In this document: in pieces, positions 1 to 64,000 of the stretch | How positions within the stretch are numbered: position 1 is the stretch's first letter | Layout of the letters: each line of letters starts with the position of its first letter | DNA from: Ectothiorhodospiraceae bacterium | Lineage (GTDB): Bacteria > Pseudomonadota > Gammaproteobacteria > GCA-002705445 > GCA-002716945 | Length of the DNA: 64,000 bases | NCBI GenBank assembly: GCA_019651095.1 | Contig: BOXR01000005.1 | Location: 4,992-68,991, forward strand | Direction of reading: 5' to 3' | Program-made: the position numbers and the translations under genes | The notes under the pieces: model-generated | The model's input: only the letters and a program-made list of their open reading frames with translations | Told to the model about the DNA's origin: nothing | Database searches by the model: none

Positions 1-1099
1 AAATACCCGTTTCTAAGACTTGAGCTAATAAAAAAACTCAACCAAAACCTGGGCTTGAGATTTCAAAAAATTAACTTAAAATCTACCCGAAATAATTATT
101 TTTAAAAAAATGGTAAATGGGTGACAGAACGACTGGGAAAAAAAAACCCGGTTTTTAAAAGTTAAATTCAGAATATGTATCATTGATGAAAAAAGTAAAA
201 TTAAGACAGACTTAAATTATCTTCGAAAAAATTATAATGTCAAAATTTATTATTAAATCAATTAAAAATAAAACTTAACCATATTAAATGTTTCAAAGAA
301 ATAAGACAAATAGTTTTTTCTAAGTGATGGGGATATTGGAATAAAACCCAAAGCCCGGGGATGGCTAGTCACGGGGTTTCATGAATCAACTGTCTCTAGG
401 GCTGAAAAATTTGTACAAACTCCTAGAGGGATATGAATTAAAAATTTTTTTTTCATTTTGAACTTTTTACTGATACTGGAACAATATTTTAAAAAGTTTT
501 TTAAAAAATGATCGAGGAGTGCATTAAAGAAGAAAACAAAATAACCTTTGAGTGATAATGAGTTTAAAAAATTTTTTACTTAAAAAGGTTTTCAGTAGCA
601 AGACGAAAGTTACTAAATACAGAGAGAAAATCAATATCCAAACTCAACACAAAGAAAAAGAAATCTGATGATTAAAATTAAATTAGGGACCCCACGTATC
701 CGTGAAGATATTTAAAAAGACAAAAAAAAATCCTAGAAAAGATTTCTGATCCCCCTAGTAAGCCTTCAGGGGGAATGGGAATGACATTTTAAAAAGCTGT
801 ATGATCGAGAAAAGCGGGGGTCGACATCTTTGGAAAAGGAGTTGCGATCCCCATGCACGAATTGATACATTGAGTATCCATTCCATCAATTATAATATTG
901 GATGAGCCAGTGGAATTTGATAACATAGATAACCTAGATTGATATAATTGTATCTATTATTGTTCCTAAAATAACTATATAATCATTTAGAATTACTAGC
1001 TCTTTTTCAAAGCTTGATGACCTTCGTGGAAAAATTTAAAACAAGCGCGTAATAGTTCTCAAATTATAAAATTTTCCCAGACAACCTAGAGTTTATCAA

Positions 1100-1640
1100 A
1101 TGAAAATAGGTATTTTATTTAACCCTAGTGACATTGGTAAACAATTATTTCTGACTGCAACCTCAATCTTTGGGAAAAATCCATTTCAATTGAATTATTA
1201 TCTATTGATAATTATGATCAACCCAGTGATGTAAAAAAGTTGCCGATAAATATGTGAAATTCCTTGATAATGGAGCATGTTCTAGTACTAACAGATATTA
1301 TTGGGAAATACACCATCAAATATTACCTCCATAAATCATGAAAAAAATAGCGGTTGGGTTGAATCTATCCATGATTCTCAACGATTAATTACCGAGGATT
1401 CACCATCAAACAATCGGCGCTAGAAGGCGGCATTCAAAAAGTTTCAAAATATAGATGATCAAAAAAAACTTAGATTCTAAATAAAAGGACTTCCGCCAGG
1501 CCAAAGTTGTATCAACAGCAAATGAGTTTGAACGACAATCATCAAAACCCAAAGGGTGGAAAAATGCGATGCAAGAAATAAATGAAACACTTTTGTTATC
1601 ATCTCAGGGCTCAAGAATAAGTGGAAATTAAGGTATGACG
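1100..1640 (+). pseudogene. Remnants of PTS components: EIIA(Man-family)-like start 'MKIGILFNPSDIGKQLF' and an HPr-like fragment 'FRQAKVVSTANEFE'. Broken by multiple stops and frameshifts.
   Basis: Own translation of the + strand. Short HPr-like motif (PAAKLV..A..F) at ~1500-1560. No ORF >60 aa on this strand. Position immediately upstream of ptsI. Confidence 0.3.
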
Positions 1641-3403
1641 AAGGATGCAATGAAATCAATTGAGGAACTATTTAACAATAAATTTATAACAAAAAAGAGT
1701 ATTATTTTCACAGGTGATGGTGTATCACGAGGAATATGCATTGGGCAAGCAATCGTCGTATATAAGGACAATATTGATCATGCGCCATCTTTTATAGTAG
1801 AGAATCCAGGTTAATAAAGAATCAAAAAATGTTTTAGACGCAATAAATAAACTTAAAACAGAATATAAAAAATCATCTTCGAAAATAAAAAATAATCCTG
1901 CTATAACAAAATTAATGAATAATACAATCAAGTTTTGTTGATGATAAAAGTTTCAAAGAGAGTGTTCTTAATAAGATAAATAATCAGCAATTCAGCGCAA
2001 GTTGGGCTATATCCTCTGAGTACTATAGTATGAAAAAGTCCTTCGAGGATATCGAAGACAAATATATTAAAGAGAGATTAATTGATATTAAACAAATGAT
2101 TATCAGTCTACTAGAACTCCTTCGATCTAGAAAAAAGTTAGATATTTTCAGCAATAACACTATTGAAAATAAAATCATTATAACTGATGAAATAACACCT
2201 AAGGATATTATTGATATTCATCATAGTAAAGGGCTGGGAGTTATAACATCTCATGGAAGTCGCTCTTCCCACAGCGCAATTTTAAGTAAAAGTTTGGCAC
2301 TTCCTATGTTGGTGAAGGTAGAATCCTCCATCAATATTATTAAAGATGGCGACAAACTTATTATGGATCCTGAAAATCAAATAATAATAATCAATCCTGA
2401 TGAAATTGAACTAAAATATTTTAAAAAAATTCAATCAGAAAACAACTCATTAATAAAATCTTTCAGAAAAACAACTAACAAAAAAGCAATTACTAAGGAT
2501 CGAATAAAAGTAGATGTAATGTGTAATCTTGAGCTTTCAGAAGAGGTAAAGCTTTTAAATGATAGTTCCGATGGAGTGGGTTTATTCAGGACGGAGTATC
2601 TCTATATGAACCGAAATGATTTGCCCACGGAACAAGAACAATATCAAGCTTACAGTAAAGTTTTTAAAAAAGTAAATAATAAGCCTGTGACACTAAGAAC
2701 ACTAGATATCGGTTCTGATAAAGAAGTATCTGAAAATATGAAAGTAGGCCAAGTTGCAAAAAATCCTGCCCTAGGCTTAAGAGGCATCAGATATAGCTTG
2801 TATGAAAAAAATCTTTTTAAAGTCCAAATAAAGGCTATGTTGAGAGCTGCAAAAAAAGGAAAACTTAGAATATTGATACCGATGATCACCACGCTTGACG
2901 AAATCAAAAAAGCTAAAGAACTTATTGATGAAGCGAAAGCTGAACTTATAAAAGAGAAAAAGTCTTTCAGTCATAAATATGAAGTTGGCATTATGATTGA
3001 GGTACCTGCGAGTGCAATTCAGTCAAATGTACTATGTAAACATGTAGATTTTATGTCAATTGGAACTAATGATCTCGTTCAGTACATTCTAGCTATTGAT
3101 AGAATTGATGATGAGGTAGCAAGTTTATATGATCCTACTAACCCAGCTGTATTGCAATTGGTAAAACAAGTTATACAGACATGCAATAAGTCAAAAATAG
3201 ATATCACAGTATGCGGAGAGATGGCAGGTGAGAAAATATATACTAAACTTCTACTAGGTCTTGGTCTGACATCTTTTAGTATGCATCCACAAGCAATACC
3301 TGAGATTAAAAATCTTATAATGCAAACTGATACTAAAGCACTTAAATCAAAAATAAATGCTATCTTAAAATGTAATGACTATGAAGAGATTACAGTTGAT
3401 TGA
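1636..3403 (+). pseudogene. ptsI: Phosphoenolpyruvate-protein phosphotransferase (PTS Enzyme I). The C-terminal 457 aa is intact (2030..3403). The first ~120 codons are split across three frames.
   Basis: ORF 2030..3403 carries EI motifs (GSRSSHSAIL, LGLRGIR, SIGTNDLVQY). Upstream 'MTKDAMKSIEELF..FTGDGVSRGICIGQAIVV' (from 1636) is EI N-terminus in another frame, ending in a stop at ~1813. A second frame switch precedes 'YSMKKSFEDIEDKYIKER'. Confidence 0.65.
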
Positions 3404-3439
3404 ATCTCTCTAGTTTTTACTCGAGGACAATAAAAAATC

Positions 3440-5360
3440 TATAAGTGCCATAGAGCTGTAAAGCTATTATGAGCTTGTTGCCAGACTGCACTATATTGAG
3501 AATCTATTATTGTTTCATCAATTTGCTTCTCCTCTGTGCGCAGGTAGCAATGAAGAAATATCGCCTTTTCTGTAACTTTTGACATTAAATTCATAGTAAC
3601 CTGAAAGCTTTTAAATACTTTTTCTCTCTTCATTTTCTGCTCATCACCCATTAGCCCAAACATCGTTGTTACAACATGGCTCCATCAACAGCAGAACCGG
3701 TATTTCCTAATTCAACATTTTCAAAATTTATCAGTGTTATTTATCGGTTCATACCATTTGGACAGATATTTTAAGTTTAAATAAAATTTTGATGTTTTAT
3801 TATGAGTTGAATTTTGTTACCATTCAACCCGGCAATTGTAATTGTTAAATCATCCCTTTTTATCTCGGAGGGTTTTGATATCGCTGCATTGACATGGATG
3901 AAACAATTACACAAACCATTTATACGGAACGATAAATTCTTGCAAACATTTTATCTCATCATGGGTTTTTTCCCATCATTATCAAATCAACCATCCCGAG
4001 AGTACTTTGGCGTGTCAGATATACCCTCCCTCTTTTAATGGTTGATCTCTGAAAAAAAAATTGCATGCCCCCAAATTTATACATCGGTCTCAAATGAGAC
4101 TCTGGTTCTTTTTAATTTTTTTTAAAAATCATAGCCAAAGTCCTATTAACATATGTCTTGGAAAGAATTTTTTATCAAATTTTTATACCAATATTTGTAT
4201 AATTCTTTAAACTTGGAAATTAATATCATTAATGACTTGAAATCTCTCTTATTCATATTTTCATTATAAGCCTTAATTATATCAACAATTTTTAAAAAAC
4301 TTTTCTTTCATATCAAAGGCGGATAATCTTATGTTTTTGTTTAGAACATTAATTACCAACCTTTGTCTAATGCTTTTAACAATCAGTACAATTTTTTTTA
4401 AGCTCATCCTATCATAATCCAAAAAAAATTTCTGAAAAAGCCTTTAATTTTTGCTTTGCCATATTCCTGCATAAATTTGTAGGGTATAAAGCTGACATAA
4501 CTGATCCTCAAATTCAAGAAATTTTTTTCCAAAAGATTTTTTAAGGGAAATTTCCCCCGAATGTGACCATGATTCCGCTGTAAAAAATTGCTTCCCCTCC
4601 AACACCCCAAATTTGGGAAATCCATTACCAAGAGCTTTTCTACCATGACAACTCGGGAGTTCCCCTATGTTGATAACCAAACCATCACCCCGTCCCACAA
4701 AACCCGACTGAACCTCTCTATCATAGAAAATATTTTGTTTATTGCAGATTTCCCTTACTTCTTGAAGATTGCTTTGTCACAGGAAAAATTCCGCCCCCCA
4801 CCTTTAATGGTTCAAAAAGAATTGCGATACTCATCATGATTTTAAAAAATTCTTTTTGGCTTAATTTATTAAATTCAAATCTAAGAGCCGTCCAAAAGGT
4901 CCAAATGGGCATGAGAAGTGTGCGATGTTCCCCATGCCCCATAGTCCCTTCCTAAGTTTTGCATTACTAAAATTTTGGGTTTATCCTATCATGACCTATT
5001 TTCTGCAATTTTAATGCGCCTCAAAAAGATTCTGCCCGGTTCAAAAAAAAACATTTCCCTTCTTAGTTGACATATCTTTTTGCAATTTTTTGTCCAAAAA
5101 GAAATGCATTGGAAGTATGAATCAATTTTGCGACTGTTTTGACTGTTTTGCTTTATGGGGTGAGTGACCCAAGCTTGTAACTGCTAAACCACGGTATCAA
5201 AATACTGCTTTCCCTCAGATCATATAAAATAAATTCCTTCCCCCTTGTAAAGGTAACTTTTCCTATTTAGGTAGGCATGATTTTGCTGGTCATAATCTAC
5301 ATTCTCGCACGAAAAGAGTAATTCTATATCAAATTGTGAATAAAGCTAGCTGTTAATAAA
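3440..5360. other. Roughly 1.9 kb with no long ORF on either strand, only 60-85 aa fragments. Likely decayed gene remnants downstream of ptsI.
   Basis: The six-frame track shows only short overlapping ORFs. Homopolymer-rich sequence. One fragment has a GHGEH motif that could be a metallo-beta-lactamase-fold remnant. Confidence 0.4.
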
Positions 5361-5443
5361 TAATGCATTTTGATTATATTTTTGTGTATTTTTGGTGCAA
5401 TATCCCTAAAATGATGAGGTTAACGTTAAATTATAGGGGAAAA

Positions 5444-6483
5444 ATGAAGAATCTATTAAGTGCACTTGCGCTATTATTTTTCCAGTACAGCATTTTCTGG
5501 TGGACAAGGATGAGTGATTCGCAAGGAAACAGTATGTCAGCAGCCAAGGCATCTTCAGGGGTACATTTTTATGGAAGGCTTTACATTGGATATGATAGCA
5601 CTACCGGTGATACGGCTAGATTAGATGATGGCGGCAATAAAAGCAGACTTGGTCTTAAAATCAAATCGGGAATATTGTTGGTAACCTAGAATATAAATAC
5701 GATATTGGTGATGGCACAAGTGGTGCAGGTGCCAACTGTGGAACTCATCAGCAAATGGATGTCAAACATTTGATCTTCATGTCGGTAATTTAGGTTTTAT
5801 GACACCACTCGGTTACATTGGTGCAGGTACTTATGAAGCTCCTTATAAAACTATGGGGATGTTTGATGAGAATATGGATACAGCCATAGCCCTGAATTCT
5901 CATGGCGGCTTTAGTCAAGGCCAAGGTGGTATCGCGGGTAACTTTGAAGGTGCAATAGCATATCATGCCATGATGGGGCCACTTGAAATTGGTTATATGT
6001 ATGCTGCAACAGACAACACAGCAAATGATGTTACCAATACAGACCGTGGTGATTATTCAATTGGTGTGACAGTCAAAGACATGTTACTAAATGGTTTAAC
6101 TTTTGGATACGCAAGATATCATGACGATGAAGTATCTGGAGCAGAAGGCGAGAATAATGATAAATTTTTTGCCTCTTATCAAGTTATGCCGAACATGGGT
6201 GTATTCTTGTCTTTAGAGGATCTTAGCGTGGTAAATACCTTTATTGCCTCCAGTGGAACCGATGGAAAGATTAATACTTATGGCATTCATTACTCTTTGG
6301 GTATAGCAGATATTCAGCTTGTAAGTGCTGAAGGGATTCTGATGGTGCAGCTAACCAAGATTATCAAACACGCAGCATCTCTGCTAAGATTAATCTTAGT
6401 AAGAATTCAGACATTACATTGGATACACTAAGCAAGACTTTGACGAAGATGGCTCAGACTTTAGTACATCCGGCATGGTCTAA
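5444..6483 (+). pseudogene. Outer-membrane porin (Gram-negative porin family) in two fragments plus a shifted C-terminus. Paralog of the intact porin at 31768..32862.
   Basis: 5363..5689 has a signal peptide 'MKNLLSALALL' and 'FYGRLYIGYDST...SRLGLK'. 5799..6431 continues beta-barrel-like sequence. Similar to the intact porin ('KLYGRLWAQYSNEKTDGS', 'GRIGFKGKS'). Confidence 0.55.
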
Positions 6484-6512
6484 CACATAAATTCTAATTT
6501 TAGAAAAATGTA

Positions 6513-6552
6513 AAAACCTAGCCTGAAATGATTTCAGGCTAGGTTTTTTATT
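6513..6552. terminator. Bidirectional Rho-independent terminator: hairpin CCTAGCCTGAAA-tgat-TTCAGGCTAGG flanked by an A-run and a T-run.
   Basis: Perfect 12-bp stem at 6517-6543, followed by TTTTTTATTT on + and preceded by AAAAA. Sits between convergent genes. Confidence 0.7.
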
Positions 6553-7169
6553 TATACAATATAAGGGGTTATAGACGCCAGCGAGACTAGTCCAGGATGA
6601 TGCGCTCCGCCCATGAAAAGTAACATAGGGATACTAAGCACTGTGTTGGTCCTAGAAGCTAACAAAGCTGTTTTCTTGGCTTGAGCAATCTCATCAGCTG
6701 AAGCCTCTACCATGCCTAGTACCTTCTGTTGATTTGGCCAAATGAGTACCCAAACATTAAATAACATAATTGTTCCTAACCATGCTCCTGCACCTATTAC
6801 AGAGCTATAACCTCCAGCAAAAGTAAATGCATCTATAAACTGGCCATGATGACCTAGATACGCCGCACCGGTTAACCATGTTACTACTGCACCCCACCTG
6901 AACCACAATAAAGCCAAGGGGGCAACGTACTTCCCTATCGCAGCTGGACCTGGTTCCTTGTCAGCTGTCGCTTTCGCCATTGCAGGCACTTGAACGAAAT
7001 TAAAATAATATAGCAGTCCAATCCATGTTACACCTGATAGGTAATGTAGCCACCTTATATACCCCTCAGCTTCAATAGGAATGCTGCCATCAGCTAAAAT
7101 CATTATGAATACAATTGCTAGTACAAAACCAGAAATTATAGTACCTTTTATTGATAATAAAGGATTCAT
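6552..7169 (-). CDS. Polytopic membrane protein of unknown function, with a weak HemJ/PuuD-N-like motif.
   Basis: 205 aa with about 5 hydrophobic helices. Motif 'IRWLHYLSGVTWIGLLYYFNFVQVP' resembles the HemJ-family signature. No firm assignment. Confidence 0.35.
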   Translation of the reverse strand: MNPLLSIKGTIISGFVLAIVFIMILADGSIPIEAEGYIRWLHYLSGVTWIGLLYYFNFVQVPAMAKATADKEPGPAAIGKYVAPLALLWFRWGAVVTWLTGAAYLGHHGQFIDAFTFAGGYSSVIGAGAWLGTIMLFNVWVLIWPNQQKVLGMVEASADEIAQAKKTALLASRTNTVLSIPMLLFMGGAHHPGLVSLASITPYIV

Positions 7170-7251
7170 GTATACCTCATTTGTTGGTTGAAATTATGTT
7201 TAATAATAAATGAAGATTGATATTTAATCTATAGGGGATATAAATAAAATA

Positions 7252-9019
7252 GTGTGTGGAATTTGTGGAGAATTTAAATTTATCTCAAAGAGTTTTGATA
7301 ATGAAAAGCTCAATAATTTAATGGATTCTATCTCCGCAAGGGGAAATGATTCTCAAGGAAGATACATGGATGATGATGTTTTTCTTGGTCATCACAGACT
7401 TGCAATAATCGATACGAGTAATAAGTCTAATCAGCCAATGCAAGTTGGAAAATATGTAATTGTTTTTAACGGAGTAATATTTAATTATCGTGAGTTGAGA
7501 AGTGCTCTTATTAAAAAGGGGCACTCATTCTCATCTTCTGGTGATACTGAGGTAATTATTCGATCTTATATAGAATATGGCTCTGATTGTGTAAATTACT
7601 TAGACGGAGTATTCGCATTTTGCATTTATGACACAGAAGATAAAAAACTTTTTCTAGCAAGAGATCGTATTGGTATAAAGCCTCTATACTTTCTCCATGA
7701 ATCTGGACAATTGTACTTTTCATCTCATATGAAAGGAATTCTCAAGAATATGGTTAAAAGAAAAGTTAATCCAATTGCACTCAATTACCAATTTACATTG
7801 CATTCAGTCGTGCCAGCACCACACACTATAATCGATAATATTCAGAAATTAGAACCTGGTTATACAATTACAGTTCATAAATCAGGGAGAATAGATAAGA
7901 CTAGATATTTTAATATCGATGAAATTCAGCTATCAAAATATAATACTAATGAAATATATGAAAATATATCTTCACTACTAGCCGCCGCAATTGAAAAAAG
8001 AATTAGTGTTGCTGACGTTCCTGTGGGTATCTTGTTATCAGGTGGCTTAGACTCAAGTCTAATTACTGCGATATCTAAAGAATATAAAAATAACTTAAGT
8101 ACCTACTCCATAGGTTTTGAGACAATAAATAAGGAGGAGGGAAATGAATTCTACTACTCTGATCTAGTTGCTAATGATTTAAAAACATCACATGAAAAGT
8201 ATAGTGTGACTAGCCTTGATTTATTAAACAGTTTAGATGATGTTATCATGAGTATGAGTGAGCCCATGTTTAGTCAGGACTCATCAGCATTTTATTTATT
8301 AGCTAAAAATGTCTCTAAATCAGCCAAGGTAGTACTGAGTGGTCAAGGTGCTGACGAGGTCTTTGGTGGTTATTTCTGGTATGAGAAAATTATGAGGGAA
8401 AAAGACCTTAGTAGTATAGATACTCTCATAAAATATTATTTTGATAGATCATATGACAATTATAAAACAATTATACATAGTGACTATGTCTCTGAAAACT
8501 ATGCATCAAACGACATAGAATCTAGGCTAAAACAAATGGATCCGAGCTTGAGCATTTTAGATAAAAGTTTTCCGCCTAGAGCTCTCCATGTTTATTATTG
8601 ATGATCCGGTAAAAAGAGTAGATAACATGACTATGTCTCATTCTCTTGAGGCTAGAGTTCCGTTTTTAGATATTGATCTCATTAGTTTTATGCTCTCTGT
8701 TAAAAGTGAAAAGAAAATAGAAAATGGCGAAAAATGCTTTTTTAAAAGAGGTCTCTAAAAAATATTTGAACAATAAAATAATTAACAGGAGAAATTCTAC
8801 TTTCCTGTCCCACCACTTAAAATAATTAAAGATAAATTCTTTGACTATTGCAGAAAAACACTGTTATCAGAATCTGCTTTAGAGAGAAATTTATACAACA
8901 CGTCATATATTAATAAAATTCTTGAAAAACCAAATGAACACTTTACAAATCTTAATGGAAATGAGTTGTGGCACTTTACCTTACTAGAAAGATGGTTACA
9001 ACTAAACATTGATCAGTAG
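7252..9019 (+). pseudogene. asnB: Asparagine synthetase (glutamine-hydrolysing) AsnB. The N-terminal 449 aa is intact; the C-terminal third is split by at least 3 frameshifts.
   Basis: Ntn start 'MCGICG', 'HRLAIIDTS', 'SGGLDSS'. After the stop at 8601 the sequence continues as 'DDPVKRVDNMTMSHSLEARVPFLD', then 'KKYLNNKIINRR', then 'TFPVPPLKIIKD...LLERWLQLNIDQ', each in a different frame. Confidence 0.7.
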
Positions 9020-9059
9020 TCATACAAGTTATATAATTTTTACATAATCAGGAGAAACT

Positions 9060-9374
9060 ATGTCAGCACTAGATAGAATAAAAAAACAAGTAGAAGAAAG
9101 CCCTGTAATACTCTACATGAAAGGTACACCTCAAATGCCAATGTGTGGATTTTCTGCAAGAACGGTTGAAGCTTTAAAAAGTTGTGGTAAAGAGTTCGCT
9201 TATGTAAATGTAATTTTAGATTCAGAGATAATGCAAGAATTACCAAACTTTGCTGACTGGCCAACATTCCCTCAGTTATACATCAAAGGAGAGCTTATTG
9301 GGGGATGTGATATTACACTGGATCTTCATCAATCTGGTGAACTTCAAAAAATGATTGATGATGCAGTTAGCTAA
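9060..9374 (+). CDS. grxD: Monothiol glutaredoxin (Grx4 family).
   Basis: 'CGFS' active site, 104 aa, typical Grx4 length and motifs (WPTFPQLYIKGELIGG). Confidence 0.85.
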   Translation: MSALDRIKKQVEESPVILYMKGTPQMPMCGFSARTVEALKSCGKEFAYVNVILDSEIMQELPNFADWPTFPQLYIKGELIGGCDITLDLHQSGELQKMIDDAVS

Positions 9375-9998
9375 CCAGCTGGTGTATTAATTGCATGAAT
9401 AATGCCCCAATAATCGAAGATATTTACCTTAGATATTGACTGAACATTAAGTTTCGCGTAAGCATTAAATTCTGAAAATGGAAAGTATGGCCTCCAGCCA
9501 AGATATTTACTTACAGGCATGAGTCCTTTTTCTAAAATTTTCATAAATTTACTATCAGTCTCAAAACTAAAATGATTTACCAAATAAATGTCACCATTTG
9601 GTTTACAGACTCTTTTCATTTCTTTGATTAATAGGTTCGGATTCTGCGTCACCGAAACCACATACATCCAACAACTTTATCAAAAGAATTATCCTCAAAT
9701 GTAAGTTGCTCCCATTCATCATAATTACATTCTTATTTTGAAGATTATGTTTTCTTATGTTTTTTTTTGCCTTTTCAAGCATATCAGGAGATATATCAAT
9801 TCCAGTTACTTCTGTTTCCATCGGATAATATTTGTAAGAGGTGCCCGTTCCTATTCCTATTTCAAGAACCTTGTCAGTTGGAGTGCACTCCATCATGCTC
9901 ACAAGCTTTTTTTGGCCCGGTCTAAAGATTTGACCAAATGTGTAATCATAAAATCCTGAGACTCGTTTATATGATTTTATTATAGACTTATCATCCAA
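9371..9998 (-). pseudogene. Class I SAM-dependent methyltransferase split by one frameshift (9603..9998 plus 9371..9667).
   Basis: SAM motif 'VLEIGIGTGTS' in the upstream piece. The downstream piece continues an MTase fold. The two pieces overlap in different frames around 9603-9667. Confidence 0.55.
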
Positions 9999-10033
9999 TA
10001 TGCTATCCTAAAGTATAGAATTAATAGGCCTAA

Positions 10034-10378
10034 TTGTACCACTTTATGAATGGAATTATCAAAACTTTCACAGATATTATGCTCTTTAAGAAAGGCCCGC
10101 AGGATCTGCCGTCCAGCAAGACTCTTTTGAATGTTTTTATTATAGCTAATCTTCTAATAAGTTTTATACCAAACGATGTTAACTATAATTTGGGTATTTC
10201 CTTCATTACATCACTGATATATGTGGGTGCCAGCCTTTTTTTCATTCAAACAGTTCTAAGTGTAAAAGAAAACATGTCATCGACAACTGGATATAGGATT
10301 CGTTATGTTCAATCTGCCACATCAATACTTGGTATTCATGCATTTATCGGGTTAATAACAAGTTTAATATTTTTTTAA
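10034..10378 (+). CDS. Hypothetical small membrane protein.
   Basis: 114-aa ORF with 2-3 hydrophobic segments. No recognisable motif. Confidence 0.25.
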   Translation: MYHFMNGIIKTFTDIMLFKKGPQDLPSSKTLLNVFIIANLLISFIPNDVNYNLGISFITSLIYVGASLFFIQTVLSVKENMSSTTGYRIRYVQSATSILGIHAFIGLITSLIFF

Positions 10379-10556
10379 GCGGAGCTTCAGATTACATAAT
10401 CATAGTTATACTTATCGCAACACTATACTCATGGCTAATATACGGATATATTTTTAAACAAACTCTTGATTGCACAACTTTTATGGGTTTATCAATATCA
10501 TTCCTTTACAGCATGATAATCGGCTTCATGCTGATATTAGTTCTCTCCCTTCTTGT

Positions 10557-11875
10557 ATGAAAGTTCATATTCTAGGTATTTCCGGAACCTTCATGTCAGG
10601 TATAGCTATTCTTGCCAAAAAAAAGGGATATGAAGTAACAGGCTCTGATACCTCTTGTACGATCCAATTAAGTCTATTTTAGAGAAAGAAAATATATCTG
10701 TGATTAAAGGACATAAAATCAAAGATATCAAAGATAAAGATTTAATTATAATCGGTAATGTAATGTCACGAGGAAACCCGATAATCGAGTATATCTTAAA
10801 AAACAATATAAATTACATCTCAGGACCACAATGGTTGTATGACAATATCCTTAAACATAAAAAAGTAATAGCTGTAAGTGGCACGCATGGAAAAACTACA
10901 ACTACTGCGATGATTGTTCATATTATGAAAAAAAATAAAATGAACCCGAGTTATTTAATTGGCGGATCTCCAAAAGGTAATTTTAAATCAGTTTCTCTTA
11001 CTAGCTCAAAATATTTTGTTATTGAAGCAGACGAATATGACACTGCGTTTTTTGATAAAAGATCTAAATTTATCCATTACAATCCCTTTCTAGCTGTTAT
11101 AAATAATATTGAATATGATCATGCTGATATTTTTGAAAATATAGATGAAATAATAAAATCTTTTAGTCATATGATTAGACTTATACCATCTGACGGTACA
11201 ATAATTATTAATAAAAATGATCATAATATTAAAAAATTACTTCAAAAAGGATATTGGTCGAAGTTAATAACTGTAGATTCAAAAAAATCGTCAGGGGATT
11301 TTAATTTGATAAAGAAAAAACAATATATGCTTAAATTCAATAATAAAAACTTTTTATTGCCAGTGAATATCATAGGAAAGCATAACTACATAAATGCTAT
11401 AACTGCAATTGCAGCATGCAGAGAACTCAAGGTTCCAATAAATACTCAAATTAAGGCTCTATCAAGTTTTAAAGGCGTCAGTAAAAGAACAGATCTAGTT
11501 TGTGAGATTGATGGAATTAAAGTTTTTGATGATTTTGCTCATCATCCAACTGCCATTAAATCTTCGATTAACTCAATTAAGGACACATTCACAGGGAAAA
11601 GGCTTTTAACTATATTCGTACCTGGCTCAAATTCGATGAGACTTGGGGTACATAATGATCAACTTGTACCATCGCTGAAAAAATCAGATAGAGCGCTAGT
11701 TTTAACCAGATTCAAGCCATTAAAGAGATTAATGGGAAATAACATTAAAATAAATGTTATTGAAACTGAAGCTCAAATAAGAGAATATCTCGACAAGGAA
11801 AATAATTTCGATATTGTTCTCGTGCTTTCAAACAGGAATACTGAGAACATATTACGATACATTAAAAATGGATAG
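10557..11875 (+). pseudogene. mpl: UDP-N-acetylmuramate:L-alanyl-gamma-D-glutamyl-meso-DAP ligase (murein peptide ligase Mpl). One frameshift after codon ~33.
   Basis: 'MKVHILGISGTFMSGIAILAKKKGYEVTGSD' in frame 1, then 'YDPIKSILEKE...VSGTHGKTTTT' in frame 2. The junction 'acctcttgtacgat' is explained by loss of one T from a TTT run. Confidence 0.7.
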
Positions 11876-12251
11876 AGAAAAGCTCAAAGAGAAGTTATCA
11901 AATGACGAGTTTGATATCACCCAGAATAAAGGCACAGAAGCCCCTTTCTCTGGTAAATATCTGGATAATAAAGAAATAGGTCTCTATAGATGTGTCTGCT
12001 GTAATGCAGAACTTTTCTCCTCAAAACATAAATATGATTCTGGATCTGGATGGCCAAGTTTCTATGATGTTATTTCTCACGATAATCTCTCATTAATTAA
12101 TGATACATCACATGGTATGATGAGAACTGAGGTAACTTGTGCTAACTGTGGTTCACATCTGGGACATGTGTTCAATGATGGCCCTAGACCAACAAACTTA
12201 AGGTATTGTATCAACTCACTCTCTTTAAAATTTGAAAATGAAAGCATATAA
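11868..12251 (+). CDS. msrB: Peptide-methionine (R)-S-oxide reductase MsrB.
   Basis: 'CVCCNAELFSS...GWPSF' and 'CANCGSHLGHVFNDGP' zinc and catalytic motifs. Start taken at MDREKL. Confidence 0.85.
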   Translation: MDREKLKEKLSNDEFDITQNKGTEAPFSGKYLDNKEIGLYRCVCCNAELFSSKHKYDSGSGWPSFYDVISHDNLSLINDTSHGMMRTEVTCANCGSHLGHVFNDGPRPTNLRYCINSLSLKFENESI

Positions 12252-12840
12252 AGATATCCCAATTTTTCCTCTTAAAAGCATTATACTTCCTGGTGGTCAA
12301 TTCCCGCTGAGAATATTTGAAAGAAGATATTTAGATATGACGAGAGACTGCCTGAAAAACAATAATGGTTTTATAATAGCTTTAACAAAAAGAGATTCTG
12401 ATTACATCTCCTCTGTGTATGACTATGCTAGCTATGTAGAAATTGTTGATTGGTCTCAGCTTGATGGTGGTTTACTGGGCATCACAGTTGAAGGTAAACA
12501 AATAGTCAAACTAAGTAATTGTAATCTTGATGAATGTAATTTACTGAAAGGTGACGCCGAAGAGGTAGAGTATGGAGTTGATTATTTAGTTCCTCAGAAA
12601 TATCAAATTTTGTCAAAGTTTTATAAAAAAATTTATCCGGAAATTAAAGCCTACATCTTTCACATTAAACCTAAGTACAATGATGCAAACTGGCTTGGAT
12701 TTAGACTGATCGAGTGTCTGCCGATTGAATTAAATGACAAGGCTGATCTAATTTCAATGCAGGAGCCCTTAGATAGACTTGAGAGAATTCTTCATATAGT
12801 AAAAAGAATTTATCCTGACGAGTTAAATATTTTAAACTAG
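12232..12840 (+). CDS. Lon N-terminal (LON substrate-binding/PUA-like) domain protein.
   Basis: '[25 protein letters not shown]' matches the Lon-N domain signature. About 200 aa stand-alone. Confidence 0.7.
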
Positions 12841-14525
12841 TTTGTTGTCGCACCAGTATCAGCTTGACTTACTAATCTTGCATATTTAGTAAGAGCTCCA
12901 TTTTCCGTTTTTGAACTTGGTTTATGGAATTCTCTCATTCTTTTTTCAATCTCTTTCTTTGATATGAGGATATTAATTTCTCTCTTCTTAGCACATATTT
13001 CAATTGGATCATTATTTTTGACGACTTGTAAAGGTCCCCCTATCGCAGCTTCTGGTGAGATGTGTCCGACTACAAATCCATGACTTCCTCCGGAAAATCT
13101 CCCATCAGTGATAAGAGCGACATCATTACCAAGGCCTTGTCCCATAATTGCTGATGTTGGTGAAAGCATTTCCCTCATTCCTGGCCCTCCAACGGGGCCC
13201 TCATTTTTAATCACAATAACAGATCCTTTTGTTATCTTACCCGCTAAGATAGCTTTCAGACACTTTTCTTCAGAATCAAAGACTTTAGCTTTACCTTTAA
13301 AATGTGTACCCTCTTTACCCGAAATTTTTGCAATTGCGCCATCAGGGGCAATGTTGCCTCTCAAAACAATTAAGTGTCCATCCTTTTTTATAGGATCGTT
13401 GATTGGCTTGATAATTTTCTGATTCAAAGGGTATGGTTTAATCTTATTTAAATTATTCTTGATAGTTTTTCCAGTAACAGTCAGACAATCGCCATGCATA
13501 AGTCCTTTACTTATAAGTACTTTCATCAATGGTGCTACGCCACCTATTTTAACTAGCTCAGCCATTGAATATTTTCCGCTGGGTTTCAAATCAGCGAGAA
13601 CTGGTGTTTTTTTTCCTATTCTTTCAAAATCTTTTAATGATAGTTTTAATTTTGCTTCATTGGCAATAGCCAATAGGTGTAAGACTGCATTAGTTGATCC
13701 ACCAAGTGCCATGACAACAGTAATTGCATTCTCAAGAGATTTTTTTGTGACAATATCTCTTGGCTTAAGATCCTTTTTAACACACTTCATTAGGGCCTTA
13801 CTCGCCTCTTTTGTATCATCAAGTTTTGATTTTGAAATTGCTGTTTGAGCAGAACTATTTGTTAACGACAAACCCATAGCTTCTATTGCACATGCCATTG
13901 TGTTTGCAGTATACATACCACCACAAGAGCCGGGGCCAGGAATTGCTTTTTTTTCAATATTGTAAAGCTCATTATCATCGATAATTCCATTAGCATTTTT
14001 TCCAACAGCTTCAAAAACAGAAACGATATCTATATTTTTATTTTTGTAGCTACCTGGAAGAATTGTTCCGCCATATACAAAAACAGACGGCCTATTTAGT
14101 CTTAACATAGCCATGACACAAGCTGGCATGTTCTTATCACATCCACCAAAACTTATAAATCCATCTAAGCCTTCTCCAGCTACTACTGCCTCTATTGAGT
14201 CTGCAATAATTTCTCTAGAGACTAGTGAGTATCTCATGCCATCTGAACCCATTGAAATACCATCAGATATAGTAATAGTATTAAAGTTGACAGCTTTACC
14301 ACCATTTGAATCCACAGTTTTAGTAGCAACTTTTGCGAGATCATTTATATGCATATTGCAAGGAGTCACCATGCTCCATGTCGAGGCAATTCCTATTTGA
14401 GGTTTTTGAAAGTCCTTATCTTTGAATCCAACTGCCCTTAACATAGATCGACTTGGTGCTCGATCTCTTCCGTCCACTAATTTCGATGAATATTTTCTCA
14501 TTTTATTATTGTACCAGTTTGCCAA
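12837..14525 (-). CDS. ilvD: Dihydroxy-acid dehydratase.
   Basis: ILVD/EDD family motifs ('CDKNMPA', 'SGGSHGF'), 562 aa. Likely start at MRKYSS (~14501). Confidence 0.9.
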
Positions 14526-15558
14526 ATATTTGATATCTCCAGCCTTTCATAAACCTAGCCTTTTGATTTGATATAATAAACATTTCCATATCTCTTTTAT
14601 TGGCAATAATAGTTGGGTCTATCTTGAACTCATCTGAAACATAACTAAGTACCTCATTACACTTTTGCTCTATATCTTTCTTAGGATATAAGTTTTTATT
14701 TTTTATTTTTCTTTTCGAGCTCAATATTTTTTGAAGTATATCCTTTTCTGAACTTGTTAAGGTCTGTTTAATGTTTTCAATGATCTCTTGTGCTTTGTGC
14801 TCATTTGTTATCATGACTTTTATAAGTAAAGAGTCGCTCAGAATCCATCTTTTAGGAATATCATACTTAATTGATAATTTTTCTCTCCAAGATGCAAGTT
14901 TCTTCAACAAAGCAAGATCACTAGAATCAAAATATAGTGGATAATTTATTTTTTCCCATGCGTTGTCTGGTTCAATAATTATATTAGATTTTTCTAGCTC
15001 ATTATTTTGTTCTTCCTGGAACCAAGAATACCTGTTAATTATTTTTAAATTCTTTTCTAATTGATTTTTTATTTTAATCAAATATCTTACATCGTTTGCA
15101 GCATATTCTTTCTTTTCTTCACTAAGTGGTCGTTTTAACCAATCAGTTCTCCATGAGCCTTCCTTAATGTCAACATCACAAATATTTTTTACCAAAGCTG
15201 AATATCCAATATTTGATTTCTCAGATAAAAAATTATATGCAATTTGTGTATCAAAAACGTTTTTAGGAAATGATCCTAAATGTGAATACAGCGCTTCAAG
15301 GTCTTGTTTAGCAGAATGGATGATTTTTATTATTTTTGGATCAGAGGTTATTTTTGAAATGCCACTAATATCTTTTATTTTTTGTGGATCGATTAGATAA
15401 ATCTCCTCATTTGCTAGAGAAATTTGAATTAATGCAAGTATTGGTCTATAAGTAGACTCTCTTATGAATTCAGTATCTAAACCAATTTCTTTACAATCTT
15501 CGATTTTTGATAGAAGATTATGCAGTTTTTTGTCAGAATCAATTAAGATATTTGTCAT
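14506..15558 (-). CDS. rnd: Ribonuclease D.
   Basis: 3'-5' exonuclease domain ('GLDTEF', 'YAANDVRYL') plus HRDC-like C-terminus. 350 aa. Confidence 0.8.
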
Positions 15559-15605
15559 AATTATAAAAAATTTGATAATAACACAACTTCTGTAATGATA
15601 CTGTA

Positions 15606-16133
15606 ATGAAAAATAAATTTGTCCTTAAAAAATGTGAATTTATACAGTCTCCAAATTATGATGATAGGCCGAAAAATACTGTGGTTGATACAATAATCAT
15701 TCATTGCATAAGTCTGCCTGAGGGAAAGTATGATAACGATAATGTGAATTTATTATTCTTGAATAACTTGAACCGAACAGCTGATCCATCATTTGAATCA
15801 CTTGAAAGCCTCAAGGTTTCATCTCATATACTAATAAAAAGAACAGGTGAAATAATTCAATATGTTCCGTTTGATAAGCGTGCATGGCATGCGGGTAAGT
15901 CAGAATATGCTGAGAGAGAAAATTTTAATGATTTCTCAATAGGCATAGAGCTTCATGGTTCAGTGTCAGATGAATTTACTGATAATCAGTATTCCTCGTT
16001 AAAAAATTTAATTGGTGAGCTCAAACAAATATTTCCATCGATTAAAGATAGTAATATACTTGGACATAGCGAAATAGCACCCAAAAGGAAAAGTGATCCT
16101 GGGCCAAATTTTAAATGGGAAAAAATAAGATAA
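15606..16133 (+). CDS. ampD: 1,6-anhydro-N-acetylmuramyl-L-alanine amidase AmpD.
   Basis: Amidase_2 motifs ('AWHAG', 'IGIELHG', 'GHSEIAPKRKSDPG'). Followed by ampE. Confidence 0.85.
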   Translation: MKNKFVLKKCEFIQSPNYDDRPKNTVVDTIIIHCISLPEGKYDNDNVNLLFLNNLNRTADPSFESLESLKVSSHILIKRTGEIIQYVPFDKRAWHAGKSEYAERENFNDFSIGIELHGSVSDEFTDNQYSSLKNLIGELKQIFPSIKDSNILGHSEIAPKRKSDPGPNFKWEKIR

Positions 16134-16134
16134 G

Positions 16135-16989
16135 ATGTCTACAATTGCTATAATTATAATTGCACTCATAATAGAATATTTTTTCGATGATTTGAAAGAG
16201 TATAGGAAAGATAGTTTGCTACTAAGAGGGTTTAACTATTTTGAAAATAAAATAGATAAAGAAAAATACTCTAAGAATTCTATTTGTATCACATACACAT
16301 TGATTATATTAATTTTGTCAATGGCTCTAGTATCGATAGCTGATTACTTGTCTCATATAATTTACTTTGCTGTAAGTCTTGTAATCATGCTTTTTTGCTT
16401 GAGAACAAATCAATTTAATAGAGATATAGAAGAGCTTAAGATCAAATTAGAATTTAATAAAGAAAATATCGACAAAAGCGATTTATTTTCATTGTGTCCT
16501 AATCTTAAACAAACGCGTGCAAAATCTAACTTGAGTGTCCTTGTGATTAAAAATCTATTTTTTAACTCAATAAGGAATACTTTTGCTATTATCTTTCTAT
16601 TCTTACTTTTAGGTGCGCCTGCGGCTTTAACATATAAGTTATTAGATTTGATGATTTATTCTGAGACCTTCAAAGTCAATGCACAGACAAAGAATAATTT
16701 GAAAAAATACATTTACTTCATTGACTACATTCCAGTTAGACTGACTTCATACTGTTTATCTATTGTAAGTAATTATGATCGAGTTATAGATAGGATTAAT
16801 AGCCTTGAGCTGTCGAATAATCCTTACCTTAGTAACATAGAATATGTCAATCAAACTGGTGAATCAGTTTTTGATGCATCAAAAAGTGAATCAGATCAAA
16901 TAATACAAATTCAAAATATATTAGCAAGAACACTAATAGCTTGGTTAAGCGTGATCTTTCTTCTTGGAATCACTGGTGTTTTTATCTGA
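16135..16989 (+). CDS. ampE: AmpE inner-membrane protein (CobD/CbiB-related).
   Basis: 284-aa polytopic membrane protein immediately downstream of ampD, the canonical ampDE pair. Same length as E. coli AmpE. Confidence 0.65.
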
Positions 16990-17667
16990 AAATGAATAAT
17001 ATTTAAGACCTATTTGCACATCAGGTCTGTTATTTTTACTTCTCCAAATATTTGTATCCCTTAAAGAATAGACACAGCCGCAATATTCCTGCATATAAAA
17101 ATTCTCTGATTTTGATACAAGTAACATGTTTTCGGAGCCATTATTTTTTCTCCAATTATATGTCCAGTATTCAATGTTCTTGAATTGCATGGCTGCTTTA
17201 ATGCCAGATTCATTAATCTGATCCATATCCTTCCATCTTGAGATTCCCAAAGTACTTGAAATGATTGAGAAGCCATGTAGCTCAGCATATTGTGCTGTTT
17301 TAAGAAATCTCATATCAAAACATGTGGAGCATCTCTTGCCCCTCTCAGGTTCCCACTCCTGGCCCTTTGTTTGGTCAAACCAATTCCTCGTATCATAGTC
17401 ATCATCAATAAATGGTATTTTGTGTTTTCTCGCAAACTCTAAATTCTCATTTTTCCTCAAAAGATACTCTTCTCTTGGGTGAATATTTGGATTATAAAAA
17501 TATATTGTGTAATCTATGTTAGATTCTTTTAGGCGCAGCATAATGTCTCCTGAGCATGGAGCACAGCAGCTATGTAAAAGTAGTCTTTTATGGCCTTTGG
17601 GTAATTCTAGTTTGTTCATATTAAATATTAAAAAATCTACAGCTGTTATTATATATCTCTTCAGCAA
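16945..17667 (-). CDS. queH: Epoxyqueuosine reductase QueH (DUF208).
   Basis: 'HSCCAPCS' and 'CGCVYS' cysteine motifs. Probable start MNKLELP at ~17619. Confidence 0.75.
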
Positions 17668-18418
17668 GAATATTTTTATCTTTTTGCAAAATACTTGCTA
17701 CTGCATCTAGTACATAGATTAAGTTACTCGGTTCATTATACCTCTTATTTTCAATAGGGTAATTAAATGGCATTAAATATGGAGAATCTGTCTCTATCAT
17801 AAGCTTATCAGATGGCACGTAACTTATTAAATCATGGAGATGATACCCTCTATTTGGATCCGTTATCCAGCCAGTGATTCCAATGTAACATCCTAGATCC
17901 AAATAACTTGATAGACTCTTTTTATCACCAGTAAAACAGTGGACAACAATATCCTCTACTAGATGACTATATTCTTTTAAGAGTATAATAAAATCATCAT
18001 GAGCATCCCTTTCATGAAGGAACATTGGTAAATCAATTGATGTTGCAAGTTCAAGATGTTTTGTAAAACAATTTATTTGATCATTTTTACTTGAATAATT
18101 TCTTTTATAATCAAGTCCACACTCTCCAATAGCTTTAACATAGTCGTGTTCGCATAATTCGAGCATTTTATCGATATGACTATCTTTAAAATCCTTTGCA
18201 TTATGTGGATGAAAACCAACTGTTGTATATAAAAGGTCTGGCTCTCGATCAATCAGTTCTTTTGCTTGATAAGTGTCGTCTATATGCGATGAAGTGATGA
18301 TTATTTTACGAATATTATTTTCTTTTGATTTAGTGATAACTTCATTAAAATTTTTTGAAAGCTGACTATCCAGAAGATTTGCGCCAATATCAAATAGAGG
18401 CGTAACAGAATTAGCCAT
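17621..18418 (-). CDS. TatD-family metal-dependent hydrolase/DNase.
   Basis: TatD motifs ('GFHPHNA', 'ECGLDY', 'HCF'). 265 aa. Confidence 0.8.
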
Positions 18419-19301
18419 CTAGTTGTTTTAAAACTGATTCAACTGTTTCGCCAATCACTGAAGGATTCTTAGCTATTGTTATCCCTGCCGCTTTAAGAAT
18501 TTCTACTTTCTCAGCCGCAGATTCACCACCAGCACTTACAATGCCCTGCATGCCCATCCTTTTACCTTTGGGTGCTGTAAGACCTGCTATGTAAGCAATT
18601 ACAGGTTTCGATACATTCTTTTTAGCATATTCAGCTGCTTCTGCCTCTTGAGGGCCGCCTATTTCACCGATCATCAGTATAACTTTAGTCTCATCGTCAT
18701 CTTCAAATTTAGCTAAATGATCTCTAAACGCACTTCCGTTGATTGGGTCACCACCAATACCTACACTTGTAGATATACCAATTCCTAAATCTTTCATTTG
18801 TTGAGCTGCTTCATAACCAAGTGTACCTGAGCGTCCTATAACTCCAACATTTCCCTCTTTATATATATGACCTGGCATAATCCCTAGCATGCATTTCCCT
18901 GGACTTATTACACCTGCACAATTTGGTCCAACCATTGTCATTCTATCCTCAGCTTTATACCTTCTCATATATCTTTTTACTTTAATCATGTCATGAGCAG
19001 GGATTCCATCTGTTATTGCAACGAGAGTTTTAATTCCAGCGTCTGCAGCTTCCATTGCAGAATCAGCAGCAAATGCTGGCGGCACAAATAGAATACTTGC
19101 ATCGGCTCCAGTCTCTCTGACTGCATCCTTTACTGTGTTAAAAACTGGACGATCTAAATGTGTTTGACCTCCTTTGCCAGGTGTGACTCCGCCAACGACA
19201 TTTGTTCCGTACTCAATCATTTCCTCTGCATGAAAAGTACCGATCTTGCCGGTAAAACCTTGAATAATTATTTTAGATTCTTTAGTGATTAGTATTGCCA
19301 T
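18411..19301 (-). CDS. mtkB: Succinyl-CoA/malate-CoA ligase alpha subunit. Context favours malate thiokinase MtkB.
   Basis: CoA-binding and ligase-CoA domains ('GFTGKIG', 'GPNCAGVISP', phosphohistidine loop 'MGHAGAI'-like 'MQGIVSAGGES'). Adjacent to mtkA-like and mcl. Confidence 0.75.
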   Translation of the reverse strand: MAILITKESKIIIQGFTGKIGTFHAEEMIEYGTNVVGGVTPGKGGQTHLDRPVFNTVKDAVRETGADASILFVPPAFAADSAMEAADAGIKTLVAITDGIPAHDMIKVKRYMRRYKAEDRMTMVGPNCAGVISPGKCMLGIMPGHIYKEGNVGVIGRSGTLGYEAAQQMKDLGIGISTSVGIGGDPINGSAFRDHLAKFEDDDETKVILMIGEIGGPQEAEAAEYAKKNVSKPVIAYIAGLTAPKGKRMGMQGIVSAGGESAAEKVEILKAAGITIAKNPSVIGETVESVLKQLDG

Positions 19302-19307
19302 GGAAAT

Positions 19308-20477
19308 TTATGCTCCAAGCTCTTTTAGTGCTTTTACAGCTTTATTTGCTGCATCTTCCAGAGTGAAGGCTTCTGTATAGGTAATTTTACTGTCTTTAAG
19401 TATTTTTATACCTTCATCAACATTTGTGCCAGCCAACCTGATCACTAATGGTTGATTGATTGTTATTTGATTAAGTGCATCAACAATTCCTTGAGCTACC
19501 CAATCACATCTATTTATTCCAGCAAAGATATTTATTAAAATTACTTTTACTTTGGGGTCACCTGAAATCAGCTTAAAGGCTTTAACAAACTTTTCAGGAG
19601 TCGCTCCTCCGCCTACATCAAGGAAGTTTGCAGGTTGTCCACCAGCGAGCTGAATCATATCCATCGAAGCCATAGCTAGACCGGCCCGTTTATTATGTTG
19701 CCAATGTCGCCATCAAGTGGAATATAGTTAAGACCTCGATCTGCAGCATAAGTTTCTTTTGGATCTTCTTGAGATTTATCTCTAAGTTCAGCCAGTTCAG
19801 GATTTCTGTATAATGCATTGTCATCGAATGACATTTTGCAGTCTAGGGCGAGTACATGGTCATCCCCAGTTAAAACTAAAGGATTTATCTCAACCATAGT
19901 AGCGTCAGATGTACTGAAAGCTTTATACGCACCCAAGATAGCTTGAGCACATCTATTAATCGCTTTCGATTCCAAACCTAGTGCAAAAGCAATCTCCCTT
20001 GCCTGATAGCTTGCATTCCACTGCAGCTTCAATCCTTGTCTTAATAAGTGATTCAGGCTTTTCTTCTGCAATCTCTTCAACACTCATTCCTCCCTCAGAG
20101 GATGCAACAACCATGATGCTCTCTGTACTTCTGTCAAAAACCAATCCAAGATAAAATTCTTTTTTGATATCTGTGCCCTCTTCAACATAGATTCTTTGAA
20201 CTGTTTTACCTTCAGGACCTGTCTGATGGGTTACGAGCGTCTTTCCAAGTAGCTTATTAGCTGCATCAGATACTTCTTGTTCTGATTTACAAACAATTAT
20301 ACCGCCAGCTTTCCCTCTAGCTCCGGAGTGTATTTGTGCTTTGACTACCCATAGATCTCCTCCAAGTTCAGTCGCCCTATCTTTTGCATTCTCTGGGCTA
20401 TATGCAACTCCACCTTTAGGTATTGATACGCCAAATCTAGATAGTATTTCTTTTGCCTGATACTCGTGAATATTCAT
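19308..20477 (-). pseudogene. mtkA: Malate-CoA ligase / succinyl-CoA ligase beta subunit (ATP-grasp) split into 3 ORFs by 2 frameshifts.
   Basis: N-term '[28 protein letters not shown]', middle '[20 protein letters not shown]', C-term '[20 protein letters not shown]'. Strong collinearity with methylotroph MtkA as recalled from memory. Frame switches near 20045 and 19675. Confidence 0.75.
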
Positions 20478-21418
20478 TATTTTTTAGATTGTATAAGGTT
20501 GTCTATGTTGACAATATTTTCTGCCATTCGCTCAGATGCGGCATCGATCATTCTACCATCCAATTGAGCGGCTCCTTTCCCCTCTGCAGCAGCTTTTGCT
20601 AGTTCTTCAATAATTCTTTTTGCTTTATCAACTTCAGCTTGAGGTGGTGAGAATACATCATTTGCATGTTCGATTTGTGATGGATGAATTGCCCACTTAC
20701 CCTCTATTCCTATTGCAGCTCCACGTTTTGCAGCTTTAATATATCCATCGGGGTCTTTTATATCTCCAAATGGACCATCTATTGGTCTAAGACCGTAAGC
20801 TCGACATGTTGCTACTAACTTTGACAATCCATGATGCCATTGGTCACCTGGATAATCCGGATTCAAACCACCAATTACAACTGTTCTCGCTCTAAGGCTA
20901 GCTGCGTAATCGGCTACACCAAAGTGAAGCGCTTCTAGCCTGTCAGATGATTGAGCAATATCCTCAATATTTACCATGCCAAGTGCACTCTCAATTAGAC
21001 ACTCAAGGCCAACTTTATTCTTTAACTCTCTTTCTTGTTCGATTTGAGTGACCATACAATCAACCATATAGACATCATCTCTGACACCAACCTTCGGTAT
21101 TAGAAGTGTATCGATAAATTCACCCGCTTGAATCATCAACTCAACTACATCTCGATACATGTAATGCGTATCCAGGCCATTAATTCGAACAGAAATAGTT
21201 TTACCGTGACCTCGCCAATCTAAATCCTTGAGAGCGTTTATTACATTTTCCCTAGCAGTTACTTTATCGTTAGGAGATACGGCATCCTCTAAGTCTAGAA
21301 AAATATAATCCGCGTCTGAATTCAGAGCTTTTTCAAACATTTTTGGTGAGGAACCAGGTACGGCCAATTCGCTTCTTTGTAATCTTGTTTTTGCGCTTTT
21401 ATATGATGTGTGACTCAT
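20477..21418 (-). CDS. mcl: L-malyl-CoA/beta-methylmalyl-CoA lyase (HpcH/HpaI-CitE family).
   Basis: 313 aa. 'RSELAVPGS', 'FLDLEDAV', '[14 protein letters not shown]', '[13 protein letters not shown]' closely match Mcl1-type malyl-CoA lyase as recalled from memory. Confidence 0.75.
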
Positions 21419-21530
21419 AATCTATTATAATTTGACTTGATATACCCCTATATATTCGCTATAACTCGATAAGTTTTGAGGAAGTATATATGATAATTTT
21501 AAAATATGCAAAATACATGGATGTAAAGAG

Positions 21531-22443
21531 ATGACCAAATATGCTCTAGAAATTGAACAACTTAATAAAACTTATAGGAATGGTGTAAAGGCCCTAAAAG
21601 ACATAAATCTCAATGTCGAGGACGGAGATTTATTTGCATTTCTTGGTCCAAATGGGGCTGGTAAGTCTACAGTTATCGGAATTATTACAACACTTGTCAA
21701 CATCACATCAGGTACAGTAAAAGTATATGGAAAAGACATTCGTCAATTTCCTGAAGCAACAAAAAAAATGATTGGGGTTGTCCCACAAGAGTATAATCTT
21801 AATCAGTTTATTCCGATTCAAGAGACAATGATTAATATTGGTGGATATTTCGGTTTAACAAAAAAACAATCTATGAATAAAACTCAAGAGCTTTTTGAAG
21901 ACCTTGGTATATGGCATAAGAGAGAATGTACACCGAGAGAATTATCTGGCGGGATGAAAAGAAGACTACTTATAGCCAGAGCTTTAATACATAGTCCCAA
22001 ACTTCTAATTTTAGATGAGCCTACTGCAGGAGTTGATACGGAACTGAGACTTACAATGTGGGACTTTTTCAAAAAAATAAATAATGATGGTGTCACAATT
22101 ATATTAACAACTCATTATCTAGAAGAAGGCAGAGCGTTTATGTAAAAATTTATCAATCGTTCATAAAGGAGAAATTGTTCAGAACTCACCAATGAGAGAT
22201 ATAATCGCTTCAAAGAGAAAGCATACCTATATCATACGAACAGATTCAACTATTAATGATATAAATGCATTTGGTGACAATATTATAAGTATAGATAATA
22301 ATTCATATGAATTGACTGTAGATAATAAAGTTTCAATTTCGGAAATAATTAATTCATTCAATAACAACAAAATAAATGTAATTGAAATACTAAGTAAACG
22401 AAATAAACTAGAGGAACTATTTATGGAGCTTACTCAAGAATGA
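21531..22443 (+). pseudogene. ABC-2-type transporter ATP-binding protein. One frameshift near 22133 splits it into 204-aa and 83-aa pieces.
   Basis: Walker A 'GPNGAGKST', signature 'LSGGMKRR', Walker B 'ILDEPTAGVD'. The C-terminal domain continues as 'RLCKNLSIVHKGEIV' in another frame. Confidence 0.65.
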
Positions 22444-23213
22444 TAAAACAGCTATACATAACACAACTGACAACGATCTTCAGAAAAGAATTCTTTCGAT
22501 GGTCACGTATTTGGATACAGACTATCTTACCATCAGTAATTACAATTTTTTTATACATAACTATTTTTGGGAATTTCATTGGATCACGTTTGGGAGATAT
22601 CAGTGGGCTGCCTTATATACAATTCATACTGCCAGGTTTGATCATAATGCCTATCATTTCAAATTCATACATGAACGTCGTTGGTTCTTTTTATAGTGGT
22701 AGGTTTCAAAAAAGTGTTGAGGAATTATTTGTATCCCCACTTTCAAGTCACGTAATTTTGATCGGGTATGTATTGGGTGGTGTATCAAGAGCTTTTGTAG
22801 TGGGCTTCGCGGTATATCTAGTCTCACTAAGTTTCACAAATATACCAATACATAATGTATATCTTGCTATTTTTCTAACACTTCTTGTTAGTTTTTTATT
22901 TTCCATCCTTGGATTTATTAATGCTGTTTATGCAAAAAGTTTTGATGATATAAATATTATTCCAACGTTTGTTTTAACTCCGCTTACATATCTAGGTGGA
23001 ACCTTCTACTCAATATATAACCTTCCTGAAGCTTGGCAAACAGTATCATTGTTTAATCCTATAGCTTATATGGTAAGCGCATTTAGGTATGCATTTATTG
23101 GTATAGAAGAAATGAATACATTTAATGCGATAGTAATGATGTTCATATTAATCTTTTTCATGTATTCTCTAGCTATATACCTTTTAAATAGAGGTATTGG
23201 AGTAAAAAACTAA
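22440..23213 (+). CDS. ABC-2 family transporter permease.
   Basis: 257 aa with 6 TM helices. Translationally coupled to the upstream ATPase. Confidence 0.7.
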   Translation: MIKQLYITQLTTIFRKEFFRWSRIWIQTILPSVITIFLYITIFGNFIGSRLGDISGLPYIQFILPGLIIMPIISNSYMNVVGSFYSGRFQKSVEELFVSPLSSHVILIGYVLGGVSRAFVVGFAVYLVSLSFTNIPIHNVYLAIFLTLLVSFLFSILGFINAVYAKSFDDINIIPTFVLTPLTYLGGTFYSIYNLPEAWQTVSLFNPIAYMVSAFRYAFIGIEEMNTFNAIVMMFILIFFMYSLAIYLLNRGIGVKN

Positions 23214-23335
23214 CTCTCACGAGGTTGGGAAAGTCAGTGAATACATAATCTGACACTGCCCCCGCAACGGTGAACAACAGTCCGAATGCCAACGAGGTGA
23301 GACCTACTTTAGCGGTGGTGCTATGAAAGAAATCT
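23210..23335 (+). promoter_or_regulatory. Cobalamin (B12) riboswitch candidate in the leader of a btuB-like gene.
   Basis: GC-rich island in an AT-rich background: 'GGGAAAGTCAGTGAATACATAATCTGACACTGCCCCCGCAACGGTGAACAACAGTCCGAATGCC...GGTGGTGC' resembles the E. coli btuB leader core (GGGAAtCCAGTG..GAAtCTG..ACTGCC..GCAaCGGTaA). Sits ~200 nt upstream of a TonB-dependent receptor. Confidence 0.6.
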
Positions 23336-23535
23336 TGATCATATAGTCATATAAACTTTTACTTAAACGCTTTACTGTTTTTTAGCAGATGCATTGTCGT
23401 ATCTTATTTAAGTAATAATGACCTATTCAAATATGAAGTACGTTGTGCATTTAATTCATGCGCTTTGGGTAATGAATATATAGCTTTAGGATGACGCTGT
23501 TGCCCTAAATTTTTTAATCTAGATGAGGATATATT

Positions 23536-25308
23536 ATGAACTTTAGAAAAATTATTTTATTAAACGTCCTATTTACATTTTTCAGTCTCACACAGGCAAG
23601 TGAAACATTAAACCCAATTGTAGTAGGCAATTCAATCTCACCAATAGATATCCATACTTCGCCTGCATCTATGGAAGTGTTCACTAGCTCAGATATAGAA
23701 AGAGAGGCTTCGCTGACATGCAAGAATTATTGAGCTCTATAAGCTCTATAAATATAACTTCTAACGGAGGAATTGGACAATTAACATCTATTTTTACAAG
23801 AGGCACTGAGAGTAATCATACAAAGATTATACTTGATGGGGTTGAGCTAAATCCAGGTACACTTGCTCTAGCACCAATACAAAACATTTCAATTGACTCT
23901 ATTGACAGGATAGAAATTATAAAAGGATCATCATCAGCGCTTCATGGAGCTAGAACTATTGGTGGTATTATCAACATAAAGACTAAAGAGAATTCAAATT
24001 CAATAAAAATATCGACTGGATCATGGTCGACCAATACTACATCGTTGAGTCAAAATTATAATCTAAATGGATTCAAGATGAATATTAATGCTAACAGAAA
24101 AGAATCGAAATCTAAGACTGCGGGTCGTTATTCTAATAAAAGGCATGCATATAATACAGATAACATAAGTATCGGTTTGAGCAAGGAGATAAATGATTAT
24201 GTTTTTCTACAAAGCTATACAACTCGAATGGAAATACTCAATACGACAGCTTTGGTACTAATGAGAATCAGGACCGTGATGACTACTTTTACAACTTCGG
24301 GCTTAAGAAATTTATTAATGAAGACATTTTTGAAATAAAACTTGTAGGTTCTCAAAATAGGATTATCCAGAAAAAGGTGGGTTCAAACGACTTCACGGAT
24401 ACTCTCAGGGATATTTATGATTTTTCCTACACAAAAGTAGGGAGTAATGTTGTACAAAAAATTGGATTTATTTATACAAAAGAGCATATGAGTGAACTTG
24501 TATATGGTGGAACAGCCTATGAAAGTCGATTCACTGCACAACACAATAATAAAGAATATTTTTATCAGAATGAAATGTCATATCCATCATATCGATTGAA
24601 CTTCGGGGCAAGACATACAGATCACTCACAAGCTGGACATTTTACTTCTGGGAACTTTGGAGTATCTTTACTTTCAGATAATAATGTATATTCATTTAAT
24701 ATTACCAAATCCTATAGACCAGCAGATGCAACAGACCTTTATGCGACTGATGGATCTGGTGATGCAACACATAAACCTGAAGAGTCGTTCTCTTATGAAT
24801 TTGGAGTCAAAAGATATGTAAATGAGAATACATTTATCAGAGGAACGGCTTTTAAAACGAGATTGAAAAATCTAATTGAGGCGGACATTAATTCCCAGAT
24901 ATATCTATCTGATGCATTGATAACGGGTTTAGAAATGAGAGTACAATCAAACTACGTCCTTTCATATATGATATCGGTTACACATATATGAATCCAGAAG
25001 ATACAAAAAATAATCAACCCTTAACAAAACGAAGCAAGCATAAGCTGAATGCAGATGTAATTTATAATTTTAAACCAAATAGTTCTCTGAGATTTAATAT
25101 TTTAGCTGAAGGTACTAGAAAAGCGTCAGCATTTGCAGATATAAATTTAGGCTCATATTATATAGCCAATGTAAACTATAGGACACGACTTGATACAGGT
25201 ACAATCTCTTTAAGCATGAAGAATATTTTCGATAGACCTTACAGGACGTCTCATGGATACGATACTCTGGATAGGTCACTCTTTGTTACATATACGTTAG
25301 ATTATTGA
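23536..25308 (+). pseudogene. btuB: TonB-dependent outer-membrane receptor, putatively BtuB-like, in 4 pieces with at least 3 frameshifts.
   Basis: Signal peptide plus TonB box (23536..), plug domain 'ILDGVELNPG...IEIIKGSSSALHGARTIGGIINIKTK', beta-barrel fragments, C-terminal 'RSLFVTYTLDY'. Total span ~590 codons. Confidence 0.65.
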
Positions 25309-25323
25309 TAGAATGGCATCTAA

Positions 25324-25848
25324 ATGAATAGAACTATCTTTACTGAATTATCGATATTCTTACTTCTCATTGTAAGTAAATTATCAAGTACTTTCATAAA
25401 CATATCGCCTTTCTTAGCAGTGATTATAATCGGATCGTATTTTATTCACAGTAAGCATAGATTATTGTTAATGATCTTTGCCGCACAACTTTTCTCTGAT
25501 TTAGTCTATGGCTTACATGTATCTAATTTATCAATCTATCTGTCTTACTTCATTATAGTTTTAGTTATCTATAGAAACGAAGTAATATACTCGATAACCA
25601 AAAGTATGTTGTATGGGCTGCAAGCTAACATAATATTTTTTATTGTCACTAACTTCGGTCACTACTTAGCATATAATAGTGTCTATACCACTAGTCTTTT
25701 AGCTGAGACTTACAGTCGAGGATTATTGTTCGGTATTAATCTACTACTCTCAACGATTGTTTTTATCATAATCTTCCATGCCTTACTAGCTGTCAGCAGA
25801 AAACAGCTAGTAAAGTCAAGGAGTACGAGGGGAGAGCCTAGAACTTGA
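25324..25848 (+). CDS. Hypothetical membrane protein (5 TM) downstream of the btuB remnant.
   Basis: 174-aa hydrophobic ORF with no recognisable motif. Possibly cofactor-transport related, from context only. Confidence 0.3.
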
Positions 25849-27044
25849 GTTGACCACCGGTTTTATATTCAGTAACACGTGTCTCAAAGAAATTTTTCTC
25901 TTTATTTAAGTCCATCATTTCAGACATCCATTCGAAAGGATTTGTTGCGCCTGGATATTGATGAGGCAGCCCAATACTCTCAAACCTTCTGTTTGCAATG
26001 AACTTGATATATTCCTCAAACTTTTGAGCGTCCATCCCTAACATAGGTTTTGGCATAGTATCTCGACCGTATTGAGTCTCCAGCTCAACTCCTTTGGTGA
26101 TCAGATTAATCATTTCTTGTTGAAACTCCTCAGTCCATAAGGTCGGATTTTCATTTTTGATCTGATTAATTACATCAATTCCAAAGTTCATATGCATAGA
26201 CTCGTCTCTTAAAATGTATTGAAACTGTTGCGACACACCTGTTAATTTATTTCTCCTTCCAAGTGACAAGATCTGTGTGAATCCCACATAGAAGAAGATG
26301 CCTTCGAAGACGACATAAAAAGCAATTAGGTCTCTTAAGAGCCTCTGATTGTCTTTATGTGTCCCTGTCTTAAATGTAGGGTCACCAAGACTCTGAGTAA
26401 ATGGAAGAGCCCACTCTGCTTTAGTTGCAACTGCTGGAAGCTCTCGATACATGTTAAATATCCTTGCTTCATCTAATCCTAGTGATTGAACACAGTATTG
26501 ATACGCGTGAGTATGTATTGCCTCTTCGAATGCTTGTCTCAATAAATATTGTCTACACTCAGGATTGGTTATATGTTTGTAAACTGCTAAGACTAGATTA
26601 TTTGCAACCAAAGAGTCAGCTGTTGAGAAGAATCCAAGGTTTCTCTCAACCATTTCTCTTTCCTCTGGTCTAAGTGCTTGAGGGTCGTTCCAGCATTTGA
26701 TGTCATCATGCATAGGTATCTCTTCAGGCATCCAGTGATTCGCTGAGCCGTCTAAATATTTTGCCATGCCCACTTATACTTAAAGGGTACGAGTTGATTT
26801 AAGTCAGCTCGACAATTAATAATCGCCTTATCATCAACTTGTATTCGCTTAGCGCCATGTTCGATGTTTTCCATTCCTGTGAACCAACGCCTGTTGATTT
26901 AGGCTCAGGCATATGGTCAACATTTGAATCAGCTATGTGGTCATTACTGATTGATTCTATATTTTGTGCTTCATGCACTTTTTTCTCTGGCACTATGTCT
27001 GGTTTACTTAGTGCGTCATTTATTGGGTCGTCCCAGTTATACAT
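25838..27044 (-). CDS. nrdB: Class Ia ribonucleotide reductase beta subunit NrdB, Pseudomonas-type. The catalytic core 25838..26773 is intact. The N-terminal extension carries 2 frameshifts.
   Basis: Core 'NHWMPEEI...[16 protein letters not shown]...[12 protein letters not shown]...[10 protein letters not shown]'. Upstream frames give '[25 protein letters not shown]', which matches the Pseudomonas-type N-extension. Frame switches near 26775 and ~26880. Confidence 0.8.
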
Positions 27045-27184
27045 AATTATCTCCTTTTAATTTTTCTCAGCTTCTCTTAAAGCTTGAATTCTTTCGTTTT
27101 CATATTGTTTAAGTTTCATAATCACCAATATAGTCGCAGCGACTGCAATTAAATAGATTACAAAATCTGGTATATATATATTCA

Positions 27185-30040
27185 TTATTGACATGCCTCA
27201 CAATCTGGATCATCTATTAGACACTGTTTAACTTCATCATCATTTGACTTAACAGCATTTAAGTTTGAGCCGCTAGTATCTGACGTGCTTTTCTCTACAT
27301 GAGTCGCACCCAACGAGCGTAGGTAATATGTAGTTTTAAGCCCTCTTATCCAAGCAAGCTTATATGCGCTATCAAGTTTTTTACCATCAGAATCAGGTAT
27401 ATATAAATTTAGTGATTGTGATTGATCGATCCACTTTTGTCTTCGAGCGGCTGCTTCAACCAACCATCTAGCATCTATCTCAAAGCATGTTGAATAGATA
27501 GCTTTTAAATCGTCTGGAACTCGATTGATAGGCTGTAGTTGTCCATCAAAATATTTCAGATCTTTTATCATAACTTCATCCCACAAATCGCGTGATTTCA
27601 AATCATTAATTAAGTAAGGATTGATCACAGTAAATTCACCCGATAGATTAGATTTAACATATAAGTTTTGATAAGTTGGCTCTATCGATTGTGAGACACC
27701 ACAAATATTTGAAATAGTTGCAGTAGGAGCTATAGCAAGTGTATTAGAATTTCTCATGCCATTGGCTTTTATTTTGTCTCTTAGTTCATCCCATTTAAGA
27801 CTTTCATCTAGATTAACATCTAAATATTTACCACGAATCTTCTTAAGTTTCTTAAGACTATCTATCGGCAGTATTCCCTGGCTCCATAATGAACCATCAA
27901 ATGATTCATATGCACCTCGCTCTTTTGCAAGTTCCATTGATGCTTCGATTGCAAAGTAACTAACGTACTCCATACTCTTATCAGCAAAATCAACTGCCTC
28001 TTCGGATTCATATGGAACACGAATTTTATAAAGAGCATCCTGGAATCCCATAATGCCCATGCCAACTGGTCGATGCTTTAGGTTTGAATTTTTTGCTTTA
28101 TCAACACTGTAATAATTATATTCAATAACATTATCAAGCATTCTCATTGCAGTAGAGATTGTTGTCTTTAATTTTTTAGTATTTATTTTTCCATCGTCAG
28201 TGATGTGAGCGGCTAAATTAACAGAGCCTAAATTGCATACTGCTATTTCGTCTTTAGATGTATTGAGTGTTATCTCAGTACACAGATTAGAGGAATGAAC
28301 TACGCCTTTGTGCTGTTGTGGCGATCTAATATTGCATGGGTCTTTGAATGTAATCCATGGGTGCCCTGTCTCAAAGAGCATGCTCAAGATTTTTCTCCAT
28401 ATATCTACTGCATTAACAGTTTTAAAGTTTTTTATGCCACCAGTTTTAGCTAAATCTTCATATTCGGTATATTTTTCCTCAAATTCTAGTCCGTACAAAT
28501 CATGTAAATCAGGTGTATCTGAAGGTGAGAACAGTGTCCATTCTTCATTAGCGTGAACACGTTTCATAAATAGATCTGGAATCCAATTAGCAGTGTTCAT
28601 GTCATGAGTTCTTCTTCTCTCATCACCTGTATTTTTTCTAAGCTCTAGAAACTGTTCTATGTCTAAGTGCCAAGTTTCTAAATAAGCGCACATCGCACCT
28701 TTTCTTTTACCGCCTTGATTGACAGCTACAGCAGTGTCATTAGCAACTTTAAGAAATGGAATGACTCCCTGACTTTTTCCGTTAGTGCCTTCGATGTAAG
28801 AACCAAGAGCCCTCACCTGTGACCAGTCGTTTCCTAAACCGCCTGCAAACTTTGAAAGCATAGCATCGTCGCTTATTCCTTCAAATATTCCTCGTAGATC
28901 ATCGGGGATAGTAGAAAGATAGCATGATGACAATTGAGGTTTCAGTGTAGCTGAGTTAAACAACGTAGGAGTACTAGACATAAAATCAAACGAGGACAAT
29001 AATTTATAAAATTCGATTGTTCTTGCTTCACGGTTATCTTCATTGATTGCTAGACCCATTGCTACTCTCATAAAGAAAGCCTGAGACAATTCAAATCTTG
29101 TTTCGTTATGATGAATGAAGTATCTGTCATAAAGTGTTTGAAGCCCAAGATAGGTAAACTGCATATCTCTTGTTAGGTCAATATTCTTTGCCAGTAGCTC
29201 GATATCATAATTGAGTAATTCAGGATCGAGATGCTTGAGTTCAACGCCTTTTTTAATATAACTAGTAAAATATTCAGAGTATGATTTATTCATTGCATTC
29301 ATACTTAGATCATTTATGTCAAGCCCAAGAAATCCATAAGCCTCTTCCGCCATAGAATTGGATAATAATCTTGCGAGGACATAAGAATAGTTAGGATCTT
29401 TTTCAATGAGTGGTCGTACAGAAATTAAAATAGAGTCAGAGAGATCAGATTTTTTTATCCCATCATAAATATTTTTATCAATTGTCTCAAAAATTAATTC
29501 TTCCGAGACATCTTTAATATCTAAACAGCTCTCAGAAATGAGATTTCTTAGTTTGGTAAAATCGATTGGTGTTGATGAGCCATCATCGAGTATCATATTT
29601 TTCGATATCGGCATGTCATCTGTTTGTTCAACGCCAAGCTTTCTTGCTTTTGCTCTGTCTTCTCTATATATAACGTATGCCCTTGCAACATCTTGGTAGC
29701 CAGCGCGCATAATTCCCTAACTCAACTTGATCTTGTATATCTTCGATATGGACAACACCTCCGTTTGGAAATCTTCTTCTTATGGTTTGATCAACTTTAT
29801 CAGTAAGATTTTCAACTTCATTGTGAATTCTGGATGATGCAGCAGCACTGCTGCCTTCGACACTAAGAAAGCCTTGGTCATAGCTACAACAATCTTATGC
29901 GGATCGTAAGCTGTAACCTTTCCGTTTCTTCTCATCACTCTATATCTGCCTGGCACTGGCTCAACATGCAACGGTTCTCAGCTACTGTGGCGTTTAAAGG
30001 CGTTTCTATATTAAGTTCTTCTACTTTTTTTGACATAATT
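27185..30040 (-). CDS. nrdA: Class Ia ribonucleotide reductase alpha subunit NrdA. The 841-aa body is intact (27185..29710). The first N-terminal ATP-cone (~110 codons, 29710..30040) is split over 3 frames.
   Basis: Body with RNR large-subunit motifs. Upstream, 'MSKKVEELNIETPL..', 'VMRRNGKVTAYDPHKIVVAMTKA' and 'VVHIEDIQDQVELGNYA' are ATP-cone sequence in three different frames, ending just before 'MRAGYQDVARAYVIYRED'. Confidence 0.8.
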
Positions 30041-30105
30041 TTTCTCTGGTGTGAGAGCTATGACATAATTATATCACCAAATGTGGTGGTTTGATAACAA
30101 TAAAA

Positions 30106-30121
30106 ACACTATATGTTGTGT
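30106..30121. promoter_or_regulatory. NrdR-box (ACACTATATGTTGTGT) upstream of nrdAB.
   Basis: 15/16 match to the NrdR box consensus acaCwAtATaTwGtgt, ~65 bp upstream of the nrdA ATP-cone start. A weaker second half-site lies at ~30167-30182. Confidence 0.5.
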
Positions 30122-30202
30122 TTAAGTCTGTGATTTGATTGTGGATAACTTGTGAATTTGTTGAATTCACTTGTATATAAGATTATTGAAATATACTAAT
30201 GC

Positions 30203-31569
30203 TTACATTAGAAAAGTTGCAATTCCCAGTAAAGATACGAACCCGACAACATCTGTAATAGTTGTCAAGATCACACCTCCGGCGAGGGCAGGATCGATAT
30301 CTAGTTTCTCTAAAATAAGTGGAAGACTGACCCCGCTGATAGCGCCAATGATAAGATTGATCATAATAGCAGCTGCAATTACACCTCCGAGAAAGACACT
30401 GTCAAACCAAAAATAGACAATGGCTGCAATAACGCCAGACCAAATTATTCCATTCAGTAATCCGATTGCAGATTCTTTAAGGATTAAAAGTTTTGAGTTA
30501 GATGAACCTATTTGATCAAGTGCTTGTGCCCTGATAACGAGTGCAAGACTTTGACTTCCAGCTATACCTCCCATACTAGCAACAATTGGCATCAATATCG
30601 CTAGTGCTACAACTTTCTCAATCGTTGCTTCAAAATTCCAATAGCAGCAGCTGCAAGCAGTGCTGTTAAAAAATTAGCACCGAGCCAAAGTGTACGTCTT
30701 TTAGTACTTTGTATGACTGGTGCAAATATATCATCGTCTTTTTTTAGACCCGCCATATTCAATACACTTTCATCAACCTCTTCTCTGATGACATCAACAA
30801 CATCATCGACTGTGATCCTACCAAGTAAGAACCCTTGACTATCTACTACGGCTGCTGAGACAAGATCGGCATTTTCAAATCTTCTCGATACTTCATGTTC
30901 TCCAAGATCTGGATCTATTGGATCATCATCCTTTTGCATGATTTGAAAAAAGTATTTTGATGGATCTGCCACGAGAACATCTTTTAGAGACACAAAACCA
31001 TGATACATATTAATTCTGTCAGTCACAAAAATTTTATCAGTTTGATCTGGCAAGCTTTTCATACGTCTTAGATAGTGAAGAAGGACATCAACTGTAACAT
31101 TGCTTCTAATTGTAATTGTATCAGTATTCATTAGCCCGCCTGCTGTGCCATCTTCAAAGGACAATACCTTTTCAAGCCTTTCTTGATTTTGCTTAGTTAA
31201 ACTTTTTAATGCTTTTCTTGTTAAGTGATCAGGAAGTGATTGAATGATATCTGCCAAATCATCGGTATCTAATTTCTCAGCTATTTTGACAAGCCCTTCT
31301 GTTCCATCTCTATCGATAAGTTCATCGATAAGATACTCTCTTACTTCATCATTGAGCTCAGCAAGAGTCTCACCTTTATTTTCATCACTTACTAATGTCC
31401 AGAGAAGATCTCTTCTGTTTCTTGGCGTACTTTCAATTACATCTGCAATCTCAGATGGATAGAGAGAATTTAATAAATTTTTAGCTTGGATGACAGCACC
31501 GCTATCAAGAACTTCTGAGAGTTGATCGAGAGTGACAGTATTGTCTTTGTGAATGCTTTCTGCAGGCAT
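30203..31569 (-). pseudogene. mgtE: Magnesium transporter MgtE split by one frameshift between the cytosolic N/CBS domains (320 aa) and the TM domain (130 aa).
   Basis: N-terminal ORF carries MgtE_N and CBS sequence. The downstream ORF 'MPIVASMGGIAGSQS...' is the MgtE TM domain in another frame. Junction at ~30600. Confidence 0.65.
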
Positions 31570-31622
31570 TTTAACTGACCTCTCTTGTTTAGTTGATTTA
31601 TTACATATTCCTGCCTATAAGA

Positions 31623-31658
31623 TACCACAAAAGGGACTAGGTTGTTAACCTGTCCCTC
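31623..31658 (-). terminator. Rho-independent terminator after the porin gene (minus strand).
   Basis: Hairpin GGGAC-T-AGGTT-GTT-AACCT-G-TCCC on the minus strand, followed by TTTTGTGG. Confidence 0.55.
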
Positions 31659-31687
31659 GGGGTTATATATATATGAGAATCAATTCT

Positions 31688-31754
31688 GGTAGTAGCTAGC
31701 TGAGAAAATTAATTGCTTGTTAACGTCAAATTAATAAGGGAGCTAGCTACCACC
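31688..31754. repeat. Long inverted repeat: 14-nt arms GGTAGTAGCTAGCT / AGCTAGCTACCACC separated by ~39 nt.
   Basis: Seen directly in sequence. One mismatch between arms. Lies between the porin stop (31768) and its terminator. Confidence 0.5.
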
Positions 31755-31767
31755 CATCCATTAAGGA

Positions 31768-32862
31768 TTAGAAGTCATGTCTTAGACCAAGTATATATGT
31801 ACGGTAATCTGTATCACCTGCTGCAGATTCTCCATCGTAATCAGAAAGACCCGCATAAAGTCTACTAGTTTTAGACAGTTTGTACTGCATACCTAAACTG
31901 TATGCATCACCGCCTGCATTAGCAATTGTGTCATGATCAGATTCAGACATTGTATACATTAAGGTCATTGGTCCAGTCTTATAGGTTATTCCATACCAAT
32001 CGACTTCACCATTACCGGTTGTCTTGAACATACTTGTATCAAGTTCAACATCTTCATGCATGTACCATACTTTTACCTTGTTATCACCAAGTTTGGTATT
32101 GTAAGTAAGTGTATATTTTCTATTCATTTCATCAGCTGATTCATCATGATTATAGGCATGCACAACATCAAAACCTTTAATTAAAAAGTTTTTGTATTCG
32201 ACACCATATCCGATGTCACCTTTAGAATTAACTTTTGCATCGCCATCATGAGCCGTCATGCCTTTAATGACAGCAAATCTTAAGTTGCCTGATTTAAGTT
32301 CGTAGAAAGCAGAACCTCTCCAGTAACTAGAGTGAGACATAGTACCTGCTGAGATACCGTTTGTATCCCTCATTTGTGCAAGTGAATCATGCAAAATGTC
32401 ATGTTTAGCCAAATATTTATATGGTGACTCCATTGATCCAAACTTAAATTGACCATAAGGGGTTAACATTCCCAGCCAACCTTGTTTCAGACTAAATGGA
32501 TTTGATTTTTCAGAATTACTAACTTTAAGACCAGCAGCATCGCCATCACCAATATCTATAGCCCATTCAACTTTATAGTTGACGGCATAGCCATTTCCAA
32601 TAGCGCTTTTGCCTTTAAAACCGATACGCCCCATACCTTCATCATCAAAGATTGCAGTTTGAGCATTACTTCCATCAGTCTTCTCATTACTGTACTGAGC
32701 CCAGAGTCGTCCATAAAGTTTCGCACTGGAGCCTTTTTTAAGAGCTGGAGATGCGACTGCCTCGTTTGGTTTGATGACAGAATTTGTCATAGCACCACCC
32801 GTGAAACCGACTAAAGGAACTGCAAGTAAAGCAAATACAAGATATTTTTGTAATTGTTTCAT
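31768..32862 (-). CDS. Outer-membrane porin, intact. Possibly a phosphate-starvation porin given the Pho context.
   Basis: 364 aa with signal peptide, alternating amphipathic beta-strand pattern and C-terminal 'GLRHDF'. Pho-box-like 11-bp repeats upstream. Confidence 0.7.
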   Translation of the reverse strand: MKQLQKYLVFALLAVPLVGFTGGAMTNSVIKPNEAVASPALKKGSSAKLYGRLWAQYSNEKTDGSNAQTAIFDDEGMGRIGFKGKSAIGNGYAVNYKVEWAIDIGDGDAAGLKVSNSEKSNPFSLKQGWLGMLTPYGQFKFGSMESPYKYLAKHDILHDSLAQMRDTNGISAGTMSHSSYWRGSAFYELKSGNLRFAVIKGMTAHDGDAKVNSKGDIGYGVEYKNFLIKGFDVVHAYNHDESADEMNRKYTLTYNTKLGDNKVKVWYMHEDVELDTSMFKTTGNGEVDWYGITYKTGPMTLMYTMSESDHDTIANAGGDAYSLGMQYKLSKTSRLYAGLSDYDGESAAGDTDYRTYILGLRHDF

Positions 32863-32950
32863 ATTTCCTCTTTTAAATAACGTTCAACAGTTCCATTTAA
32901 GGAACAAATTGATATTACAAAATCAAAGTACAAGTTTTTGATAAAGAAAT

Positions 32951-32983
32951 ATGAAACATTTATTTATGAATTATTACAGTTAT
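32951..32983 (-). promoter_or_regulatory. Pho-box-like direct repeats upstream of the porin.
   Basis: Minus-strand reading 'CTGTAATAATT CATAAATAAAT GTTTCATATTT' has 11-bp periodicity, ~90-120 bp upstream of the porin start. Confidence 0.3.
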
Positions 32984-33009
32984 ATGAAGAGTCTCATTTA
33001 AGATTTAGT

Positions 33010-33420
33010 TTACAAATTATTTAATTTATCACCGATATCATAATAGATTCTTAATAATTCTTTTTTTCTCTCTTGAAAGTCATGTACTTTAGCTGGATCA
33101 GGATATGACCAATGAAGTATCTTCGAGCAATTCATAAATACTGGGCAACTTTCTTTTGCGTTATCACAGACTGTGATACCAATATCAAAACTATATTCCT
33201 TATTGTTTATGAAATGACTTAAATTTTTTGATTCAAGTTTATCTAGAGGATAATTAATGTCTCTTGCAATATCCAAAGCAGCATCATTGATTTCCCCTAT
33301 AGGATGAGATCCAGCTGAGAATCCAATGAATTTATTTTCGGTCAGCGTATTAGCTGCGATTTCACCCATTATTGATCTTGCAGAATTACCTGTACAAATG
33401 AATATTAATTTAGTACTCAT
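33010..33420 (-). CDS. arsC: LMW-PTP-fold arsenate reductase (thioredoxin-coupled ArsC family) / low-molecular-weight phosphatase.
   Basis: P-loop 'CTGNSARS' at the N-terminus plus a 'VCDNAKESCP' Cys pair, typical of ArsC-type LMW-PTP proteins. 136 aa. Confidence 0.6.
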   Translation of the reverse strand: MSTKLIFICTGNSARSIMGEIAANTLTENKFIGFSAGSHPIGEINDAALDIARDINYPLDKLESKNLSHFINNKEYSFDIGITVCDNAKESCPVFMNCSKILHWSYPDPAKVHDFQERKKELLRIYYDIGDKLNNL

Positions 33421-33507
33421 TACAAAATAAGATCATGTTCAACGTGAAGATTTCGTTATCTTTTGTCTGATGTTACTCAAATTTATATATTGCTGACTTA
33501 TATATTT

Positions 33508-34194
33508 CTATGACTGTGAATCTAGACTATAACCTGATGACCTTATAGTTCTAATCACTTTACATTCTTCCGTGCTACTTAAAGCTTTTCTTAGCCTTCT
33601 AATATGCACATCAATCGTTCTATCTGTCACATAAACATTAGTGCCCCAAACAGAGTCTAAGATTTGTTGTCTTGAATATACTCTGCCAGGATTTCTCATT
33701 AAAAATTCTAGAATTCTATACTCTCTGGGCCCAAGTTTTGCTTCTTGGTCACAACAATAAACTCGATGTGTCCCTGTATCCATTTTTATATTCCCAAAAG
33801 TTAATACACTATTGTTTGAGTCAGTATTTGCCCTTCTCAAAAGAGCCTTAATTCGTGCAATAAGTTCTGCTGGACTAAAAGGTTTTGTTATATAATCATC
33901 ACATCCCATATCAAAACCAGACAAAAGGTCCTCTTCCTCACCTTTCGCAGTTAACATTATTATGGGAATATTTTTTAAATCTTTTTTGCTCCTTACGAAT
34001 TTACAAATCTCTGTTCCCGCTATATCAGGCAACATCCAGTCTAAAAGTATTAAGTCCGGATTAACTTTTTGTAGTTGCATCATTCCTTCATATCCATTGA
34101 TAGAATGTTCAAATTTAAAGCCAGCAGAGGTAATATTATATTCTAAGAGTGATACGAGAGCCTCTTCATCTTCAATAGAAAATATTGTTGTCAT
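33508..34194 (-). CDS. phoB: Phosphate regulon response regulator PhoB.
   Basis: REC domain ('LLDWMLPD', 'MLTAKGEE') plus OmpR/PhoB winged helix. Immediately downstream of phoU and pstB. Confidence 0.85.
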   Translation of the reverse strand: MTTIFSIEDEEALVSLLEYNITSAGFKFEHSINGYEGMMQLQKVNPDLILLDWMLPDIAGTEICKFVRSKKDLKNIPIIMLTAKGEEEDLLSGFDMGCDDYITKPFSPAELIARIKALLRRANTDSNNSVLTFGNIKMDTGTHRVYCCDQEAKLGPREYRILEFLMRNPGRVYSRQQILDSVWGTNVYVTDRTIDVHIRRLRKALSSTEECKVIRTIRSSGYSLDSQS

Positions 34195-34910
34195 TCGCTC
34201 TGATCCTTAACCGTATCACTGTTCATTTTACCTGACTTAAGATCAAGATTTTCACCTGTTACAATGAAGTGAATTTCTTCAGCAACATTTTCTATGTGAT
34301 CACCTGCTCTTTCAAGCGTCTTGATTGCAAAAAGTAATTTTGTATACGTTAGTAGTCTTAGTTTGGAAACTTTTCCCTTAATCATATCTACAATTTTTTC
34401 ATAAATCACATCATATGTTTTATCTATCTCTATATCGCTTTTAATGACTTCTTTAGCCTTTTCTACATTTCTTGAAACATATGCATCGATGACTTTTTTA
34501 AGCTGAACTTGAACAAGATTAAGCAATCTGAGTATATCGTTCTTTATAGCTGTATCCGGAATTTCTTCAAGTGTAGAGACCCTCATCGCAATATTTTTTG
34601 CATAATCACCTAACCTTTCTAAATCAGTTGATATCTTAAGTGAAGTCAAGACGTCTCTTAGGTCAACTGCAACAGGCGATCTCAGGGTTATGAGTGTGAT
34701 AACTGCATCCCTAATTTCAGCATCATAATTATCGAGCTTAGGCTCATTTTCTAAAATATCTTCTGTAGTTGCTGGAGAGCCAGTATCAATTACATGATAA
34801 AGTAGCTTATACTGCTCCTCTACAAGAGTTGCCATTTGTGTAACTAAATGTACTACGTTTGATATTTCATCATCAAATGATTTTACTATATGTTCTCTAT
34901 AATCTGTCAT
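34191..34910 (-). CDS. phoU: Phosphate signalling complex protein PhoU.
   Basis: Two PhoU repeats. 239 aa. Follows pstB. Confidence 0.85.
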   Translation of the reverse strand: MTDYREHIVKSFDDEISNVVHLVTQMATLVEEQYKLLYHVIDTGSPATTEDILENEPKLDNYDAEIRDAVITLITLRSPVAVDLRDVLTSLKISTDLERLGDYAKNIAMRVSTLEEIPDTAIKNDILRLLNLVQVQLKKVIDAYVSRNVEKAKEVIKSDIEIDKTYDVIYEKIVDMIKGKVSKLRLLTYTKLLFAIKTLERAGDHIENVAEEIHFIVTGENLDLKSGKMNSDTVKDQSE

Positions 34911-34940
34911 GATTAAAATTATAACTTATTTTAATAAAAA

Positions 34941-35705
34941 TTATCCGATTCTACCTGTAATATAGTCCTGTGTTTTCTCATGCTGAGGATTTGAAAAAAT
35001 TGATTTTGTCATTCCGGTTTCTATCAATTCTCCCATATGCATATATGCTGTTCTGTCAGAGACTCTTGCAGCCTGTTGCATAGAGTGCGTTACAATTACA
35101 ATTGTATACTGCTGTTTTAGTTCAGCTATCAAATCTTCTATTTTTGCAGTTGCAATTGGATCTAGTGCTGAACACGGTTCATCCATTAAAAGTATTTCCG
35201 GGTTAACTGCAAGCGCCCTAGCGATACACAATCTTTGTTGTTGTCCTCCTGATAAACTTGTACCTGGCTCAAATAATCTATCTTTTACTTCGTCATACAA
35301 CCCAGACTTCGATAAACTTTGTACAACAATATTATCAAGCTCTCCTTTTGACTTCACCATTCCATGAAGTTTTGGACCGAAGGCCACATTGTCGTATATT
35401 GATTTTGGAAAGGGGTTCGGTTTCTGAAACACCATACCAATTTTCATCCTTAGCAAAACTGGATCCTGATTTTCATCATTTATATCCTCAGAATCAAGTA
35501 AAATTTGACCTTTGATATTACATATTTCTACCAAATCATTCATTCTATTAATACACTTCAACAGAGTTGATTTCCCACATCCTGATGGACCTATAAGAGA
35601 AGTTACTTCTTTTTCCATAATATTAAGATTTACATCAAATAATGCTTGCTTGTTACCATAATGAACATTTAAATTTCTTATTGCTACTTTTAGTTTTTCA
35701 CTCAT
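34941..35705 (-). CDS. pstB: Phosphate ABC transporter ATP-binding protein PstB.
   Basis: Walker A 'GPSGCGKST', 'LSGGQQQR', '[10 protein letters not shown]'. 254 aa. Confidence 0.9.
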
Positions 35706-35711
35706 ATGTTT

Positions 35712-36934
35712 TTACCATTTTTTTTCTAGTTTTTTTCTCAAGTATATGGCAGTAAGATTTAGAAGAATTAAGAACCCAAGCAGGACCATTATGGCAGCTG
35801 ATGTTCTCTCAGTAAATGCTCTCTCGGGACTATCAGCCCACAAATAAATCTGTACTGGTAATGCTGTAGAGGCATCCATTGGTCCACCAGGAGCATCAAC
35901 AACAAATGCGACCATGCCGATCATAAGTAAAGGCGCAGTTTCACCAATAGCTTGTGCAATACCAATTATGGTACCTGTTAAAATCCCAGGCATGGCAAGC
36001 GGAAGTGTAAATCCAAAAATTGTTTGAACTTTACTCGCACCGAGACCTATCGCCGCTTCCTCTATTGACGGGGACTGATTTGATCGCAGCTCTGGCTGCA
36101 ATAACTATTGTTGGCAGTGTCATTAATGCAAGGGTTAATCCTCCTACTAGAGGTGCGGACCTGGGAAGCTCGAAGAAGTTTAAAAAATTGCTAGCCCTAG
36201 AAGTCCAAAAACTATTGACGGTACAGCAGCAAGATTATTAATATTCGTTTCTATAATGTCAGAGAATCTGTTTTTAGTGGCTATTTTTTCAAGGTACACA
36301 GCTGACATAACAGCAATTGGGAATGAAACTAGAAATGCGATGATAATCGCGTATAACGAACCCAAGATTGCGCCCTTTATTCCTGCCATCTCTGGTTCTC
36401 TACTGTCAGCAGAGGAGAATAAATATTTGTTTGAATGTAATTCAACTAAATTTTTGACTGTAGAATATCTATTAATTTCATCTGATATTCATCAATCCTG
36501 CCAGCAGTATCTCCTTGTCGTTTCACAGTCCCTTTTATGTACATATCTAAATCAGAAGATGCAAGAAACCAATAGTAACCATTGAGATCTTTACCTTCAT
36601 TGTTTAGCAGAAGGTCTTTAAACTCATATCTTGCTCCTTTGCTCAAAAGAGACAGAGCGGCTCTTTTTTCAGCCCTACTTTGTAAATCTGGAAACATTTT
36701 CAGAAAACTTTTATTTAGTTCAGATCTTGGATTTAATGTTTTCTTATCTAAGTTAGCTGGGATATCTAGCTGTACTGCAACATAAGTCTGTTTAAAAGCA
36801 CTGATGCCCGATGAGAAAATATTATACAAAAGAATTACAAGAAAGCTTATTGCAACTGTAACTGCAACTTTTCCGTACATTTTAAATCTCTTTTCAGATT
36901 TATTTCTTGCGGTAATACTATTCATATTGCTCAC
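35712..36934 (-). pseudogene. pstA: Phosphate ABC transporter permease PstA (long form) shattered into at least 3 ORFs.
   Basis: Fragments 36446..36934 (N-terminal extension), 36180..36389 ('AVPSIVFGLLG') and 35712..36101 ('GETAPLLMIG..') are all PstA in different frames. Confidence 0.7.
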
Positions 36935-38283
36935 GGTATCTTTTTACTATCGCTAGCGATATTACATTTAAAATGAGTGTGATGAAGAATAATACAAATG
37001 CCAGCGCAAAAGCCGAGAGTGTTTTAGGACTGTCAAACTCTTGATCACCCGTCAGTAATCCAACGATTTGCACTGTTACTGTACTCACACTATCAAATGG
37101 ATTAAATGTCATATTTGCAGCAAAGCCTGCTGCCATAACCACAATCATCGTCTCTCCAATGGCGGAGAGAAAGCAAGTAGAAAACTACCTACGATTCCAT
37201 GAAATGACGCTGGTATTATCACTTGCTTAGTCGTTTCAGATATGGTTGCCCCCATTGCTAGAGAACCCTCTTTGAGGGATTGTGGCACTGCTGTTAAAGC
37301 ATCATCTGTTAGGGATGCAACAAAAGGTATGATCATAATACCCACCCATAACTGTCCCAGCTACTATGGCACTCTCTGAGCTCATATTTGTGAATGATAA
37401 AAATGTTCCCATATCTCTGAAGAATGGAGCAACAGTTATCACAGCAAAGAAACCGTATACAACAGTTGGAATTCCTGCAAGTATCTCAATTATAGGTTTT
37501 GCATAGCTCCTTACTTTATCCGACGCATATTGAGAAAGATAAATAGCAGAGTACATTCCAATTGACCTGCGACTGCCATGGCGATGAGAGAGATTAGCAA
37601 CGTCCCAACAAAACTGGTACTGCCCCAAAACTACCTGATGATCCAACTTGATCAGCTCTAATTGCCATTTGAGGACTCCAGTGTGTTCCAAATAAAAATC
37701 AAAAACATTAACTGATTCGAAAAATCTTAGTGTCTCGAAAGCAGCGAGAGCACTATGCCAATAGTTACAAAAATAGCAAATACAGCTGATGCTCTCATCA
37801 CGAGAATAACTATTCGTTCAATGAAGTCTCTCGCTTTGAATGTTACCTCAACAAATTTTAATGAATGTTTAAAAAGTATTAGTGTCAACATTAGAACAAC
37901 AGCAAACTTTAGAATCTGGTTACTACTTTGGAGAGATTGATAATGTTCAACAGCAGGTATAAAACCTACATGATCAATTATTCTGTCGGTGGTGCCCTCT
38001 ACGTAAGCAATCACCCCTTCAGTATAGAATTTTACCAAGCCATCATCTGTTACATCAGAAAAAAATCCTTCAGCGTTATGTTGCTTATCATATTTACTAT
38101 AAACGACCAGAAGATTAAAAGAATGATGGCAGGAACTATTGTCATAAATGCCGAATACAATCCATGATAGTGTGGTTGTGAGTGTAAGATATTGAATTCA
38201 GCTAATGCACGAGCTTTACTAGAGTTTAGTATAAAACCATATACTGCAAGCCCAAATATTAATACAACTAAAAAACTAATCAT
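36918..38283 (-). pseudogene. pstC: Phosphate ABC transporter permease PstC (with N-terminal extension) shattered into at least 5 ORFs.
   Basis: Fragments 38050..38283, 37727..38038, 37302..37691 ('ILAGIPTVVYGFF'), 37145..37345 and 36918..37148 are collinear with PstC but in alternating frames. Confidence 0.65.
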
Positions 38284-38341
38284 AATCTACTATGTAAACT
38301 TGATAATAAGGCTCGAATGTTACATTTATGTTAAATGTGTC

Positions 38342-38998
38342 TTATCTTTCTATTATTTGATAAGTTTTTGTTGCTAAATAAGCTCCAATAAACTGAGATA
38401 CTATGAATACGGGGACATTATCAAAGCTGATACCAGTATATGTATCGCTTAAAGACCTAGCAATTGTAATCGCTGGATTAGCAAAAGATGTTGATGATGT
38501 AAAAAAATAACCTGAACCAATATACACGCCTACTAAAACTCCTACGGCAACATCACTTCTTTTTTGCGACATACATATGATAAGTATTAACAAGAAAGAC
38601 GCGATGACTTCAGACAACATTATGTTGAGCCCGGTCCTATCTTTTGTACTCATCTCAATAGGAACCTCGAACATAAAATGTACAAGTATGACTCCTATAA
38701 TACCTCCTAGGATGTGTATAAGAGTATATTGTATAAATATTTTAAGATTTAGGTTTCCTTGAATGTAAAAACTAAATGATACTGCTGGATTAAAGTGGGC
38801 TCCTGAAATTGTTCTGAAGGTTGTTATAATTACTATGAGAATACCTACAGTAGCAATTGAATTAATTAACAGCGTTATACCCTCATTTCCTTGACTTATG
38901 TTCTCTGCCATGATGCCACTACCAACTACTCCCATAGCTAGAGTCATCATTCCAATAAATTCGGATAAAAGTTTTTTCATCTCTAGATAGCGTGTCAC
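38342..38998 (-). CDS. MIP-family channel (aquaporin/aquaglyceroporin) embedded between pstS and pstC.
   Basis: Two NPA boxes ('HFNPAV', 'ANPAI'), 6 TM helices, 218 aa. Confidence 0.8.
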   Translation of the reverse strand: MTRYLEMKKLLSEFIGMMTLAMGVVGSGIMAENISQGNEGITLLINSIATVGILIVIITTFRTISGAHFNPAVSFSFYIQGNLNLKIFIQYTLIHILGGIIGVILVHFMFEVPIEMSTKDRTGLNIMLSEVIASFLLILIICMSQKRSDVAVGVLVGVYIGSGYFFTSSTSFANPAITIARSLSDTYTGISFDNVPVFIVSQFIGAYLATKTYQIIER

Positions 38999-39038
38999 CT
39001 ACTAGTGAGGTGACACATATCAAACAACATGAGTATTA

Positions 39039-40079
39039 TTAGCGAACTAAGTTTGCAAGTGTTTTTGCGTCACTTTGAAACTTTGTACGTGTACTGGCTG
39101 GCAAAGGTATTAGACCTTTATCAAGAAGGTACCCATCTTCTCCAACCGCATCATCGCTCATGAAAAATTCCATATATTCTTGAACACCTGGTATTACACC
39201 AACATGATCTTTTTTAACATAAAAATATAGTGATCGTGACACTTTGTAATCACCTGAGGCGATAGCATCAAAAGTTGGTTCTACACCATCAATTACTGCG
39301 CCTTTAACTTTATCCTTATTTTGATCTAAGAAACTAAATCCAAAGATACCGAAAGAATCTTTATTCGCATTAAGTTTCTGGATAATTAAGTTATCATTTT
39401 CCCCTGCTTCGACATACGGCCCGTCCTCACGAACGGTTCGGCAAAGTTTTTTCCAGGCTTTTTTATCTTTCTTTTTTAATTTCTTAATCCATGGGATTTC
39501 ATTGCACCCGCCACTCAAAGCTATTTCAGCAAATGCATCCCTTGTACCAGATGTTGGAGGTGGACCGTACACAACTATAGGTATATTTGGAAGATCAGAT
39601 CTTACTTCATTCCAAGTTTTGTAAGGATTTGCACCAGTAACTCCATCCATGACGCCAATAGGTACTTCAGCAGCTAATGCTAAGTATAAGTCTTTTCTTG
39701 TGAGAGACATTGTTGGACCATCTTTCGCGTTTGCTACAACAATTCCATCGAAGCCTATCTTCATTTCGGTTATGTCTGTGATACCATTTTTTGCACACAA
39801 GTTGACTTCTTTCATCTTTATTCGTCTCGATGCATTGGTAATATCCGGTGTTCCAGGTCCCTTACCAGCACAAAATAGTTTAAGTCCACCACCAGAACCA
39901 GTAGACTCTATGATTGGTGCTTTGAAACCATTGTCAGCTCTCCCAAATTCTTCAGCTACAACAGTCGCAAAAGGATACACAGTAGAGGATCCGACGATCT
40001 TAATGGTATCTCTTGCCTCGGCACTGCCGAATAGACTAAAAGAAACCAGCAAGAATAATGGGGATAAAATATTTTTCAT
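39039..40079 (-). CDS. pstS: Phosphate ABC transporter substrate-binding protein PstS.
   Basis: Signal peptide plus PBP-superfamily PstS sequence. ATG with GGAG SD at 40079; the ORF-track start at 40106 is a TTG. Confidence 0.85.
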   Translation of the reverse strand: MKNILSPLFLLVSFSLFGSAEARDTIKIVGSSTVYPFATVVAEEFGRADNGFKAPIIESTGSGGGLKLFCAGKGPGTPDITNASRRIKMKEVNLCAKNGITDITEMKIGFDGIVVANAKDGPTMSLTRKDLYLALAAEVPIGVMDGVTGANPYKTWNEVRSDLPNIPIVVYGPPPTSGTRDAFAEIALSGGCNEIPWIKKLKKKDKKAWKKLCRTVREDGPYVEAGENDNLIIQKLNANKDSFGIFGFSFLDQNKDKVKGAVIDGVEPTFDAIASGDYKVSRSLYFYVKKDHVGVIPGVQEYMEFFMSDDAVGEDGYLLDKGLIPLPASTRTKFQSDAKTLANLVR

Positions 40080-40121
40080 GTTGTCTCCATATTTAATTTT
40101 ATGCAACTATTTAACAAGAAA

Positions 40122-40151
40122 GTGATGAAATAGAAATTAAGCTTTTATGAC
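40122..40151 (-). promoter_or_regulatory. Pho box candidate upstream of pstS.
   Basis: Minus-strand 'TGTCATAAAAG CTTAATTTCTA TTTCATCAC': TCAT elements spaced 22 bp apart (2x11), ~45 bp upstream of the pstS start, with a TAAAAT -10-like element between. Confidence 0.4.
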
Positions 40152-40155
40152 AAAT

Positions 40156-41379
40156 TTATGAACTTGCAGGAAATTTCGGTAAAGTTATAGTAAATGTACT
40201 ACCTTTACCTTCGGTACTCTCAATAAGTAGACTGCCAGCATGTCTGTTTATGATATGCTTAACTATAGCCAAACCAAGTCCTGAACTATTTTTTTTGTAC
40301 ATATTCGCTGTCTTGGATCTAAAAAACCTCTCCGAGACTCTAACAATATCATCTTTAGGTATTCCATGTCCCTGATCAATAATTTTAAATTCAATATTTT
40401 CCTCCTTTTCTGAGAAAGCTATAGTGATATTAGTATCATCCTTACTATATGTGATTGCATTATCAAGAAGGTTCTCAAATACTTCAGTTATTTGATCCGC
40501 GTTTCCTTTGATGAAGAATTCATCTTTTTGATATTCTTTTTGAAATGATATTTTAATGTTCTTTTTGTCTGCTAAAGTTTGAACTGAATCACAGGCTGAG
40601 TTTGCGCAATACCATAGACTCACTCTTTCATTTGGTGTTTGATATTCAGATTCCTCAACTCTAGTAAGTGATAGCGTATCATTAACTAATCTTTGCATCC
40701 TCTCTGCTTCTACTTGGATTATTTTTAAAAATTTTTCTTTTTGCTCAACATCATTTTTCGCTGGTCCATTGATTGTCTCAATAAAACCCATAATTGCAGT
40801 TAATGGAGTTTTAAGTTCGTGGCTTACATTGGAAACAAATTCAGATTTTAGTTTTTCAGCAATTTTTTGTGGTGTCTCATCAATCATCATAACCAAAGCA
40901 AAAATCTCTTTCTTAATCTTAAGAGGAAATATTTGCGCTTGAATATATTTATGAACTTGATCATATATTATAAAATTAATATCGCTTTTTTTTTCATTAG
41001 TTAAAGCATCACTTAGTGCGTCATTAAGCTCATTCGATCTTAAACACAGTGAGAGATTCATACCATTTGCATCTTTTCCAACATATGAATTGAATGCAAC
41101 ATTAGATGAAGTAATCCTATAACTTTTATCTACAATTATCATTGGGAATGTATTTTGGTTAAAGATACTTTTATCTTTATCTGAAAAGAAGAAGTTCTGT
41201 TTATTTTCTTGATTGTTTATTTTTACTACGAATCTTTTGGCACTATCTTTTTCTCTTGACAATAAAACATATATTAAAATGTAGAAAAATATGATTAATA
41301 GTATGAATATCCAAGGTACATTTATGTAAGATGCTATCAAGATAGTTATTAGTGTTATAAATATAATTAGAATAATCAT
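40156..41379 (-). CDS. phoR: Phosphate regulon sensor histidine kinase PhoR.
   Basis: TM N-terminus, HisKA 'HELKTPLTAIMGF', HATPase_c 'GSGLGLAIVKHI'. Sits upstream of pstS. Confidence 0.8.
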   Translation of the reverse strand: MIILIIFITLITILIASYINVPWIFILLIIFFYILIYVLLSREKDSAKRFVVKINNQENKQNFFFSDKDKSIFNQNTFPMIIVDKSYRITSSNVAFNSYVGKDANGMNLSLCLRSNELNDALSDALTNEKKSDINFIIYDQVHKYIQAQIFPLKIKKEIFALVMMIDETPQKIAEKLKSEFVSNVSHELKTPLTAIMGFIETINGPAKNDVEQKEKFLKIIQVEAERMQRLVNDTLSLTRVEESEYQTPNERVSLWYCANSACDSVQTLADKKNIKISFQKEYQKDEFFIKGNADQITEVFENLLDNAITYSKDDTNITIAFSEKEENIEFKIIDQGHGIPKDDIVRVSERFFRSKTANMYKKNSSGLGLAIVKHIINRHAGSLLIESTEGKGSTFTITLPKFPASS

Positions 41380-41381
41380 TT

Positions 41382-42566
41382 ATGGAATCAGAATTGTACT
41401 ACAGTAATAATCAAGTTCATGATAATATTTATTTTCATAATATCAGATATATGACAGATATAATATTCCATAAATCAAGCAAATACATTGAAGATGACAT
41501 TGATTATTATGCATCAGACACTCGCGATAAGCATGGTGCAGTCAAGCCAAGTAAAAATATAAAAAGCTATTCGTTAGACTCATTTAACTTCGACAACCAA
41601 TCGGAATTACCCTCACTATTTTATCCATTTCCAAAACATTCTCTTGATAGGATTTATCTAGGTATAAGTTTCCCTCTATATGCAAACAACTGGGGTGCAG
41701 AGTTTTTAAGATACCTGATGTACATTATTAAAAAAGATGGTGCAGTTATTTTTCCAGTCTATGCAGAAAGACAAGGTGTCGAAAAAAATTACTGGTCAAG
41801 GAGTATTCTCGAAGTAGCTTTCCAAAGCCGTCAGAAATGGTGGGGTATGAGTAATATCTGGGCAGAAAACGATGGTGTGATGTCAATGCGAATTGGGAAA
41901 AAGGGGCCCAAAGTAAGAAACAGTACATTTACTTATTTTATTGATAAGAAACTTCCCGCACTTTTTGACACTAATGATAAAGATTTAATTGAGAGTGAAA
42001 TAAGTAATCAGGTTGAAAATATGAGGCTCAGTGCTGTTATTGAAAAAATTATACTTGATCATCATGGTAGGAATAAAAAAGTTCACTTAGGTGTAATAAG
42101 TGATAGCGCTCTTCTTGGAATGGAGCTCTCTTGTAGTGATTATATGAATATAAAAAATGTAGAGGTTTACTCGGATAATCGTGTTGATAGTCCAATGTAT
42201 CGCGAGTATCTTCCAAAATCGATTCCATCAGATTACAAGCAAATACTTACAGATATTAATAATTTTGATTTAAATAAATTACATAATGTTATATTGATTG
42301 ATGAGAAGTATTTTGATGAAAAAATGAGTGCTGAACTTATTGATAAGTCATTGAGTGCTCTAACTGAGGATGGGTTTATTATTCTAGTTAACAGGCACAT
42401 AGATAATGATTATAAATCTAAGCATCACTCTCATACTGTCGGCACCCAGTTAAAAGAAGGATACGACATACCTCACTATTCGGATCTCATATTCAAAGAA
42501 CTGCAAGAAGAAAACGAAAATAGAGCTACTGCAGTTCAAGTAATTCACAAAAAAGATAATGTATGA
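41382..42566 (+). CDS. Hypothetical protein (394 aa). Possibly a degenerate methyltransferase-like fold.
   Basis: No strong motif. A C-terminal stretch 'VILIDEKYF...LTEDGFIILVN' is reminiscent of the MTase post-I/II region. Start codon only 2 bp from the phoR start (divergent). Confidence 0.35.
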   Translation: MESELYYSNNQVHDNIYFHNIRYMTDIIFHKSSKYIEDDIDYYASDTRDKHGAVKPSKNIKSYSLDSFNFDNQSELPSLFYPFPKHSLDRIYLGISFPLYANNWGAEFLRYLMYIIKKDGAVIFPVYAERQGVEKNYWSRSILEVAFQSRQKWWGMSNIWAENDGVMSMRIGKKGPKVRNSTFTYFIDKKLPALFDTNDKDLIESEISNQVENMRLSAVIEKIILDHHGRNKKVHLGVISDSALLGMELSCSDYMNIKNVEVYSDNRVDSPMYREYLPKSIPSDYKQILTDINNFDLNKLHNVILIDEKYFDEKMSAELIDKSLSALTEDGFIILVNRHIDNDYKSKHHSHTVGTQLKEGYDIPHYSDLIFKELQEENENRATAVQVIHKKDNV

Positions 42567-43889
42567 CATTTTAAATTATGTTAGTGGTTTTATTTGGGGT
42601 CCTTTTACGCTGATTTTGATTCTTGGAACAGGTATATTTTTAAGTCTTGGTCTAAAAGGTTTTACTCTCACTTATATAGCTGTTGCTTTCAAACAATTAT
42701 TTTCTAAAGAGGAAGATTCATCAAGTGGAGAAATCTCCTCATTTCAATCACTCACAACAGCACTTTCTGCAACAGTTGGAACAGGCAATATTGCAGGCGT
42801 GGCAACAGCAATATTCGTCGGTGGACCAGGTGCAATTTTTTGGATGTGGGTTTCTGCAGTATTTGGAATGGCTACAAAATTTGCTGAGGCATTTCTTGCT
42901 ATCAAATATAGAGAGAAAAATGAACTTGGTGAGACTATCGGTGGACCAATGTATTACATCAAGAATGGTCTGACTTCTAAATTTATAGTTTTTGCCTACC
43001 TCTTTGCTACAGCAGGTATGATTGCGCACTAGGAATTGGCAACGGTGTTCAAGTTAATTCTGTATCACAAGTAATTAATAATGAATTTGGTTTTTCAACG
43101 TTTTCAATTGGAATTGTTATCGCTATATTAGTAGCACTTGTAATTCTTGGTGGAATTAAATCAATTGGAAACATCACATCGAAGTTAGTACCTGTAATGT
43201 CTCTTGTCTATATTCTTGGTGGCTTGCTGATTATTATTTTAAATGCAAATCAGGTTGGATATGTATTTAATTTAATCGTAACATCGGCATTTACTACAAC
43301 TGCTGCTACTGGTGGTTTTGCTGGCGCTACAGTTTGGATGGCTTTGAGATATGGTGTGGCACGTGGCGTCTTTTCAAATGAAGCAGGACTCGGTAGTTCT
43401 CCGATAGCTCATGCAGCCGCGAAAACAAATAATCCTGTTAAACAAGGGATGATATCAATGCTAGAGCCACTGATTGACACGCTCATTGTTTGCACAATAA
43501 CTGCTTTTGTAATCCTGATGAGTAATCAGTGGGTTGGTGAGATTAATGGCGCGGTGTTGACAGTCGCATCTTTTGAAAATCTCCTGGCCAATGGTAAATA
43601 TATTGTAATTTTTGGTTTAATACTGTTTTCCTTCAGCACAATAATCGGATGGAGTTATTATGGAGAGAAATGTGTTGAATTTTTGTTTGGATCAGGGGTT
43701 ATTATTTATTATAGAATATTATGGATTGTCATTATCCCGGTGGCAGCATCTATAGAGTTAAATCTAATGTGGTTGATTGCAGACATCATGAATGGATTAA
43801 TGTCTATTCCAAATTTGATCGCATTGATTCTTTTAGCGCCCGTAATTTTCAGACAGACAAGTGAATCGATAGGAAGTTTCAAGGCCTAA
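42559..43889 (+). pseudogene. Alanine/glycine:cation symporter (AGCS family) with 2 frameshifts.
   Basis: AGCS motifs 'GPGAIFWMW', 'GLGSSPIAHAAAKT'. The middle section 43033..43196 reads in a third frame. Confidence 0.65.
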
Positions 43890-44696
43890 ATGGATAGACA
43901 GCAACATATAAAATTAGCCTTATCTGAAGATCAATATAAAAAAGATATTACTACAAAGATTTTGCAACTGGATAAGAAGTGCAAAGCCATAATCAAAGCA
44001 AAAGAATCATTTCATATATATGGTTTAAAATGGTTTTCGGATGTATTCAAATTCGTTAATAAATCTACAAAAATAAAACTTAAAGTTAAAGACGGAGATC
44101 TTGTAAAAAAAAATAAGATAATAGCTGAAATATATGGAACTAATCATGCTCTTTTAAACTCTGAGAGGGTAGCGCTCAATTACCTTCAAACTATGTCTGG
44201 CACCTATGATAAATGTGTAAGGTTTAGAAAGAAAATCTCTAATAAAAAAATACAATTACTTCACACAAGAAAAACTATACCTTTGTATCGACTTCCTTTA
44301 TCAGAAGCTTGCAATGCTGCAGGCTGTGCTCCTCACCGATATGATTTGTCGTCATCTATATTAATAAAAGAAAATCATTTGAAGTTAGCATCAAAACCAC
44401 TCGATTTAATCACCAAAGCAATCAAAAAAGATAAAATTGTTGTAGTTGAAGCAAAAACACTTAAGTTTGCAAAAACGGTCTCAAATTTGAAAATCTCGAG
44501 AATTCTATTAGATAATTTTACTCCAGCTATGATAAAAAGTTTTATCTCAAGCAATCCAAAAGTAAAAATTGAAATTTCTGGTTCAGTTAATCTAAGTAAC
44601 ATAAATAAATTTGCAATTAAGGGTGTGCATTACGTATCTGTTGGAGATCTAACGAAAAATGTTGAATCAAAAGATTTATCCATGCTTATTGTTTGA
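43890..44696 (+). CDS. nadC: Nicotinate-nucleotide pyrophosphorylase (carboxylating), quinolinate phosphoribosyltransferase.
   Basis: 'ERVALNYLQTMSG', 'HTRKTIP', 'LIKENH' motifs. 268 aa. Confidence 0.75.
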   Translation: MDRQQHIKLALSEDQYKKDITTKILQLDKKCKAIIKAKESFHIYGLKWFSDVFKFVNKSTKIKLKVKDGDLVKKNKIIAEIYGTNHALLNSERVALNYLQTMSGTYDKCVRFRKKISNKKIQLLHTRKTIPLYRLPLSEACNAAGCAPHRYDLSSSILIKENHLKLASKPLDLITKAIKKDKIVVVEAKTLKFAKTVSNLKISRILLDNFTPAMIKSFISSNPKVKIEISGSVNLSNINKFAIKGVHYVSVGDLTKNVESKDLSMLIV

Positions 44697-44733
44697 CTGT
44701 ATGGTAATGTTACAAGCTGATATAATAAACTAA

Positions 44734-45912
44734 ATGGATAATTCCTTTAATATTACACAAGCAATTAAGAACTTTTTTTCTAGAGAAGAAAAATCAGGAA
44801 TACTTCTACTCCTCTTTGCGACACTTGCACTTATAACTGTTAATAGTCCATTACAATCACTCTACTATGATATTAAATACACTGATATTCCAATAAGTCT
44901 TGGTGATTTCAACTTTACCAAATCGGTCTCTCATTGGGTAAATGATGGTCTGATGGCAATTTTTTTCTTTGTTATTGGCCTAGAGCTTAAAAGAGAAATA
45001 CTCGAGGGTGAATTATCAAGTTTTGATCGAATGGTTCTGCCGGCCATTGCCGCTATCGGTGGAATGGCAGCTCCGGCATTAGTGTATATTTTAATTAATA
45101 TCAATAACCCAGAGAACATGTCTGGATGGGCCATACCAACTGCAACTGATATAGCATTTTCATTAGCTGTTCTACTAATCATTGGAAAGAGTGTTCCACT
45201 TAGTCTGAAAGTTTTCCTCTTATCTTTAGCTATTATTGATGATTTAGGTGCAGTGCTAATAATTGCTTTTTTCTATACAGCTGAGATAAGTAGTGTTTAT
45301 TTATTATATTCATTAATAGTTTTTGGACTATTAGTAGTTGTGAATTTATCAGGCAATCAAAAGATGTATATCTATATGGTACTGGGAATATTTTTATGGT
45401 ACTTCGTTTTGAAATCAGGAGTCCATGCTACCATTGCCGGAGTTCTACTAGCCACTACTATCCCAAACAATGTCGAAAATAATGTTGACCATTCAATGCT
45501 AAAACACCTCGAACATAAATTACACAATTTTGTTGGTATTTTGGTCTTGCCTGTATTCGCTTTTTTTAATAGTGATATTAATTTTTCTGATGTGACTATG
45601 AGTAGTGTTTATAGTCCTCTTTCAATGGGTGTAATTTTGGGATTATTACTAGGTAAACCAATAGGAATCACTCTGTTCACTTACGTAGGCATGAAGACTA
45701 AACTATTTAGCTTGCCTGAGAATGTAACGCTCAAAGATGTTTTTGGTCTATCACTATTATGTGGAATTGGATTTACTATGAGCTTATTTATAAATGGTCT
45801 CGCATTCACTGAAACATACTTGATCGATAGTAGCAAACTCGGAATCTTCATAGGGTCTATCGTATCTGCTATAGCAGGTTATTTGATCCTTAAATCTAAA
45901 TATAGTGGATAG
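44734..45912 (+). CDS. nhaA: Na+/H+ antiporter NhaA.
   Basis: NhaA family: 392 aa, 'ATDIAFSLAVL', 'DDLGAVLIIAFFYT'. Confidence 0.85.
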   Translation: MDNSFNITQAIKNFFSREEKSGILLLLFATLALITVNSPLQSLYYDIKYTDIPISLGDFNFTKSVSHWVNDGLMAIFFFVIGLELKREILEGELSSFDRMVLPAIAAIGGMAAPALVYILININNPENMSGWAIPTATDIAFSLAVLLIIGKSVPLSLKVFLLSLAIIDDLGAVLIIAFFYTAEISSVYLLYSLIVFGLLVVVNLSGNQKMYIYMVLGIFLWYFVLKSGVHATIAGVLLATTIPNNVENNVDHSMLKHLEHKLHNFVGILVLPVFAFFNSDINFSDVTMSSVYSPLSMGVILGLLLGKPIGITLFTYVGMKTKLFSLPENVTLKDVFGLSLLCGIGFTMSLFINGLAFTETYLIDSSKLGIFIGSIVSAIAGYLILKSKYSG

Positions 45913-45915
45913 TAA

Positions 45916-46266
45916 TTAGTCAGTTGTGCAATCCATTGTAAGAGCTTCTGTGGCTCTTGTTGGAATCACATTCATGATAAAGTTATGAGAATCAAACTTC
46001 ACTAGCAAGTCAGGTGCAACTAGTTCTATAGAATCTTTAGTTCTTTTGACAACTGCTAGATTCATGTTATTCAATTTCTCGTTATCTTTTTCCAGATCAA
46101 GTATAAAAACTATGCGTTTCTCATAGTTATAGCATGTAAGTTTATCTGTCATTGTTCTACCATCAGATGCGTATGTAGTTGATACAAAAAAAGGTAGTAC
46201 AATCGCGGATAATTTTTTAAGGGAAAGCATGTATTTTACTATTGCATGTATTGAGACTTTACACAA
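45916..46266 (-). CDS. Hypothetical secreted/lipo-protein.
   Basis: 116 aa with an N-terminal hydrophobic signal. No motif. Confidence 0.3.
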   Translation of the reverse strand: MCKVSIHAIVKYMLSLKKLSAIVLPFFVSTTYASDGRTMTDKLTCYNYEKRIVFILDLEKDNEKLNNMNLAVVKRTKDSIELVAPDLLVKFDSHNFIMNVIPTRATEALTMDCTTD

Positions 46267-46275
46267 TTTATTTTA

Positions 46276-47610
46276 CTAGTTTCCACCAATGGTCATGTCT
46301 TTTATCAAAACTGATCCACAGTTAATTTTTGAATTTCCATAAAAATCACACCCAATCTCATCGATATTTTTGAACATGTCCAACATATTAGAGGCAATGG
46401 TGAAATTTGTTACTGGATGAGATATTTTACCTTTTTCTATGAGATACCCAAAAGCACCTCGTGAATAGTCACCTGTGAGAAGATTAGCTCCAGATCCCAT
46501 CATCTCAGTGATCAAAACTCCGCTATCTATTGATTCAATTAGATTCTCACTCATTGGTTTTGATGATCTAATCTGTATATTAGAATAACCGCTGTTTGCA
46601 GTAGATTTAAGATTTAATTGTTTTGCAGAGTAGGTGTCTAGTAAGTAAGTATCCAACACGCCATCACTGATAATCTGTTTAGAATATGTTTTTACACCCT
46701 CAGCATCAAAAGGCCTTGTTCCTAAACCCTCCTCAACTATCGGGATTTCAGAAATATTAATATGATCTGAAAATATTTTTTCACCAAGACGTTCAATTAG
46801 GAAACTATTTTTTTTATATATATTATTTCCATTAATCGCTGATAAAAAAGAAGAAAAAAGTCCTACAGATAATTCAGGTGTCAAAATGACAGGACATTTT
46901 TGTGTTGAAATAGACTTTGCGCCAAGTCTTGAAATAGCTTTTTCAGCACTTAATTCGCCTATGATTTTAGCGCTGTCAGTTTTTTCGAAATTTCTTCGTG
47001 TTGAGTAAGCATAATCTCTCTCTTTCAAACCATTATCCTCAGCGATCACAACACAAGACAGTGTATAACTAGTAGATGAATAAGATCCAACAGCACCATG
47101 AGAATTAAGAATTAAATTGTTAGATTGAGAATAAGCATACTCTGATCCTTCACTATTCTTGATTTTATTATCGTAATCTAAAGCTGATTTTTCACATTCA
47201 ACAGTCATATCTATAAGCTCGTCAGTCGTGAATTGCTTTGGAAAGTTGATATCACAATCTATATTCAGCTCATTGATTAGATTCTCACATGGTAGTCCTT
47301 GATAATCATCTGGCTCTAAAAATGAGGCAATTGTCTCACTTTTTTTGATTGTAGAATCTATGCTCTCTCCCGAGAGGTTATTTGTACTTGCAACTCCCTT
47401 TTTCTTTCCATCAATGCAAGTCACTGTCAAAGATTCGTCATTATGATATTGGATATTCTCTAGATCACCGAAGCGAGATGTAACATCAGTGCCACTTGCA
47501 GAATTAAAATGGAATTCATACTCTTTGTTCTTATCGAGACAATCGATTATATTTTTTAGTCTAAGTGATATATCTCCGAAATTTTCGGACATACTATACC
47601 TCTGTCCCAC
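46276..47610 (-). CDS. pmbA: Metalloprotease PmbA (TldE).
   Basis: PmbA/TldD family, 444 aa. Directly downstream of tldD. Confidence 0.8.
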   Translation of the reverse strand: MGQRYSMSENFGDISLRLKNIIDCLDKNKEYEFHFNSASGTDVTSRFGDLENIQYHNDESLTVTCIDGKKKGVASTNNLSGESIDSTIKKSETIASFLEPDDYQGLPCENLINELNIDCDINFPKQFTTDELIDMTVECEKSALDYDNKIKNSEGSEYAYSQSNNLILNSHGAVGSYSSTSYTLSCVVIAEDNGLKERDYAYSTRRNFEKTDSAKIIGELSAEKAISRLGAKSISTQKCPVILTPELSVGLFSSFLSAINGNNIYKKNSFLIERLGEKIFSDHINISEIPIVEEGLGTRPFDAEGVKTYSKQIISDGVLDTYLLDTYSAKQLNLKSTANSGYSNIQIRSSKPMSENLIESIDSGVLITEMMGSGANLLTGDYSRGAFGYLIEKGKISHPVTNFTIASNMLDMFKNIDEIGCDFYGNSKINCGSVLIKDMTIGGN

Positions 47611-49024
47611 CTACAGTAATATCATCAATCTTAAGTGTAGGTTGGCCTACACCGACAGGTACGCTCTGACCTTCTTTACCACAGGTGCCTACTCCATCAT
47701 CTAATTTCATATCATCTGCTACCATGGATACTTTTTTCAAAACATCAGGCCCATTACCTATCAAAGTCATTCCTTTTATTGAGTTGGTGACTTTACCTGA
47801 CTCTATTTTATAAGCCTCTGACGCAGTGAAAACAAATTGCCCGCTGGTAATATCAACCTGACCTCCTGAAAAATTGACTGCATAAATGCCGTCTTTCACA
47901 CTATCAATAATTTCATCTGCAGTGGATGACCCGCCTAGCATATAAGTATTGGTCATCCTGGGCATAGGTAAATGAGCATAACTCTCTCTTCTACCGTTAC
48001 CTGTTGGCTCCACATTCATTAATTTAGCATTCATCAAATCTTGCATGTATCCTTTGAGGATTCCGTTTTCTATAAGAATATTTTTTGCTGTCGGAGTGCC
48101 CTCATCATCTACTGATAGAGACCCTCTCCTATTATCAATAGTTCCATCATCGATTACTGTACATAACTCAGACGCAACCTGTTTTCCAATTTGATCCGAG
48201 AAGTTCGAAGTTTTTTTTCTATTAAAGTCTCCTTCAAGACCATGACCGACCGCCTCATGGAGAAGTACACCCGGCCAACCAGAACCCAAAACAACTGTTG
48301 TATTACCGGCTTTGCAGGGTACAGAATCAAGATTGACGTTGGCGATTCTGATTGCTTCATCTGCTAACTCGAAAGGCTTGTTTGTGCCAAGTATTGTACT
48401 ATAAGAGTACCTTCCACCTCCACCTGCACTTCCGCGTTCAACACGATCATTTGATTTCAAGATTACCATAACATTAAATCGAACTAGCGGCCTGTCATCA
48501 AAGCAATATTTTCCAAGAGAGTTTGCGACAAATACTGAATCATGACTAGAGCTCAGGTTTATAATGACTTGTTGAACTCTTTTATCTTTTTTCTTGATGT
48601 AATTGTCAACTTCTCGCAAGAAATCTACTTTTTCTTTGTCGCTAATTGATGTGAGTGGTGATTCAGAGATACAGAGTTTTTTAAAGTCGTTGCATTCTTT
48701 AAGATTAATCTTTCTGTCTTGATTCGATTTTACAATTGATTTGGATAATTTCGCTGCTTCAATGATTTTTTCAAAGTCAAAATTATTACCATATGAAAAA
48801 CCCGTCTTTTCATTGCTTATAGCCCTTATACCATAACCGCTGTCAATCTGTTGAGAGCCATTTTTTACAATACCATCTTCACAAGTCCAACTTTCAACTG
48901 TTGTATATTGGATATAAACATCAGAGAGATCTATAGCTGATCCTGATGCCTCAGAAACTATGGCTTCAATTTGATCAGAGCCAAGTTTGTTTTCTGGAAA
49001 AATGTAATCTTTGACAATATTCAT
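47594..49024 (-). CDS. tldD: Metalloprotease TldD.
   Basis: 476 aa. 'HEAVGHGLEGDF' metal-binding motif. Confidence 0.85.
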   Translation of the reverse strand: MNIVKDYIFPENKLGSDQIEAIVSEASGSAIDLSDVYIQYTTVESWTCEDGIVKNGSQQIDSGYGIRAISNEKTGFSYGNNFDFEKIIEAAKLSKSIVKSNQDRKINLKECNDFKKLCISESPLTSISDKEKVDFLREVDNYIKKKDKRVQQVIINLSSSHDSVFVANSLGKYCFDDRPLVRFNVMVILKSNDRVERGSAGGGGRYSYSTILGTNKPFELADEAIRIANVNLDSVPCKAGNTTVVLGSGWPGVLLHEAVGHGLEGDFNRKKTSNFSDQIGKQVASELCTVIDDGTIDNRRGSLSVDDEGTPTAKNILIENGILKGYMQDLMNAKLMNVEPTGNGRRESYAHLPMPRMTNTYMLGGSSTADEIIDSVKDGIYAVNFSGGQVDITSGQFVFTASEAYKIESGKVTNSIKGMTLIGNGPDVLKKVSMVADDMKLDDGVGTCGKEGQSVPVGVGQPTLKIDDITVGGTEV

Positions 49025-49842
49025 TATTTTTTAATCAATTTCATATGATCTAATACAGGGAAGTTTTCTCTGATGGATTTCAATTGTATTAAATCAATTT
49101 CACTTGATACAAATCCTTTTCCCTTCTCTAAAGTTTCAAGCGTTTTGCCCCAAGGACTTACAATCATTGTATGGCCATAGGTTTTCTTACCGTTAATATG
49201 ATAACCTCCCTGACATGAGGTTACAACATATGATAAGTTTTCAATTGCACGAGCTTTAACTAGTGTCTCCCAATGCACTTTACCTGTTTGTTCTGTAAAT
49301 GATGCTGGCAGAATTATTACTTCGATCTTTTTTTCTTGTTGTAGTCTGAATAATTCAGGAAAGCGCAGATCATAACAACATGCTATCCCGGCACGACCAA
49401 TTGGTGTATCAATCACTTCTATAAAATCACCTGGCATAAAATATTTAGACTCATTGTAAGACTCCTTTGATTTGGGAAGTGTAACATCAAAAAGGTGGAT
49501 TTTATTATATAGTGAAACCCTTTCGCCTTTGTGGTTATAAGTAATAGTACATGCCATTACTCTCTCTTTGTCATCAGATTTAATTGGTATGGTCCCGGCG
49601 ACTATCCAAATTTTGTAAGTACTAGCTAATTTAGATATATTGTTTTGAATCGGACCATCATCAAGTTTTTCAGAATTCTTAATGTAATCATTATCATTTT
49701 CTGGCATGAGCGCAAAATTCTCTGGAAGAACAACCATTTTTGAATCAGTATCTGAAATTTGCTCAACATAGGTCTTAACATCATATAAATTCACTTTGAT
49801 GTTAGGGCCAGAATTTAACTGTATTGCAGATACTTTAGACAT
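49024..49842 (-). CDS. Carbon-nitrogen hydrolase family protein (nitrilase/omega-amidase-like).
   Basis: E-K-C triad context ('LPENF', 'YNKIHLFD', 'ACCYDLRFPE'). 272 aa. Confidence 0.75.
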   Translation of the reverse strand: MSKVSAIQLNSGPNIKVNLYDVKTYVEQISDTDSKMVVLPENFALMPENDNDYIKNSEKLDDGPIQNNISKLASTYKIWIVAGTIPIKSDDKERVMACTITYNHKGERVSLYNKIHLFDVTLPKSKESYNESKYFMPGDFIEVIDTPIGRAGIACCYDLRFPELFRLQQEKKIEVIILPASFTEQTGKVHWETLVKARAIENLSYVVTSCQGGYHINGKKTYGHTMIVSPWGKTLETLEKGKGFVSSEIDLIQLKSIRENFPVLDHMKLIKK

Positions 49843-49856
49843 TCACTAAGAATATA

Positions 49857-52835
49857 TTAATTGAGGATAGGTTTAAATGACTGGGTCACTCTAATTTTAG
49901 GATTTTTCCATGGACCTTTTATCGAATACTCTATTCCTGCCAGTTTATTGGTATCAAGACCAAACTCTTTAAGAAGTCTATCATAAAAAATTGAAGCGGC
50001 AGCGCCAATCGGTCCTCCCAAAACAGCACCAGTAACTAAGCTGGTAGATGATAGATCAGGTATAAATATTAAAGTTTGATCATGAGTCTCATTGACCAGA
50101 TTTGATTTTCCTGAGAGTCTCATTTCACCAAAACTGCCTAGGATAATCATTTTTTTAGTGTCTGCAACTCCATTATCTAAACTCACATCTGATTTTAAAT
50201 CATCAAATCGTAGGCCTTTAGAAAAAAAGTCTGAGAAATCTAAAGAGAGTCTTTTAGGAATTGATGATATGCTGAAAAGACCTAAAACTTGTCCGATAGC
50301 TTGTGTTCCCTTGTCTAGCTCGTTAATTTGACCGTTCTTTATAGTGAAATTGAGATCGCCTGTAGCATTTGAAAATGAAAAATCCTCTAATGAGCCTTGC
50401 CATTCTGCTTTTAGTTTAGCATCTAAGTTCCCACCCTTGAGAGCACCTGGATACCCGAGTCCTGTTAGAGCTTGACCAAGGTTATCACTGCTAATATTAG
50501 CAAGAATTTCTGTCTTTTCATTTTTATCTCTGAACCACTTTCCAGAGGATTGCATCTTTAGATACAAGTTATTAAAGCTCAGCTTATCAATTGAAATATG
50601 ATCAACTTGAGGCGACAAGATGATATGTACATCATCTAGCACCGCTCTTGATGTTTTTACATGTTTAGACTTAATATCGATTTTAGGAGTTGATTCTCTT
50701 AAACCATCACTCTTTAAAAGACGTGTATCTATGAATTCAAATGATCCAATAGTAGTGTTAGTAGAGTCTTGATCATTAGGTATTTTTAAAAAACCCCTTG
50801 CTATCGGTGATGATATATTCGTATACGTGAATTCTTTATCAGTCTTAAATTTAAACTCATGTTCCTCATAATTTATAGACATCGGATATGATATCGGGGG
50901 ATGATGCTGATATCTAAAACTAAAGTTTTTTCTATCCTTGCTGTTTTTATTGAATGGCTCTATAAAATCTAGTGTCACACCACTTAGATCACTAGTAACA
51001 TAAGATGAAATCTTATTTTGAGAATAATCATAGGTCATAACTGATTTAATTTTTGATCTTCCTTCAATTGATTTCCTCATGTCAAAGTAAGTACTCAGGG
51101 CTTCAGTATCAAAAAAGCCGGTCGATGATAAAATAAACCTATGAGATGTACTGCTTGATCTTGTCATAATTCTTGATTTAAAGTTCATATCATTAACTGA
51201 AAGGTTGAAATTATCAGTACTAATAAAATTTGAGGAAGAATATAATTTTATTTTAGGAGATGAAAGATAAATATTATCGGATACATTTATATAGACATCC
51301 TCAAACAGAGATTCAGTAAAGACAACTCCTCTATGGTAATAAACTTTTATACTTCCTTTTCCATCATAATCTTCGCTGTTTGTTAGATTGTTGGTGAAAG
51401 GAGATATGAGTTTAGGTAGCTTGGAAGAAACTTTCAGCTTTATTGATGGAAGCTTTGATGTTTTATGCCCAGAAAAAGATAGATTATAATTCTGATCGTT
51501 TGAAAAATTAGAGCTACTAAAGTATATTGATTTTCCTTTAGAAATATATGATATTTTGCCCGAAACATTATTCAGTAAATTCCTATCTTCCTGGCTAATT
51601 GATAAACTATCAATATTGATCAGTCCGCTAAGTAATGTTCCATATACTCTAGCATTGATATTATTTAAGGTATATTTATCATCAAGTTGTATTAAGGAAT
51701 CTACAAGATATAGACTGAAATAATCTAGACTGCCTCGATTGTTAAGGTGCACTTGGATATTTTTGATATTGCTTGAGGCAAGCTGAGCTAATAAATCAGA
51801 CTTTTTTACACCAAATGCTGGAAGAAATTCTTTGACCACCTTATTTCCATTCTTTTTAATAAATATTTTTATGTTCTTTTTATTATCTTTACTTAGGACA
51901 ATTTTATTGTTGCTGATATTTTTATTATTAATAACATAGTTCATCCTCATCAGACTCAATGTCTCAGATTCATTATCTTTGACAAATAAGATGTCACTAT
52001 TAATATTTTCAAGAGTAAAAATAGACTTTCCAACATTCATACTTAGTCGATCGGTAGATATATTACCAGATGCTCTTATGATCTTAGTATCAAGCAGATT
52101 AAGCCACACTCTCAGTGATATCTTATTAGACTTTAAATTTTGCATTTGATTGGGCAGTATAGAATATGGAATTTTCATTGAGTTACCACTTATGAATACT
52201 TTACTCTCAACTTTGTCGTCCTTGAATTCACCTCGATAAACTAAAGTGATAGGATTAGGACTAGCTTGATGTATGAAGTTTGAGTGAATTTTAATAATAT
52301 TGTTTCTATAGCTAGCAAAAAGACTCTTAGCATTAAATAACAGCTTTTGATTACTACTTATTTCCGTTATCCGTATATCAGAATTATTTAATATTATTTC
52401 GGGTATATTCGTTTTTATAACCGGATTTGATTCAACAGAGAGATTCTTCTTATTTATGAATAATTTATTTTTACCATATCTTAGATCTAATTTTGTGTTG
52501 TTAATGACAATTTTATCAATTGATACATTTTGATTTTGAAGACTACTAAAAGTATTTATGTGTATCTGACCATTTGGTATTTCTAAAAATACTCTATCTT
52601 GCTCGTCACTCATATATATATCTTTCATTTGGACTACTGGCTCGAAGCCAATCCACTTGATACCTAATGATTTTATACTTATATCTGCATTAAATGATTT
52701 TTTTAATTCATTCTGGATTAACAATGTAATCTTTGTTTTAAGATCTTCTGAATTTTCTGAGTAGACTATAATCGCAGAGAATAAAGTAAGGAATATAATT
52801 ATTAGATTGAGAAATGCTTTTATTGCTCTAGGCAT
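49857..52835 (-). CDS. yhdP: AsmA-like YhdP-family protein (inner-membrane-anchored, envelope lipid-transport family).
   Basis: 992 aa with an N-terminal TM anchor, a repetitive beta-rich body and the C-terminal AsmA-like region 'SGKSNLVNETHDQTLIFIPD...GIEYSIKGPW'. Synteny with CN-hydrolase and tldD as for yhdP. Confidence 0.65.
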   Translation of the reverse strand: MPRAIKAFLNLIIIFLTLFSAIIVYSENSEDLKTKITLLIQNELKKSFNADISIKSLGIKWIGFEPVVQMKDIYMSDEQDRVFLEIPNGQIHINTFSSLQNQNVSIDKIVINNTKLDLRYGKNKLFINKKNLSVESNPVIKTNIPEIILNNSDIRITEISSNQKLLFNAKSLFASYRNNIIKIHSNFIHQASPNPITLVYRGEFKDDKVESKVFISGNSMKIPYSILPNQMQNLKSNKISLRVWLNLLDTKIIRASGNISTDRLSMNVGKSIFTLENINSDILFVKDNESETLSLMRMNYVINNKNISNNKIVLSKDNKKNIKIFIKKNGNKVVKEFLPAFGVKKSDLLAQLASSNIKNIQVHLNNRGSLDYFSLYLVDSLIQLDDKYTLNNINARVYGTLLSGLINIDSLSISQEDRNLLNNVSGKISYISKGKSIYFSSSNFSNDQNYNLSFSGHKTSKLPSIKLKVSSKLPKLISPFTNNLTNSEDYDGKGSIKVYYHRGVVFTESLFEDVYINVSDNIYLSSPKIKLYSSSNFISTDNFNLSVNDMNFKSRIMTRSSSTSHRFILSSTGFFDTEALSTYFDMRKSIEGRSKIKSVMTYDYSQNKISSYVTSDLSGVTLDFIEPFNKNSKDRKNFSFRYQHHPPISYPMSINYEEHEFKFKTDKEFTYTNISSPIARGFLKIPNDQDSTNTTIGSFEFIDTRLLKSDGLRESTPKIDIKSKHVKTSRAVLDDVHIILSPQVDHISIDKLSFNNLYLKMQSSGKWFRDKNEKTEILANISSDNLGQALTGLGYPGALKGGNLDAKLKAEWQGSLEDFSFSNATGDLNFTIKNGQINELDKGTQAIGQVLGLFSISSIPKRLSLDFSDFFSKGLRFDDLKSDVSLDNGVADTKKMIILGSFGEMRLSGKSNLVNETHDQTLIFIPDLSSTSLVTGAVLGGPIGAAASIFYDRLLKEFGLDTNKLAGIEYSIKGPWKNPKIRVTQSFKPILN

Positions 52836-52836
52836 A

Positions 52837-53172
52837 TTAAATCATTTGTTCATTATTCAGACTTTCGTCCCATAGTTTTTCGAGAGAATAAAATTCTCTT
52901 GCCTCAGGGTGCATGACATGTACTAAAACATCTCCAAAATCGATAAGTACCCACTCCGATTTTGAGTATCCCTCTATCCCCAAAGGTTTTATTTTAACTT
53001 TTTTAAGCTTTTTAATAATATTGTCTGAAATTGATTTGACGTGGCGAGTAGATCTTCCTGATGCTATTATCATAGTATCTGTAACAGATGATTTATTTTT
53101 TACATCAAGTGATATAATGTTCTCAGCTTTATATTCCTCAAGCAAAAGACTTATTTCTTTATCTAATATCAC
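52837..53172 (-). CDS. rsfS: Ribosomal silencing factor RsfS (Iojap).
   Basis: 111 aa. 'DVKNKSSVTDTMIIASGRSTRH' Iojap motif. Confidence 0.8.
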   Translation of the reverse strand: MILDKEISLLLEEYKAENIISLDVKNKSSVTDTMIIASGRSTRHVKSISDNIIKKLKKVKIKPLGIEGYSKSEWVLIDFGDVLVHVMHPEAREFYSLEKLWDESLNNEQMI

Positions 53173-53777
53173 TTATAAAGACCGTTTTTTTCAATGTACT
53201 CATAATTTTCCTTTGAGACAAAATTTTTAAAAGATTCATTTTGTTTTATCATCTCTCTCAATGCAGTAGCTGATATATCTGATTTATGCAGAGCTGAAAA
53301 ATGTATTTTTCCAGATTTAGTTTGATTAAACAAATTGATATTTTCTTCTATATAATTTTTCAATGTACTGATTTTATCATATCTTTCAATATTATCTCTA
53401 GAAAGAACAATAATATTAACGGATGATAAAATATCTGTGTATTTGTACCATGATGTAAAAGAACAGAAATTGTCTTCCCCCATGATGATCCTGAGTGAAC
53501 TATTTTCAAATTTTTTTTTAAAGTAACAAACAGTATCTATAGTGAAGGATATATTTTCTGATGTATTTTCGAATGTGCTTACTGTGAAAAATTCGTGGTC
53601 CTTAATAGCATTCTTTATCATGTTGACTCTGTCCGAGTAACTTGCGAAAAACCTTCTTCCTACCGGAGATTTACCCGTAGGAACAAAGATTATTTTTTTA
53701 AGGTTATAATAATCTTTAATTTTACATGGAATATCTATATGCGCTGTGTGAACAGGATCAAATGAACCAAGATACAA
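53169..53777 (-). CDS. nadD: Nicotinate-nucleotide adenylyltransferase.
   Basis: 'GSFDPVHTAH' nucleotidyltransferase motif. 202 aa. Confidence 0.8.
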   Translation of the reverse strand: MYLGSFDPVHTAHIDIPCKIKDYYNLKKIIFVPTGKSPVGRRFFASYSDRVNMIKNAIKDHEFFTVSTFENTSENISFTIDTVCYFKKKFENSSLRIIMGEDNFCSFTSWYKYTDILSSVNIIVLSRDNIERYDKISTLKNYIEENINLFNQTKSGKIHFSALHKSDISATALREMIKQNESFKNFVSKENYEYIEKNGLYK

Positions 53778-53793
53778 ACCTATGTTTTGTTCT

Positions 53794-55059
53794 TTAATTT
53801 CTTATTACTCCTCTGCTTGTGACCACATACTTCAGATTTGTCAATCCCTCAAGCCCAACTGGACCACGAGCATGAATTTTATCTGTACTGATTCCAATTT
53901 CGGCACCAAGACCATATTCAAATCCGTCTGCAAATCTCGTTGATGTGTTTACCATCACCGAGCTGGAGTCGACCTCCCTCAAAAATCTAGATTGTGATTT
54001 TTTATTCTTCGATATTATCGAATCTGTGTGTCTACTTCCGTATTTTTCAATATGATCTATTGCCTCATCAATACTATTTACAATCTTTACCGCTATGATA
54101 GGCTTTAAATATTCCTCATACCAGTCTGACTCATTTGCTAATTTTGCCTTTTGAAAAATTGCTTTTGTTTTCTTGCATCCTCTTATTTCCACGTCATGTT
54201 CAAAAAGGGCTGATAATATCTTGATGATCGAAGATTTTGAGAAATCTTTATGAATGATTAGAGATTCAGCAGCGTTACATACTCCGTACCGTTGTGTTTT
54301 TGAATTTATCGTACACTTCATAGCAACTTTAAAATCAGCTTCGCTATCGATATAAACATGACAATTGCCGTCTAAATGTTTAATGACTGGAATTTTTGAC
54401 TCAGTCGATATTTTTTTTATAAGACTTTTCCCTCCCCTTGGAATTATTACATCAACATATTGTTCTAATTTTAGAAGTTCACTTACAGCTGACCTATCAG
54501 TAGTATTGATTAACTGAACCATATTTATAGGCATTTTGCACTCACGGAGCGATTCTTTTATGATACTTGATAGAGCTAAATTAGAATTAATGGATTCGCT
54601 GCCACCTCTGAGGATAATACTATTTCCTGATTTGATTGATAACCCAGCAGCATCGATTGTAACATTTGGCCTAGATTCGTATATCATCCCTATCACGCCA
54701 ATTGGCACTCTCATTTGTTCAACCGAAATTCCACTTGGTTGAATTGTTTTGTTAATTTTTTTGAAAAGTGTATCAGGAATTGATTTTATTTTCTTAAGTC
54801 CCTCAATCATGGAAGAAATTCTTTTATCATTTATCAGTAACCTATCTATCAGTGCATCTGACATTTTATTTTTGATAGCAATCTTTACATCAAGAGAGTT
54901 TCTTTTGAAGATATGATCTTTATGATCACTAAGCTGATCTATTATGCTATTTAATATTTTATTCCTCTGAGTATTTGATAGAGTCCTAGATAGCTTAGAA
55001 GCTTCGTGAGACGCACGACAGACACCTAAAACATAATTTTTTATTTTTTGTTTAATCAT
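53794..55059 (-). CDS. proA: Gamma-glutamyl phosphate reductase.
   Basis: Aldehyde dehydrogenase fold, 421 aa. 'GLGAEIGIST' ProA C-terminus. Confidence 0.85.
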   Translation of the reverse strand: MIKQKIKNYVLGVCRASHEASKLSRTLSNTQRNKILNSIIDQLSDHKDHIFKRNSLDVKIAIKNKMSDALIDRLLINDKRISSMIEGLKKIKSIPDTLFKKINKTIQPSGISVEQMRVPIGVIGMIYESRPNVTIDAAGLSIKSGNSIILRGGSESINSNLALSSIIKESLRECKMPINMVQLINTTDRSAVSELLKLEQYVDVIIPRGGKSLIKKISTESKIPVIKHLDGNCHVYIDSEADFKVAMKCTINSKTQRYGVCNAAESLIIHKDFSKSSIIKILSALFEHDVEIRGCKKTKAIFQKAKLANESDWYEEYLKPIIAVKIVNSIDEAIDHIEKYGSRHTDSIISKNKKSQSRFLREVDSSSVMVNTSTRFADGFEYGLGAEIGISTDKIHARGPVGLEGLTNLKYVVTSRGVIRN

Positions 55060-56015
55060 TCTGCATGTTTACTCATCAAGTTATGGAATAAACTATTAAA
55101 GCTCACCCAAGGATTAGATTTTTTTGACATATATTTTGATTTTATATCAATGCTAGCAATATTTTTTAATAAAAATAAGAGTTCATCTAAAGTATATTTT
55201 TTTGACGCACTTGTATATTTTGTCATCAAAAAAGAGGGAATATATGGCTTTGACGTCGTTGGCTTTATTAATGAATAAATTTTCTCAAGCTCTTGGTTGA
55301 CCAAGAAAATAATGTATGACAGAGATGTGTCTATTTCTCTTAGATAGCTACTCACTTTGAGGAATCCGCTAGCATCTTTATTAAGCAGTGTATCAACGAG
55401 ATCATATTCAGAATATTTCGAGCTCTCAATCATGGAATTCACTTTACTGCCCATTAGGCCTTTTAAATAAATCGATTGTGAGATTGAGAGAGTATTATTT
55501 AGGTTTAAATCAATCAACTCTTTGATATAGTCTTGATTAAACTCAATATTATTAGCCTTACACTTACCAGTAACCCATCGCTCTAGCACTTGACCTTTGA
55601 GTTCATATATTTCCACCACACATGCTATGTTAGAAATATTTTTATAAAGGTTAGTTTTTTTAAATGATGCTGATTGTCTGTCTAACTTGAGGATAATTCT
55701 GTCTTCAGTATGTTGAGAAATCCATTCATCAATAAGTTTTTTCATGTTCATAGGAATTGATTTGCATACTACATTTATTACAAATAATTTCTTTTCTTCA
55801 AAAAGTGATTGTTCATGCAAATTATTCTTCAGGTTTTCTGTTTGCGTATCATCATCTATAACATAATTTACTGTTTTGAAACCTAATTTTCTGTAAAAGC
55901 TGATTATATCCCGCTCTATTTCATTGCTTATATTTCTCGGATTACCATGCACCAAAAATAATGGTATTTCTGCTGTAAGTGGGAAATTCTTAAATTTAAC
56001 ATAATCAAGTATCAT
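55056..56015 (-). CDS. holA: DNA polymerase III delta subunit.
   Basis: 319 aa. Position between proA/nadD and the leuS-lptE region, as in the canonical leuS-lptE-holA-nadD neighbourhood. Confidence 0.6.
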   Translation of the reverse strand: MILDYVKFKNFPLTAEIPLFLVHGNPRNISNEIERDIISFYRKLGFKTVNYVIDDDTQTENLKNNLHEQSLFEEKKLFVINVVCKSIPMNMKKLIDEWISQHTEDRIILKLDRQSASFKKTNLYKNISNIACVVEIYELKGQVLERWVTGKCKANNIEFNQDYIKELIDLNLNNTLSISQSIYLKGLMGSKVNSMIESSKYSEYDLVDTLLNKDASGFLKVSSYLREIDTSLSYIIFLVNQELEKIYSLIKPTTSKPYIPSFLMTKYTSASKKYTLDELLFLLKNIASIDIKSKYMSKKSNPWVSFNSLFHNLMSKHAE

Positions 56016-56041
56016 GATTTAAATTATACTATATATAACAG

Positions 56042-56927
56042 ATGAAGAGCGCTAAAAAAAACAAGGTTGGATTTATTGGTTTGGGCATTATGGGAAAGCC
56101 AATGGTCATAAACTTAATTAAAAATGACATTGAGGTTTATTTCTATGCGAGGAAGAAACGAATAATAGATGAAATATCAAAGATTGGAGGCAAGTTTATT
56201 CCAAATCCTAGTGATATTTCAAAATTCACAAAAATCATCCTGACGAACCTCCCAAATACAAAAGATGTCGAAAATATTGTCATTGGTAAAAATGGAATTA
56301 TCAACATCTACAAACGGCTCTATTGTAATAGACATGAGTACAATATCACCTGAAGGCACAAGATATATAAATGATAAATTACGAGAAAGAAAATCCTATC
56401 TCCTTGATGCTCCTGTATCTGGTGGTGAAGCCGGCGCAAAATCTGGGAAATTATCAATTATGGTTGGCGGGGATAAATCAGCTTATCTCAAAATTAAATT
56501 TATTCTGTCGGTTCTTGGCAGCAAAATAACATATTTAGGTAAAAGTGGATCAGGTCAAATTTGCAAAGCTTGTAATCAAATCCTGGTGGCGAAAACTATC
56601 CAATCTATTAGTGAAATTATCACTATTGCAAAGAAGTCAGATATAAATCCGATGATAATTAGAGAAGCTCTTCTCGCTGGATATGCTAATAGTAAAATTT
56701 TAGAGGTTCATGGAAAAAGAATGATTACGTCTGACTATAAACCTGGTTTTAAGCTATCTCTTCATCATAAAGATCTCAAAATAGCTAAAAATTTAATCAA
56801 AAACATGGGCTTAAATCTAAAAGGATTGAATCAAGTTCAAAAAGCAATGAGTTGCGCGGAAAGAGAAGGTCTGTCAGACTGCGACTCCTCTGTTATCCAC
56901 ACTATATTAGAAAAAACTTATAAATAA
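56042..56927 (+). pseudogene. NAD-binding 3-hydroxyisobutyrate / tartronate-semialdehyde dehydrogenase family, split by one frameshift near 56300.
   Basis: 'GFIGLGIMGKPM' Rossmann start in ORF 1. 'APVSGGEAGAKSGKLSIMVGG' catalytic region in ORF 2, in another frame. Confidence 0.65.
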
Positions 56928-56938
56928 TTATTAGTGTT

Positions 56939-57363
56939 TTGACATTAATATATTATAATACCTGCATGGAAGACAAATACGAGAGTATATATAGAGACTT
57001 AAATGTAACCCCTACAAAACAGAGGGTAGATTTAGCCCAGCTGATATTTTCAAAGAAACAGCATTTTACTGCCAGTGACCTTATAGCAATGGCTGACAAA
57101 AAGAAATTGCATATTTCTATGGCAACAATATATAATACGCTATCTTTATTGGAGGATAAAGGAATGTTAAAGACAATAAATATAGATAATGAATTGAAGT
57201 TCTATGATACTAATCTAGATAATCACCATCATCTTTACAATACAACCATGAGCACTTGACTGATATTGATCATGATAAGATTGTTTTTGCAGAACTCCCA
57301 GAGTTACCAAAAACTCTCCAAATCGAGAGCACAGAGGTATTAATTAAGGCAAAGAATAGATAA
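56939..57363 (+). pseudogene. Fur-family transcriptional regulator with a frameshift before the C-terminal dimerisation region.
   Basis: N-terminal winged helix 'TPTKQRVDLAQLIF...ISMATIYNTLSLLEDKGML' then 'HHHLYNTTMST*'. The C-terminus continues in another frame as 'HEHLTDIDHDKIVFAELPE...'. Confidence 0.55.
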
Positions 57364-57433
57364 TAACTTAATTTGTCTCAAGATCGCCCTTCCAAGCTTT
57401 TTTTAACAGACTCGTCCAGTACGATTTCCTTGT

Positions 57434-57808
57434 TTACTCTGGGTGATCAACGCCTATTCTCACTTCAGAACTTGAAATGAAATCAGCTATGTCATCTTGC
57501 TCAAGCTGAAAACGTAAGAAATGAACTGCAGATGTTTTCTCGTCGGTGCTCCTGTCTAAATCTTCATCTGCATAAGCTATAATTTTTTTATCACCAGAAG
57601 ATAACCAAATTTTATTTTCTATATCATGGAGCTTGAACAACATCTCTCTTCTCACTTCAACATCAGGAAACATTATCAACATTGTTGCTTTAAGATTTGT
57701 CCCATCAGGTATAAGGGGGTTATATGCATCGATCTCTTCTTGAATTTCCTTCTTATTGAAAATTTTTTCTATCCTCAGCATTTCCTGTACTTGATATTTG
57801 ATAGTCAT
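57434..57808 (-). CDS. DUF3501-family protein.
   Basis: 124 aa. Sequence and position immediately downstream of a CCG-domain Fe-S protein and rubrerythrin, a commonly seen module. Confidence 0.5.
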   Translation of the reverse strand: MTIKYQVQEMLRIEKIFNKKEIQEEIDAYNPLIPDGTNLKATMLIMFPDVEVRREMLFKLHDIENKIWLSSGDKKIIAYADEDLDRSTDEKTSAVHFLRFQLEQDDIADFISSSEVRIGVDHPE

Positions 57809-57944
57809 ATAATCTTCAAATATAAGAACAATATTATCACCAATATTGATTGTCCTGTTTTTTTTATGACTAATTAATTCTTTTTTATTGAGTCTCTCTT
57901 AGAATCATATTCTTCAAGTGAGAGAAGGTCTTTAGGCTCTAATT

Positions 57945-59272
57945 TCATGCTCTTATTCCATACGCTTTCTTAATTAAACTGATCGGATGCTCAGGCTCTT
58001 GTATGTTCCCTAGTGAATTTTCAATATGATGAGCGGCCAATGAGCAGTCACTTGTAAAACTATCAAAATTGGCATCTTTAAATGACTTGGTTATAGGTCT
58101 AGCAATTTTGATAGCAATATCATGTGTTTCTAGCTTTACTCCGTATGTTCCATCATGACCAGAACACCTTTCGATTGCATTGACGGTAGTACCAGGAACT
58201 AGTTCAAGAATTTTTTTTGTTAGCATGCCAAAGTTTTGTACTCTCTGATGGCATGCAACTTGATACGATATGTTGCCAAGCTCTGTATTAAAATCTGTTT
58301 TCAATATACCCTCATCATTCAACATATTTAAAAATTCAAAGGGATCTCTAAATGATTTGGAGACTTTCAATAAATCTTGATTATCAGGGAAAAGAAGTGG
58401 CAGCTCTTGTTTATACATCAAAACGCACGATGGAATTGGCGCAATAATCAGATATCCTAGATCAGTGAATTTTTGAATTTAGGCAGGTTCTTTTCCATCA
58501 TCTTACCAACTTCCTCGATGTTTCCTAATTCTAACTTTGGCATCCCGCAACAGTTGTCGTCGGTTATCATTTCAACAGTTACATCATTATGTTTTAGAAT
58601 ATCATAGAAGTCTTTGATCACTCCGGGCTCGTTAAAGTTATGATAGCAAGTAGTAAAAATTGCTACCTTGAATTTTGAAGTATTAGATTGATTGGTTAAG
58701 TTGAGCTGTTTCGCAGTTTTTGATACAAATTTAGGCAACTTTGCGTTTCTATGGACTCCAAACTTCTCCAAAAGTTTTCTGAAAACTTTATTATTGTTAA
58801 AGAAATTTACAAATCCAGAGACAAAATACCTAGAGAACATTTTGCCTAGCATATCTGTAGAGGCAAGAACTTTGTCACGAAAAGATATTTTTTTCTTTGA
58901 ATTTTTAATTGCCTTACCTCTTAGCATTAGGTGAGGAAAATCAATCTCCCATTCATGTGGTGGAACATATGGACACTTTGTCATGAAACATAAGTCACAC
59001 AAATAGCAATGATCTACAACTGAATCGAAGTCAGTATATGAGACTCCGTCAACTTCAAAAGTTTCAGATTCATCAATGAGATCAAATAAAGTAGGGAATG
59101 AATTACATAAACTCACACATCTCCTGCAACCATGACAAGCGTCTGCGACTCGTCGTAGCTCTTCCTCATATTTCTCTTCATTTAAGAAATCGGGGTTTTT
59201 CCAATCTATAATATGTCTGGTTGGTTTTTCAAGCCCACCTTCCATGCTGGGTTTTAAATTTGCGTTGTCCAT
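57945..59272 (-). pseudogene. Heterodisulfide-reductase-related Fe-S protein (2x4Fe-4S ferredoxin motifs plus two CCG cysteine-rich domains), split into two ORFs near 58440.
   Basis: 'CHGCRRCVSLC' and 'CYLCDLCFMTKCP' ferredoxin motifs. 'TTCYHNF...DDNCCGMP' and 'VACHQR...ERCSGHDG' CCG domains. 58457..59272 and 57945..58421 are collinear but not in one frame. Confidence 0.6.
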
Positions 59273-59296
59273 ATTTCCCTGTTTTTTAGTTAAATC

Positions 59297-59323
59297 CTAG
59301 TGGGTAAATAAATTACCCACTAG
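59297..59323. promoter_or_regulatory. Perfect palindrome CTAGTGGGTAA-ataaa-TTACCCACTAG between rubrerythrin and the Fe-S gene.
   Basis: Perfect 11-bp inverted repeat with a 5-nt spacer, 13 bp after the rubrerythrin stop and ~25 bp before the next start. No U-tract in the minus-strand (transcribed) orientation. Confidence 0.5.
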
Positions 59324-59335
59324 ATAGATATTTTT

Positions 59336-59767
59336 TTATGAGATTGATTCTAGCGCTTTAGTAAAGCGGTTAGCATGTGATCTCTCAGCTTTTGCAAGAG
59401 TCTCGAACCAATCAGCGATCTCATCATGACCTTCATCTCTTGCTGTTTTTGCCATTCCAGGGTACATATCTGTGTACTCGTGTGTTTCCCCAGCAATAGC
59501 TGCTTTTAAGTTTGAGACACTATCTCCGATAGGCTCTCCTGTAGCAGGATCTCCACATTCTTTTTCAAGATACTCTAAATGACCATGAGCATGACCTGTT
59601 TCGCCTTCAGCGGTTGAGCGAAAAACGGTAGCTATATCATTTTGACCCTCTACATCAGCCTTAGCTGCAAAGTAAAGGTATCTTCTATTTGCTTGGGATT
59701 CCCCAGCAAATGCGTCTTTTAAGTTTTGTTCTGTTTTTGAACCTTTTAAACTCATTATAGTCTCCAA
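59336..59767 (-). CDS. Rubrerythrin-family diiron protein (ferritin-like domain only).
   Basis: Paired 'E..EAGETGHAHGH' and 'E..H' diiron ligand motifs. 143 aa. No rubredoxin domain. Confidence 0.8.
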   Translation of the reverse strand: METIMSLKGSKTEQNLKDAFAGESQANRRYLYFAAKADVEGQNDIATVFRSTAEGETGHAHGHLEYLEKECGDPATGEPIGDSVSNLKAAIAGETHEYTDMYPGMAKTARDEGHDEIADWFETLAKAERSHANRFTKALESIS

Positions 59768-59872
59768 TATGATTATTTAGAATGATTCTAAATTTATCCA
59801 TTATATATGTCAAATATTTTCTGCTATGATATTTAAGATGATAATGATTCTTGTTATCTTTGAGATGAGATT

Positions 59873-60886
59873 TTGAACAGACTATTATTTCAATTCTATA
59901 AAAAAATAGCATTTAAAGTTGATCCAGAAAAAGCTCATGATATATCGCTCTCTTTTCTTGAGTTTATCTACAAAAGCTTTCTTGGAAAGATATTTCATAA
60001 AAGATTTGTAAAAAATGGTATCAAACAATTTGATGTTCTTTTCGATAACCCTGTGGGACTAGCTGCGGGGTTTGACAAAAATGCTGACTATCTTAATTTT
60101 ATCACAAATATTGGATTTGGTTTTGTTGAAGTTGGTACCTTAACTCCAAAGGCCCAAGCTGGGAACCCAAAGCCAAGAGTTTTTAGATTAGCCAAGGATG
60201 AGGCGATAATTAATCATCTCGGTTTTAATAATAAGGGTATTGACTATGGAATTTCTCGCATAAAAGAATTTAATAGAAATATACCCATAGGTGTCAATAT
60301 AGGTAAAAATGCCTCGACAGATGTAAAAGATGCCTTTCGTGATTATGAGTATTGTCTGAGAAAAGCTTATTCAGTAGCAGACTATATCACGTTAAATATT
60401 TCCTCTCCCAATACAGAGAATTTGAGAGACCTACAGAAAGGAGAAAAGATAAGTAGCTTCCTACATTCCATTAAAACACTTCACGACAATTTAAAAAAAG
60501 TTTATAAAAAACATACACCACTAGTTGTTAAAATTGCTCCTGATGTGACTGATGAAATAATTTTTGATTTATCAAATCTAGTAAATGAGTATGATATAGA
60601 TGGAGTGATATGTACTAACACAACAATAGATAAATCTTGTCTGAGTGATCAATTTAAGGCTTTACAAGGTGGTTTAAGTGGTAAACCCCTTTTCCAAAAA
60701 TCAAATGATGTGCTCACTAAAATTTCTAATGTTCTGGGTAAAGAGAGGACGATCATTGGTGTAGGTGGTATCGATTCATATGAATCAGCAAATGAGAAAT
60801 TTAGATTAGGTGCAAATTTGCTTCAGCTTTATACAGGTCTTGTATACAAAGGGCCAAAAGTTATCGAGGATATATTACGATACTAG
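59873..60886 (+). CDS. pyrD: Dihydroorotate dehydrogenase (quinone), class 2.
   Basis: 'GFGFVEVGTLTP', 'NISSPNT', 'GVGGIDS'. 337 aa with an N-terminal membrane-association helix. Confidence 0.9.
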   Translation: MNRLLFQFYKKIAFKVDPEKAHDISLSFLEFIYKSFLGKIFHKRFVKNGIKQFDVLFDNPVGLAAGFDKNADYLNFITNIGFGFVEVGTLTPKAQAGNPKPRVFRLAKDEAIINHLGFNNKGIDYGISRIKEFNRNIPIGVNIGKNASTDVKDAFRDYEYCLRKAYSVADYITLNISSPNTENLRDLQKGEKISSFLHSIKTLHDNLKKVYKKHTPLVVKIAPDVTDEIIFDLSNLVNEYDIDGVICTNTTIDKSCLSDQFKALQGGLSGKPLFQKSNDVLTKISNVLGKERTIIGVGGIDSYESANEKFRLGANLLQLYTGLVYKGPKVIEDILRY

Positions 60887-61179
60887 TTTGATTCAGGCTT
60901 CCAAGTGCCGTATGCTTCTTCAGCATTTTGTGGTGCTTTTTGGGCTTCACCTTCGAGAGCACTTGTTTGTTGATCATAAACATATTGAGTAAACTCAATG
61001 AGCTGTTTCAAGATATCGTCTTTATCTTTTTTGGGGATTTCGGCAGTTGCTACTATTGAGCCAACTACCGCAGATAAATACTGAGATGCAAGAATTGGAT
61101 CTTCATTTTTTGGCTCATAATCAACAAGAACTTTTTGTAAGCCTTTGAGTAATTCTGGTTTTAGTACGATTTCAGTCAT
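60883..61179 (-). CDS. Hypothetical small protein.
   Basis: 98 aa, acidic. No secure motif. Confidence 0.3.
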   Translation of the reverse strand: MTEIVLKPELLKGLQKVLVDYEPKNEDPILASQYLSAVVGSIVATAEIPKKDKDDILKQLIEFTQYVYDQQTSALEGEAQKAPQNAEEAYGTWKPESN

Positions 61180-61214
61180 AAATATTCACACAAGTTATAT
61201 TATAATATGTATGT

Positions 61215-61910
61215 ATGCAAGATAAATCTACTCTATCAGTAAAAACCTTCGATGTTGGCCCTATGCTAAATATTGTTTATCTTATTTGGGACAACACTAC
61301 AAAAGATGCGGCTATAGTAGATCCCGCCTGGGATTTGACAGAAGTGCTAAATTTTACGACACAAAATGGATTAAAATTGAGAAAAATTCTTTTAACTCAC
61401 AGTCATCATGATCACGTCAATTCTATAGATACACTACTAGAAAAATATGACTTACCAATCTACATTAATAAATTTGAGGCAAGTTTTTGGAAGAAGAAAT
61501 ATGATAATTTAATAATAACTGGCTCCAATGACACCTTTTCTCTTGGAAAATCTTCTGTATCAACAATTCACACACCTGGGCACACTCCTGGCTCTTGCTG
61601 TTACTTATTTGATAAAAACCTCATTGCAGGAGATACATTGTTTGTTTTCGGATGTGGAAGATGTGATCTTCACGGAGGAAACCCTGAAGAAATGTACAAT
61701 TCATTGAAAAACTTAAAGAATAACCTCGACCAAAATACAATTATAATGCCTGGGCATAACTACTCAATAAAAAGACAGTCAACTATCGGAGAGGAGATCA
61801 CTGGTAATCCATTTTTCAGTTTTGATAATTTAAAGGATTTTGTTCAATACAGAATGCATGATCATGATAAAACTAGACAGGAGCCATACGCTCCAATTAC
61901 TCATGGCTAA
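61215..61910 (+). CDS. MBL-fold metallo-hydrolase (glyoxalase II-like).
   Basis: 'HSHHDH', 'PGHTPGS', 'GDTLF', 'GCGR' motifs. 231 aa. Confidence 0.75.
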   Translation: MQDKSTLSVKTFDVGPMLNIVYLIWDNTTKDAAIVDPAWDLTEVLNFTTQNGLKLRKILLTHSHHDHVNSIDTLLEKYDLPIYINKFEASFWKKKYDNLIITGSNDTFSLGKSSVSTIHTPGHTPGSCCYLFDKNLIAGDTLFVFGCGRCDLHGGNPEEMYNSLKNLKNNLDQNTIIMPGHNYSIKRQSTIGEEITGNPFFSFDNLKDFVQYRMHDHDKTRQEPYAPITHG

Positions 61911-61911
61911 A

Positions 61912-62382
61912 TTATTTCAGATTGTATCTTAGTTTCTGTATCAATTTCCTAACCAATACTTTATCGATCGCATTATTTGTGATTTTTTCTTGTTCGCTCG
62001 TAATTTGCATGCGTGATTCATTAAAATCATAGGAACCAGAGGCTTTCAAAGTCCCTGTCACGCTATTATTTTCTGAGCTTATGATTTCATAGTCTAATGA
62101 TTTGCTAATTTCATATTCATCTACTCTCCCTGAAGAATTTACAGAAAGCTGTCTCTTTCGACTTGATATAGAATTAATTTTAACTACAGGATATGTATTG
62201 TAATCTTGAATCTGTAAGATCACTGATGAACCAAGTTTTTGTGAGAGCATATTTGAAATCGATGTATGGCCGTTAGAAATAATTATTATGTTTTCTAAAC
62301 CATCAACATTCATTGATCCCCTAAGTTGATAACCGCATGATGATATCATCGTCATAATTACAAAAAGATAAAGAATTCTCAT
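61912..62382 (-). CDS. lptE: LPS-assembly lipoprotein LptE.
   Basis: Lipobox 'ISSCGYQLRG'. 156 aa. Immediately downstream of leuS. Confidence 0.75.
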   Translation of the reverse strand: MRILYLFVIMTMISSCGYQLRGSMNVDGLENIIIISNGHTSISNMLSQKLGSSVILQIQDYNTYPVVKINSISSRKRQLSVNSSGRVDEYEISKSLDYEIISSENNSVTGTLKASGSYDFNESRMQITSEQEKITNNAIDKVLVRKLIQKLRYNLK

Positions 62383-64000
62383 TTGATCACAAAGTTTATA
62401 AGCTTATTAGGTACATAAATAGTCTTTAGGATATCAGATTCAGCTAGGTACTGTTTTGTTTTTTGATCTTCTAGTGCAATTTTCAAAACTTCCTCCTCAT
62501 TGAGATCAGATTTTGCATATATTCTGCTCCTGAGTTTACCATTAATTTGTACTATTATTTGAACTTCTTGATCAACATCTACTCCCTCAATTTTATCTGG
62601 CCATTCAGGGTTACTAGCTTTTTCGGCTTTTATTTCAGACAAAATAGTAAAACAGATATGTGGAGTAATAGGATATAGCAATTTAGCCATAGTAGAGATA
62701 CATATTTTCGCGGATTCATGCGATATTGACTTATCATCAATAGATCTAGACAAACTATTGAAAAACTCCATTACAGCAGCTATGGCTGTGTTATATGATT
62801 TTCTTTTGAAAAGATCTGTTGAGACTTTATCAATTGTCTCATTATGTTTAATTAAGATTTTATTATCTTTATCTTTTGGAACATCGTAGGAATTACGTAT
62901 CAGGTATGAAAGCTTCCAAAATCTTTTTAAAAATTTATAGCCTCCCTCAATTGCTGAGTCAGACCATTCGAGGTTTTGTTCAGGAGGAGCTGCAAATAGA
63001 ATGAAAAGTCTTATTGTATCGGCACCATATTTTTTTATTATATCGTCTGGATCAATCGTATTGCCTTTTGATTTTGACATTTTTGCTCCATCTTTAAGTA
63101 CCATCCCTTGTGACAGTAGAGATACGAAGGGCTCATCATCATCTACTAAACCTTCATCTCTTAAAAGTTTATAAAAGAACCTTGCATACAACAGATGTAA
63201 TATTGCATGCTCTATACCACCTATATATTGATCAACAGGTAGCCATGATTTGAACTTTTTGTTAAACATTTCTTTTTCATTATGCGGATCAAGAAATCTT
63301 AAGAAATACCAAGATGATTCAAAGAATGTATCAAATGTATCAGTCTCTCTTACAGCTTTTTTGCCTGTTAGAGGACAAGTAATATTTTTCCATTCATTAT
63401 TTCTATCTAACGGGTTTCCTTCACCATCTAATTTAATGTCTTTGGGTAACTTTACGGGTAGATCTTTCTCTGGAATAGGATAAACTGTGCCATCCTCATG
63501 ATAATATACAGGTATAGGACACCCCCAATATCTTTGTCTAGATATACCCCAATCTCTAAGCCTATATGTGACTACCTCCTCCCCGAGGTTATTATTCTGA
63601 AAAATTTGTTATCTTTTCTTTAGCAATATCTGATTGTAAACCGTTAAATTGAGAAGAATTAATAAGGATGCCTTTTTTCGACATTGGGAAGATTGTTCAG
63701 TCTTTTTGTCGTCAATTACTTTGATAATTTCAAAATCGAATTTTTTCGCAAAATCAAAATCTCGAGGGTCATGCGCGGGACACCCATTACAACACCTGTA
63801 CCGTAATTATCAAGAACATAGTTGGCAATCCATATCGGAATTTTTTTTGAGTAATTGATGTAAACAATATTTACCTGTGAATACGCCGTCTTTCTCCACT
63901 TTAGCAGAAGTTTCTTCAGAAAGTTTTTGTTTTTGATACTTAGTTATGAACTTTTTAATACTTTTATCTTTTTGTGATAGGTCTGTAGCTAGATCATGAT
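62379..64000 (-). CDS. leuS: Leucyl-tRNA synthetase, C-terminal ~540 codons. It continues past the window edge. One frameshift at a homopolymer at ~63597-63605.
   Basis: 'WLPVDQYIGGIEHAILHLLY', 'KMSKSKGN'. Upstream of 63269 the frame stays open ('LRDWGISRQRYWGCPIPV...TDTFDTFFESSWY') until a stop, and 'LINSSQFNGLQSDIAKEKITNF' continues in another frame. The two frames are reconciled by removing one A from the A5 run. Confidence 0.85.

Follow-up and report, generated by a model that had tools for sequence, protein, structure and literature searches.

The window analysed here, a 64,000-nt stretch of a contig assigned to an Ectothiorhodospiraceae bacterium with a GC content of 34%, contains many genes whose reading frames are interrupted, which raises the question of whether the interruptions are lesions of the genome or faults of the assembled sequence. 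Comparison with related contigs makes it very probable that the interruptions are residual errors in a partly short-read-corrected long-read (Nanopore-type) metagenome contig, and that the genes themselves are intact. The source is a marine planktonic gammaproteobacterium that is free-living, abundant and low in GC (~34%).

Extent and distribution of the frame interruptions

When the intact orthologues of related contigs were mapped onto the window, 28 of its 66 genes were found to carry one or more frameshifting indels; the preliminary description, which had counted at least 20 broken genes among about 65, thus understated the damage. Every gene that it had listed as affected carries at least one called frameshift (three in ptsI and eight in the porin paralogue), and the junctions that it had placed at 10650, 19675, 20045, 22133, 30600 and 63600 lie close to the events called at 10657, 19684, 20007 and 20017, 22126, 30631 and 63599 (A7 to A5), respectively. 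The genes that it had described as clean (pstS, pstB, phoU, phoB, phoR, yhdP, the nrdA core, ilvD and tldD) contain no breaks. Beyond that list, six genes are obliterated (rpoN, ptsN, EIIA-man, HPr, argF and argD), and mtkB, nhaA, DUF3501 and a 171-aa ORF are also struck.

MAFFT alignments against 34 contigs of the same population, which are 95–99% identical to the window, revealed ~226 window-private indel events, 64 of which lie beyond position 5400. As had been noted before, the breaks are unevenly spread, with a variance-to-mean ratio of 2.74 in 1-kb bins that is reached by none of 10,000 random placements. The features concerned are the following.

1–2000: rpoN (3′ part), ptsN, EIIA-man, HPr and ptsI (5′ end); noisy patch 1
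2030–3403, plus strand: clean ORF of the ptsI core, 457 aa, between the two noisy patches; no indels in 2001–3000
3404–5750: argF, argD and porin paralogue 1 (5′ end); noisy patch 2
6334–6550, plus strand: porin paralogue 1 (3′ end) and the spacer after it; six private indels
8567–8787, plus strand: asnB; three private 1-nt indels; 588 aa and intact in contigs L099 and L104
9045: private 1-nt deletion in a spacer, within the group of events at 9045–10657
9667 and 9711: MTase; private 1-nt deletions
10369: 171-aa ORF; private 1-nt deletion (T8 to T7)
10657: mpl; private 1-nt deletion
Within 18543–20017, minus strand: mtkB; two deletions, net −3 nt
Within 18543–20017, minus strand: mtkA; three deletions of 1 nt each
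22126, plus strand: ABC ATPase; 1-nt insertion; 303 aa and intact in ten of ten short-read contigs
23428–24952, plus strand: btuB-like TonB-dependent receptor (three 1-nt deletions) and its upstream spacer (two events)
26758–26879, minus strand: N-terminal part of nrdB; two 1-nt deletions
29718–29977, minus strand: N-terminal part of nrdA; one insertion and two deletions
30631, minus strand: mgtE; deletion (A5 to A4); 455 aa in all relatives
36070–36450, minus strand: pstA; three private deletions, at G6, A7 and T6 runs
37164–38058, minus strand: pstC; six 1-nt deletions and a 4-nt ACCC duplication
43025, plus strand: AGCS (Na/alanine symporter); 1-nt deletion
45907, plus strand: 3′ end of nhaA; 1-nt insertion
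56305–58469: hibadh-like gene (two), fur-like gene (one), spacer (one), DUF3501 (three) and CCG Fe-S protein (one); eight private 1-nt indels
59331: intergenic insertion (T6 to T7); single event
63599–63856, minus strand: leuS; six private indels in 260 nt, including A7 to A5 and T9 to T8

The affected genes are intact in independent assemblies

None of the ~226 indels is an allele shared among the 34 contigs, and no inherited coding lesion common to the window and these relatives was found; the sole recurrence is the deletion at 38058 in pstC (A8 to A7), a long-homopolymer site, which is present only in L081. Ten short-read contigs contain 0–1 private indels each. All the affected genes are unbroken in every short-read or single-cell assembly; the independent assemblies are Illumina scaffolds, Tara/JGI contigs and the NCBI assembly GCA_902521725.1. 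In independent assemblies, ptsI encodes 572 aa, the porin 353, asnB 588, MTase 209, mpl 439, mtkA 390 (unbroken in each of ten short-read contigs where it is complete), the ABC ATPase 303, the receptor 591 (unbroken in L109, L110 and L111) and nrdB 402 (400–402 in all sibling contigs compared). nrdA has 950 aa in eight of ten relatives, leuS is an unbroken 805-aa frame in L091, L093 and L094, and the hibadh-like, fur-like, DUF3501 and CCG Fe-S genes are all unbroken in L091–L094. Uninterrupted orthologous frames, which the preliminary description had named as the mark of assembly error, are therefore found many times over.

When the 64 private indels are reverted, every frame beyond ~5.6 kb regains its reference length (132 aa for the fur-like gene); beyond 5.4 kb, only porin paralogue 1 is left unrestored, at its 5′ end. 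The sibling contigs with the suffix _pilon, which come from a Great Barrier Reef seawater project that combined Nanopore sequencing with Pilon, carry 0–47 private indels each, at other sites and breaking different genes. yhdP, which is unbroken in the window, is broken in all four siblings L091–L094 at four different places, and asnB is broken in all nine _pilon contigs compared, at varied places.

Indel spectrum and homopolymers

Among the 64 events beyond 5400, 53 are deletions and 11 are insertions (p = 1e-7). Nearly all (60 of 64) are 1–2 nt in size, only one is a multiple of 3, and the largest is 5 nt. In the permutation check that had been proposed for homopolymers, runs of at least 5 nt are 5.7-fold enriched for events (p = 3.5e-9), a value matched in 0 of 10,000 permutations. 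The indel rate rises from 0.75 per kb at run-1 bases to 17–28 per kb in runs of 7–9. Seventeen of the events lie in runs of at least 5 nt, but 35 (55%) lie in runs of 1–2 nt. The earlier suggestion of homopolymer sequencing error is thus upheld as to error and not as to a purely homopolymeric origin; the spectrum fits general deletion-biased long-read consensus error. Outside the noisy patches, six private substitutions lie near indels as against 4.7 expected; since the two are not co-localised, the errors in clean regions are almost purely indels.

The homopolymer enrichment also bears on a reading in which the frameshifts are real but slippage at homopolymeric tracts, during either transcription or translation, rescues the genes. 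Such rescue at poly(A) tracts is reported in AT-rich insect endosymbionts, and frameshifted genes of Buchnera and Blochmannia are rescued by its transcriptional form. The window resembles these genomes in its AT-richness and in having some breaks at A/T runs, and the 17 events in long runs, the break of leuS at an A-run and the otherwise fully functional appearance of the broken genes would agree with rescue. However, slippage cannot act in the 1–2-nt runs that hold 35 of the 64 events. The tracts in the window are mostly 4–7 nt and at most 8 nt long, whereas efficient slippage needs about nine or more A/T. Slippage-dependent genes retain the frameshifted tract across strains, but no frameshift of the window is conserved in any relative, and many genes would require 3–7 independent rescues each. 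Short tracts, breaks mostly off runs and the lack of conservation between strains set the window apart from Buchnera and Blochmannia, and we reject slippage rescue, which had been offered as one solution, as exceedingly improbable.

Two patches with raw-read-like noise

The densest damage lies in two patches, at 1–2000 and 3400–5750, which contain 13–26 and 20–39 deletion events per 500 bp, respectively. Patch 1 differs from every relative by 10–17% mismatches and measures 1983 nt, compared with ~2293 nt in the orthologues; the measured part of patch 2 (3420–5400) spans 1981 nt, compared with ~2180 nt. Both patches are 9–14% shorter than their orthologues and have a surplus of homopolymers. 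The mismatches extend a homopolymer run in 61–62% of cases in patch 1 (34–35% when seen from the reference side) and in 68–69% in patch 2. For both patches together, the values are 61–69% against 28–35% from the reference side, while control regions are symmetric at ~40%. The noise of the two patches is of a raw-read kind, with ~15–20% error. Between them, the ptsI core shows pS = 0.49 and pN/pS = 0.08 relative to L104 and is a genuinely divergent allele.

The pstA/pstC cluster and selection on the broken genes

The preliminary description had reported at least six breaks in pstC and pstA beside clean pst/pho neighbours; ten frameshifts are present, seven in pstC and three in pstA, and the neighbouring genes are clean. 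Compared with the near-identical contig L082, pstA and pstC together differ by ten indels and four substitutions, all of which are synonymous. The same genes show 3–5 substitutions and 9–11 indels against six near-identical contigs, whereas L082 and L084, compared with one another, show two substitutions and no indels in these genes. In the 9.6-kb block around the two genes, ten indels stand against five substitutions. The indel-to-substitution ratio in pstA/pstC is incompatible with mutation. Strain heterogeneity does not explain the cluster either, because strain diversity around it is low (pi ~0.005).

The clustering had been put forward as an argument for real pseudogenes: a recently host-restricted or streamlining lineage under relaxed selection would accumulate frameshifts in genes that it can spare, pstC and pstA for example. 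Such genome erosion would account for the significant unevenness of the breaks, for the damage throughout pstC and pstA next to clean pst/pho genes, and for the AT-rich composition; around the pst operon, indels are clustered in L090 and L083 as well. Mycobacterium leprae and Sodalis glossinidius, the pseudogene-rich genomes of recently host-restricted bacteria, share with the window many frameshifted genes and AT-richness. Unlike theirs, the lesions of the window are confined to one assembly (save the single A8 deletion), the near-identical haplotypes of other samples being intact, and they strike essential genes, with leuS, nrdA, nrdB, rpoN and mpl among those broken. Across 55 genes, not one nonsense substitution occurs, and in-frame and larger deletions are likewise lacking. 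pN/pS, the elevation of which had been expected of pseudogenes, is low in broken and intact genes alike (0.071 and 0.047, respectively). Given this, and ten frameshifts beside only synonymous substitutions in pstA/pstC, the clustering does not speak for relaxed selection. The sibling assemblies break different genes, and the relatives come from open-ocean (Tara Oceans) and reef-seawater plankton metagenomes, not from hosts, which contradicts the suggested host restriction. With lesions that are private, free of nonsense changes and accompanied by low pN/pS, genome erosion is rejected as highly improbable.

A narrower proposal is that a small subset of the indels, namely the pstA/pstC cluster (two sibling assemblies have clusters at the pst operon too) and some long A/T-run sites, represents real population heterogeneity in this abundant streamlined marine gammaproteobacterium; high-affinity phosphate uptake could, for instance, be lost in some strains or be switched in a phase-like manner. 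We regard it as very unlikely, since the near-identical haplotypes carry intact genes and four synonymous changes stand beside the ten indels.

Origin of the errors

Long-read consensus error remains the preferred reading because the breaks are private, deletion-biased, homopolymer-enriched, absent from independent assemblies and removable with restoration of the genes. A long-read consensus would lose single bases, above all in homopolymers, and polishing with short reads would mend these losses only where short reads map. In low-GC plankton, short-read coverage may be thin and patchy, which would leave stretches of 0.3–2 kb unpolished at ~0.3–0.6% indels; these stretches would be the indel clusters seen. 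The two patches, at ~15–20% error, would be too noisy for any short-read mapping. Low short-read coverage is proposed as the cause of the clustering, and the long-read platform is suggested by the error signature and by the siblings; searches of the indexed collections yielded neither the contig of origin nor an exact record for four intact proteins of the window. The Great Barrier Reef pipeline used ONT R9.4 reads, metaFlye and Racon, with a single Pilon round, and the Illumina data of that project are reported to under-represent low-GC taxa by as much as 15-fold (PMC13558084).

Residual indels in Oxford Nanopore R9.4-based genome and metagenome assemblies are known to fragment gene calls (Sereika et al.), and this known behaviour agrees with the pattern in the window (PMC9262707). 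As in such assemblies, the indels are deletion-biased, mostly 1–2 nt and homopolymer-enriched, genes are split into adjacent ORFs that are consecutive parts of one orthologue, and errors remain where short-read polishing is weak; siblings made with the R9.4-type pipeline are affected likewise, at other positions. Two features differ from the typical polished R9.4 consensus and its homopolymer pattern: the two patches at raw-read-level noise, and the location of more than half of the events outside homopolymers.

Not every event need be an error. In a mixed case, most would be errors and a minority true strain polymorphisms (intergenic sites, some long homopolymers and the porin region at 5.4–6.6 kb). 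Noncoding sequence, which makes up 3.7% of the total, holds 9 of the 64 events, some of which may be real variation; the 5–7 kb region is hypervariable, with the porin gene missing from L099, and the divergent strains L083 and L088 have real 3-nt indels in common. Nevertheless, all coding frameshifts except that at 38058 are private to the window, and their reversion restores the frames. We consider the mixed case possible but rather doubtful, and it leaves the verdict on the broken genes unchanged.

Implications for low-GC plankton genomes

These results hold no biological discovery, and their value is one of caution. Taken at face value, the contig would invite unsupported inferences of erosion, host restriction, loss of phosphate uptake and slippage rescue. 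For low-GC plankton, ~1 indel per kb and patches of raw-level noise can survive in hybrid-polished Nanopore MAGs, a combination that leaves ~40% of gene calls broken. Circular SAR86 and GCA-002705445 genomes have a low CheckM2 completeness of ~75% (PMC13558084), to which, purely as a suggestion, residual frameshifts could contribute.

Frame breaks across the window

The 64-kb window has a GC content of ~34% and encodes ordinary gammaproteobacterial housekeeping genes, which were named from Pfam hits attached to related contigs together with NCBIfam hits. It comes from an uncultured low-GC marine gammaproteobacterium, for which SAR86 and GCA-002705445 are candidate affiliations.

Genes in the window
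rpoN-ptsN-HPr-ptsI group, argF/argD and asnB
mpl, ilvD and the mtkAB-mcl cluster
btuB-like receptor, nrdAB and mgtE
pst-pho cluster
tldD/pmbA, yhdP, holA, pyrD and leuS

An exact-protein look-up with PstB, GrxD, the malyl-CoA-lyase-like protein and the aldehyde dehydrogenase of the window yielded 34 contigs of the same population, which share 95–99% identity with the window across most of its length; look-ups with four further window proteins matched no indexed record exactly. When intact orthologues were placed on the window via MAFFT alignments, 28 of 66 genes were found to contain at least one frameshifting indel. The preliminary description had reported an excess of frame-broken genes, and the orthologue mapping verified every gene that it listed; the junctions that it cited are called indel events, and the genes that it termed clean are clean. 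The extent of the damage was understated, as rpoN, ptsN, EIIA-man, HPr, argF and argD, located in two noisy patches (1–2000 and 3400–5750), have no ORF left. The uneven spread of the breaks also holds: their variance/mean ratio is 2.74, a value reached by none of 10,000 random placements. Relative to the consensus of the relatives, the window carries ~226 indel events, 64 of which lie past position 5400. Within this region, which is 96% coding, 55 of the 64 events are in coding sequence; coding sequence is not spared.

Spectrum of the 64 indel events past position 5400
Deletions versus insertions: 53:11 (p = 1e-7)
Size of 1–2 nt: 60/64 events
Length a multiple of 3: 1/64 events
Within homopolymers of ≥5 nt: 17/64 events
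Bases within homopolymers of ≥5 nt: 4.6%
Enrichment at runs of ≥5 nt: 5.7-fold (p = 3.5e-9; 0/10,000 permutations)
Event rate at run-1 bases: 0.75 per kb
Event rate in runs of 7–9: 17–28 per kb
Within runs of 1–2 nt: 35/64 events

The indels have the spectrum of an error process. Homopolymer error had been proposed as one source of the breaks, and the permutation check on runs of ≥5 nt bears out the enrichment, but this label alone is too narrow because over half of the events fall in runs of 1–2 nt. The same spectrum bears on slippage rescue, according to which the frameshifts are real and are compensated during expression. We reject this explanation, since the majority of events lie outside runs, the tracts that remain do not exceed 8 nt, no tract is conserved, and many genes would each require several rescues.

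The indels are private to the window

Comparison with related genomes had been set as a check in the preliminary description. All genes broken in the window are full length, with intact reading frames, in L099 (an Illumina scaffold), in L104 (GCA_902521725.1) and in the short-read contigs L105–L114 (Tara Oceans, JGI and ENA), each of which (n = 10) contains only 0–1 private indels, i.e. alleles peculiar to one contig. Just one window indel is also seen in another contig: the deletion at 38058 (A8 to A7), which recurs in the related contig L081. The sibling Nanopore and Pilon assemblies from Great Barrier Reef seawater, whose contig names take the form '<reef>_<n>__contig_<n>_pilon', each carry a set of split genes private to the contig. 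Splits in asnB occur in all nine pilon contigs compared, at varied positions. The window has an intact yhdP (992 aa; 49857–52835), but in the related contigs L091–L094 this gene is interrupted at four different sites. L090 and L083 have indel clusters of their own. Intact long genes are rare in the sibling pilon assemblies.

Once the 64 private indels are changed back to the consensus, every open frame past ~5.6 kb regains its reference length, including those of asnB, mpl, mtkA, the receptor, nrdA, nrdB, mgtE, pstA, pstC, AGCS, DUF3501, CCG and the hibadh-like and fur-like (132 aa) genes, as well as leuS as far as the window extends. Porin paralogue 1 stays unrestored at its 5´ end, because this part lies inside the second noisy patch and shows real length variation. 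The frame breaks are assembly-private, deletion-biased indels whose removal restores the genes. A minor real component, consisting of a few intergenic indels and the length variation of the porin region, is plausible and leaves the verdict on the breaks unaffected.

No nonsense substitution was found in 55 genes read in the reference frame, and the broken genes (n = 22) have a pN/pS of 0.071, the intact ones (n = 33) of 0.047; an evolutionary signature of decay is absent. Genome erosion, in which the breaks would be real pseudogenes, is rejected on several grounds: the lesions are private to the window, near-identical haplotypes are intact, essential genes are hit, nonsense mutations are absent and pN/pS is low, and all relatives are of free-living planktonic origin.

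The best argument for relaxed selection had been the clustering of breaks in pstA and pstC, and it fails. Compared with six near-identical contigs, pstA/pstC in the window shows 3–5 substitutions and 9–11 indels, and the substitutions relative to one related contig, L082, are four synonymous and no non-synonymous. In the 9.6-kb block around these genes, 5 substitutions and 10 indels separate the window from L082, whereas L082 and another related contig, L084, are separated by 4 substitutions and no indels. Local strain diversity was considered as the cause of this cluster and discarded, as diversity is very low there. Across the window, diversity correlates with the private indels of the sibling contigs (rho = 0.44, p = 6e-4), a correlation partly confounded by real indels and alignment uncertainty in the divergent 5–7 kb, and its correlation with the indels of the window itself is only weak (rho = 0.23, p = 0.08). 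Private substitutions beside indels, a sign of complex miscalls, are not in excess outside the noisy patches (6 observed versus 4.7 expected, p = 0.34).

In the equivalent of 35712–38283, L090 differs from L082 by 39–41 substitutions and 4 indels, and L086 differs from the other contigs by 27 substitutions and no indels; either, therefore, the pst region has several real alleles or L090 contains a further poorly polished stretch.

Noisy patches and the hypervariable 5´ end

Against all relatives, the two noisy patches show 13–39 deletion events per 500 bp and 10–17% mismatches. They are 9–14% shorter than the orthologous sequence, yet their homopolymer runs are more numerous. At 61–69% of the mismatches the window base equals a neighbouring base, and the reference-side figure is 28–35%; in the ptsI core and in a control region of 12 kb, neighbour-equal mismatches are symmetric at ~40%. 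Such smearing into homopolymers bears the signature of basecalling or consensus, not of mutation. The ptsI core (2030–3403), which lies between the patches, has no indels, a pS of 0.49 (versus L104) and a pN/pS of 0.08. These values mark it as a truly divergent allele subject to purifying selection, within a stretch that is hypervariable among members of the population.

The diversity of the relatives is 4–11% over positions 1–7000 of the window and 0.1–2.5% over most of the rest, reaching up to 10% at 25–30 kb. Porin paralogue 1 (5444–6497) is absent from L099. Two divergent strains, the related contigs L083 and L088, have only ~84% identity to the window in the equivalent of 24944–25562 (TonB-dependent receptor, 3´ end; DUF6580 gene, 5´ part), no alignment over the rest of DUF6580 (25563–25773) and ~95% identity elsewhere, a pattern suggestive of a recombined or replaced segment.

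Origin of the breaks

Judged from these sequence comparisons, the frame breaks are almost certainly an assembly artefact of a well-known kind, with no novelty. The window, from what we infer to be a long-read platform, would be a consensus corrected by short reads only where these mapped. Sparse, patchy short-read coverage of a low-GC planktonic genome would leave stretches of 0.3–2 kb unpolished, with ~0.3–0.6% indels, and very noisy stretches uncorrectable. The known behaviour of R9.4 assemblies fits this mechanism (PMC9262707). The Great Barrier Reef project assembled ONT R9.4 PromethION reads with metaFlye, followed by Racon (three rounds), Pilon (one round) and a last round of Racon, and reported an under-representation of low-GC taxa of up to 15-fold in Illumina relative to Nanopore data (PMC13558084). 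The same paper ascribes the ~75% CheckM2 completeness of circular SAR86 and GCA-002705445 genomes to underestimation by the tool (PMC13558084); residual frameshifts like those of the window could contribute to this value.

Other observations on gene content

Other loci were observed besides the breaks.

18411–21418 (−): mtkB, mtkA and an HpcH/HpaI-family malyl-CoA-lyase-like gene, clustered
27057–27185 (−): 42-aa ORF between nrdA and nrdB
33010–33420 (−): ArsC-like low-molecular-weight phosphatase/arsenate reductase, after phoB
38342–38980 (−): MIP/aquaporin-family gene within the pst operon, between pstS and pstC

The first cluster lies in a small low-GC marine genome; its mtkA scores 627 bits against the malate--CoA ligase beta model NF010647 (cut-off 604), and its malyl-CoA-lyase-like gene falls under every NCBIfam cut-off. 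The closest match to NrdA has 67% identity among the matches listed from GTDB representative genomes. The 42-aa ORF is called in nearly all related contigs, with neither an NCBIfam hit nor a recorded Pfam hit. pstC clears its NCBIfam equivalog model. The aquaporin-family and ArsC-like genes, both conserved in all related contigs and with NCBIfam hits under the curated cut-offs, may form a Pho-linked arsenate detoxification pair like AqpS plus ArsC.

Follow-up and report, generated by a model that had tools for sequence, protein, structure and literature searches.

A stand-alone mcl-mtkA-mtkB operon in a marine gammaproteobacterium, with ligase lesions that very probably reflect consensus errors

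Described systems and the layout of the locus

In M. extorquens AM1, malate thiokinase (MtkAB, ADP-forming, SucCD family) and malyl-CoA lyase (Mcl) serve the serine cycle, and members of the same two enzyme families, with the same beta-then-alpha order of the ligase subunits, are encoded in the 64-kb stretch of DNA analysed here (the window). Serine-cycle genes also flank the module in Ruegeria, where the arrangement is sga-mtkAB-hpr-glyA, and in Sinorhizobium. A further point of reference is SucCD of E. coli (PDB 1SCU/2SCU), which shares fold family and phosphohistidine chemistry with the pair (identity ~48% for beta and 58% for alpha), although it falls in a separate clade with 100% support and carries FGGIVRCDL and RLEGNN where the window-type protein has FAGINRCDW and RLAGTN. 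Canonical SucCD is linked to sucAB, whereas the Mtk-type pair is linked to mcl. Unlike M. extorquens AM1, the window's host is not a known methylotroph and its genes form a tight three-gene unit, mcl-mtkA-mtkB. Unlike Ruegeria and Sinorhizobium as well, it has no serine-cycle partners close by: no sga, hpr, gck, ppc or glyA was found in the 64-kb window or in its conspecific equivalents, so that the "serine-cycle module" proposed in a first-pass annotation is not supported for this locus.

We consider it very likely (probability about 0.9) that the locus is an ordinary, functional mcl-mtkA-mtkB operon and that six deletions in mtkA and mtkB are errors of the consensus sequence rather than biology. 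The host would be an uncultured, low-GC, streamlined marine gammaproteobacterium. By homology, MtkAB would catalyze malate + CoA + ATP <-> L-malyl-CoA + ADP + Pi by way of a phosphohistidine on the alpha subunit, and Mcl would catalyze L-malyl-CoA <-> glyoxylate + acetyl-CoA; together the two enzymes would link malate to glyoxylate and acetyl-CoA, with a direction in vivo that is inferred.

All three genes lie on the minus strand, at the ORF coordinates given to them in the first-pass annotation: mcl at 20477-21418 (L-malyl-CoA/beta-methylmalyl-CoA lyase, an open frame of 313 aa and, as annotated, intact), mtkA at 19308-20477 (malate-CoA ligase beta), and mtkB at 18411-19301 (malate-CoA ligase alpha, an open 296-aa frame with a corrupted active-site loop). 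The stop codon of mcl and the start codon of mtkA overlap in an ATGA at 20477. Downstream, a tatD-family hydrolase gene (ORF coordinates 17621-18418, minus strand) is probably co-transcribed with mtkB, because its first 8 nt overlap the end of mtkB, and it lies outside the metabolic module; the order mcl-mtkA-mtkB-tatD-queH is also found in conspecifics. Upstream, the 112-bp divergent intergenic region between mcl and an ABC-2 transporter ATPase gene (21419-21530) is the presumed promoter region and contains a weak sigma-70-like match at 21512-21483 on the minus strand. In a promoter and terminator scan of 16800-21700, match counts were not above those of shuffled sequences and gave no usable operon boundaries, and an Rfam scan of the window returned no regulatory RNA upstream of mcl. 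The only Rfam element in the window is an AdoCbl riboswitch at 23211-23299.

The ligase pair, which is assigned below to the malate thiokinase type, may have a second role, in that it could be the genome's only SucCD-family ligase and double as the succinyl-CoA synthetase of the TCA cycle. Malate thiokinases also accept succinate, and the conspecific contigs, with lengths of ~0.8-1.03 Mb, point to a genome that is very small. In a SAR86 pangenome table, COG0045 and COG0074 are each reported at roughly one copy per genome in every genus (PMC11582366, Table S5), but this table may rest on a group other than that of the host, which may equally well belong to the low-GC order GCA-002705445, and the operon is not adjacent to other TCA cycle genes. 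On balance, we regard this double role as possible but rather unlikely.

Six single-base deletions in mtkA and mtkB

Within the window, mtkA is divided into three ORFs on the same strand (19956-20477, 19676-20083, and 19308-19673), while it forms one 390-aa gene in all conspecific contigs examined. The first junction (20009-20020, minus strand) contains two window-private 1-nt deletions, namely a GGG shortened to GG at ~20018-20020 and a missing T or C at ~20009, with a net shift of -2; the extra bases are present in all 11 covering conspecific contigs, all of them Illumina. At the second junction (19686-19689, minus strand), a single window-private deletion in a G run at ~19688 turns GGGG into GGG and creates a TAG at 19676, and the extra G is carried by 10 of 10 conspecific contigs. 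The gene had been described as doubly frameshifted; the three reading-frame pieces are indeed in the sequence, but they result from three lesions, not two.

The comparison draws on conspecific contigs of independent origin, taken from Illumina assemblies of Tara, JGI, and other sources, with 10 or 11 contigs covering each mtkA break. They are 97-98.5% identical to the window at the nucleotide level and encode an identical Mcl protein; mtkB is full length (297 aa) in every one that reaches its end, and in one contig it has 295 aa owing to that contig's own 6-nt in-frame difference. The intact MtkA protein is recorded on 376 contigs.

The damage to mtkB is less visible. Three window-private 1-nt deletions within 11 nt (18543-18553, minus strand) are in-frame in sum, and the ORF stays open, while the phosphohistidine loop GKRMGHAGA becomes GKRMGMQG and the catalytic His251 is lost. 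The alpha subunit can therefore not be called intact, as it had been. The histidine, absent from the window sequence, is present in the MtkB of all conspecifics, and the three missing bases are carried by every covering conspecific contig (11 of 11, with five or more contigs across the mtkB breaks). We attribute the missing histidine to three deletions in the consensus and not to the organism; an open reading frame can evidently hide damage of this kind.

In total, six bases are absent from the window, three in mtkA and three in mtkB, and their re-insertion restores proteins of 313 (Mcl), 390 (MtkA), and 297 aa (MtkB). Between the repaired operon and that of one conspecific contig (L082) there are 57 nucleotide substitutions across the three genes. 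Because 56 of these are synonymous, purifying selection on mcl-mtkA-mtkB is judged, from this comparison of sequences, to be strong, as would not be expected of a gene in decay.

The same type of lesion is found throughout the window. We counted 366 private indels in the 64 kb, 327 of them deletions and 39 insertions (~90% deletions), and the deletions are often homopolymer contractions. About 310 fall within the first 6.4 kb (~5% indels), where alignment identity is 80% with 292 gap openings; beyond this stretch they average ~1 per kb and are patchy, with some stretches having none. The genes broken by these indels, nrdB, mgtE, pstC/pstA, mpl, asnB, and argF, are either needed by a free-living cell or intact in every Illumina conspecific. 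Single-base deletions that contract homopolymers are a typical sign of a long-read consensus (Nanopore or PacBio-type) that has been polished too little, and from the error profile alone we infer a long-read origin for the window sequence. The six deletions in the operon, mostly contractions of short homopolymer runs, would then be products of such a consensus, like the errors across the 64 kb.

Taken at face value, the lesions would describe an abundant marine bacterium that is giving up some of its metabolism of glyoxylate and malate, through a recent pseudogenisation in which frameshifts disrupted mtkA, the active site of MtkB was damaged, and the strain lost malate thiokinase but kept mcl. 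The lesions do stand in the sequence as given, and marine populations commonly lose genes at the level of strains. However, none of the 10-11 conspecific contigs shares any of the six lesions, and the nearly complete synonymy of the operon's substitutions speaks against decay. The same lesion type also strikes nrdB, mgtE, pstCA, and mpl; the indel density of the first 6.4 kb would be intolerable for any living genome; and 89% of the lesions are deletions, often in homopolymers. The frameshifts in mtkA are therefore not supported as a biological feature, and we consider genuine gene loss, through a very recent set of real mutations private to the strain, improbable, at odds of roughly one in twenty.

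Read as consensus errors, the lesions have a close parallel in Nanopore metagenome assemblies. Among the conspecific contigs, those labelled "_pilon" were assembled from Nanopore R9.4 data and then polished with Racon and Pilon (PMC13558084), and the set of split genes is random and differs from one such contig to the next. The same paper reports poor Illumina coverage of low-GC gammaproteobacteria, which restricts how far their sequences can be polished. The Great Barrier Reef hybrid assemblies of that study share with the window deletion-biased single-base errors, often in homopolymers, as well as random split genes and a patchy distribution of errors in low-GC genomes wherever polishing with short reads fails. 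The window, with its raw-read-like stretches and ~1 private indel per kb elsewhere, thus carries a lesson on data quality: any pseudogene, split gene or frameshift called from it, or from long-read MAGs of low-GC plankton that resemble it, should first be compared with conspecifics.

Family assignment of the lyase and the ligase

The 313-aa protein of the HpcH/CitE family had been taken for a malyl-CoA lyase, and this assignment is supported by several comparisons. Of the three motifs quoted for it in the first-pass annotation, two are exact and the third differs from the window sequence. It matches Pfam HpcH_HpaI (PF03328) with 141 bits over residues 16-246, in addition to a C-terminal match to C-C_Bond_Lyase. 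Its best PDB match is 5UGR, the malyl-CoA lyase of M. extorquens (380 bits), with 280 bits to the Mcl structure of R. sphaeroides (4L9Y), as against 107 bits or fewer to CitE-type chains. Among the NCBIfam hits the only Mcl model is the haloarchaeal NF041626, at 138 bits with a cut-off of 500, and none is a bacterial Mcl equivalog. At least 23 independent contigs encode exactly the Mcl protein of the window. The lyase is thus of the Mcl type and not of the CitE type, and it is predicted to cleave L-malyl-CoA.

For the ligase, the three window pieces of MtkA match positions 1-154, 157-265, and 270-387 of NF010647, the NCBI equivalog model for malate-CoA ligase beta, with E-values of 1e-47 to 1e-71 and separate scores of 241, 163, and 175 bits. 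The intact conspecific MtkA scores 627 bits on this model, above its cut-off of 604, and that of a relative (L001) scores 636 bits; the repaired window MtkA is 100% identical at the protein level to the copy in L082. The window MtkB scores 420 bits on NF004230. In neighbour-joining (distance) trees of 29 taxa with 200 bootstraps, composed of sequences other than experimentally characterised Mtk, both beta and alpha fall in a 20-member clade of mcl-linked pairs with 100% bootstrap support, apart from the canonical SucCD of E. coli, Acinetobacter, Neisseria, the Sinorhizobium chromosome, and Sphingomonas. The requested phylogeny thus agrees with the earlier identification of the pair as malate thiokinase and not SucCD.

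A loop signature in the beta subunit, derived here from the 29 sequences, follows the same division: FAGINRCDW with RL[AS]GTN is found in 20 of 20 mcl-linked betas, and FGGI[VM][RK]CD with RLEG[TN]N in 9 of 9 canonical SucC. Work on the succinate site of SCS reportedly ties this region to substrate choice, and the signature is suggestive, and suggestive only, of a preference for malate over succinate. A PDB search returned SCS structures only and no solved Mtk structure.

These results bear on the reading of the locus as an ordinary TCA cycle locus, made up of canonical SucCD and a CitE-homologue lyase. MtkA does pass the SucC NCBIfam cut-off (540 vs 370) and MtkB that of SucD (437 vs 336), and in some sources the proteins are named "succinate--CoA ligase" or "citrate lyase beta subunit". 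The SucC score of MtkA, however, is 87 bits below its score on the malate-CoA ligase model, whose cut-off it also passes, and both subunits belong to a fully supported clade in which every pair is mcl-linked. Sinorhizobium sp. M103 carries both an Mtk-type and a canonical SucCD pair, so the two types are paralogues. Moreover, the lyase is far nearer the M. extorquens and R. sphaeroides structures than CitE, and no sucAB, sdh or mdh is present nearby, either in the 64-kb window or in its conspecific equivalents. A canonical TCA cycle locus is accordingly very unlikely, slightly more so than gene loss, and on the curated model, the trees of both subunits, and the loop signature we classify the ligase pair as Mtk-type and not canonical SucCD.

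Programmed ribosomal frameshifting or another form of recoding that reads through the breaks, for which the short homopolymer runs at the junctions and nothing further would speak, is rejected as scarcely credible, since the conspecific genes are contiguous and encode the protein in one frame, the required shifts differ in size and direction, and the mtkB lesion is no frameshift in sum and yet destroys the active site.

Distribution and comparison with marine relatives

The intact mcl-mtkA-mtkB operon is widespread among the bacteria of the marine plankton. The order mcl-mtkA-mtkB occurs in about 70 of the best 80 related loci, SAR11 included, and the set is conserved across the lineage; together with the number of contigs encoding MtkA, this contradicts the first-pass view of it as unusual in an AT-rich gammaproteobacterial background. 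What remains as biology once the errors are set aside is a tight mcl-mtkAB operon that has no serine-cycle neighbours and that is conserved and apparently under strong purifying selection in very abundant marine heterotrophs, SAR11 among them. Our search of the literature on malate thiokinase and malyl-CoA lyase in SAR86, SAR11, and Pelagibacter found no discussion of this operon in marine plankton.

We tentatively suggest, as an idea that is more speculative than probable, that the stand-alone mcl-mtkAB of the host and of SAR11 is not a remnant of the serine cycle; it might act as the sole ligase or, running in reverse, as a substitute for malate synthase, and the operon might have been exchanged between lineages. 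As sole ligase, an Mtk-type enzyme would work in the TCA cycle as well as in malyl-CoA metabolism. In the reverse direction, glyoxylate + acetyl-CoA + ADP + Pi -> malate + CoA + ATP would conserve ATP, which would suit energy-starved oligotrophs. If the suggestion is right, the operon has apparently been exchanged by the two heterotroph lineages that are most abundant in the surface ocean.

The comparison with SAR11 (Pelagibacterales) is the closest available outside the lineage, with amino-acid identities of ~80% (Mcl), 73% (MtkA), and 79% (MtkB). Single-cell genomes of this group show identical gene order and spacing of mcl-mtkA-mtkB, and their ligase subunits form sister clades to those of the window's lineage with 100% bootstrap support for both beta and alpha. 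The SAR11 set is likewise stand-alone, with his genes on one side and a HIT-family gene on the other, and it differs from that of the window in belonging to another bacterial class and in having other flanking genes.

Broken and intact ligase genes

The mcl-mtkA-mtkB operon lies on the reverse strand at 18411–21418. An open mcl frame (20477–21418, −) encodes a 313-aa protein matching the HpcH/HpaI family, and mtkB is read as a 296-aa ORF (18411–19301, −) matching succinate/malate-CoA ligase alpha subunits. Between them, mtkA is found as three pieces in different frames (19956–20477, 19676–20083, and 19308–19673, all −), which match positions 1–154, 157–265, and 270–387 of the NCBI malate-CoA ligase beta model NF010647 (E-values 1e-47 to 1e-71). 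The stop of mcl and the start of mtkA overlap, a gap of 6 nt separates mtkA from mtkB, and mtkB shares 8 nt with tatD; the neighbours also include an ABC-2 exporter, a B12-riboswitch-controlled TonB receptor, and queH. By the ORF calls and NF010647 matches, the first-pass annotation located the operon and its three-piece mtkA correctly for the sequence as given; of the three motifs that it quoted, two agree with the window and one differs slightly from the 13 residues actually read there. The GC content of the operon is 40.2%, vs. 34.0% for the whole window, a difference that might stem from strong amino-acid conservation or from a foreign origin.

A protein identical to the window's Mcl occurs on many independent metagenome contigs, 23 of which were taken, giving 10 usable loci from Tara, JGI, and other Illumina assemblies (97–98.5% nucleotide identity to the window). 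In every usable locus mtkA is a single 390-aa gene, and mtkB encodes 297 aa wherever the contig reaches the gene end, apart from a single contig in which an in-frame difference of its own leaves 295 aa. The nearby genes for an ABC ATPase (303 aa) and the TonB-dependent receptor (591 aa) are likewise whole in the conspecific contigs and split in the window. Base-by-base comparison located the window-private deletions (−): single bases in mtkA at ~19688 (GGGG to GGG), ~20009, and ~20018–20020 (GGG to GG), and three bases of mtkB within 18543–18553, each missing base being present in all 10–11 contigs covering the site. Because the three mtkB deletions sum to an in-frame change, the ORF stays open, although the loop GKRMGHAGA becomes GKRMGMQG and His251, which corresponds to the phosphohistidine of E. 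coli SucD (loop GKRMGHAGAII), is removed. The alpha subunit, first described as intact, is therefore not intact in the window sequence.

When the six bases are put back, Mcl (313 aa), MtkA (390 aa), and MtkB (297 aa) are all full-length without internal stops. Compared with the related contig L082, the repaired genes differ at 16 (mcl), 15 (mtkA), and 26 (mtkB) nucleotides, corresponding to 0, 0, and 1 amino acids, respectively. That 56 of these 57 substitutions are synonymous indicates that the operon was kept under strong purifying selection in the lineage leading to this genome. Such a substitution pattern would not be expected of genes that had long been dead. The breaks are thus real as text and almost certainly an artefact as biology, and pseudogenization of the frameshifted mtkA is not supported, given the whole gene in every usable conspecific locus and the restored 390-aa frame.

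Indel errors across the window

Defining private indels as those at which at least 70% of the covering conspecific contigs, collected across the window, disagree with it, we counted 366 (327 deletions and 39 insertions). About 310 of them, mostly deletions, fall within 1–6400, where identity to an Illumina conspecific scaffold is 80% with 292 gap openings; this first 6.4 kb is close to raw long-read quality and essentially unpolished. The ptsI, argF, aminotransferase, and porin genes are unreadable there. The remaining 57 average about one per kb and are patchy, concentrated at 18–30, 36–38, and 56–58 kb, with indel-free stretches at 12–18, 32–36, and 46–56 kb. Single-base indels of the kind seen in mtkA split other genes that are whole in same-species Illumina scaffolds, including argF, asnB (7252–9000), mpl (10470–11875), nrdB (25838–27044), mgtE (30203–31569), pstC/pstA (35712–38283), an alanine/sodium symporter gene (42559–43889), and genes at 56042–56927 and 57945–59272. 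The error profile of the window is that of an under-polished long-read consensus. Its probable source, judged from exact protein matches, is a DDBJ MAG with locus tags CM15mP53.

An AdoCbl-II (cobalamin) riboswitch is present at 23211–23299 (+; 52 bits, gathering threshold 36.5), and the TonB-dependent receptor gene behind it (23536–25308), which encodes 591 aa in conspecifics and is broken into at least four ORFs in the window, probably serves uptake across the outer membrane under B12 control. The stretch from the riboswitch to the receptor start codon contains three private deletions. In addition, nearly all conspecific contigs covering the spot carry a 42-aa ORF between nrdA and nrdB (window ~27050–27180; called at 4404–4532 of contig L081 and 18524–18652 of contig L092), which has no Pfam match.

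The long-read "_pilon" contigs of the same species (L092–L101, L103, L105–L107, and L109–L111; 0.25–1.03 Mb) come from Nanopore R9.4 assemblies of Great Barrier Reef samples, for which Racon and Pilon were used as polishers (PMC13558084). According to the same paper, Illumina reads under-represent low-GC gammaproteobacteria several-fold, which explains patchy polishing. Which genes are split is random and differs from one of these contigs to the next (e.g., rpoN, ptsI, argF, asnB, mpl, yhdP, tldD, and nhaA), so that frameshift "pseudogenes" of this species keep arising in public data as artefacts of assembly. The main value of the case is as a warning about the sequence quality of the window.

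Identity of the lyase and ligase

Against crystal-structure sequences, Mcl scores 380 bits with the malyl-CoA lyase of M. extorquens (5UGR) and 280 bits with R. sphaeroides Mcl (4L9Y), vs. at most 107 bits with CitE-type proteins. For the intact beta subunit, the malate-CoA ligase equivalog gives 627 bits, above its cut-off of 604, and the SucC model gives 540. Neighbour-joining trees (200 bootstraps) were built with annotated malate-CoA ligases beside mcl or serine-cycle genes (Sinorhizobium, Phyllobacterium, Ruegeria) and with canonical sucCD of E. coli, Acinetobacter, Neisseria, the Sinorhizobium chromosome, Sphingomonas, and others. The mcl-linked beta subunits, 20 in all, group together with 100% support, apart from nine others, and all 20 mcl-linked alpha subunits likewise form a 100% clade vs. 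eight canonical ones; both subunits of the window belong to the mcl-linked clades. Sinorhizobium sp. M103 carries one mcl-linked and one canonical pair, indicating that Mtk-type ligases and SucCD are paralogues. A loop separates the two groups of beta subunits perfectly, reading FAGINRCDW and RL[AS]GTN in the mcl-linked proteins, including that of the window, and FGGI[VM][RK]CD and RLEG[TN]N in canonical SucC. This loop reportedly lines the succinate site in succinyl-CoA synthetase structures, a lead rather than a test; a PDB search returned no Mtk structure. The Mcl scores, equivalog, trees, and loop together bear out the original identification as malyl-CoA lyase and malate thiokinase.

A sucC-sucD-annotated pair on a Phyllobacterium plasmid (L123, 1501–4194), flanked by an acetate-CoA ligase family gene and by the PEP carboxylase gene ppc, groups with canonical SucCD and carries the loop FGGIMRCD, so adjacency to ppc is not enough to call a malate thiokinase.

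Distribution and metabolic context

The order mcl-mtkA-mtkB is kept in ~70 of the best 80 related loci, the partial ones being mostly short contigs that end early, with a handful well-flanked yet lacking mtkAB. A homology scan found at least 588 relatives, and the species' intact MtkA is on record on 376 contigs, named malate-CoA ligase subunit beta by JGI. The operon thus has an existing annotation, is widespread and conserved, and, contrary to the first-pass view, is not unusual in an AT-rich gammaproteobacterial background. Related loci occur in the window's own lineage (88–95% amino-acid identity), in ~36 SAR11 and alphaproteobacterial single-cell genomes (~80%, 73%, and 79% identity for Mcl, MtkA, and MtkB), and in Gemmatimonadota, Methylococcaceae, Nitrosomonas, Gallionella, Thioglobus, and Roseovarius. 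In all three proteins the window lineage groups as sister to SAR11 (copies L004–L039), the two ligase subunits receiving 100% bootstrap; identity with the proteins of other gammaproteobacteria is ~70% or less. This position suggests that the operon may have been exchanged between the two lineages; alternatively, the sequences may be attracted by their shared AT-rich composition.

Judging from their families, MtkAB would activate malate to L-malyl-CoA via a phosphohistidine at the expense of ATP, and Mcl would cleave L-malyl-CoA to glyoxylate plus acetyl-CoA; each step is presumably reversible. Cleavage might supply glyoxylate, e.g., for glycine synthesis, while in reverse the pair might assimilate glyoxylate, with the energy of the thioester retained in ATP. 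According to a pangenome table for SAR86, the SucC and SucD families are each represented by about one gene per genome (PMC11582366). Should the organism belong to SAR86, the Mtk-type pair might be its only SucCD-family ligase, a reading that is rather improbable overall. Source labels give Gammaproteobacteria or Ectothiorhodospiraceae, and the GTDB order GCA-002705445 is a candidate besides SAR86.

The first-pass proposal of a serine-cycle module does not hold locally: by Pfam content, the conspecific loci spanning the whole window contain no class-V aminotransferase, hydroxypyruvate reductase, glycerate kinase, PEP carboxylase, or SHMT. The window operon differs in this from Ruegeria, where mtkAB is located between sga and hpr-glyA, and from Sinorhizobium, where a class-V aminotransferase gene precedes mcl.

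Follow-up and report, generated by a model that had tools for sequence, protein, structure and literature searches.

Is a vitamin B12 receptor gene being lost while the RNA in front of it persists, or is the gene intact and its record faulty? This question is raised by a locus in the window, i.e., the whole 64,000-nucleotide stretch of DNA that was analyzed. A reading made from the sequence alone had described here a B12 riboswitch, a receptor gene broken into several frames and a downstream gene of a membrane protein, and had offered both answers. The RNA element, the receptor and the downstream ORF were all found where this sequence-only reading had placed them, and a number of details were corrected.

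The locus consists of a predicted vitamin-B12-sensing RNA switch, then the gene of a probable B12 outer-membrane receptor and then a small membrane-protein gene, and it comes from a marine bacterium. The host of the operon is an abundant uncultured marine gammaproteobacterium, and hundreds of data blocks from marine metagenomes contain sequences of this lineage. Most likely, the locus is a functional B12-uptake operon of an ordinary kind. The best overall explanation, to which we assign a probability of about 0.85, is that the class-II cobalamin riboswitch, together with the genes of a BtuB-like receptor and of an inner-membrane protein of the DUF6580 family, makes up a working, cobalamin-repressed B12-uptake operon, and that the receptor breaks are single-base deletions specific to this record, most probably consensus errors and not biological decay. 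It counts against this explanation that no B12-dependent enzymes, btuCDF or btuR were found among the annotated genes of the 64-kb window. The ribonucleotide reductase adjoining the locus is of class I, which is B12-independent.

Identification of the Receptor

The gene of the TonB-dependent receptor (position 23536–25308, forward strand) is divided into four frames in the record (23536–23701, 23702–24201, 24202–24952 and 24953–25308), as the sequence-only reading had noticed. The three frame shifts have one direction and are due to the lack of a single base at 23702, at 24202 and at 24953. Restoring the three bases produced an ORF of 591 aa without an internal stop codon, which is identical to an intact homologue at 580 of 592 positions (stop included).

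The best NCBIfam match of the receptor was TIGR01779 (TonB-B12), which covered the full length (profile positions 15–609 of 614, E 4.7e-58) with a score of 197.2 bits, below the curated equivalog cut-off of 599.7. The score for NF007926 was 159.5 bits against an equivalog cut-off of 836. The best PDB match, also over the full length, was E. coli BtuB (E 2.7e-25), the BtuB chains covering query residues 44–583. Siderophore and haem receptors (CirA, FepA and FecA in the PDB) matched the plug domain only, and the full-length receptor matched solely TIGR01779/PRK10641 and E. coli BtuB. The membership in a siderophore clade rather than in the BtuB clade, which would have spoken against the sequence-only reading, was thus not what was found. 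By its full-length sequence similarity the receptor is BtuB-like, though it scores under the BtuB equivalog cut-offs.

Frame Breaks in the Receptor Gene

One intact ORF of 586–591 aa encodes the receptor in seven genome relatives, and the same holds for four of five metagenome contigs. The missing base is present at each of the three sites in 10–13 independent sequences, and the deletion was found in none of them. Six relatives with a nucleotide identity of 95–98.6% all differ from the window at every indel. No other record contained the exact DUF6580 protein of the window, so there was no second copy of the exact strain for comparison. Relative to a 95%-identical sequence, the receptor gene carries 8, 5 and 45 substitutions at codon positions 1, 2 and 3, respectively, with 43 synonymous and 13 non-synonymous codons. 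This substitution pattern shows the signature of purifying selection.

Indels of this kind are spread over the record. Private indels occur at a density of about one per kb over 19.2 kb, which gives about 1.7 expected in the receptor gene against 3 observed (P(3 or more) ~0.25), and an enrichment in the receptor was therefore rejected. Such indels also break sucC, nrdA, nrdB, mgtE and the gene of an ABC ATPase, as well as fur and the genes of a dehydrogenase, a CCG-domain protein and DUF3501; asnB, a methyltransferase gene and pstA are truncated in the window. Over the ~41 kb where sequences could be compared, private single-base indels break no fewer than 11 genes. The lesions are exclusively indels of one or two bases with a patchy distribution, none being found over 12.4–18.5 kb, and the great majority of substitutions were synonymous in each of the genes tested (synonymous to non-synonymous 30:0 for sucC and 24:2 for nrdB). 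Contigs of the same population labelled "_pilon" have private indels and split genes of their own. The three deletions in the receptor gene are most probably consensus errors of the type left in incompletely polished long-read assemblies. The deletion at 24202 falls in a T run; those at 23702 and 24953 lie outside homopolymer runs. Many of the indels in the record are outside long homopolymers, which counts against an artefact. Nevertheless, since the deletions are private, the same kind of indel affects other genes and the substitutions are mostly synonymous, the breaks are most likely sequence-quality artefacts and not a loss of B12 import.

Three biological explanations of the breaks were weighed against this one. 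The receptor could be a genuine, very recent pseudogene in one lineage; B12 import would then be on its way out, with the riboswitch and the DUF6580 gene still in place. The record does contain three deletions that disrupt the frame, two of them outside homopolymer runs, where some modes of sequencing error are less typically seen, and no B12-dependent enzyme was seen in the window. However, this is improbable in view of the absence of the deletions from all the related sequences, their density, which is no higher than in neighboring genes, the lesions of the same kind in nrdA, nrdB and sucC, the lack of nonsense substitutions or larger deletions, the recovery of an uninterrupted ORF by only three bases and the constraint indicated by the 43:13 ratio. 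The loss of B12 import suggested by the sequence-only reading is therefore unsupported, and its other suggestion, an intact receptor with erroneous breaks, is favored by the private deletions, the lack of local enrichment, the damage to housekeeping genes and the purifying selection. Decay of the whole genome in a mutator or reductive lineage, with many genes including the receptor truly frameshifted, would agree with the number of genes broken by private single-base indels and with the further genes truncated elsewhere in the window, but it is very unlikely: sucC and the class I ribonucleotide reductase genes nrdA and nrdB are among those broken and no back-up copies are visible, the substitutions are overwhelmingly synonymous in each gene tested, the lesions are small and patchy, and in long-read contigs from the same population genes are broken in the same way at other sites. 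Finally, the common direction of the three shifts and the T run at 24202 might mean that the receptor is made from the broken frames with the help of transcriptional slippage or programmed ribosomal frameshifting. This has almost no probability, as the relatives are single-framed with the extra base at each site and hence have no conserved frameshift signal; no conserved slippery sites were found in them, neither 23702 nor 24953 lies in a slippery context, and the same indels are also seen in the non-coding leader and in unrelated genes.

Cobalamin Riboswitch

A cobalamin riboswitch aptamer of class II (Rfam RF01689, AdoCbl-II) was found at position 23211–23299 of the forward strand using cmscan. 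The match scored 52.2 bits (E 7.7e-10; the gathering score is 36.5) and covered the full model (1–81 of 81), and RF01689 was the only Rfam family above its gathering score across the whole window. Assignment to the classic RF00174 (btuB-leader type) was rejected because cmscan keeps the best match of the clan, which is RF01689; the aptamer is of the class-II ("AdoCbl-variant") type. Thus, the covariance model bore out a cobalamin riboswitch, as proposed by the sequence-only reading, with a significant match above threshold, and the family turned out to be RF01689 instead of the btuB-leader RF00174.

The match to RF01689 was also present in all eight genome relatives with the same scores. In these relatives, whose receptors are 68–96% identical, the aptamer sequence is nearly invariant, and it is almost unchanged even where the receptor proteins diverge to 68–70% identity. 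The invariant block extends past the aptamer to approximately position 23325 and comprises ~115 nt. Its GC content is 50%, whereas the window as a whole has 34% and the remaining leader 30%; the "GC-rich ~120 nt" element described previously fits this block. The aptamer overlaps the ABC-2 permease gene upstream of it, the stop codon of which (TAA) forms the first three bases of the aptamer. The distance between the aptamer and the receptor gene in the window is 237 nt on the same strand, and the aptamer lies upstream of the receptor in all relatives too.

Predicted Expression Platform and Upstream ORF

The expression platform (position 23300–23325, forward strand) was delineated using the alignment of relatives, RNAalifold and the architecture of the env8HyCbl riboswitch. 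It consists of a J1/13 linker (23300–23309), a 14-nt P13 hairpin UAGC-GGUGGU-GCUA (23310–23323), whose L13 loop is GGUGGU, and, directly after the hairpin, an AUG (23323–23325) of an upstream ORF (uORF). A Shine-Dalgarno-like sequence GGUGGUG is located in and beside the P13 loop. The block is unchanged in the relatives except for three positions, and the conserved structure predicted by RNAalifold contains the aptamer and the P13 hairpin only. The L5 loop of the aptamer is CCCC (23260–23263), and GG(U/C)GG of the L13 loop could pair with it, the sole variable base being the unpaired one. The L5–L13 region is invariant and shows no covariation.

The uORF (position 23323–23346, forward strand) was recognized by its conservation pattern. 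It has seven codons, ATG AAA GAA ATC TTG ATC ATA TAG with the stop, and would encode the peptide MKEILII. Among related loci, 11 distinct nucleotide versions were found, and codons 4–6 differ solely at synonymous positions (ATC/ATA/ATT, TTG/TTA/CTA/CTG and ATC/ATT/ATA, respectively). The stop is always codon 8, and conservation drops sharply just past it. This pattern suggests that the expression platform of the riboswitch gates a conserved putative uORF of seven codons and not the start codon of the receptor itself. Riboswitch-gated uORFs have precedents (PMC11260477; PMC12810186).

The uORF is separated from the receptor start by a poorly conserved spacer (position 23347–23535, forward strand) with a GC content of 30%, in which the window has three private one-base deletions (23429, 23454 and 23457). 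Single-sequence folds in some lineages hinted that the uORF might pair with the start region of the receptor gene, in a duplex that could be melted by translation of the uORF. Such a long-range pairing was rejected, as its duplex energies were no better than those of shuffled start regions or of other spacer windows, a fraction of 0.19–0.93 of the shuffles being at least as good. No intrinsic terminator was predicted on the forward strand of the leader, and no conserved secondary structure was found in the 190-nt spacer using the alignment and RNAalifold. The lack of a predicted terminator, of conserved spacer structure and of better-than-control pairing to link the uORF with the receptor counts against the overall explanation.

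DUF6580 Membrane Protein

The gene at position 25324–25848 of the forward strand starts 15 nt past the receptor stop codon and is probably co-transcribed with the receptor. It encodes a membrane protein of 174 aa that was attributed to DUF6580 (Pfam PF20221; 58.9 bits against a cut-off of 27, E 9.3e-16, model positions 6–158 of 162). The protein contains six predicted helices and no cysteine residues. The sequence-only reading had taken it for an uncharacterized protein with five transmembrane helices; it is indeed a membrane protein, with six helices predicted and a family already catalogued by Pfam as a "putative transport protein". A literature search on DUF6580/PF20221 returned no paper and no demonstrated function. 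Modeling using AlphaFold2 led to a model with a mean pLDDT of 93.2, and its best fold matches in the PDB were S-components of ECF transporters, with TM-scores of ~0.6 and weak E-values. Membership in the BtuM family was rejected because of the absence of cysteine and because neither the single sequence nor an 81-sequence DUF6580 profile matched any PDB chain (E up to 10).

DUF6580 is located directly 3' of the receptor in every relative with sequence reaching that far. Seven distant DUF6580 loci (25–30% identity) were also compared; in five of them, the genes of DUF6580 and of a TonB-dependent receptor are combined, either gene coming first, in a single operon that has an RF00174 riboswitch, and two have no riboswitch. 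Pairs of a receptor and DUF6580 are therefore found under two cobalamin riboswitch classes in unrelated lineages. The gene context in distant lineages supports the B12 association of the membrane protein that had been proposed earlier. Gene context and the modeled fold allow us to assume that DUF6580 may be a B12 inner-membrane (corrinoid) transporter, analogous to BtuM and outside the BtuM family. A wider proposal, which we consider tentative and hold at somewhat less than even odds, is that DUF6580 is an uncharacterized family of inner-membrane corrinoid transporters with an S-component-like fold and no ECF module, that its cysteine-free SAR86-like version uses a chemistry unlike that of BtuM, that in distant phyla it works together with BtuB-type receptors under the control of both riboswitch classes, and that the riboswitch of the marine clade gates a seven-codon leader ORF 190 nt before the receptor gene.

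It is unlikely that the receptor and DUF6580 import a substrate other than cobalamin (a siderophore or another corrinoid-like compound), with the riboswitch merely coupling this import to B12 status. Such a substrate would agree with the score of the receptor, which is under the curated equivalog thresholds for BtuB, with the lack of a demonstrated substrate for DUF6580 and with the two of seven distant loci that have no riboswitch. Against it, the full-length receptor matches solely BtuB models and structures, and two cobalamin riboswitch classes control the receptor–DUF6580 pairs in unrelated lineages. In the B12 regulon, a pattern of this kind is typical of B12 transport genes.

Proposed Mechanism and Significance

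In the proposed scheme, cobalamin would bind to the aptamer, hydroxo- or methyl-cobalamin being the likely ligand by analogy with env8HyCbl. Judging from the sequence and the env8HyCbl model, binding would stabilize a kissing interaction of the P13 loop (GGUGGU) with L5 (CCCC), and this would hide the Shine-Dalgarno-like sequence and the AUG of the seven-codon uORF. Fewer ribosomes would then load on the leader and the expression of the receptor and DUF6580 would be lowered, the likely route being termination by Rho or a faster decay of the mRNA within the 190-nt spacer, which is the weakest step of the scheme. When B12 is scarce, the receptor would import cobalamin over the outer membrane and DUF6580, as gene context and fold suggest, over the inner membrane.

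The apparent case of a regulatory RNA that has outlived its gene most likely comes down to sequence error, and the riboswitch–btuB operon is a textbook arrangement. As the record contains about one indel per kb with a patchy distribution, any "pseudogene" call in it needs to be checked against relatives. Many Gram-negative B12 auxotrophs have BtuB and lack BtuCDF (PMC6072759), and the recurrent riboswitch–receptor–DUF6580 arrangement nominates a widespread DUF family for the missing inner-membrane step. The conserved seven-codon leader ORF would extend riboswitch-gated uORF control, hitherto described from mycobacteria, to marine gammaproteobacteria.

Comparison with Known Systems

The closest model of the riboswitch is env8HyCbl, a member of the AdoCbl-variant/AdoCbl-II family (RF01689) in which L13 holds the ribosome-binding site. 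Cobalamin stabilizes its L5–L13 kissing loop, which blocks ribosome loading and lowers mRNA abundance, and cobalamins with small upper ligands (hydroxo- and methyl-) are preferred (PMC5028336). The RNA of the window has the same family assignment, a compact aptamer, a short linker, a predicted 14-nt P13, a putative ribosome-binding sequence in the loop and a start codon next to it. It differs in that the start codon that would be gated opens a seven-codon ORF and the regulated gene begins 190 nt further on. Two unpaired purines have been described in L13 of the family, and the L13 loop of the window reads GGUGGU. As in the E. coli btuB system, a cobalamin riboswitch is located upstream of a TonB-dependent receptor, here a probable B12 receptor, of ~590–600 aa. 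However, the aptamer of the window belongs to RF01689 instead of RF00174, the receptor is below the equivalog cut-offs, and its partner gene is DUF6580 and not btuCDF.

BtuM of Thiobacillus denitrificans is a solitary B12 transporter of the S-component type that was proposed to replace BtuCDF, and its family has an invariant, essential, cobalt-ligating cysteine (Cys80) (PMC6072759). Like BtuM, DUF6580 is a small (~20 kDa) membrane protein with six helices, as predicted, and is encoded beside a btuB-like gene in a Gram-negative bacterium; its modeled fold may resemble the S-components of ECF transporters. Unlike BtuM, the protein of the window does not contain any cysteine, and BtuM was not found by the 81-sequence profile at E up to 10.

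With regard to the uORF, a translational platform controls a short conserved uORF in the ppe2 B12 switch (PMC11260477) and the pe20 Mbox (PMC12810186) of Mycobacterium tuberculosis, and translation of the uORF sets the expression of the downstream operon (PMC11260477; PMC12810186). The ppe2 uORF feeds PPE2 via termination-reinitiation (PMC11260477), which is unlikely across the 190 nt of the window. Rho is involved at the pe20 Mbox (PMC12810186), and its involvement at the leader of the window would be a guess by analogy. The leader analyzed here differs from the M. tuberculosis switches in that it belongs to a marine gammaproteobacterium and has an RF01689 aptamer.

Cobalamin Riboswitch and BtuB-like Receptor

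The locus is most likely an unremarkable B12 uptake operon under riboswitch control in an error-rich sequence record, and its AdoCbl-II riboswitch and BtuB-like receptor are both of known kinds. An Rfam scan of the 64-kb window located an AdoCbl-II cobalamin riboswitch aptamer (RF01689, full model) at 23211–23299 on the + strand, with 52.2 bits vs. a gathering score of 36.5 (E-value 7.7e-10). This was the sole family above its curated threshold in the whole window; within positions 1–64000, neither tRNA nor rRNA genes nor any further Rfam family reached the gathering score. The sequence-only reading had described a B12 riboswitch core like that of the btuB leader and had proposed a scan with RF00174. 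The cobalamin riboswitch is real and its match significant, but classic RF00174 identity was ruled out, since the element belongs to the class-II "AdoCbl-variant" family RF01689. The aptamer has a GC content of 51% vs. 34% for the window and is nearly unchanged among relatives. Its first three bases, TAA, double as the stop codon of the ABC-2 permease gene upstream. Thus, the first aptamer helix starts on this stop codon (region 23150–23213), which leaves no intergenic room for a promoter; either transcription starts from a promoter within the permease gene, or the leader shares a transcript with the ABC transporter genes. A search of the + strand at 22900–23211 revealed no consensus sigma-70 site.

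The TonB-dependent receptor downstream of the aptamer is read in four pieces and three different frames, and its btuB-like character was borne out. For the receptor stitched from the four frames, the best NCBIfam matches were TIGR01779 "TonB-dependent vitamin B12 receptor" (E-value 4.7e-58, profile positions 15–609 of 614) and PRK10641 BtuB. All siderophore and haem receptor models matched the N-terminal plug domain only. Both BtuB model scores were far under the curated equivalog cut-offs, and the protein is therefore named BtuB-like, not BtuB. When the intact homologue was compared with solved structures, a full-length alignment was obtained with E. coli BtuB (E-value 2.7e-25); CirA, FepA, FecA and other structures matched the plug only. 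Full-length similarity was thus found to BtuB alone, which speaks against a receptor of the siderophore clade.

Origin of the Frame Breaks

A search restricted to one genome per species revealed nine related loci. The closest relative (L001), an uncultured marine gammaproteobacterium sequenced as a single-cell genome, shows 95.3% identity to positions 13542–33404 over 19.9 kb, and its receptor is one ORF of 591 aa. L001 and six more genome relatives carry an intact receptor of 586–591 aa (receptor identity 68–96%) in a conserved gene order, namely sucC, HpcH/HpaI lyase, ABC ATPase, ABC-2 permease, riboswitch, receptor and DUF6580, with nrdB and nrdA next, encoded on the other strand. In an eighth genome relative (L008), the contig end falls within the receptor gene. 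In the metagenome collection, exact copies of the window's permease protein occur in 951 data blocks, TARA Oceans samples among them, and five long contigs with the exact permease are 97.4–98.6% identical to the window.

Private indels, in which the window alone gains or lacks one base compared to all six close sequences, were found in sucC (19685, 20010, 20018), the ABC ATPase gene (22126), the leader (23429, 23454, 23457), the receptor gene (deletions at 23702, 24202, 24953), nrdB (26759, 26880), nrdA (29718, 29864, 29978) and mgtE (30632). All 10–13 independent sequences compared at each receptor site have the base, and the deletion is shared by none. Restoring the three bases gives a receptor ORF of 591 aa without internal stops; counting the stop, it is identical to an intact homologue at 580 of 592 positions. 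Over 19.2 kb, private indels occur about once per kb; about 1.7 would be expected in the receptor gene, where 3 were observed (P of 3 or more about 0.25), and the breaks are thus no peculiarity of the receptor. Between the window and L001, the receptor gene has 8, 5 and 45 substitutions at codon positions 1, 2 and 3, with 43 synonymous and 13 non-synonymous codons, a pattern close to that of the neighbouring genes. Further private indels at 43.8–64 kb break fur and the genes for an NAD-binding dehydrogenase, a DUF3501 protein and a CCG-domain protein. The indels are one-base changes, mostly deletions, and occur in patches (18543–30632, 56306–59331, 63599–63856); there are none across 12.4–18.5 kb. 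In stretches that no close relative spans, asnB (7252–8601), a methyltransferase gene (9371–9998) and pstA (35712–36934) appear truncated or split, judging by Pfam coverage, probably as a result of the same problem.

Four long contigs of the same population (L012, L013, L039 and L040; ENA ERZ285480xx, names "*_pilon") were also compared. These "_pilon" contigs have private indels and split genes of their own, a pattern that has the look of incompletely polished long-read assemblies and shows that the population is frequently represented by such imperfect records. The receptor of L012 is 518 aa long, nrdA of L013 encodes 925 aa, and L040 has leuS, yhdP and tldD in split form.

It had been proposed either that B12 import is being lost or that the receptor is intact and the breaks are errors. 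The private nature of the indels, the intact receptors of relatives and the 43:13 ratio favour errors over loss, and we put the probability that poor sequence quality accounts for the "shattered" receptor at about 85–90%. Less probably, the break is a real, very recent private loss, since several indels fall outside homopolymers. Any "pseudogene" in this window thus needs comparison with relatives.

The description of the locus in the sequence-only reading holds overall, with the riboswitch class and the membrane protein corrected. The search for btuCDF, btuR and B12-dependent enzymes covered the 64-kb window and found none there. Elsewhere in the window, a phosphate-regulon cluster (phoB, phoU, pstB, pstA, pstC, MIP channel, pstS, phoR) is located at 33508–41379. 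Between nrdB and nrdA there is a small ORF of 45 aa (27057–27194, − strand) with a single hydrophobic helix, and each of the five close metagenome contigs has a called 42-aa equivalent.

DUF6580 Membrane Protein

The ORF downstream of the receptor (25324–25848, 174 aa), previously read as an uncharacterised 5-TM protein, does encode a membrane protein; it was classified as Pfam DUF6580 (E-value 9.3e-16) and modeled with six helices (AlphaFold2 with an 81-sequence alignment, mean pLDDT 93.2). The family carries the NCBI name "putative transport protein", 2060 clusters were found with a profile, and the literature search found no paper naming DUF6580 or PF20221. The best Foldseek matches in the PDB were CbiM, PanT, ThiT and FolT, which are S-components of ECF vitamin and metal transporters (TM-score up to 0.62, probability up to 0.91, every E-value 1.2 or worse), which is only suggestive of an ECF S-component fold. 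Neither the single sequence nor the profile matched any PDB chain. Membership of the BtuM family, which has an invariant, essential cobalt-ligating cysteine (PMC6072759), was ruled out, as the window protein contains no cysteine. The motif GLxxCYxxAIPFF contains a cysteine in most members of DUF6580; at this position, the window protein has threonine (residue ~128, window ~25700; alignment A2). Residues D59, N26, G63, Y72, F105, F106, N110, Y121, P135 and F136 are invariant or nearly so in the same alignment.

Gene context is the strongest evidence on the role of DUF6580. In most relatives, the gene starts 14–17 nt past the receptor gene, with a 4-nt overlap in one ORF call (L003). Seven distant members (25–30% identity) on long contigs were sampled: the order was RF00174 riboswitch, TonB-dependent receptor, DUF6580 in four and riboswitch, DUF6580, receptor in one, while one had a BtuF/FhuD-type binding protein as its sole such neighbour and one had no B12 signal nearby. 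Thus, the suggested B12 association of the membrane protein is backed by five of the seven loci, and two lack the riboswitch. The same gene pair stands under two riboswitch classes in unrelated lineages, which speaks for DUF6580 as part of the B12 uptake regulon, with the inner-membrane step as its most likely role. In two distant loci (L044, 5293–7511; L045, 2962–7526), the neighbours of DUF6580 are a Diphthami_syn_2-like gene on one side and, on the other, the gene of a periplasmic binding protein of the BtuF/FhuD type (Peripla_BP_2); neither BtuC nor BtuD is encoded nearby. An RF00174 riboswitch and a TonB-dependent receptor are present in L045 as well. The arrangement hints that a binding protein may pass its substrate to DUF6580.

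Proposed Expression Platform and Leader ORF

Beyond the Rfam model, the alignment of relatives revealed a conserved block, AGACC(U/A)AC(U/A)U-UAGC-GG(U/C)GGU-GCUA-UG, on the + strand. It comprises a 10-nt linker and the 14-nt P13 hairpin (23310–23323), the loop region of which contains GGUGGUG, close to the extended Shine–Dalgarno sequence GGAGGUG; an AUG follows directly at 23323. The aptamer loop L5, CCCC (23260–23263, + strand), could pair with GG(U/C)GG, leaving the single variable base unpaired; the region is invariant and so shows no covariation.

The gated AUG opens not the receptor gene but a conserved 7-codon upstream ORF (uORF), MKEILII* (23323–23346, + strand), which we read as a putative translated leader ORF. 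Among 36 related sequences, it occurs in 11 distinct nucleotide versions, codons 4–6 vary only synonymously (ATC/ATA/ATT; TTG/TTA/CTA/CTG; ATC/ATT/ATA), the stop is fixed at codon 8, and conservation is lost directly 3′ of it, with near-random divergence past about 23350. The receptor start codon is located 190 nt downstream of the uORF. No intrinsic terminator was found in the leader and no conserved structure in the spacer, and pairing of the uORF with the receptor start region was no better than random. Our best guess is that ribosomes loading on the uORF would shield the transcript from Rho-dependent termination or decay. The putative riboswitch-gated leader ORF and DUF6580, a candidate corrinoid transporter, are side observations that merit targeted follow-up.

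In env8HyCbl, the model member of RF01689, the ribosome-binding site lies within L13; cobalamin stabilises a kissing loop between L5 and L13, by which the loading of ribosomes is blocked and the mRNA becomes less abundant (PMC5028336). The present element may work likewise, judging from the Shine–Dalgarno-like sequence in its P13 loop region and the AUG next to it. The protective route is borrowed from the pe20 Mbox of Mycobacterium tuberculosis, where ribosome loading on a uORF was reported to protect the transcript from Rho-dependent termination or decay (PMC12810186). Likewise, downstream expression from the ppe2 B12 switch of M. tuberculosis requires uORF translation (PMC11260477), a link that is proposed for the present operon.

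Follow-up and report, generated by a model that had tools for sequence, protein, structure and literature searches.

The locus lies within a 64-kb stretch of DNA that was analyzed as a whole (henceforth termed the window). It comprises a minus-strand operon of three genes that form one unit and encode a rubrerythrin (RBR), an Fe-S protein (RFO) and a DUF3501 protein, a convergently oriented gene for a Fur-family regulator, a promoter region with candidate operator sites, and a perfect palindrome between the first two operon genes (Table 1).

Table 1. Features of the rubrerythrin locus, in coordinates of the window.
Feature	Position	Strand	Remarks
Irr-like Fur-family regulator	56966-57363	+	convergent with the operon; 132 aa in relatives
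DUF3501	57368-57948	-	Pfam DUF3501 (PF12007), 4e-44 for the fragment in the window, 5.5e-66 for an intact relative
RFO, GlpC/HdrD-like Fe-S protein	57945-59272	-	Pfam CCG; sub-threshold Fer4 matches; NCBIfam GlpC
Putative RNA stem-loop, 11 bp with 5-nt loop	59297-59323	-	between rbr and rfo
RBR, aerobic-type rubrerythrin	59336-59755	-	139 aa, intact; diiron four-helix domain only
Candidate iron control element (ICE, Irr box) TTTAGAATGATTCTAAA	59776-59792	.	spans the -10 box and the predicted transcription start
-10 hexamer TAGAAT	59785-59790	-	within the ICE box
-35 hexamer TTGACA of the predicted rbr operon promoter	59808-59813	-	conserved in all SAR86-like relatives
Candidate Fur box GATAACAAGAATCATTATC (minus-strand reading)	59840-59858	.	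between the pyrD start codon and the rbr -35 hexamer

RBR aligns to the Pfam Rubrerythrin family over residues 15-138 (5.9e-29), and its sequence shows two ExxH motifs together with E19 and E90/E93. The protein contains neither a rubredoxin domain nor C-terminal CxxC pairs. An identical RBR occurs in 2094 blocks of the assembly collection, and members from Vibrionaceae and deltaproteobacteria are 85% and ca. 70% identical, respectively. The rfo gene follows directly downstream and is unbroken in all relatives. Its product had been described in a first-pass annotation as carrying two ferredoxin motifs and two CCG domains: two CxxCxxCxxxCP-type motifs are indeed readable straight from the sequence, but one CCG domain alone reaches Pfam significance (4.6e-11, scored on an intact relative). 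Against the NCBIfam GlpC profile, RFO aligns over residues 80-439 and scores 196 bits, which is under the cut-off of that profile. The DUF3501 protein measures 193 aa in relatives, and its start codon overlaps the RFO stop codon as ATGA. For the DUF3501 family, a solved structure (3FJV) exists.

The gene neighborhood, leuS-lptE...holA-proA-nadD, is gamma-like. We refer to the host and its close relatives as "SAR86-like", a tentative label inferred from 34% GC, abundance and the leuS-lptE...holA-nadD synteny. A match to RFO under the name "Pelagibacterales" (P0060) had raised the option of a SAR11 origin. This was rejected, since the contigs in question show the full SAR86-like synteny, and the name is thus probably a binning error.

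The first-pass annotation had regarded the three genes as a module of unknown physiological role. By gene content, however, the locus belongs to a system that is already described. The combination of RBR, RFO and DUF3501 was named the "aerobic-type rubrerythrin system" in 2016, when triple co-occurrence was reported from 185 genomes (Cardenas, Quatrini & Holmes 2016, PMC5114695), and was later traced into mitochondria (Gray et al. 2020, PMC7050145). The features that define the family are all found here: a rubredoxin-less diiron RBR, a co-localized COG0247/GlpC-like CCG protein, and a co-localized DUF3501 (PF12007). The locus further shares with the published system the common gene order and the tight coupling of rfo to the DUF3501 gene, and differs from it in nothing essential, the host here being an uncultured, streamlined marine gammaproteobacterium. 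That the three genes form a co-occurring module, as the first-pass annotation had proposed, is borne out both by the published co-occurrence and by the order rbr-rfo-DUF3501, which is kept in 37 of 42 fetched RFO loci from SAR86-like genomes, Vibrionaceae, Arenicellales, and delta/myxobacteria. The peroxidase activity of RBR with RFO as electron donor stands as a proposal in PMC5114695, and our literature search retrieved no biochemical study of the RBR/RFO/DUF3501 system. Neither the hairpin 3' of rbr nor the regulator is discussed in the available text of the two papers.

A promoter scan of positions 56900-59900 returned TTGACA-17-TAGAAT, matching 11 of 12 consensus positions, as the best promoter-like site. 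The sequence TTTAGAATGATTCTAAA that overlies its -10 hexamer is a perfect match to the ICE consensus TTTAGAA-N3-TTCTAAA (Rodionov et al. 2006, PMC1698941), and no other perfect match exists in the 64-kb window, the expected number being 0.00. Each of the 32 SAR86-like loci in which the promoter is included contains this box in a single copy, perfect or at most one base off, and around the near-invariant box the spacer and the length of the 5'UTR vary. The box is missing from loci without an Irr-like neighbor, with the exception of L041; the nine Vibrionaceae loci have neither. This pattern makes the ICE box the probable operator of the rbr operon. A second element, GATAACAAGAATCATTATC, matches 16 of 19 positions of the 19-bp Fur consensus and is the best such match in the window. 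All SAR86-like loci have a Fur-box-like sequence at the corresponding position, which suggests additional or alternative control of the operon from this upstream site.

The regulator encoded next to the operon belongs to the Fur family (Pfam FUR, 9e-17 and 1.2e-18 in two profile searches). Among NCBIfam profiles it ranks highest with IrrA (114 bits) and Irr (111 bits), followed by PerRA (82 bits). As the first two scores lie below the curated cut-offs of 150 bits for IrrA and 170 bits for Irr, we use the term "Irr-like" for the regulator and refrain from classifying it as an Irr equivalog. By these profiles it scores best as Irr and not as Fur or PerR. The motif H87-H88-H89, which corresponds to the heme-binding HHH (HxH) motif of Irr, is invariant in the alignment with Irr-like relatives, which also have H33 and D100 in common, and the protein contains no cysteine and hence no structural Cys4 zinc site. 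The nearest relatives outside SAR86 are 36-46% identical to it; nine representatives tested from the ten nearest likewise classify as Irr-like, one of them above the curated cut-off. In all 21 SAR86-like genome loci, the irr-like gene is intact and adjacent to the operon. JGI lists members under the name "Fur family iron response transcriptional regulator". The window contains no further Fur paralog, so that, within this scope, the gene is the only one of its kind. The first-pass annotation had considered a PerR or Fur protein in control of the operon; control by the neighboring regulator is probable in view of the ICE box at the promoter, while the assignment to PerR or Fur gives way to IrrA and Irr as the best profiles.

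This arrangement resembles the Irr/ICE regulon of Alphaproteobacteria in the exact ICE box, in its location over the -10 hexamer and the transcription start, i.e., a repressor geometry, in the rubrerythrin target, and in a regulator with an HHH motif and without a Cys4 zinc site. An Irr box over the transcription start has been associated in published work with repression, and Irr itself with oxidative stress. In Bradyrhizobium, Irr represses blr7895 and bfr (cited in PMC3413700). For Pelagibacter ubique, the predicted minimal Irr regulon consists of the rubrerythrin gene alone (PMC1698941). Differences are also apparent. The regulator here lacks the N-terminal heme regulatory motif and scores below the curated Irr cut-offs, its gene is fixed beside its single visible target, and the host is a gammaproteobacterium, whereas neither Irr nor ICE was found outside Alphaproteobacteria in 2006 (PMC1698941). 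A literature search for links between SAR86 and Irr returned nothing relevant. One published observation does not fit simple Irr repression at low iron: in Pelagibacter, rbr mRNA rises 1.57-fold under iron limitation.

The regulator might instead be a PerR-type peroxide sensor, in which metal-catalyzed histidine oxidation would release the protein from the box and H2O2 would induce the operon. Such a function would suit a peroxidase as target, the conservation of H33, H87-89, and D100, and the link of Irr itself to oxidative stress. The closest solved structure by sequence is the PerR of Leptospira interrogans (5NL9, E = 2e-15), a Fur-family protein with an HHH(H) stretch that likewise lacks the structural zinc site, and PerRA is the next-best profile. 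The PerR box of B. subtilis is TTATAAT-N-ATTATAA. When read in a 7-1-7 arrangement, TTAGAAT-N-ATTCTAA, the box upstream of rbr deviates from it at one position per half-site. On the other side, the Irr and IrrA profiles score ca. 30 bits above PerRA, an Irr assignment was obtained for each of the nine nearest relatives tested, and the box is identical to the ICE consensus of Irr. We therefore consider a PerR-type sensor unlikely and retain an Irr-like repressor as the preferred reading.

The palindrome noted in the first-pass annotation is present as described: CTAGTGGGTAA-ATAAA-TTACCCACTAG constitutes a perfect 11+5+11 inverted repeat that begins 12 nt past the RBR stop codon and ends 24 nt ahead of the RFO start codon. 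Its presence exceeds chance expectation. The window holds two perfect inverted repeats with arms of at least 11 nt and loops of 3-8 nt, compared to 0.27 on average across 30 dinucleotide shuffles, and the pattern of this palindrome, allowing up to 3 mismatches, had no match in any shuffle. In RNA, the sequence would fold into a hairpin of -17.8 kcal/mol (z = -4.2). Hairpins at the same position, formed by unrelated sequences, occur in 30 or more loci, with z values between -1.9 and -6.6 that are -3 or stronger in 16 of 18 loci, and are found 3' of rbr in every lineage from SAR86-like genomes to Vibrionaceae and delta/myxobacteria. Rfam at gathering score gave no match at the hairpin, the sole match in the window being an AdoCbl-II riboswitch at 23211-23299.

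Bacteria generally use intercistronic stem-loops and leaky intrinsic terminators to express the genes of one operon at unequal levels. The hairpin resembles such elements in being a stable stem-loop directly after the first and presumably highest expressed gene, with promoterless genes downstream, and in a structure that is kept here without sequence conservation. It differs in its stem, of which 5 of 11 pairs are G+C, and in the missing U-tract, the 8 nt that follow containing 3 T. With this composition and no U-tract, it fails the canonical definition of an intrinsic terminator, and a terminator scan of both strands did not call the palindrome. A full terminator, which would render rbr monocistronic and leave rfo-DUF3501 to a promoter of its own, could find support in the T-runs that follow the stem in some relatives (L020, L023, and L041, as well as L024, L026, and L028 by eye). 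We regard it as improbable: a U-tract is absent here and in most lineages, the 24 nt between stem and rfo ATG hold only a Shine-Dalgarno sequence and no promoter-like site, and the tight co-occurrence and gene order favor co-transcription. A hairpin within a common transcript thus remains the preferred interpretation.

Several genes of the locus are interrupted in the deposited sequence. Compared to all seven 97.6%-identical relatives, the frame breaks are 1-nt indels, of which one lies in rfo, three in the DUF3501 gene, one in irr, and two in the neighboring upstream dehydrogenase gene. The rfo break at ca. 58474 corresponds to T5 at 58470-58474 where relatives have T6, the DUF3501 indels are located at 57886, 57434, and 57389, irr carries a deletion at ca. 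57256, and the dehydrogenase indels are at 56306 and 56315. Two of the seven are homopolymeric (T6 to T5 and T7 to T6). The first-pass annotation had placed two breaks at 58440 and 57230, i.e., slightly off, and had missed those in the DUF3501 and dehydrogenase genes. Its claim that the regulator has lost its C-terminal region does not hold, as this part is still encoded in the next frame at 57256-57360, and both halves are 97% identical to relatives (tblastn). The split of the Fe-S gene likewise exists in the deposited sequence, but a genuine split is made unlikely by the lack of the 1-nt deletion in every close relative.

Seven indels clustered in four adjacent genes could in principle reflect a strain that is losing its rubrerythrin reductase genes and the regulator by pseudogenization. 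This appears very improbable. In the same window, the essential genes leuS, with six indels within 250 bp, and sucC, which is split, are broken likewise, for which reason the frameshifts are most likely errors of a long-read assembly and not gene decay. The affected genes give no indication of relaxed selection: the excess of synonymous over nonsynonymous changes in the repaired genes (RFO 22:4, DUF3501 16:4, irr 13:4) follows the same pattern as in the intact neighbors pyrD (11:2) and proA (37:3). Moreover, the relatives, which are pilon-polished long-read contigs, are all intact at these sites and have their own random splits in other genes.

The palindrome might also be thought of as a binding site of the regulator, and the first-pass annotation had left the choice between an operator and an RNA stem. 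Within the SAR86 subset, both partners have changed in six of the twelve pairs, and the share of paired cells is 89% as opposed to 35-45% in slid controls; the observed covariation score was reached by none of 500 shuffles. An example is the change from GTGGGT/ACCCAC in the window to GTGAGT/ACTCAC in L001. As a DNA palindrome would give the same covariation signal, the preference for RNA derives from where the element lies, from its strand context, and from the fact that the ICE box, unlike it, is nearly invariant. On these grounds a stem-loop in the RNA between the genes, as opposed to an operator, is the favored assignment: the pairing is kept and the sequence is not, which leaves the RNA stem standing and speaks against the operator. 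A scan for the exact palindrome in metagenome contigs yielded three matches, two at the same rbr-rfo junction and one on an unrelated contig of 45% GC. No further copy occurs in the window when 3 mismatches are allowed. A dispersed element was accordingly rejected, since the exact sequence is restricted to the rbr-rfo junction in the window and the SAR86-like DNA scanned, and the suggestion of a recurring operator fails within the same scope. A DNA operator inside the operon, bound by a dimeric regulator such as the neighboring Fur-like protein, would accommodate a palindrome that is perfect, rare, and symmetric next to a regulator gene, yet is extremely improbable, because its arms differ completely between clades whose regulator stays 54-98% identical and whose ICE box is as good as unchanged, the arm changes are compensatory as base pairing predicts, operons of Vibrionaceae and delta/myxobacteria without such a regulator nearby carry a hairpin there too, and the sequence resembles no Fur, PerR, or Irr box, follows the first gene instead of lying at the promoter, and recurs nowhere else in the DNA scanned.

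Together, we consider it likely that the locus represents an iron-/heme-regulated, aerobic-type rubrerythrin peroxide-defense operon under Irr/ICE control, with an RNA hairpin and with frameshifts that stem from assembly errors. In the proposed mechanism, the single sigma-70-type promoter would give rise to one transcript of rbr, rfo, and the DUF3501 gene; the short distance from hairpin to rfo ATG and the overlap of rfo with the DUF3501 gene leave no space for a second promoter. In line with the literature, RBR would act as a diiron peroxidase, RFO, with its two [4Fe-4S] motifs and CCG domain, would deliver electrons to RBR in place of the missing rubredoxin domain, and DUF3501 would be an obligate partner. 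The convergently encoded Irr-like protein is envisaged to bind the ICE box, which covers the -10 hexamer together with the transcription start. On the model of alphaproteobacterial Irr, the iron-costly operon would be switched off when iron or heme is scarce and released when they are available. The stem-loop would act in RNA, most likely as a leaky stop or as 3'-end protection, such that the rbr message would outlast or outnumber the rfo-DUF3501 part and a high ratio of RBR to reductase would result. Whether SAR86-like gammaproteobacteria possess a complete, dedicated Irr/ICE switch with a single rubrerythrin target, combined with a functional stem-loop that is kept across phyla and sets the peroxidase:reductase ratio, we judge to be an evenly balanced proposition.

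An apparently unknown module with a puzzling operator and genes in decay is thereby reduced to a module known from the literature, an RNA hairpin of an ordinary kind, and probable assembly errors, and the novelty, a modest one, would be limited to the Irr/ICE unit in a gammaproteobacterium. A lineage that ranks among the most abundant marine gammaproteobacteria appears to possess an Irr-type iron/heme switch, and the wiring of this switch to a peroxide-defense operon would be the same as that predicted for the co-occurring SAR11. The hairpin, which keeps its position from SAR86-like genomes to myxobacteria, offers a testable handle on subunit stoichiometry. If confirmed, the switch would extend the known range of Irr beyond Alphaproteobacteria, and rbr transcripts of this lineage might serve as a marker of iron or heme status in ocean metatranscriptomes.

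Three consecutive minus-strand genes, in the order rbr, rfo and DUF3501, make up an operon in this window (34% G+C), with the DUF3501 start codon and the stop codon of the Fe-S gene overlapping as ATGA. The first-pass annotation had presented them as a module of unknown role, yet the trio belongs to an already known system. Cardenas, Quatrini & Holmes 2016 (PMC5114695) define an 'aerobic-type' rubrerythrin lineage without rubredoxin domain, name the associated Fe-S protein RFO, find RBR, RFO and DUF3501 together in 185 of 4461 genomes and propose RFO as electron donor in place of the lost rubredoxin domain; Gray et al. 2020 (PMC7050145) use the name 'aerobic-type rubrerythrin system' and record its presence in mitochondria. 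Our own survey agrees with this co-occurrence, which had also been anticipated from the sequence: the order rbr-rfo-DUF3501 is kept in 37 of 42 loci fetched with RFO, ranging from close relatives to Vibrionaceae, Arenicellales and delta/myxobacteria. The DUF3501 family is represented by a crystal structure titled 'novel protein of unknown function' (3FJV), which is the sole structural match of the predicted AlphaFold model (pLDDT 88.5, good).

Features of the rubrerythrin locus and frame breaks in its genes
Feature	Position	Strand	Details
rbr, 139 aa, intact	59336-59755	-	Pfam Rubrerythrin 5.9e-29
rfo, GlpC/HdrD-like Fe-S protein	start 59272	-	Pfam CCG
DUF3501	start 57948	-	Pfam DUF3501 4e-44
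Fur-family regulator gene	56966-57363	+	convergent with operon; Pfam FUR 9e-17
rbr promoter	TTGACA 59813-59808; TAGAAT 59790-59785	-	17-nt spacer; 11/12, best promoter-like site of region
Iron control element (ICE) box TTTAGAATGATTCTAAA	59776-59792		overlaps -10 box and predicted start
Fur-box-like site GATAACAAGAATCATTATC	59840-59858	-	between pyrD start codon and rbr -35 box; 16/19 to consensus
Perfect palindrome CTAGTGGGTAA-ATAAA-TTACCCACTAG	59297-59323		12 nt past rbr stop, 24 nt ahead of next ATG
rfo indel	58474		T5 in window, T6 in relatives
DUF3501 indels	57886, 57434, 57389		57886: T6 in window, T7 in relatives
Regulator indel	~57256		
Dehydrogenase indels	56306, 56315		

Several genes are interrupted in the window, whereas intact lengths in relatives are 442 aa for RFO, 193 aa for DUF3501, 132 aa for the Fur-like protein and 295 aa for the neighboring dehydrogenase. 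Alignment of 10.6 kb to seven relatives (97.2-97.6% identical) resolved every mapped break into a 1-nt indel seen in none of the seven. The apparent split of the Fe-S gene is thus one such indel in a T-run, and the regulator has not lost its C-terminus as first described, since the C-terminal third is still encoded in the next frame at 97% identity. In the affected genes, once repaired, synonymous differences outnumber non-synonymous ones to the same degree as in their intact neighbors. Indel damage extends across the window, with six further indels of 1-2 nt, shared by none of the relatives, in the essential leuS (63604-63857), a sucC broken into two ORFs (19676-20477; ATP-grasp_2 profile positions 1-155 and 155-201) and possibly a split methyltransferase gene (9371-9998), which supports an error-rich long-read assembly. 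The relatives are themselves pilon-polished long-read contigs with scattered splits in different genes. Leftover indel error of long-read assembly is the simplest reading of the frame breaks.

Genomes sharing the locus are labeled 'uncultured gamma proteobacterium' (single-cell genomes) or 'Gammaproteobacteria bacterium'. From AT-richness, abundance and the gamma-type leuS-lptE...holA-nadD backbone, we infer a SAR86-like host. The gene order leuS-lptE-(MBL, hyp, pyrD / rbr-rfo-DUF3501 / irr-like, dehydrogenase)-holA-proA-nadD is kept in 21 of 21 such genome loci, including those whose PyrD is only ~50% identical. One RFO (P0060) bears the NCBI name 'Pelagibacterales bacterium', but its locus (L053-L055) has the full SAR86-like synteny leuS-lptE...holA-proA-nadD-rsfS instead, so that the label probably reflects erroneous binning. 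Judged by sequence identity, RBR conservation is unusually strong. The identical protein occurs in 2094 blocks of a public assembly collection; RBR is 94-100% identical among SAR86-like clades (L011-L031) whose PyrD is only ~50% identical, and shares 85% identity with Vibrionaceae and ~70% with deltaproteobacterial homologs (L032-L050).

The perfect palindrome reported between rbr and rfo is present and unlikely to have arisen by chance, as perfect inverted repeats with arms of at least 11 occur at two sites in the 64-kb window versus a mean of 0.27 in dinucleotide shuffles. The sole other long perfect repeat (6512-6548, 17-bp arms between A5 and T5) separates convergent ORFs at 5799-6431 (+) and 6552-7169 (-) and looks like a bidirectional terminator. 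No second copy of the exact palindrome was found in the window, and a scan of metagenome contigs recovered only the rbr-rfo junction and one unrelated 45% GC contig. In this contig (Ga0265327_10000308, L057:1920-1946), in which no rbr module was found, the same arms are directly followed by a third arm copy (..TTACCCACTAGTGGGTAAC..).

Close relatives carry this palindrome with at most one base changed. The next clade (L001) has arms GTGAGT/ACTCAC in place of GTGGGT/ACCCAC, altered on both sides with pairing preserved, as well as a different loop, and farther out each SAR86-like clade places a stem of 8-20 pairs, unrelated in sequence, at this position. Strong hairpins of 8-21 bp, mostly without T-run, also occupy the rbr-rfo spacers of Vibrionaceae, Arenicellales and delta/myxobacteria (L032-L050). 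Folding of 18 loci gave a dominant hairpin in each, with z <= -3 in 16 (range -1.9 to -6.6). Across the 12 alignable hairpins, 89% of cells were paired versus 35-45% with the partner column slid, 6 of 12 pairs had both-sided changes and none of 500 shuffles matched the covariation score, a signal equally expected from a DNA palindrome. The hairpin after rbr appears to be a family-wide operon feature; the available portions of PMC5114695 and PMC7050145 make no mention of its conservation across phyla.

Of the two functions initially considered for the palindrome, operator or RNA stem, the second prevails: it is an RNA hairpin. The site sits inside the transcription unit, where it immediately follows the first cistron; the arm sequences drift freely, whereas the protein site 450 bp away, the ICE box, is nearly constant in the same genomes; and the hairpin, with pairing kept, is found at the same place in all lineages compared, including operons without the regulator. 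A canonical terminator was rejected for the window (stem 5/11 G+C, T at 3 of 8 following bases, not called by the terminator scan), and in several relatives a T-run follows the stem. Because the gap between hairpin and rfo is too small for a promoter, transcription must read through into rfo. We favor a role as leaky stop or in protecting the 3' end, either of which would enrich the rbr part of the message. The element is of an ordinary type.

The convergent regulator scores 114 bits against the NCBIfam model IrrA, 111 against Irr, 82 against PerRA and at most 40 against Fur models; the first two scores do not reach the curated cut-offs (150 and 170 bits, respectively). Nine non-SAR86 representatives, among its nearest (36-46% identity), all scored best with Irr, one above cut-off. 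The HHH motif, H33 and D100 are kept and cysteines are absent; in JGI annotation, members of its cluster are named 'Fur family iron response transcriptional regulator'. Among solved structures, Leptospira PerR (5NL9) is the nearest, and a PerR-like peroxide response is a less probable alternative for this regulator. In the representative library, 19 separate stretches of a 2518-aa protein (P0368) match regulator residues 90-124 (103 bits).

The promoter carries a perfect match to TTTAGAA-N3-TTCTAAA, the iron control element bound by Irr (PMC1698941), the only one in 64 kb versus 0.00 expected. All SAR86-like loci covering the promoter have the ICE once ahead of rbr, perfect or with one outer mismatch; the TTGACA-17-TAGAAT geometry around it is constant, with 5'UTR lengths of ~20 to ~80 nt. 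The Fur-box-like site, likewise kept in all SAR86-like loci, could serve pyrD, rbr or both. Vibrionaceae and delta/myxobacterial loci lack the ICE and such a regulator nearby, apart from a weak Fur-family match just upstream of rbr in a Myxococcales MAG (L048:600-758; 53 aa aligned to the Irr-like query at 32% identity); recruitment of Fur-family regulators to the rubrerythrin operon may have occurred repeatedly. In an Arenicellales MAG, an ICE-like box (TTTAGAATAAGTCTAAA, one mismatch; L041:2909-2925) lies behind TTGACA upstream of rbr, with no Irr-like gene within 3.5 kb, and ICE control of rbr may reach other gammaproteobacteria. The sole Rfam match in the window is an AdoCbl-II (cobalamin) riboswitch aptamer at 23211-23299 (+) (52 bits, E = 8e-10).

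The ICE at the promoter, the Irr-like scores and the co-occurrence in SAR86-like loci indicate that the neighboring Fur-family protein probably controls the operon, a possibility raised by the first-pass annotation. According to PMC3413700, Irr boxes over the transcription start are repressor sites, e.g., in Bradyrhizobium at the rubrerythrin-like blr7895 and at bfr, and iron depletion is the condition of Irr repression in every species studied. By analogy, the Irr-like protein most likely represses the operon through putative binding to the ICE when iron or haem is low, although the slight rise of Pelagibacter rbr mRNA under iron limitation cautions against low-iron repression. Rodionov et al. 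(PMC1698941) predicted a minimal Pelagibacter Irr regulon consisting of the rubrerythrin gene alone and did not find Irr and ICE outside Alphaproteobacteria. The regulatory logic, Irr and ICE over rubrerythrin, is of a known kind, here in a new host lineage.

Follow-up and report, generated by a model that had tools for sequence, protein, structure and literature searches.

The frame break in leuS of an uncultured marine gammaproteobacterium is an assembly artefact

Introduction

A gene as indispensable as leuS, when it changes reading frame at a short run of A, raises the question of whether the break is an artefact of the assembly or a genuine lesion that is rescued by slippage. This is the situation in the window (the whole stretch of 64,000 nucleotides analysed here), which comes from an uncultured planktonic marine gammaproteobacterium of approximately 34% G+C. 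The initial annotation left the two possibilities undecided and proposed leuS as the test case for the frameshifts of the contig. It was a good choice, and the outcome is an artefact: the break at 63600-63604 is almost certainly a consensus error of the assembly, one of six in 63600-63857, and slippage rescue is not supported.

The leuS gene and its frame break

The following features were used to locate the break.

62379-64000, minus strand: partial leuS (leucine-tRNA ligase), 3' end inside the window and 5' part past the window end, based on translations and named homologues
62379-63599, minus strand: indel-free part of leuS, the C-terminal ~406 codons including the KMSKS motif, based on translation and assembly comparison
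63600-63604, minus strand: flagged site, A5 on the plus strand (coding-strand T5), where contigs L001, L088 and L090 (described below) have A7, two bases more
61912-62382, minus strand: lptE, the downstream neighbour, with a 4-base overlap with the leuS stop; intact at 156 aa, as in short-read contigs

The gene had been correctly named. Close homologues returned by protein search are annotated as leucyl-tRNA synthetase (LeuRS) and carry the domains PF00133, PF13603 and PF08264, and the window translation on the minus strand contains the KMSKS motif. In a bacterial-type, class Ia LeuRS, PF13603 is the CP1 editing domain, PF08264 the anticodon-binding domain and tRNA-synt_1 the catalytic core. 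The HIGH motif lies past the window end and is found in the 97% identical LeuRS of L088. Gene order is lnt-leuS-lptE in L001, L003 and L088, and lptE is likewise directly downstream of leuS in the window.

The leuS stop codon occupies 62379-62381, and the stop-to-stop open frame spans 62379-63608 (409 codons by translation), in keeping with the earlier description of a frame open from 62379 to about 63600. Translation also bears out that 'SDIAKEKITNF' is read in one frame and 'QNNNLGEEVVTYRLRDWG' in the next. A/T runs of at least five bases are so frequent in the window (8.8 per kb at 34% G+C) that closeness to one means little alone; the indel is located inside the A5 run by the alignment to relatives, which is identical up to both run edges. 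Hence, the frame does change at an A5 homopolymer, as had been proposed, although the run lies at 63600-63604, three bases from the 63597-63601 originally given. The accompanying explanation, one extra A, is probably wrong, as in-frame relatives carry two more bases rather than one fewer. Removing one A from the A5 run would restore the leuS frame, which has the same effect on frame as a loss of two bases but is a different event. Because all in-frame relatives are longer by two at this site, the sequence comparison shows the window to be two bases short, and the event was likely A7 to A5 (-2) rather than A4 to A5 (+1).

Comparison with independent assemblies

Contigs for comparison were obtained from protein-search relatives and from a DNA-pattern scan of metagenome contigs. 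Those closest to the window were as follows.

L001: 398-kb ENA contig (ERZ28548058) with a record name ending in '_pilon'; 98.0% nucleotide identity to the window over 5.6 kb
L088: ENA OSEY01002503, short-read SPAdes contig NODE_2503; 97.3% nucleotide identity over 6.6 kb
L090: LULE01005511; 95.8% nucleotide identity
L086 and L087: short-read contigs (SPAdes NODE and megahit-style k141 names); 94% and 83% identity
L004: Tara Oceans scaffold; 99.2% identity with 0 gaps over 60830-63379, stopping before the flagged site

The flagged site is covered by three independent assemblies from this population (L001, L088 and L090, 95.8-98.0% identical and including at least one short-read SPAdes assembly), and all carry A7: their sequence is AAATTTTTTTCAG (T7), that of the window AAATTTTTCAG. 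The MGnify protein P0122 spans the site in frame and reads KITNFFQNNN, and L088 encodes an uninterrupted LeuRS of 805 residues that reads KITNFFQNNNLGEEVV. Distant relatives have a spacing of seven codons between KIT and LGEEV, compared with six codons and one base in the window, and in four of them (P0019, P0023, P0003 and L002) the seven-codon spacing is kept without a homopolymer. For two relatives at the species level, L006 and L007, the match to the query is a single segment (residues 1-322 and 2-322, respectively). Among species-representative genomes the closest LeuRS was 78% identical, and the species of the window has no representative there.

The initial annotation described a single shift. 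A frame break at the A5 run does exist, but five further disruptions were missed, all upstream of the flagged site within 260 bases (63673-63857), so that the correct leuS reading switches among all three frames between 63600 and 63857 in the window translation. The six frame-breaking indels within 63600-63857, all on the minus strand, are:

63600-63604: A7 to A5, net -2, relative to L001, L088 and L090
63673-63678: T6 on the plus strand (A6 coding), a 5-base run extended to 6, net +1, relative to L001, L086, L087 and L088
63697/63698: two bases absent outside a homopolymer, net -2, where aligned relatives have TGTG, TGCG or TTGC
63776/63777: one base absent, net -1, with CCC on the coding strand compared with CCCC in L086 and CCCT in L001 (alignment)
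63841-63848: T8 on the plus strand (A8 coding), a 9-base run reduced to 8, net -1, relative to L001, L086, L087 and L088
63857: a single G instead of the GG (coding-strand CC) of aligned relatives, net -1

None of the six was present in the independent same-population assemblies. L001 and L088, the two that reach further upstream, agree with each other and differ from the window at each of the six, and L086 and L087 side with them at five, which are all the sites that they reach. Half of the indels fall within A/T runs of 5-9 bases, the longer of which are under-called (9 to 8 and 7 to 5); the other three sites (63697/98, 63776/77 and 63857) have no A/T run of at least five bases, and two of the six indels lie outside homopolymers altogether. 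Filling the gaps from L001 turned the window leuS into a continuous LeuRS segment, and the gene corrected in this way closely matches the 805-aa LeuRS of L088. In the corrected frame, window and L001 differ by a small number of substitutions, nine synonymous and two non-synonymous, three of which fall in the multiply shifted stretch. As these are mostly synonymous, they indicate, at the level of sequence, that leuS is under purifying selection in the corrected frame. Because only one assembly has these indels and an intact LeuRS is encoded in the same population, the break is an artefact rather than a biological feature.

Exact-sequence look-ups of two frame-truncated window ORFs (leuS, 296 aa; nrdA, 841 aa) returned no record, and that of the intact window lactamase-B protein returned only the Tara short-read contigs L004 and L005, both of which end approximately 220 bases short of the flagged site. 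That near-identical, gapless sequence (99.2%) is present in Tara Oceans assemblies from seawater indicates a population that is planktonic and free-living.

Broken genes elsewhere in the window and in relatives

ORF tiling and Pfam scans identified at least nine other window genes broken in the manner of leuS. Where several pieces of a gene could be named, they corresponded to consecutive parts of a single Pfam model or to consecutive domains of a single type of protein. The affected regions are:

3400-5360: ornithine carbamoyltransferase (OTCase) fragment within a shredded stretch
7228-9019: asnB, in three pieces
9371-10007: methyltransferase, in two pieces, only one of which has a Pfam match
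10470-11875: Mur ligase, split
21480-22443: ABC ATPase, split
23339-25308: TonB-dependent receptor, split over several frames
27185-29894: nrdA, split
30203-31614: mgtE, split
36180-38197: pstA/C, split
57945-59296: CCG-domain protein, split

Nearer to leuS, three further indels are private to the window relative to L088 and/or L001: T7 to T6 at 57881, which shortens a DUF3501 gene at its N-terminus; T6 to T5 at 58470, which splits the CCG-domain Fe-S protein; and an additional base in an intergenic T run at 59331. Between 59331 and 63600, comparison with L001 and L088 found no indel that is private to the window. The indels are therefore clustered, with approximately 4.3 kb free of them followed by six in 260 bases.

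The relatives are broken at other places. L001 has frameshifts where the window stays in frame (A6 compared with A5 at window position 63255, as well as interruptions of lptE and of the lactamase-B gene), and a second '_pilon' contig, L003 (ENA ERZ28548066, ~76% identity), is broken at yet other sites. As inherited or programmed shifts would be common to all assemblies, breaks that differ between them point to errors. Many genes are split in L001 and L003, including leuS (in three pieces), lnt, DHO dehydrogenase and lactamase-B, and protein databases built from these contigs contain truncated LeuRS fragments (e.g., P0002 and P0006).

Two stretches of the window, 1-1950 and 3400-5360, have no long ORF in any frame, no rRNA and no tRNA. 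The latter has the look of genes broken up by closely spaced indel errors, since part of an aspartate/ornithine carbamoyltransferase (81 aa; 3439-3684, minus strand) is encoded within it; the former has an AT skew of +0.18. Rfam and tRNA scans for RNA genes in ORF-poor stretches found only a cobalamin riboswitch (AdoCbl-II, 23211-23299, plus strand; 52 bits, over the Rfam gathering score). It is located directly upstream of the TonB-dependent receptor gene (Plug domain; 23339-25308, plus strand), which is probably btuB-like. The window also contains nine homopolymers of nine bases and none of ten or more, in 64 kb at 66% A+T; the lack of longer runs may reflect their compression by the basecaller or the consensus.

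Residual long-read errors as the likely source

Long-read assemblies are known for leftover homopolymer-length errors and gene-fragmenting indels (PMC8812927, PMC12007338). The window resembles residual errors of this kind (nanopore, PacBio CLR) in its assembly-private indels and the many split genes of the contig, in the presence of half the leuS indels in A/T runs with the longer runs under-called, and in the differing breaks of two '_pilon' contigs from the same clade. It departs from them in that its errors occur in patches rather than evenly spread, and in the two leuS indels that lie outside homopolymers. The latter fit generic long-read indel error, not a pure homopolymer model. We infer the platform, sequencing technology and polishing history of the window assembly. 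The contig would be a long-read draft partly corrected with short reads, in which patches of indels stayed uncorrected and a run of seven A/T would have been called as five at 63600-63604. Patchy polishing or low coverage may explain the clustering. The leuS gene carried by the organism would then be ordinary, intact and read in a single frame, with no recoding mechanism.

Alternative explanations

A genuine frameshift could in principle be rescued if RNA polymerase slipped on the A/T run, or if tRNA-Phe made a +1 slip on U-UUU-U in the ribosome, whereby AAU UUU UCA would be read as AAU UUU (U)CAG. The flagged indel does lie inside an A/T homopolymer in an AT-rich genome (8.8 A/T runs of at least five bases per kb), and re-pairing of UUU on U5 in the +1 frame is formally possible from the sequence. 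Nonetheless, the runs at which productive transcriptional slippage has been described in bacteria comprise about nine A or T (PMC5009743), and slippage becomes exponentially more frequent as runs lengthen (PMC5574713), whereas the flagged run has five bases; moreover, a transcriptome-wide study found no reading frame restored by slippage (PMC5574713). Rescue on the flagged run would also leave five further disruptions within 260 bases, three of them (63697/98, 63776/77 and 63857) without a slippery run, and the junction zones of other broken genes at 22123-22145 and 36918-36943 contain no homopolymer at all. The shift occurs in no relative, even those 96-98% identical, so it is not fixed in the lineage and there is nothing conserved that could be 'programmed'. 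Rescue at poly(A) tracts has been proposed for Buchnera and Blochmannia (as cited in PMC5009743), and PMC5574713 tested it across the transcriptome. These symbionts share with the window an AT-rich genome and an apparent frameshift that falls in an A/T homopolymer, in a gene that the cell needs. They are obligate endosymbionts, however, whereas the window organism belongs to a free-living planktonic lineage, its run is five bases long compared with nine or so or more, and its shift is unfixed in the population and accompanied by non-homopolymer indels. The likeness to programmed +1 frameshifting of the prfB type is similarly partial: a +1 shift would restore the leuS frame and the P-site codon could re-pair in the +1 frame, but relatives read through the site in a single frame without conserving it, the A-site codon is the sense codon UCA rather than a stop, and the shift has no apparent regulatory logic and five more shifts upstream. 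Rescue of either kind is the least probable of the readings considered here and close to negligible.

It is also very unlikely that leuS is a true pseudogene of this strain, whether inactivated in a genome-wide burst, like the genes of a symbiont newly restricted to its host, or tolerated through a second functional leuS elsewhere. Many genes in the window are interrupted, as expected of such a burst, and only the window is in view, with the rest of the genome, where a second copy might lie, outside it. However, six indels to about five substitutions in 260 bases is nothing like a natural mutation spectrum, most of the substitutions are synonymous once the frame is corrected, and the genes affected include the essential, single-copy leuS and nrdA. 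In addition, near-identical gapless sequence (99.2%) is found in Tara Oceans seawater, in a free-living planktonic population with intact genes, and the '_pilon' contigs of the clade (L001 at 98% and L003 at ~76%) break at different sites. Less likely still is a real strain or cell line with genuine indels (a hypermutator or decaying lineage) that obtains its LeuRS by low-level slippage or from a second copy. Consensus error thus remains our explanation of the frame break.

A natural split LeuRS, suggested by C-terminal ORFs of 409-417 aa (P0001 and P0002), was considered and rejected. P0002 derives from a '_pilon' contig with frameshifts of its own, and P0001 comes after an in-frame TGA in a Tara contig, at a codon that is GGA in the sister MAG. 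The contig in question, L002 (Tara megahit contig k127_804941), has this TGA at ~331-333 in place of the codon for the conserved Gly of the LeuRS motif FNGL; GGA is present in its sister, the Tara MAG contig L006. The TGA looks like an error of one base, or a polymorphism, in an assembly of short reads; as a result, gene callers report a 409-aa 'C-terminal LeuRS'.

Implications

The leuS frame break is an artefact and no biological feature of this planktonic gammaproteobacterium. Its significance is for quality control only: the window holds patches of uncorrected indels, and calls of pseudogenes, split genes or recoding made from it are unsafe unless checked against an independent assembly. 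Other frameshift-based findings on the contig should be discounted likewise.
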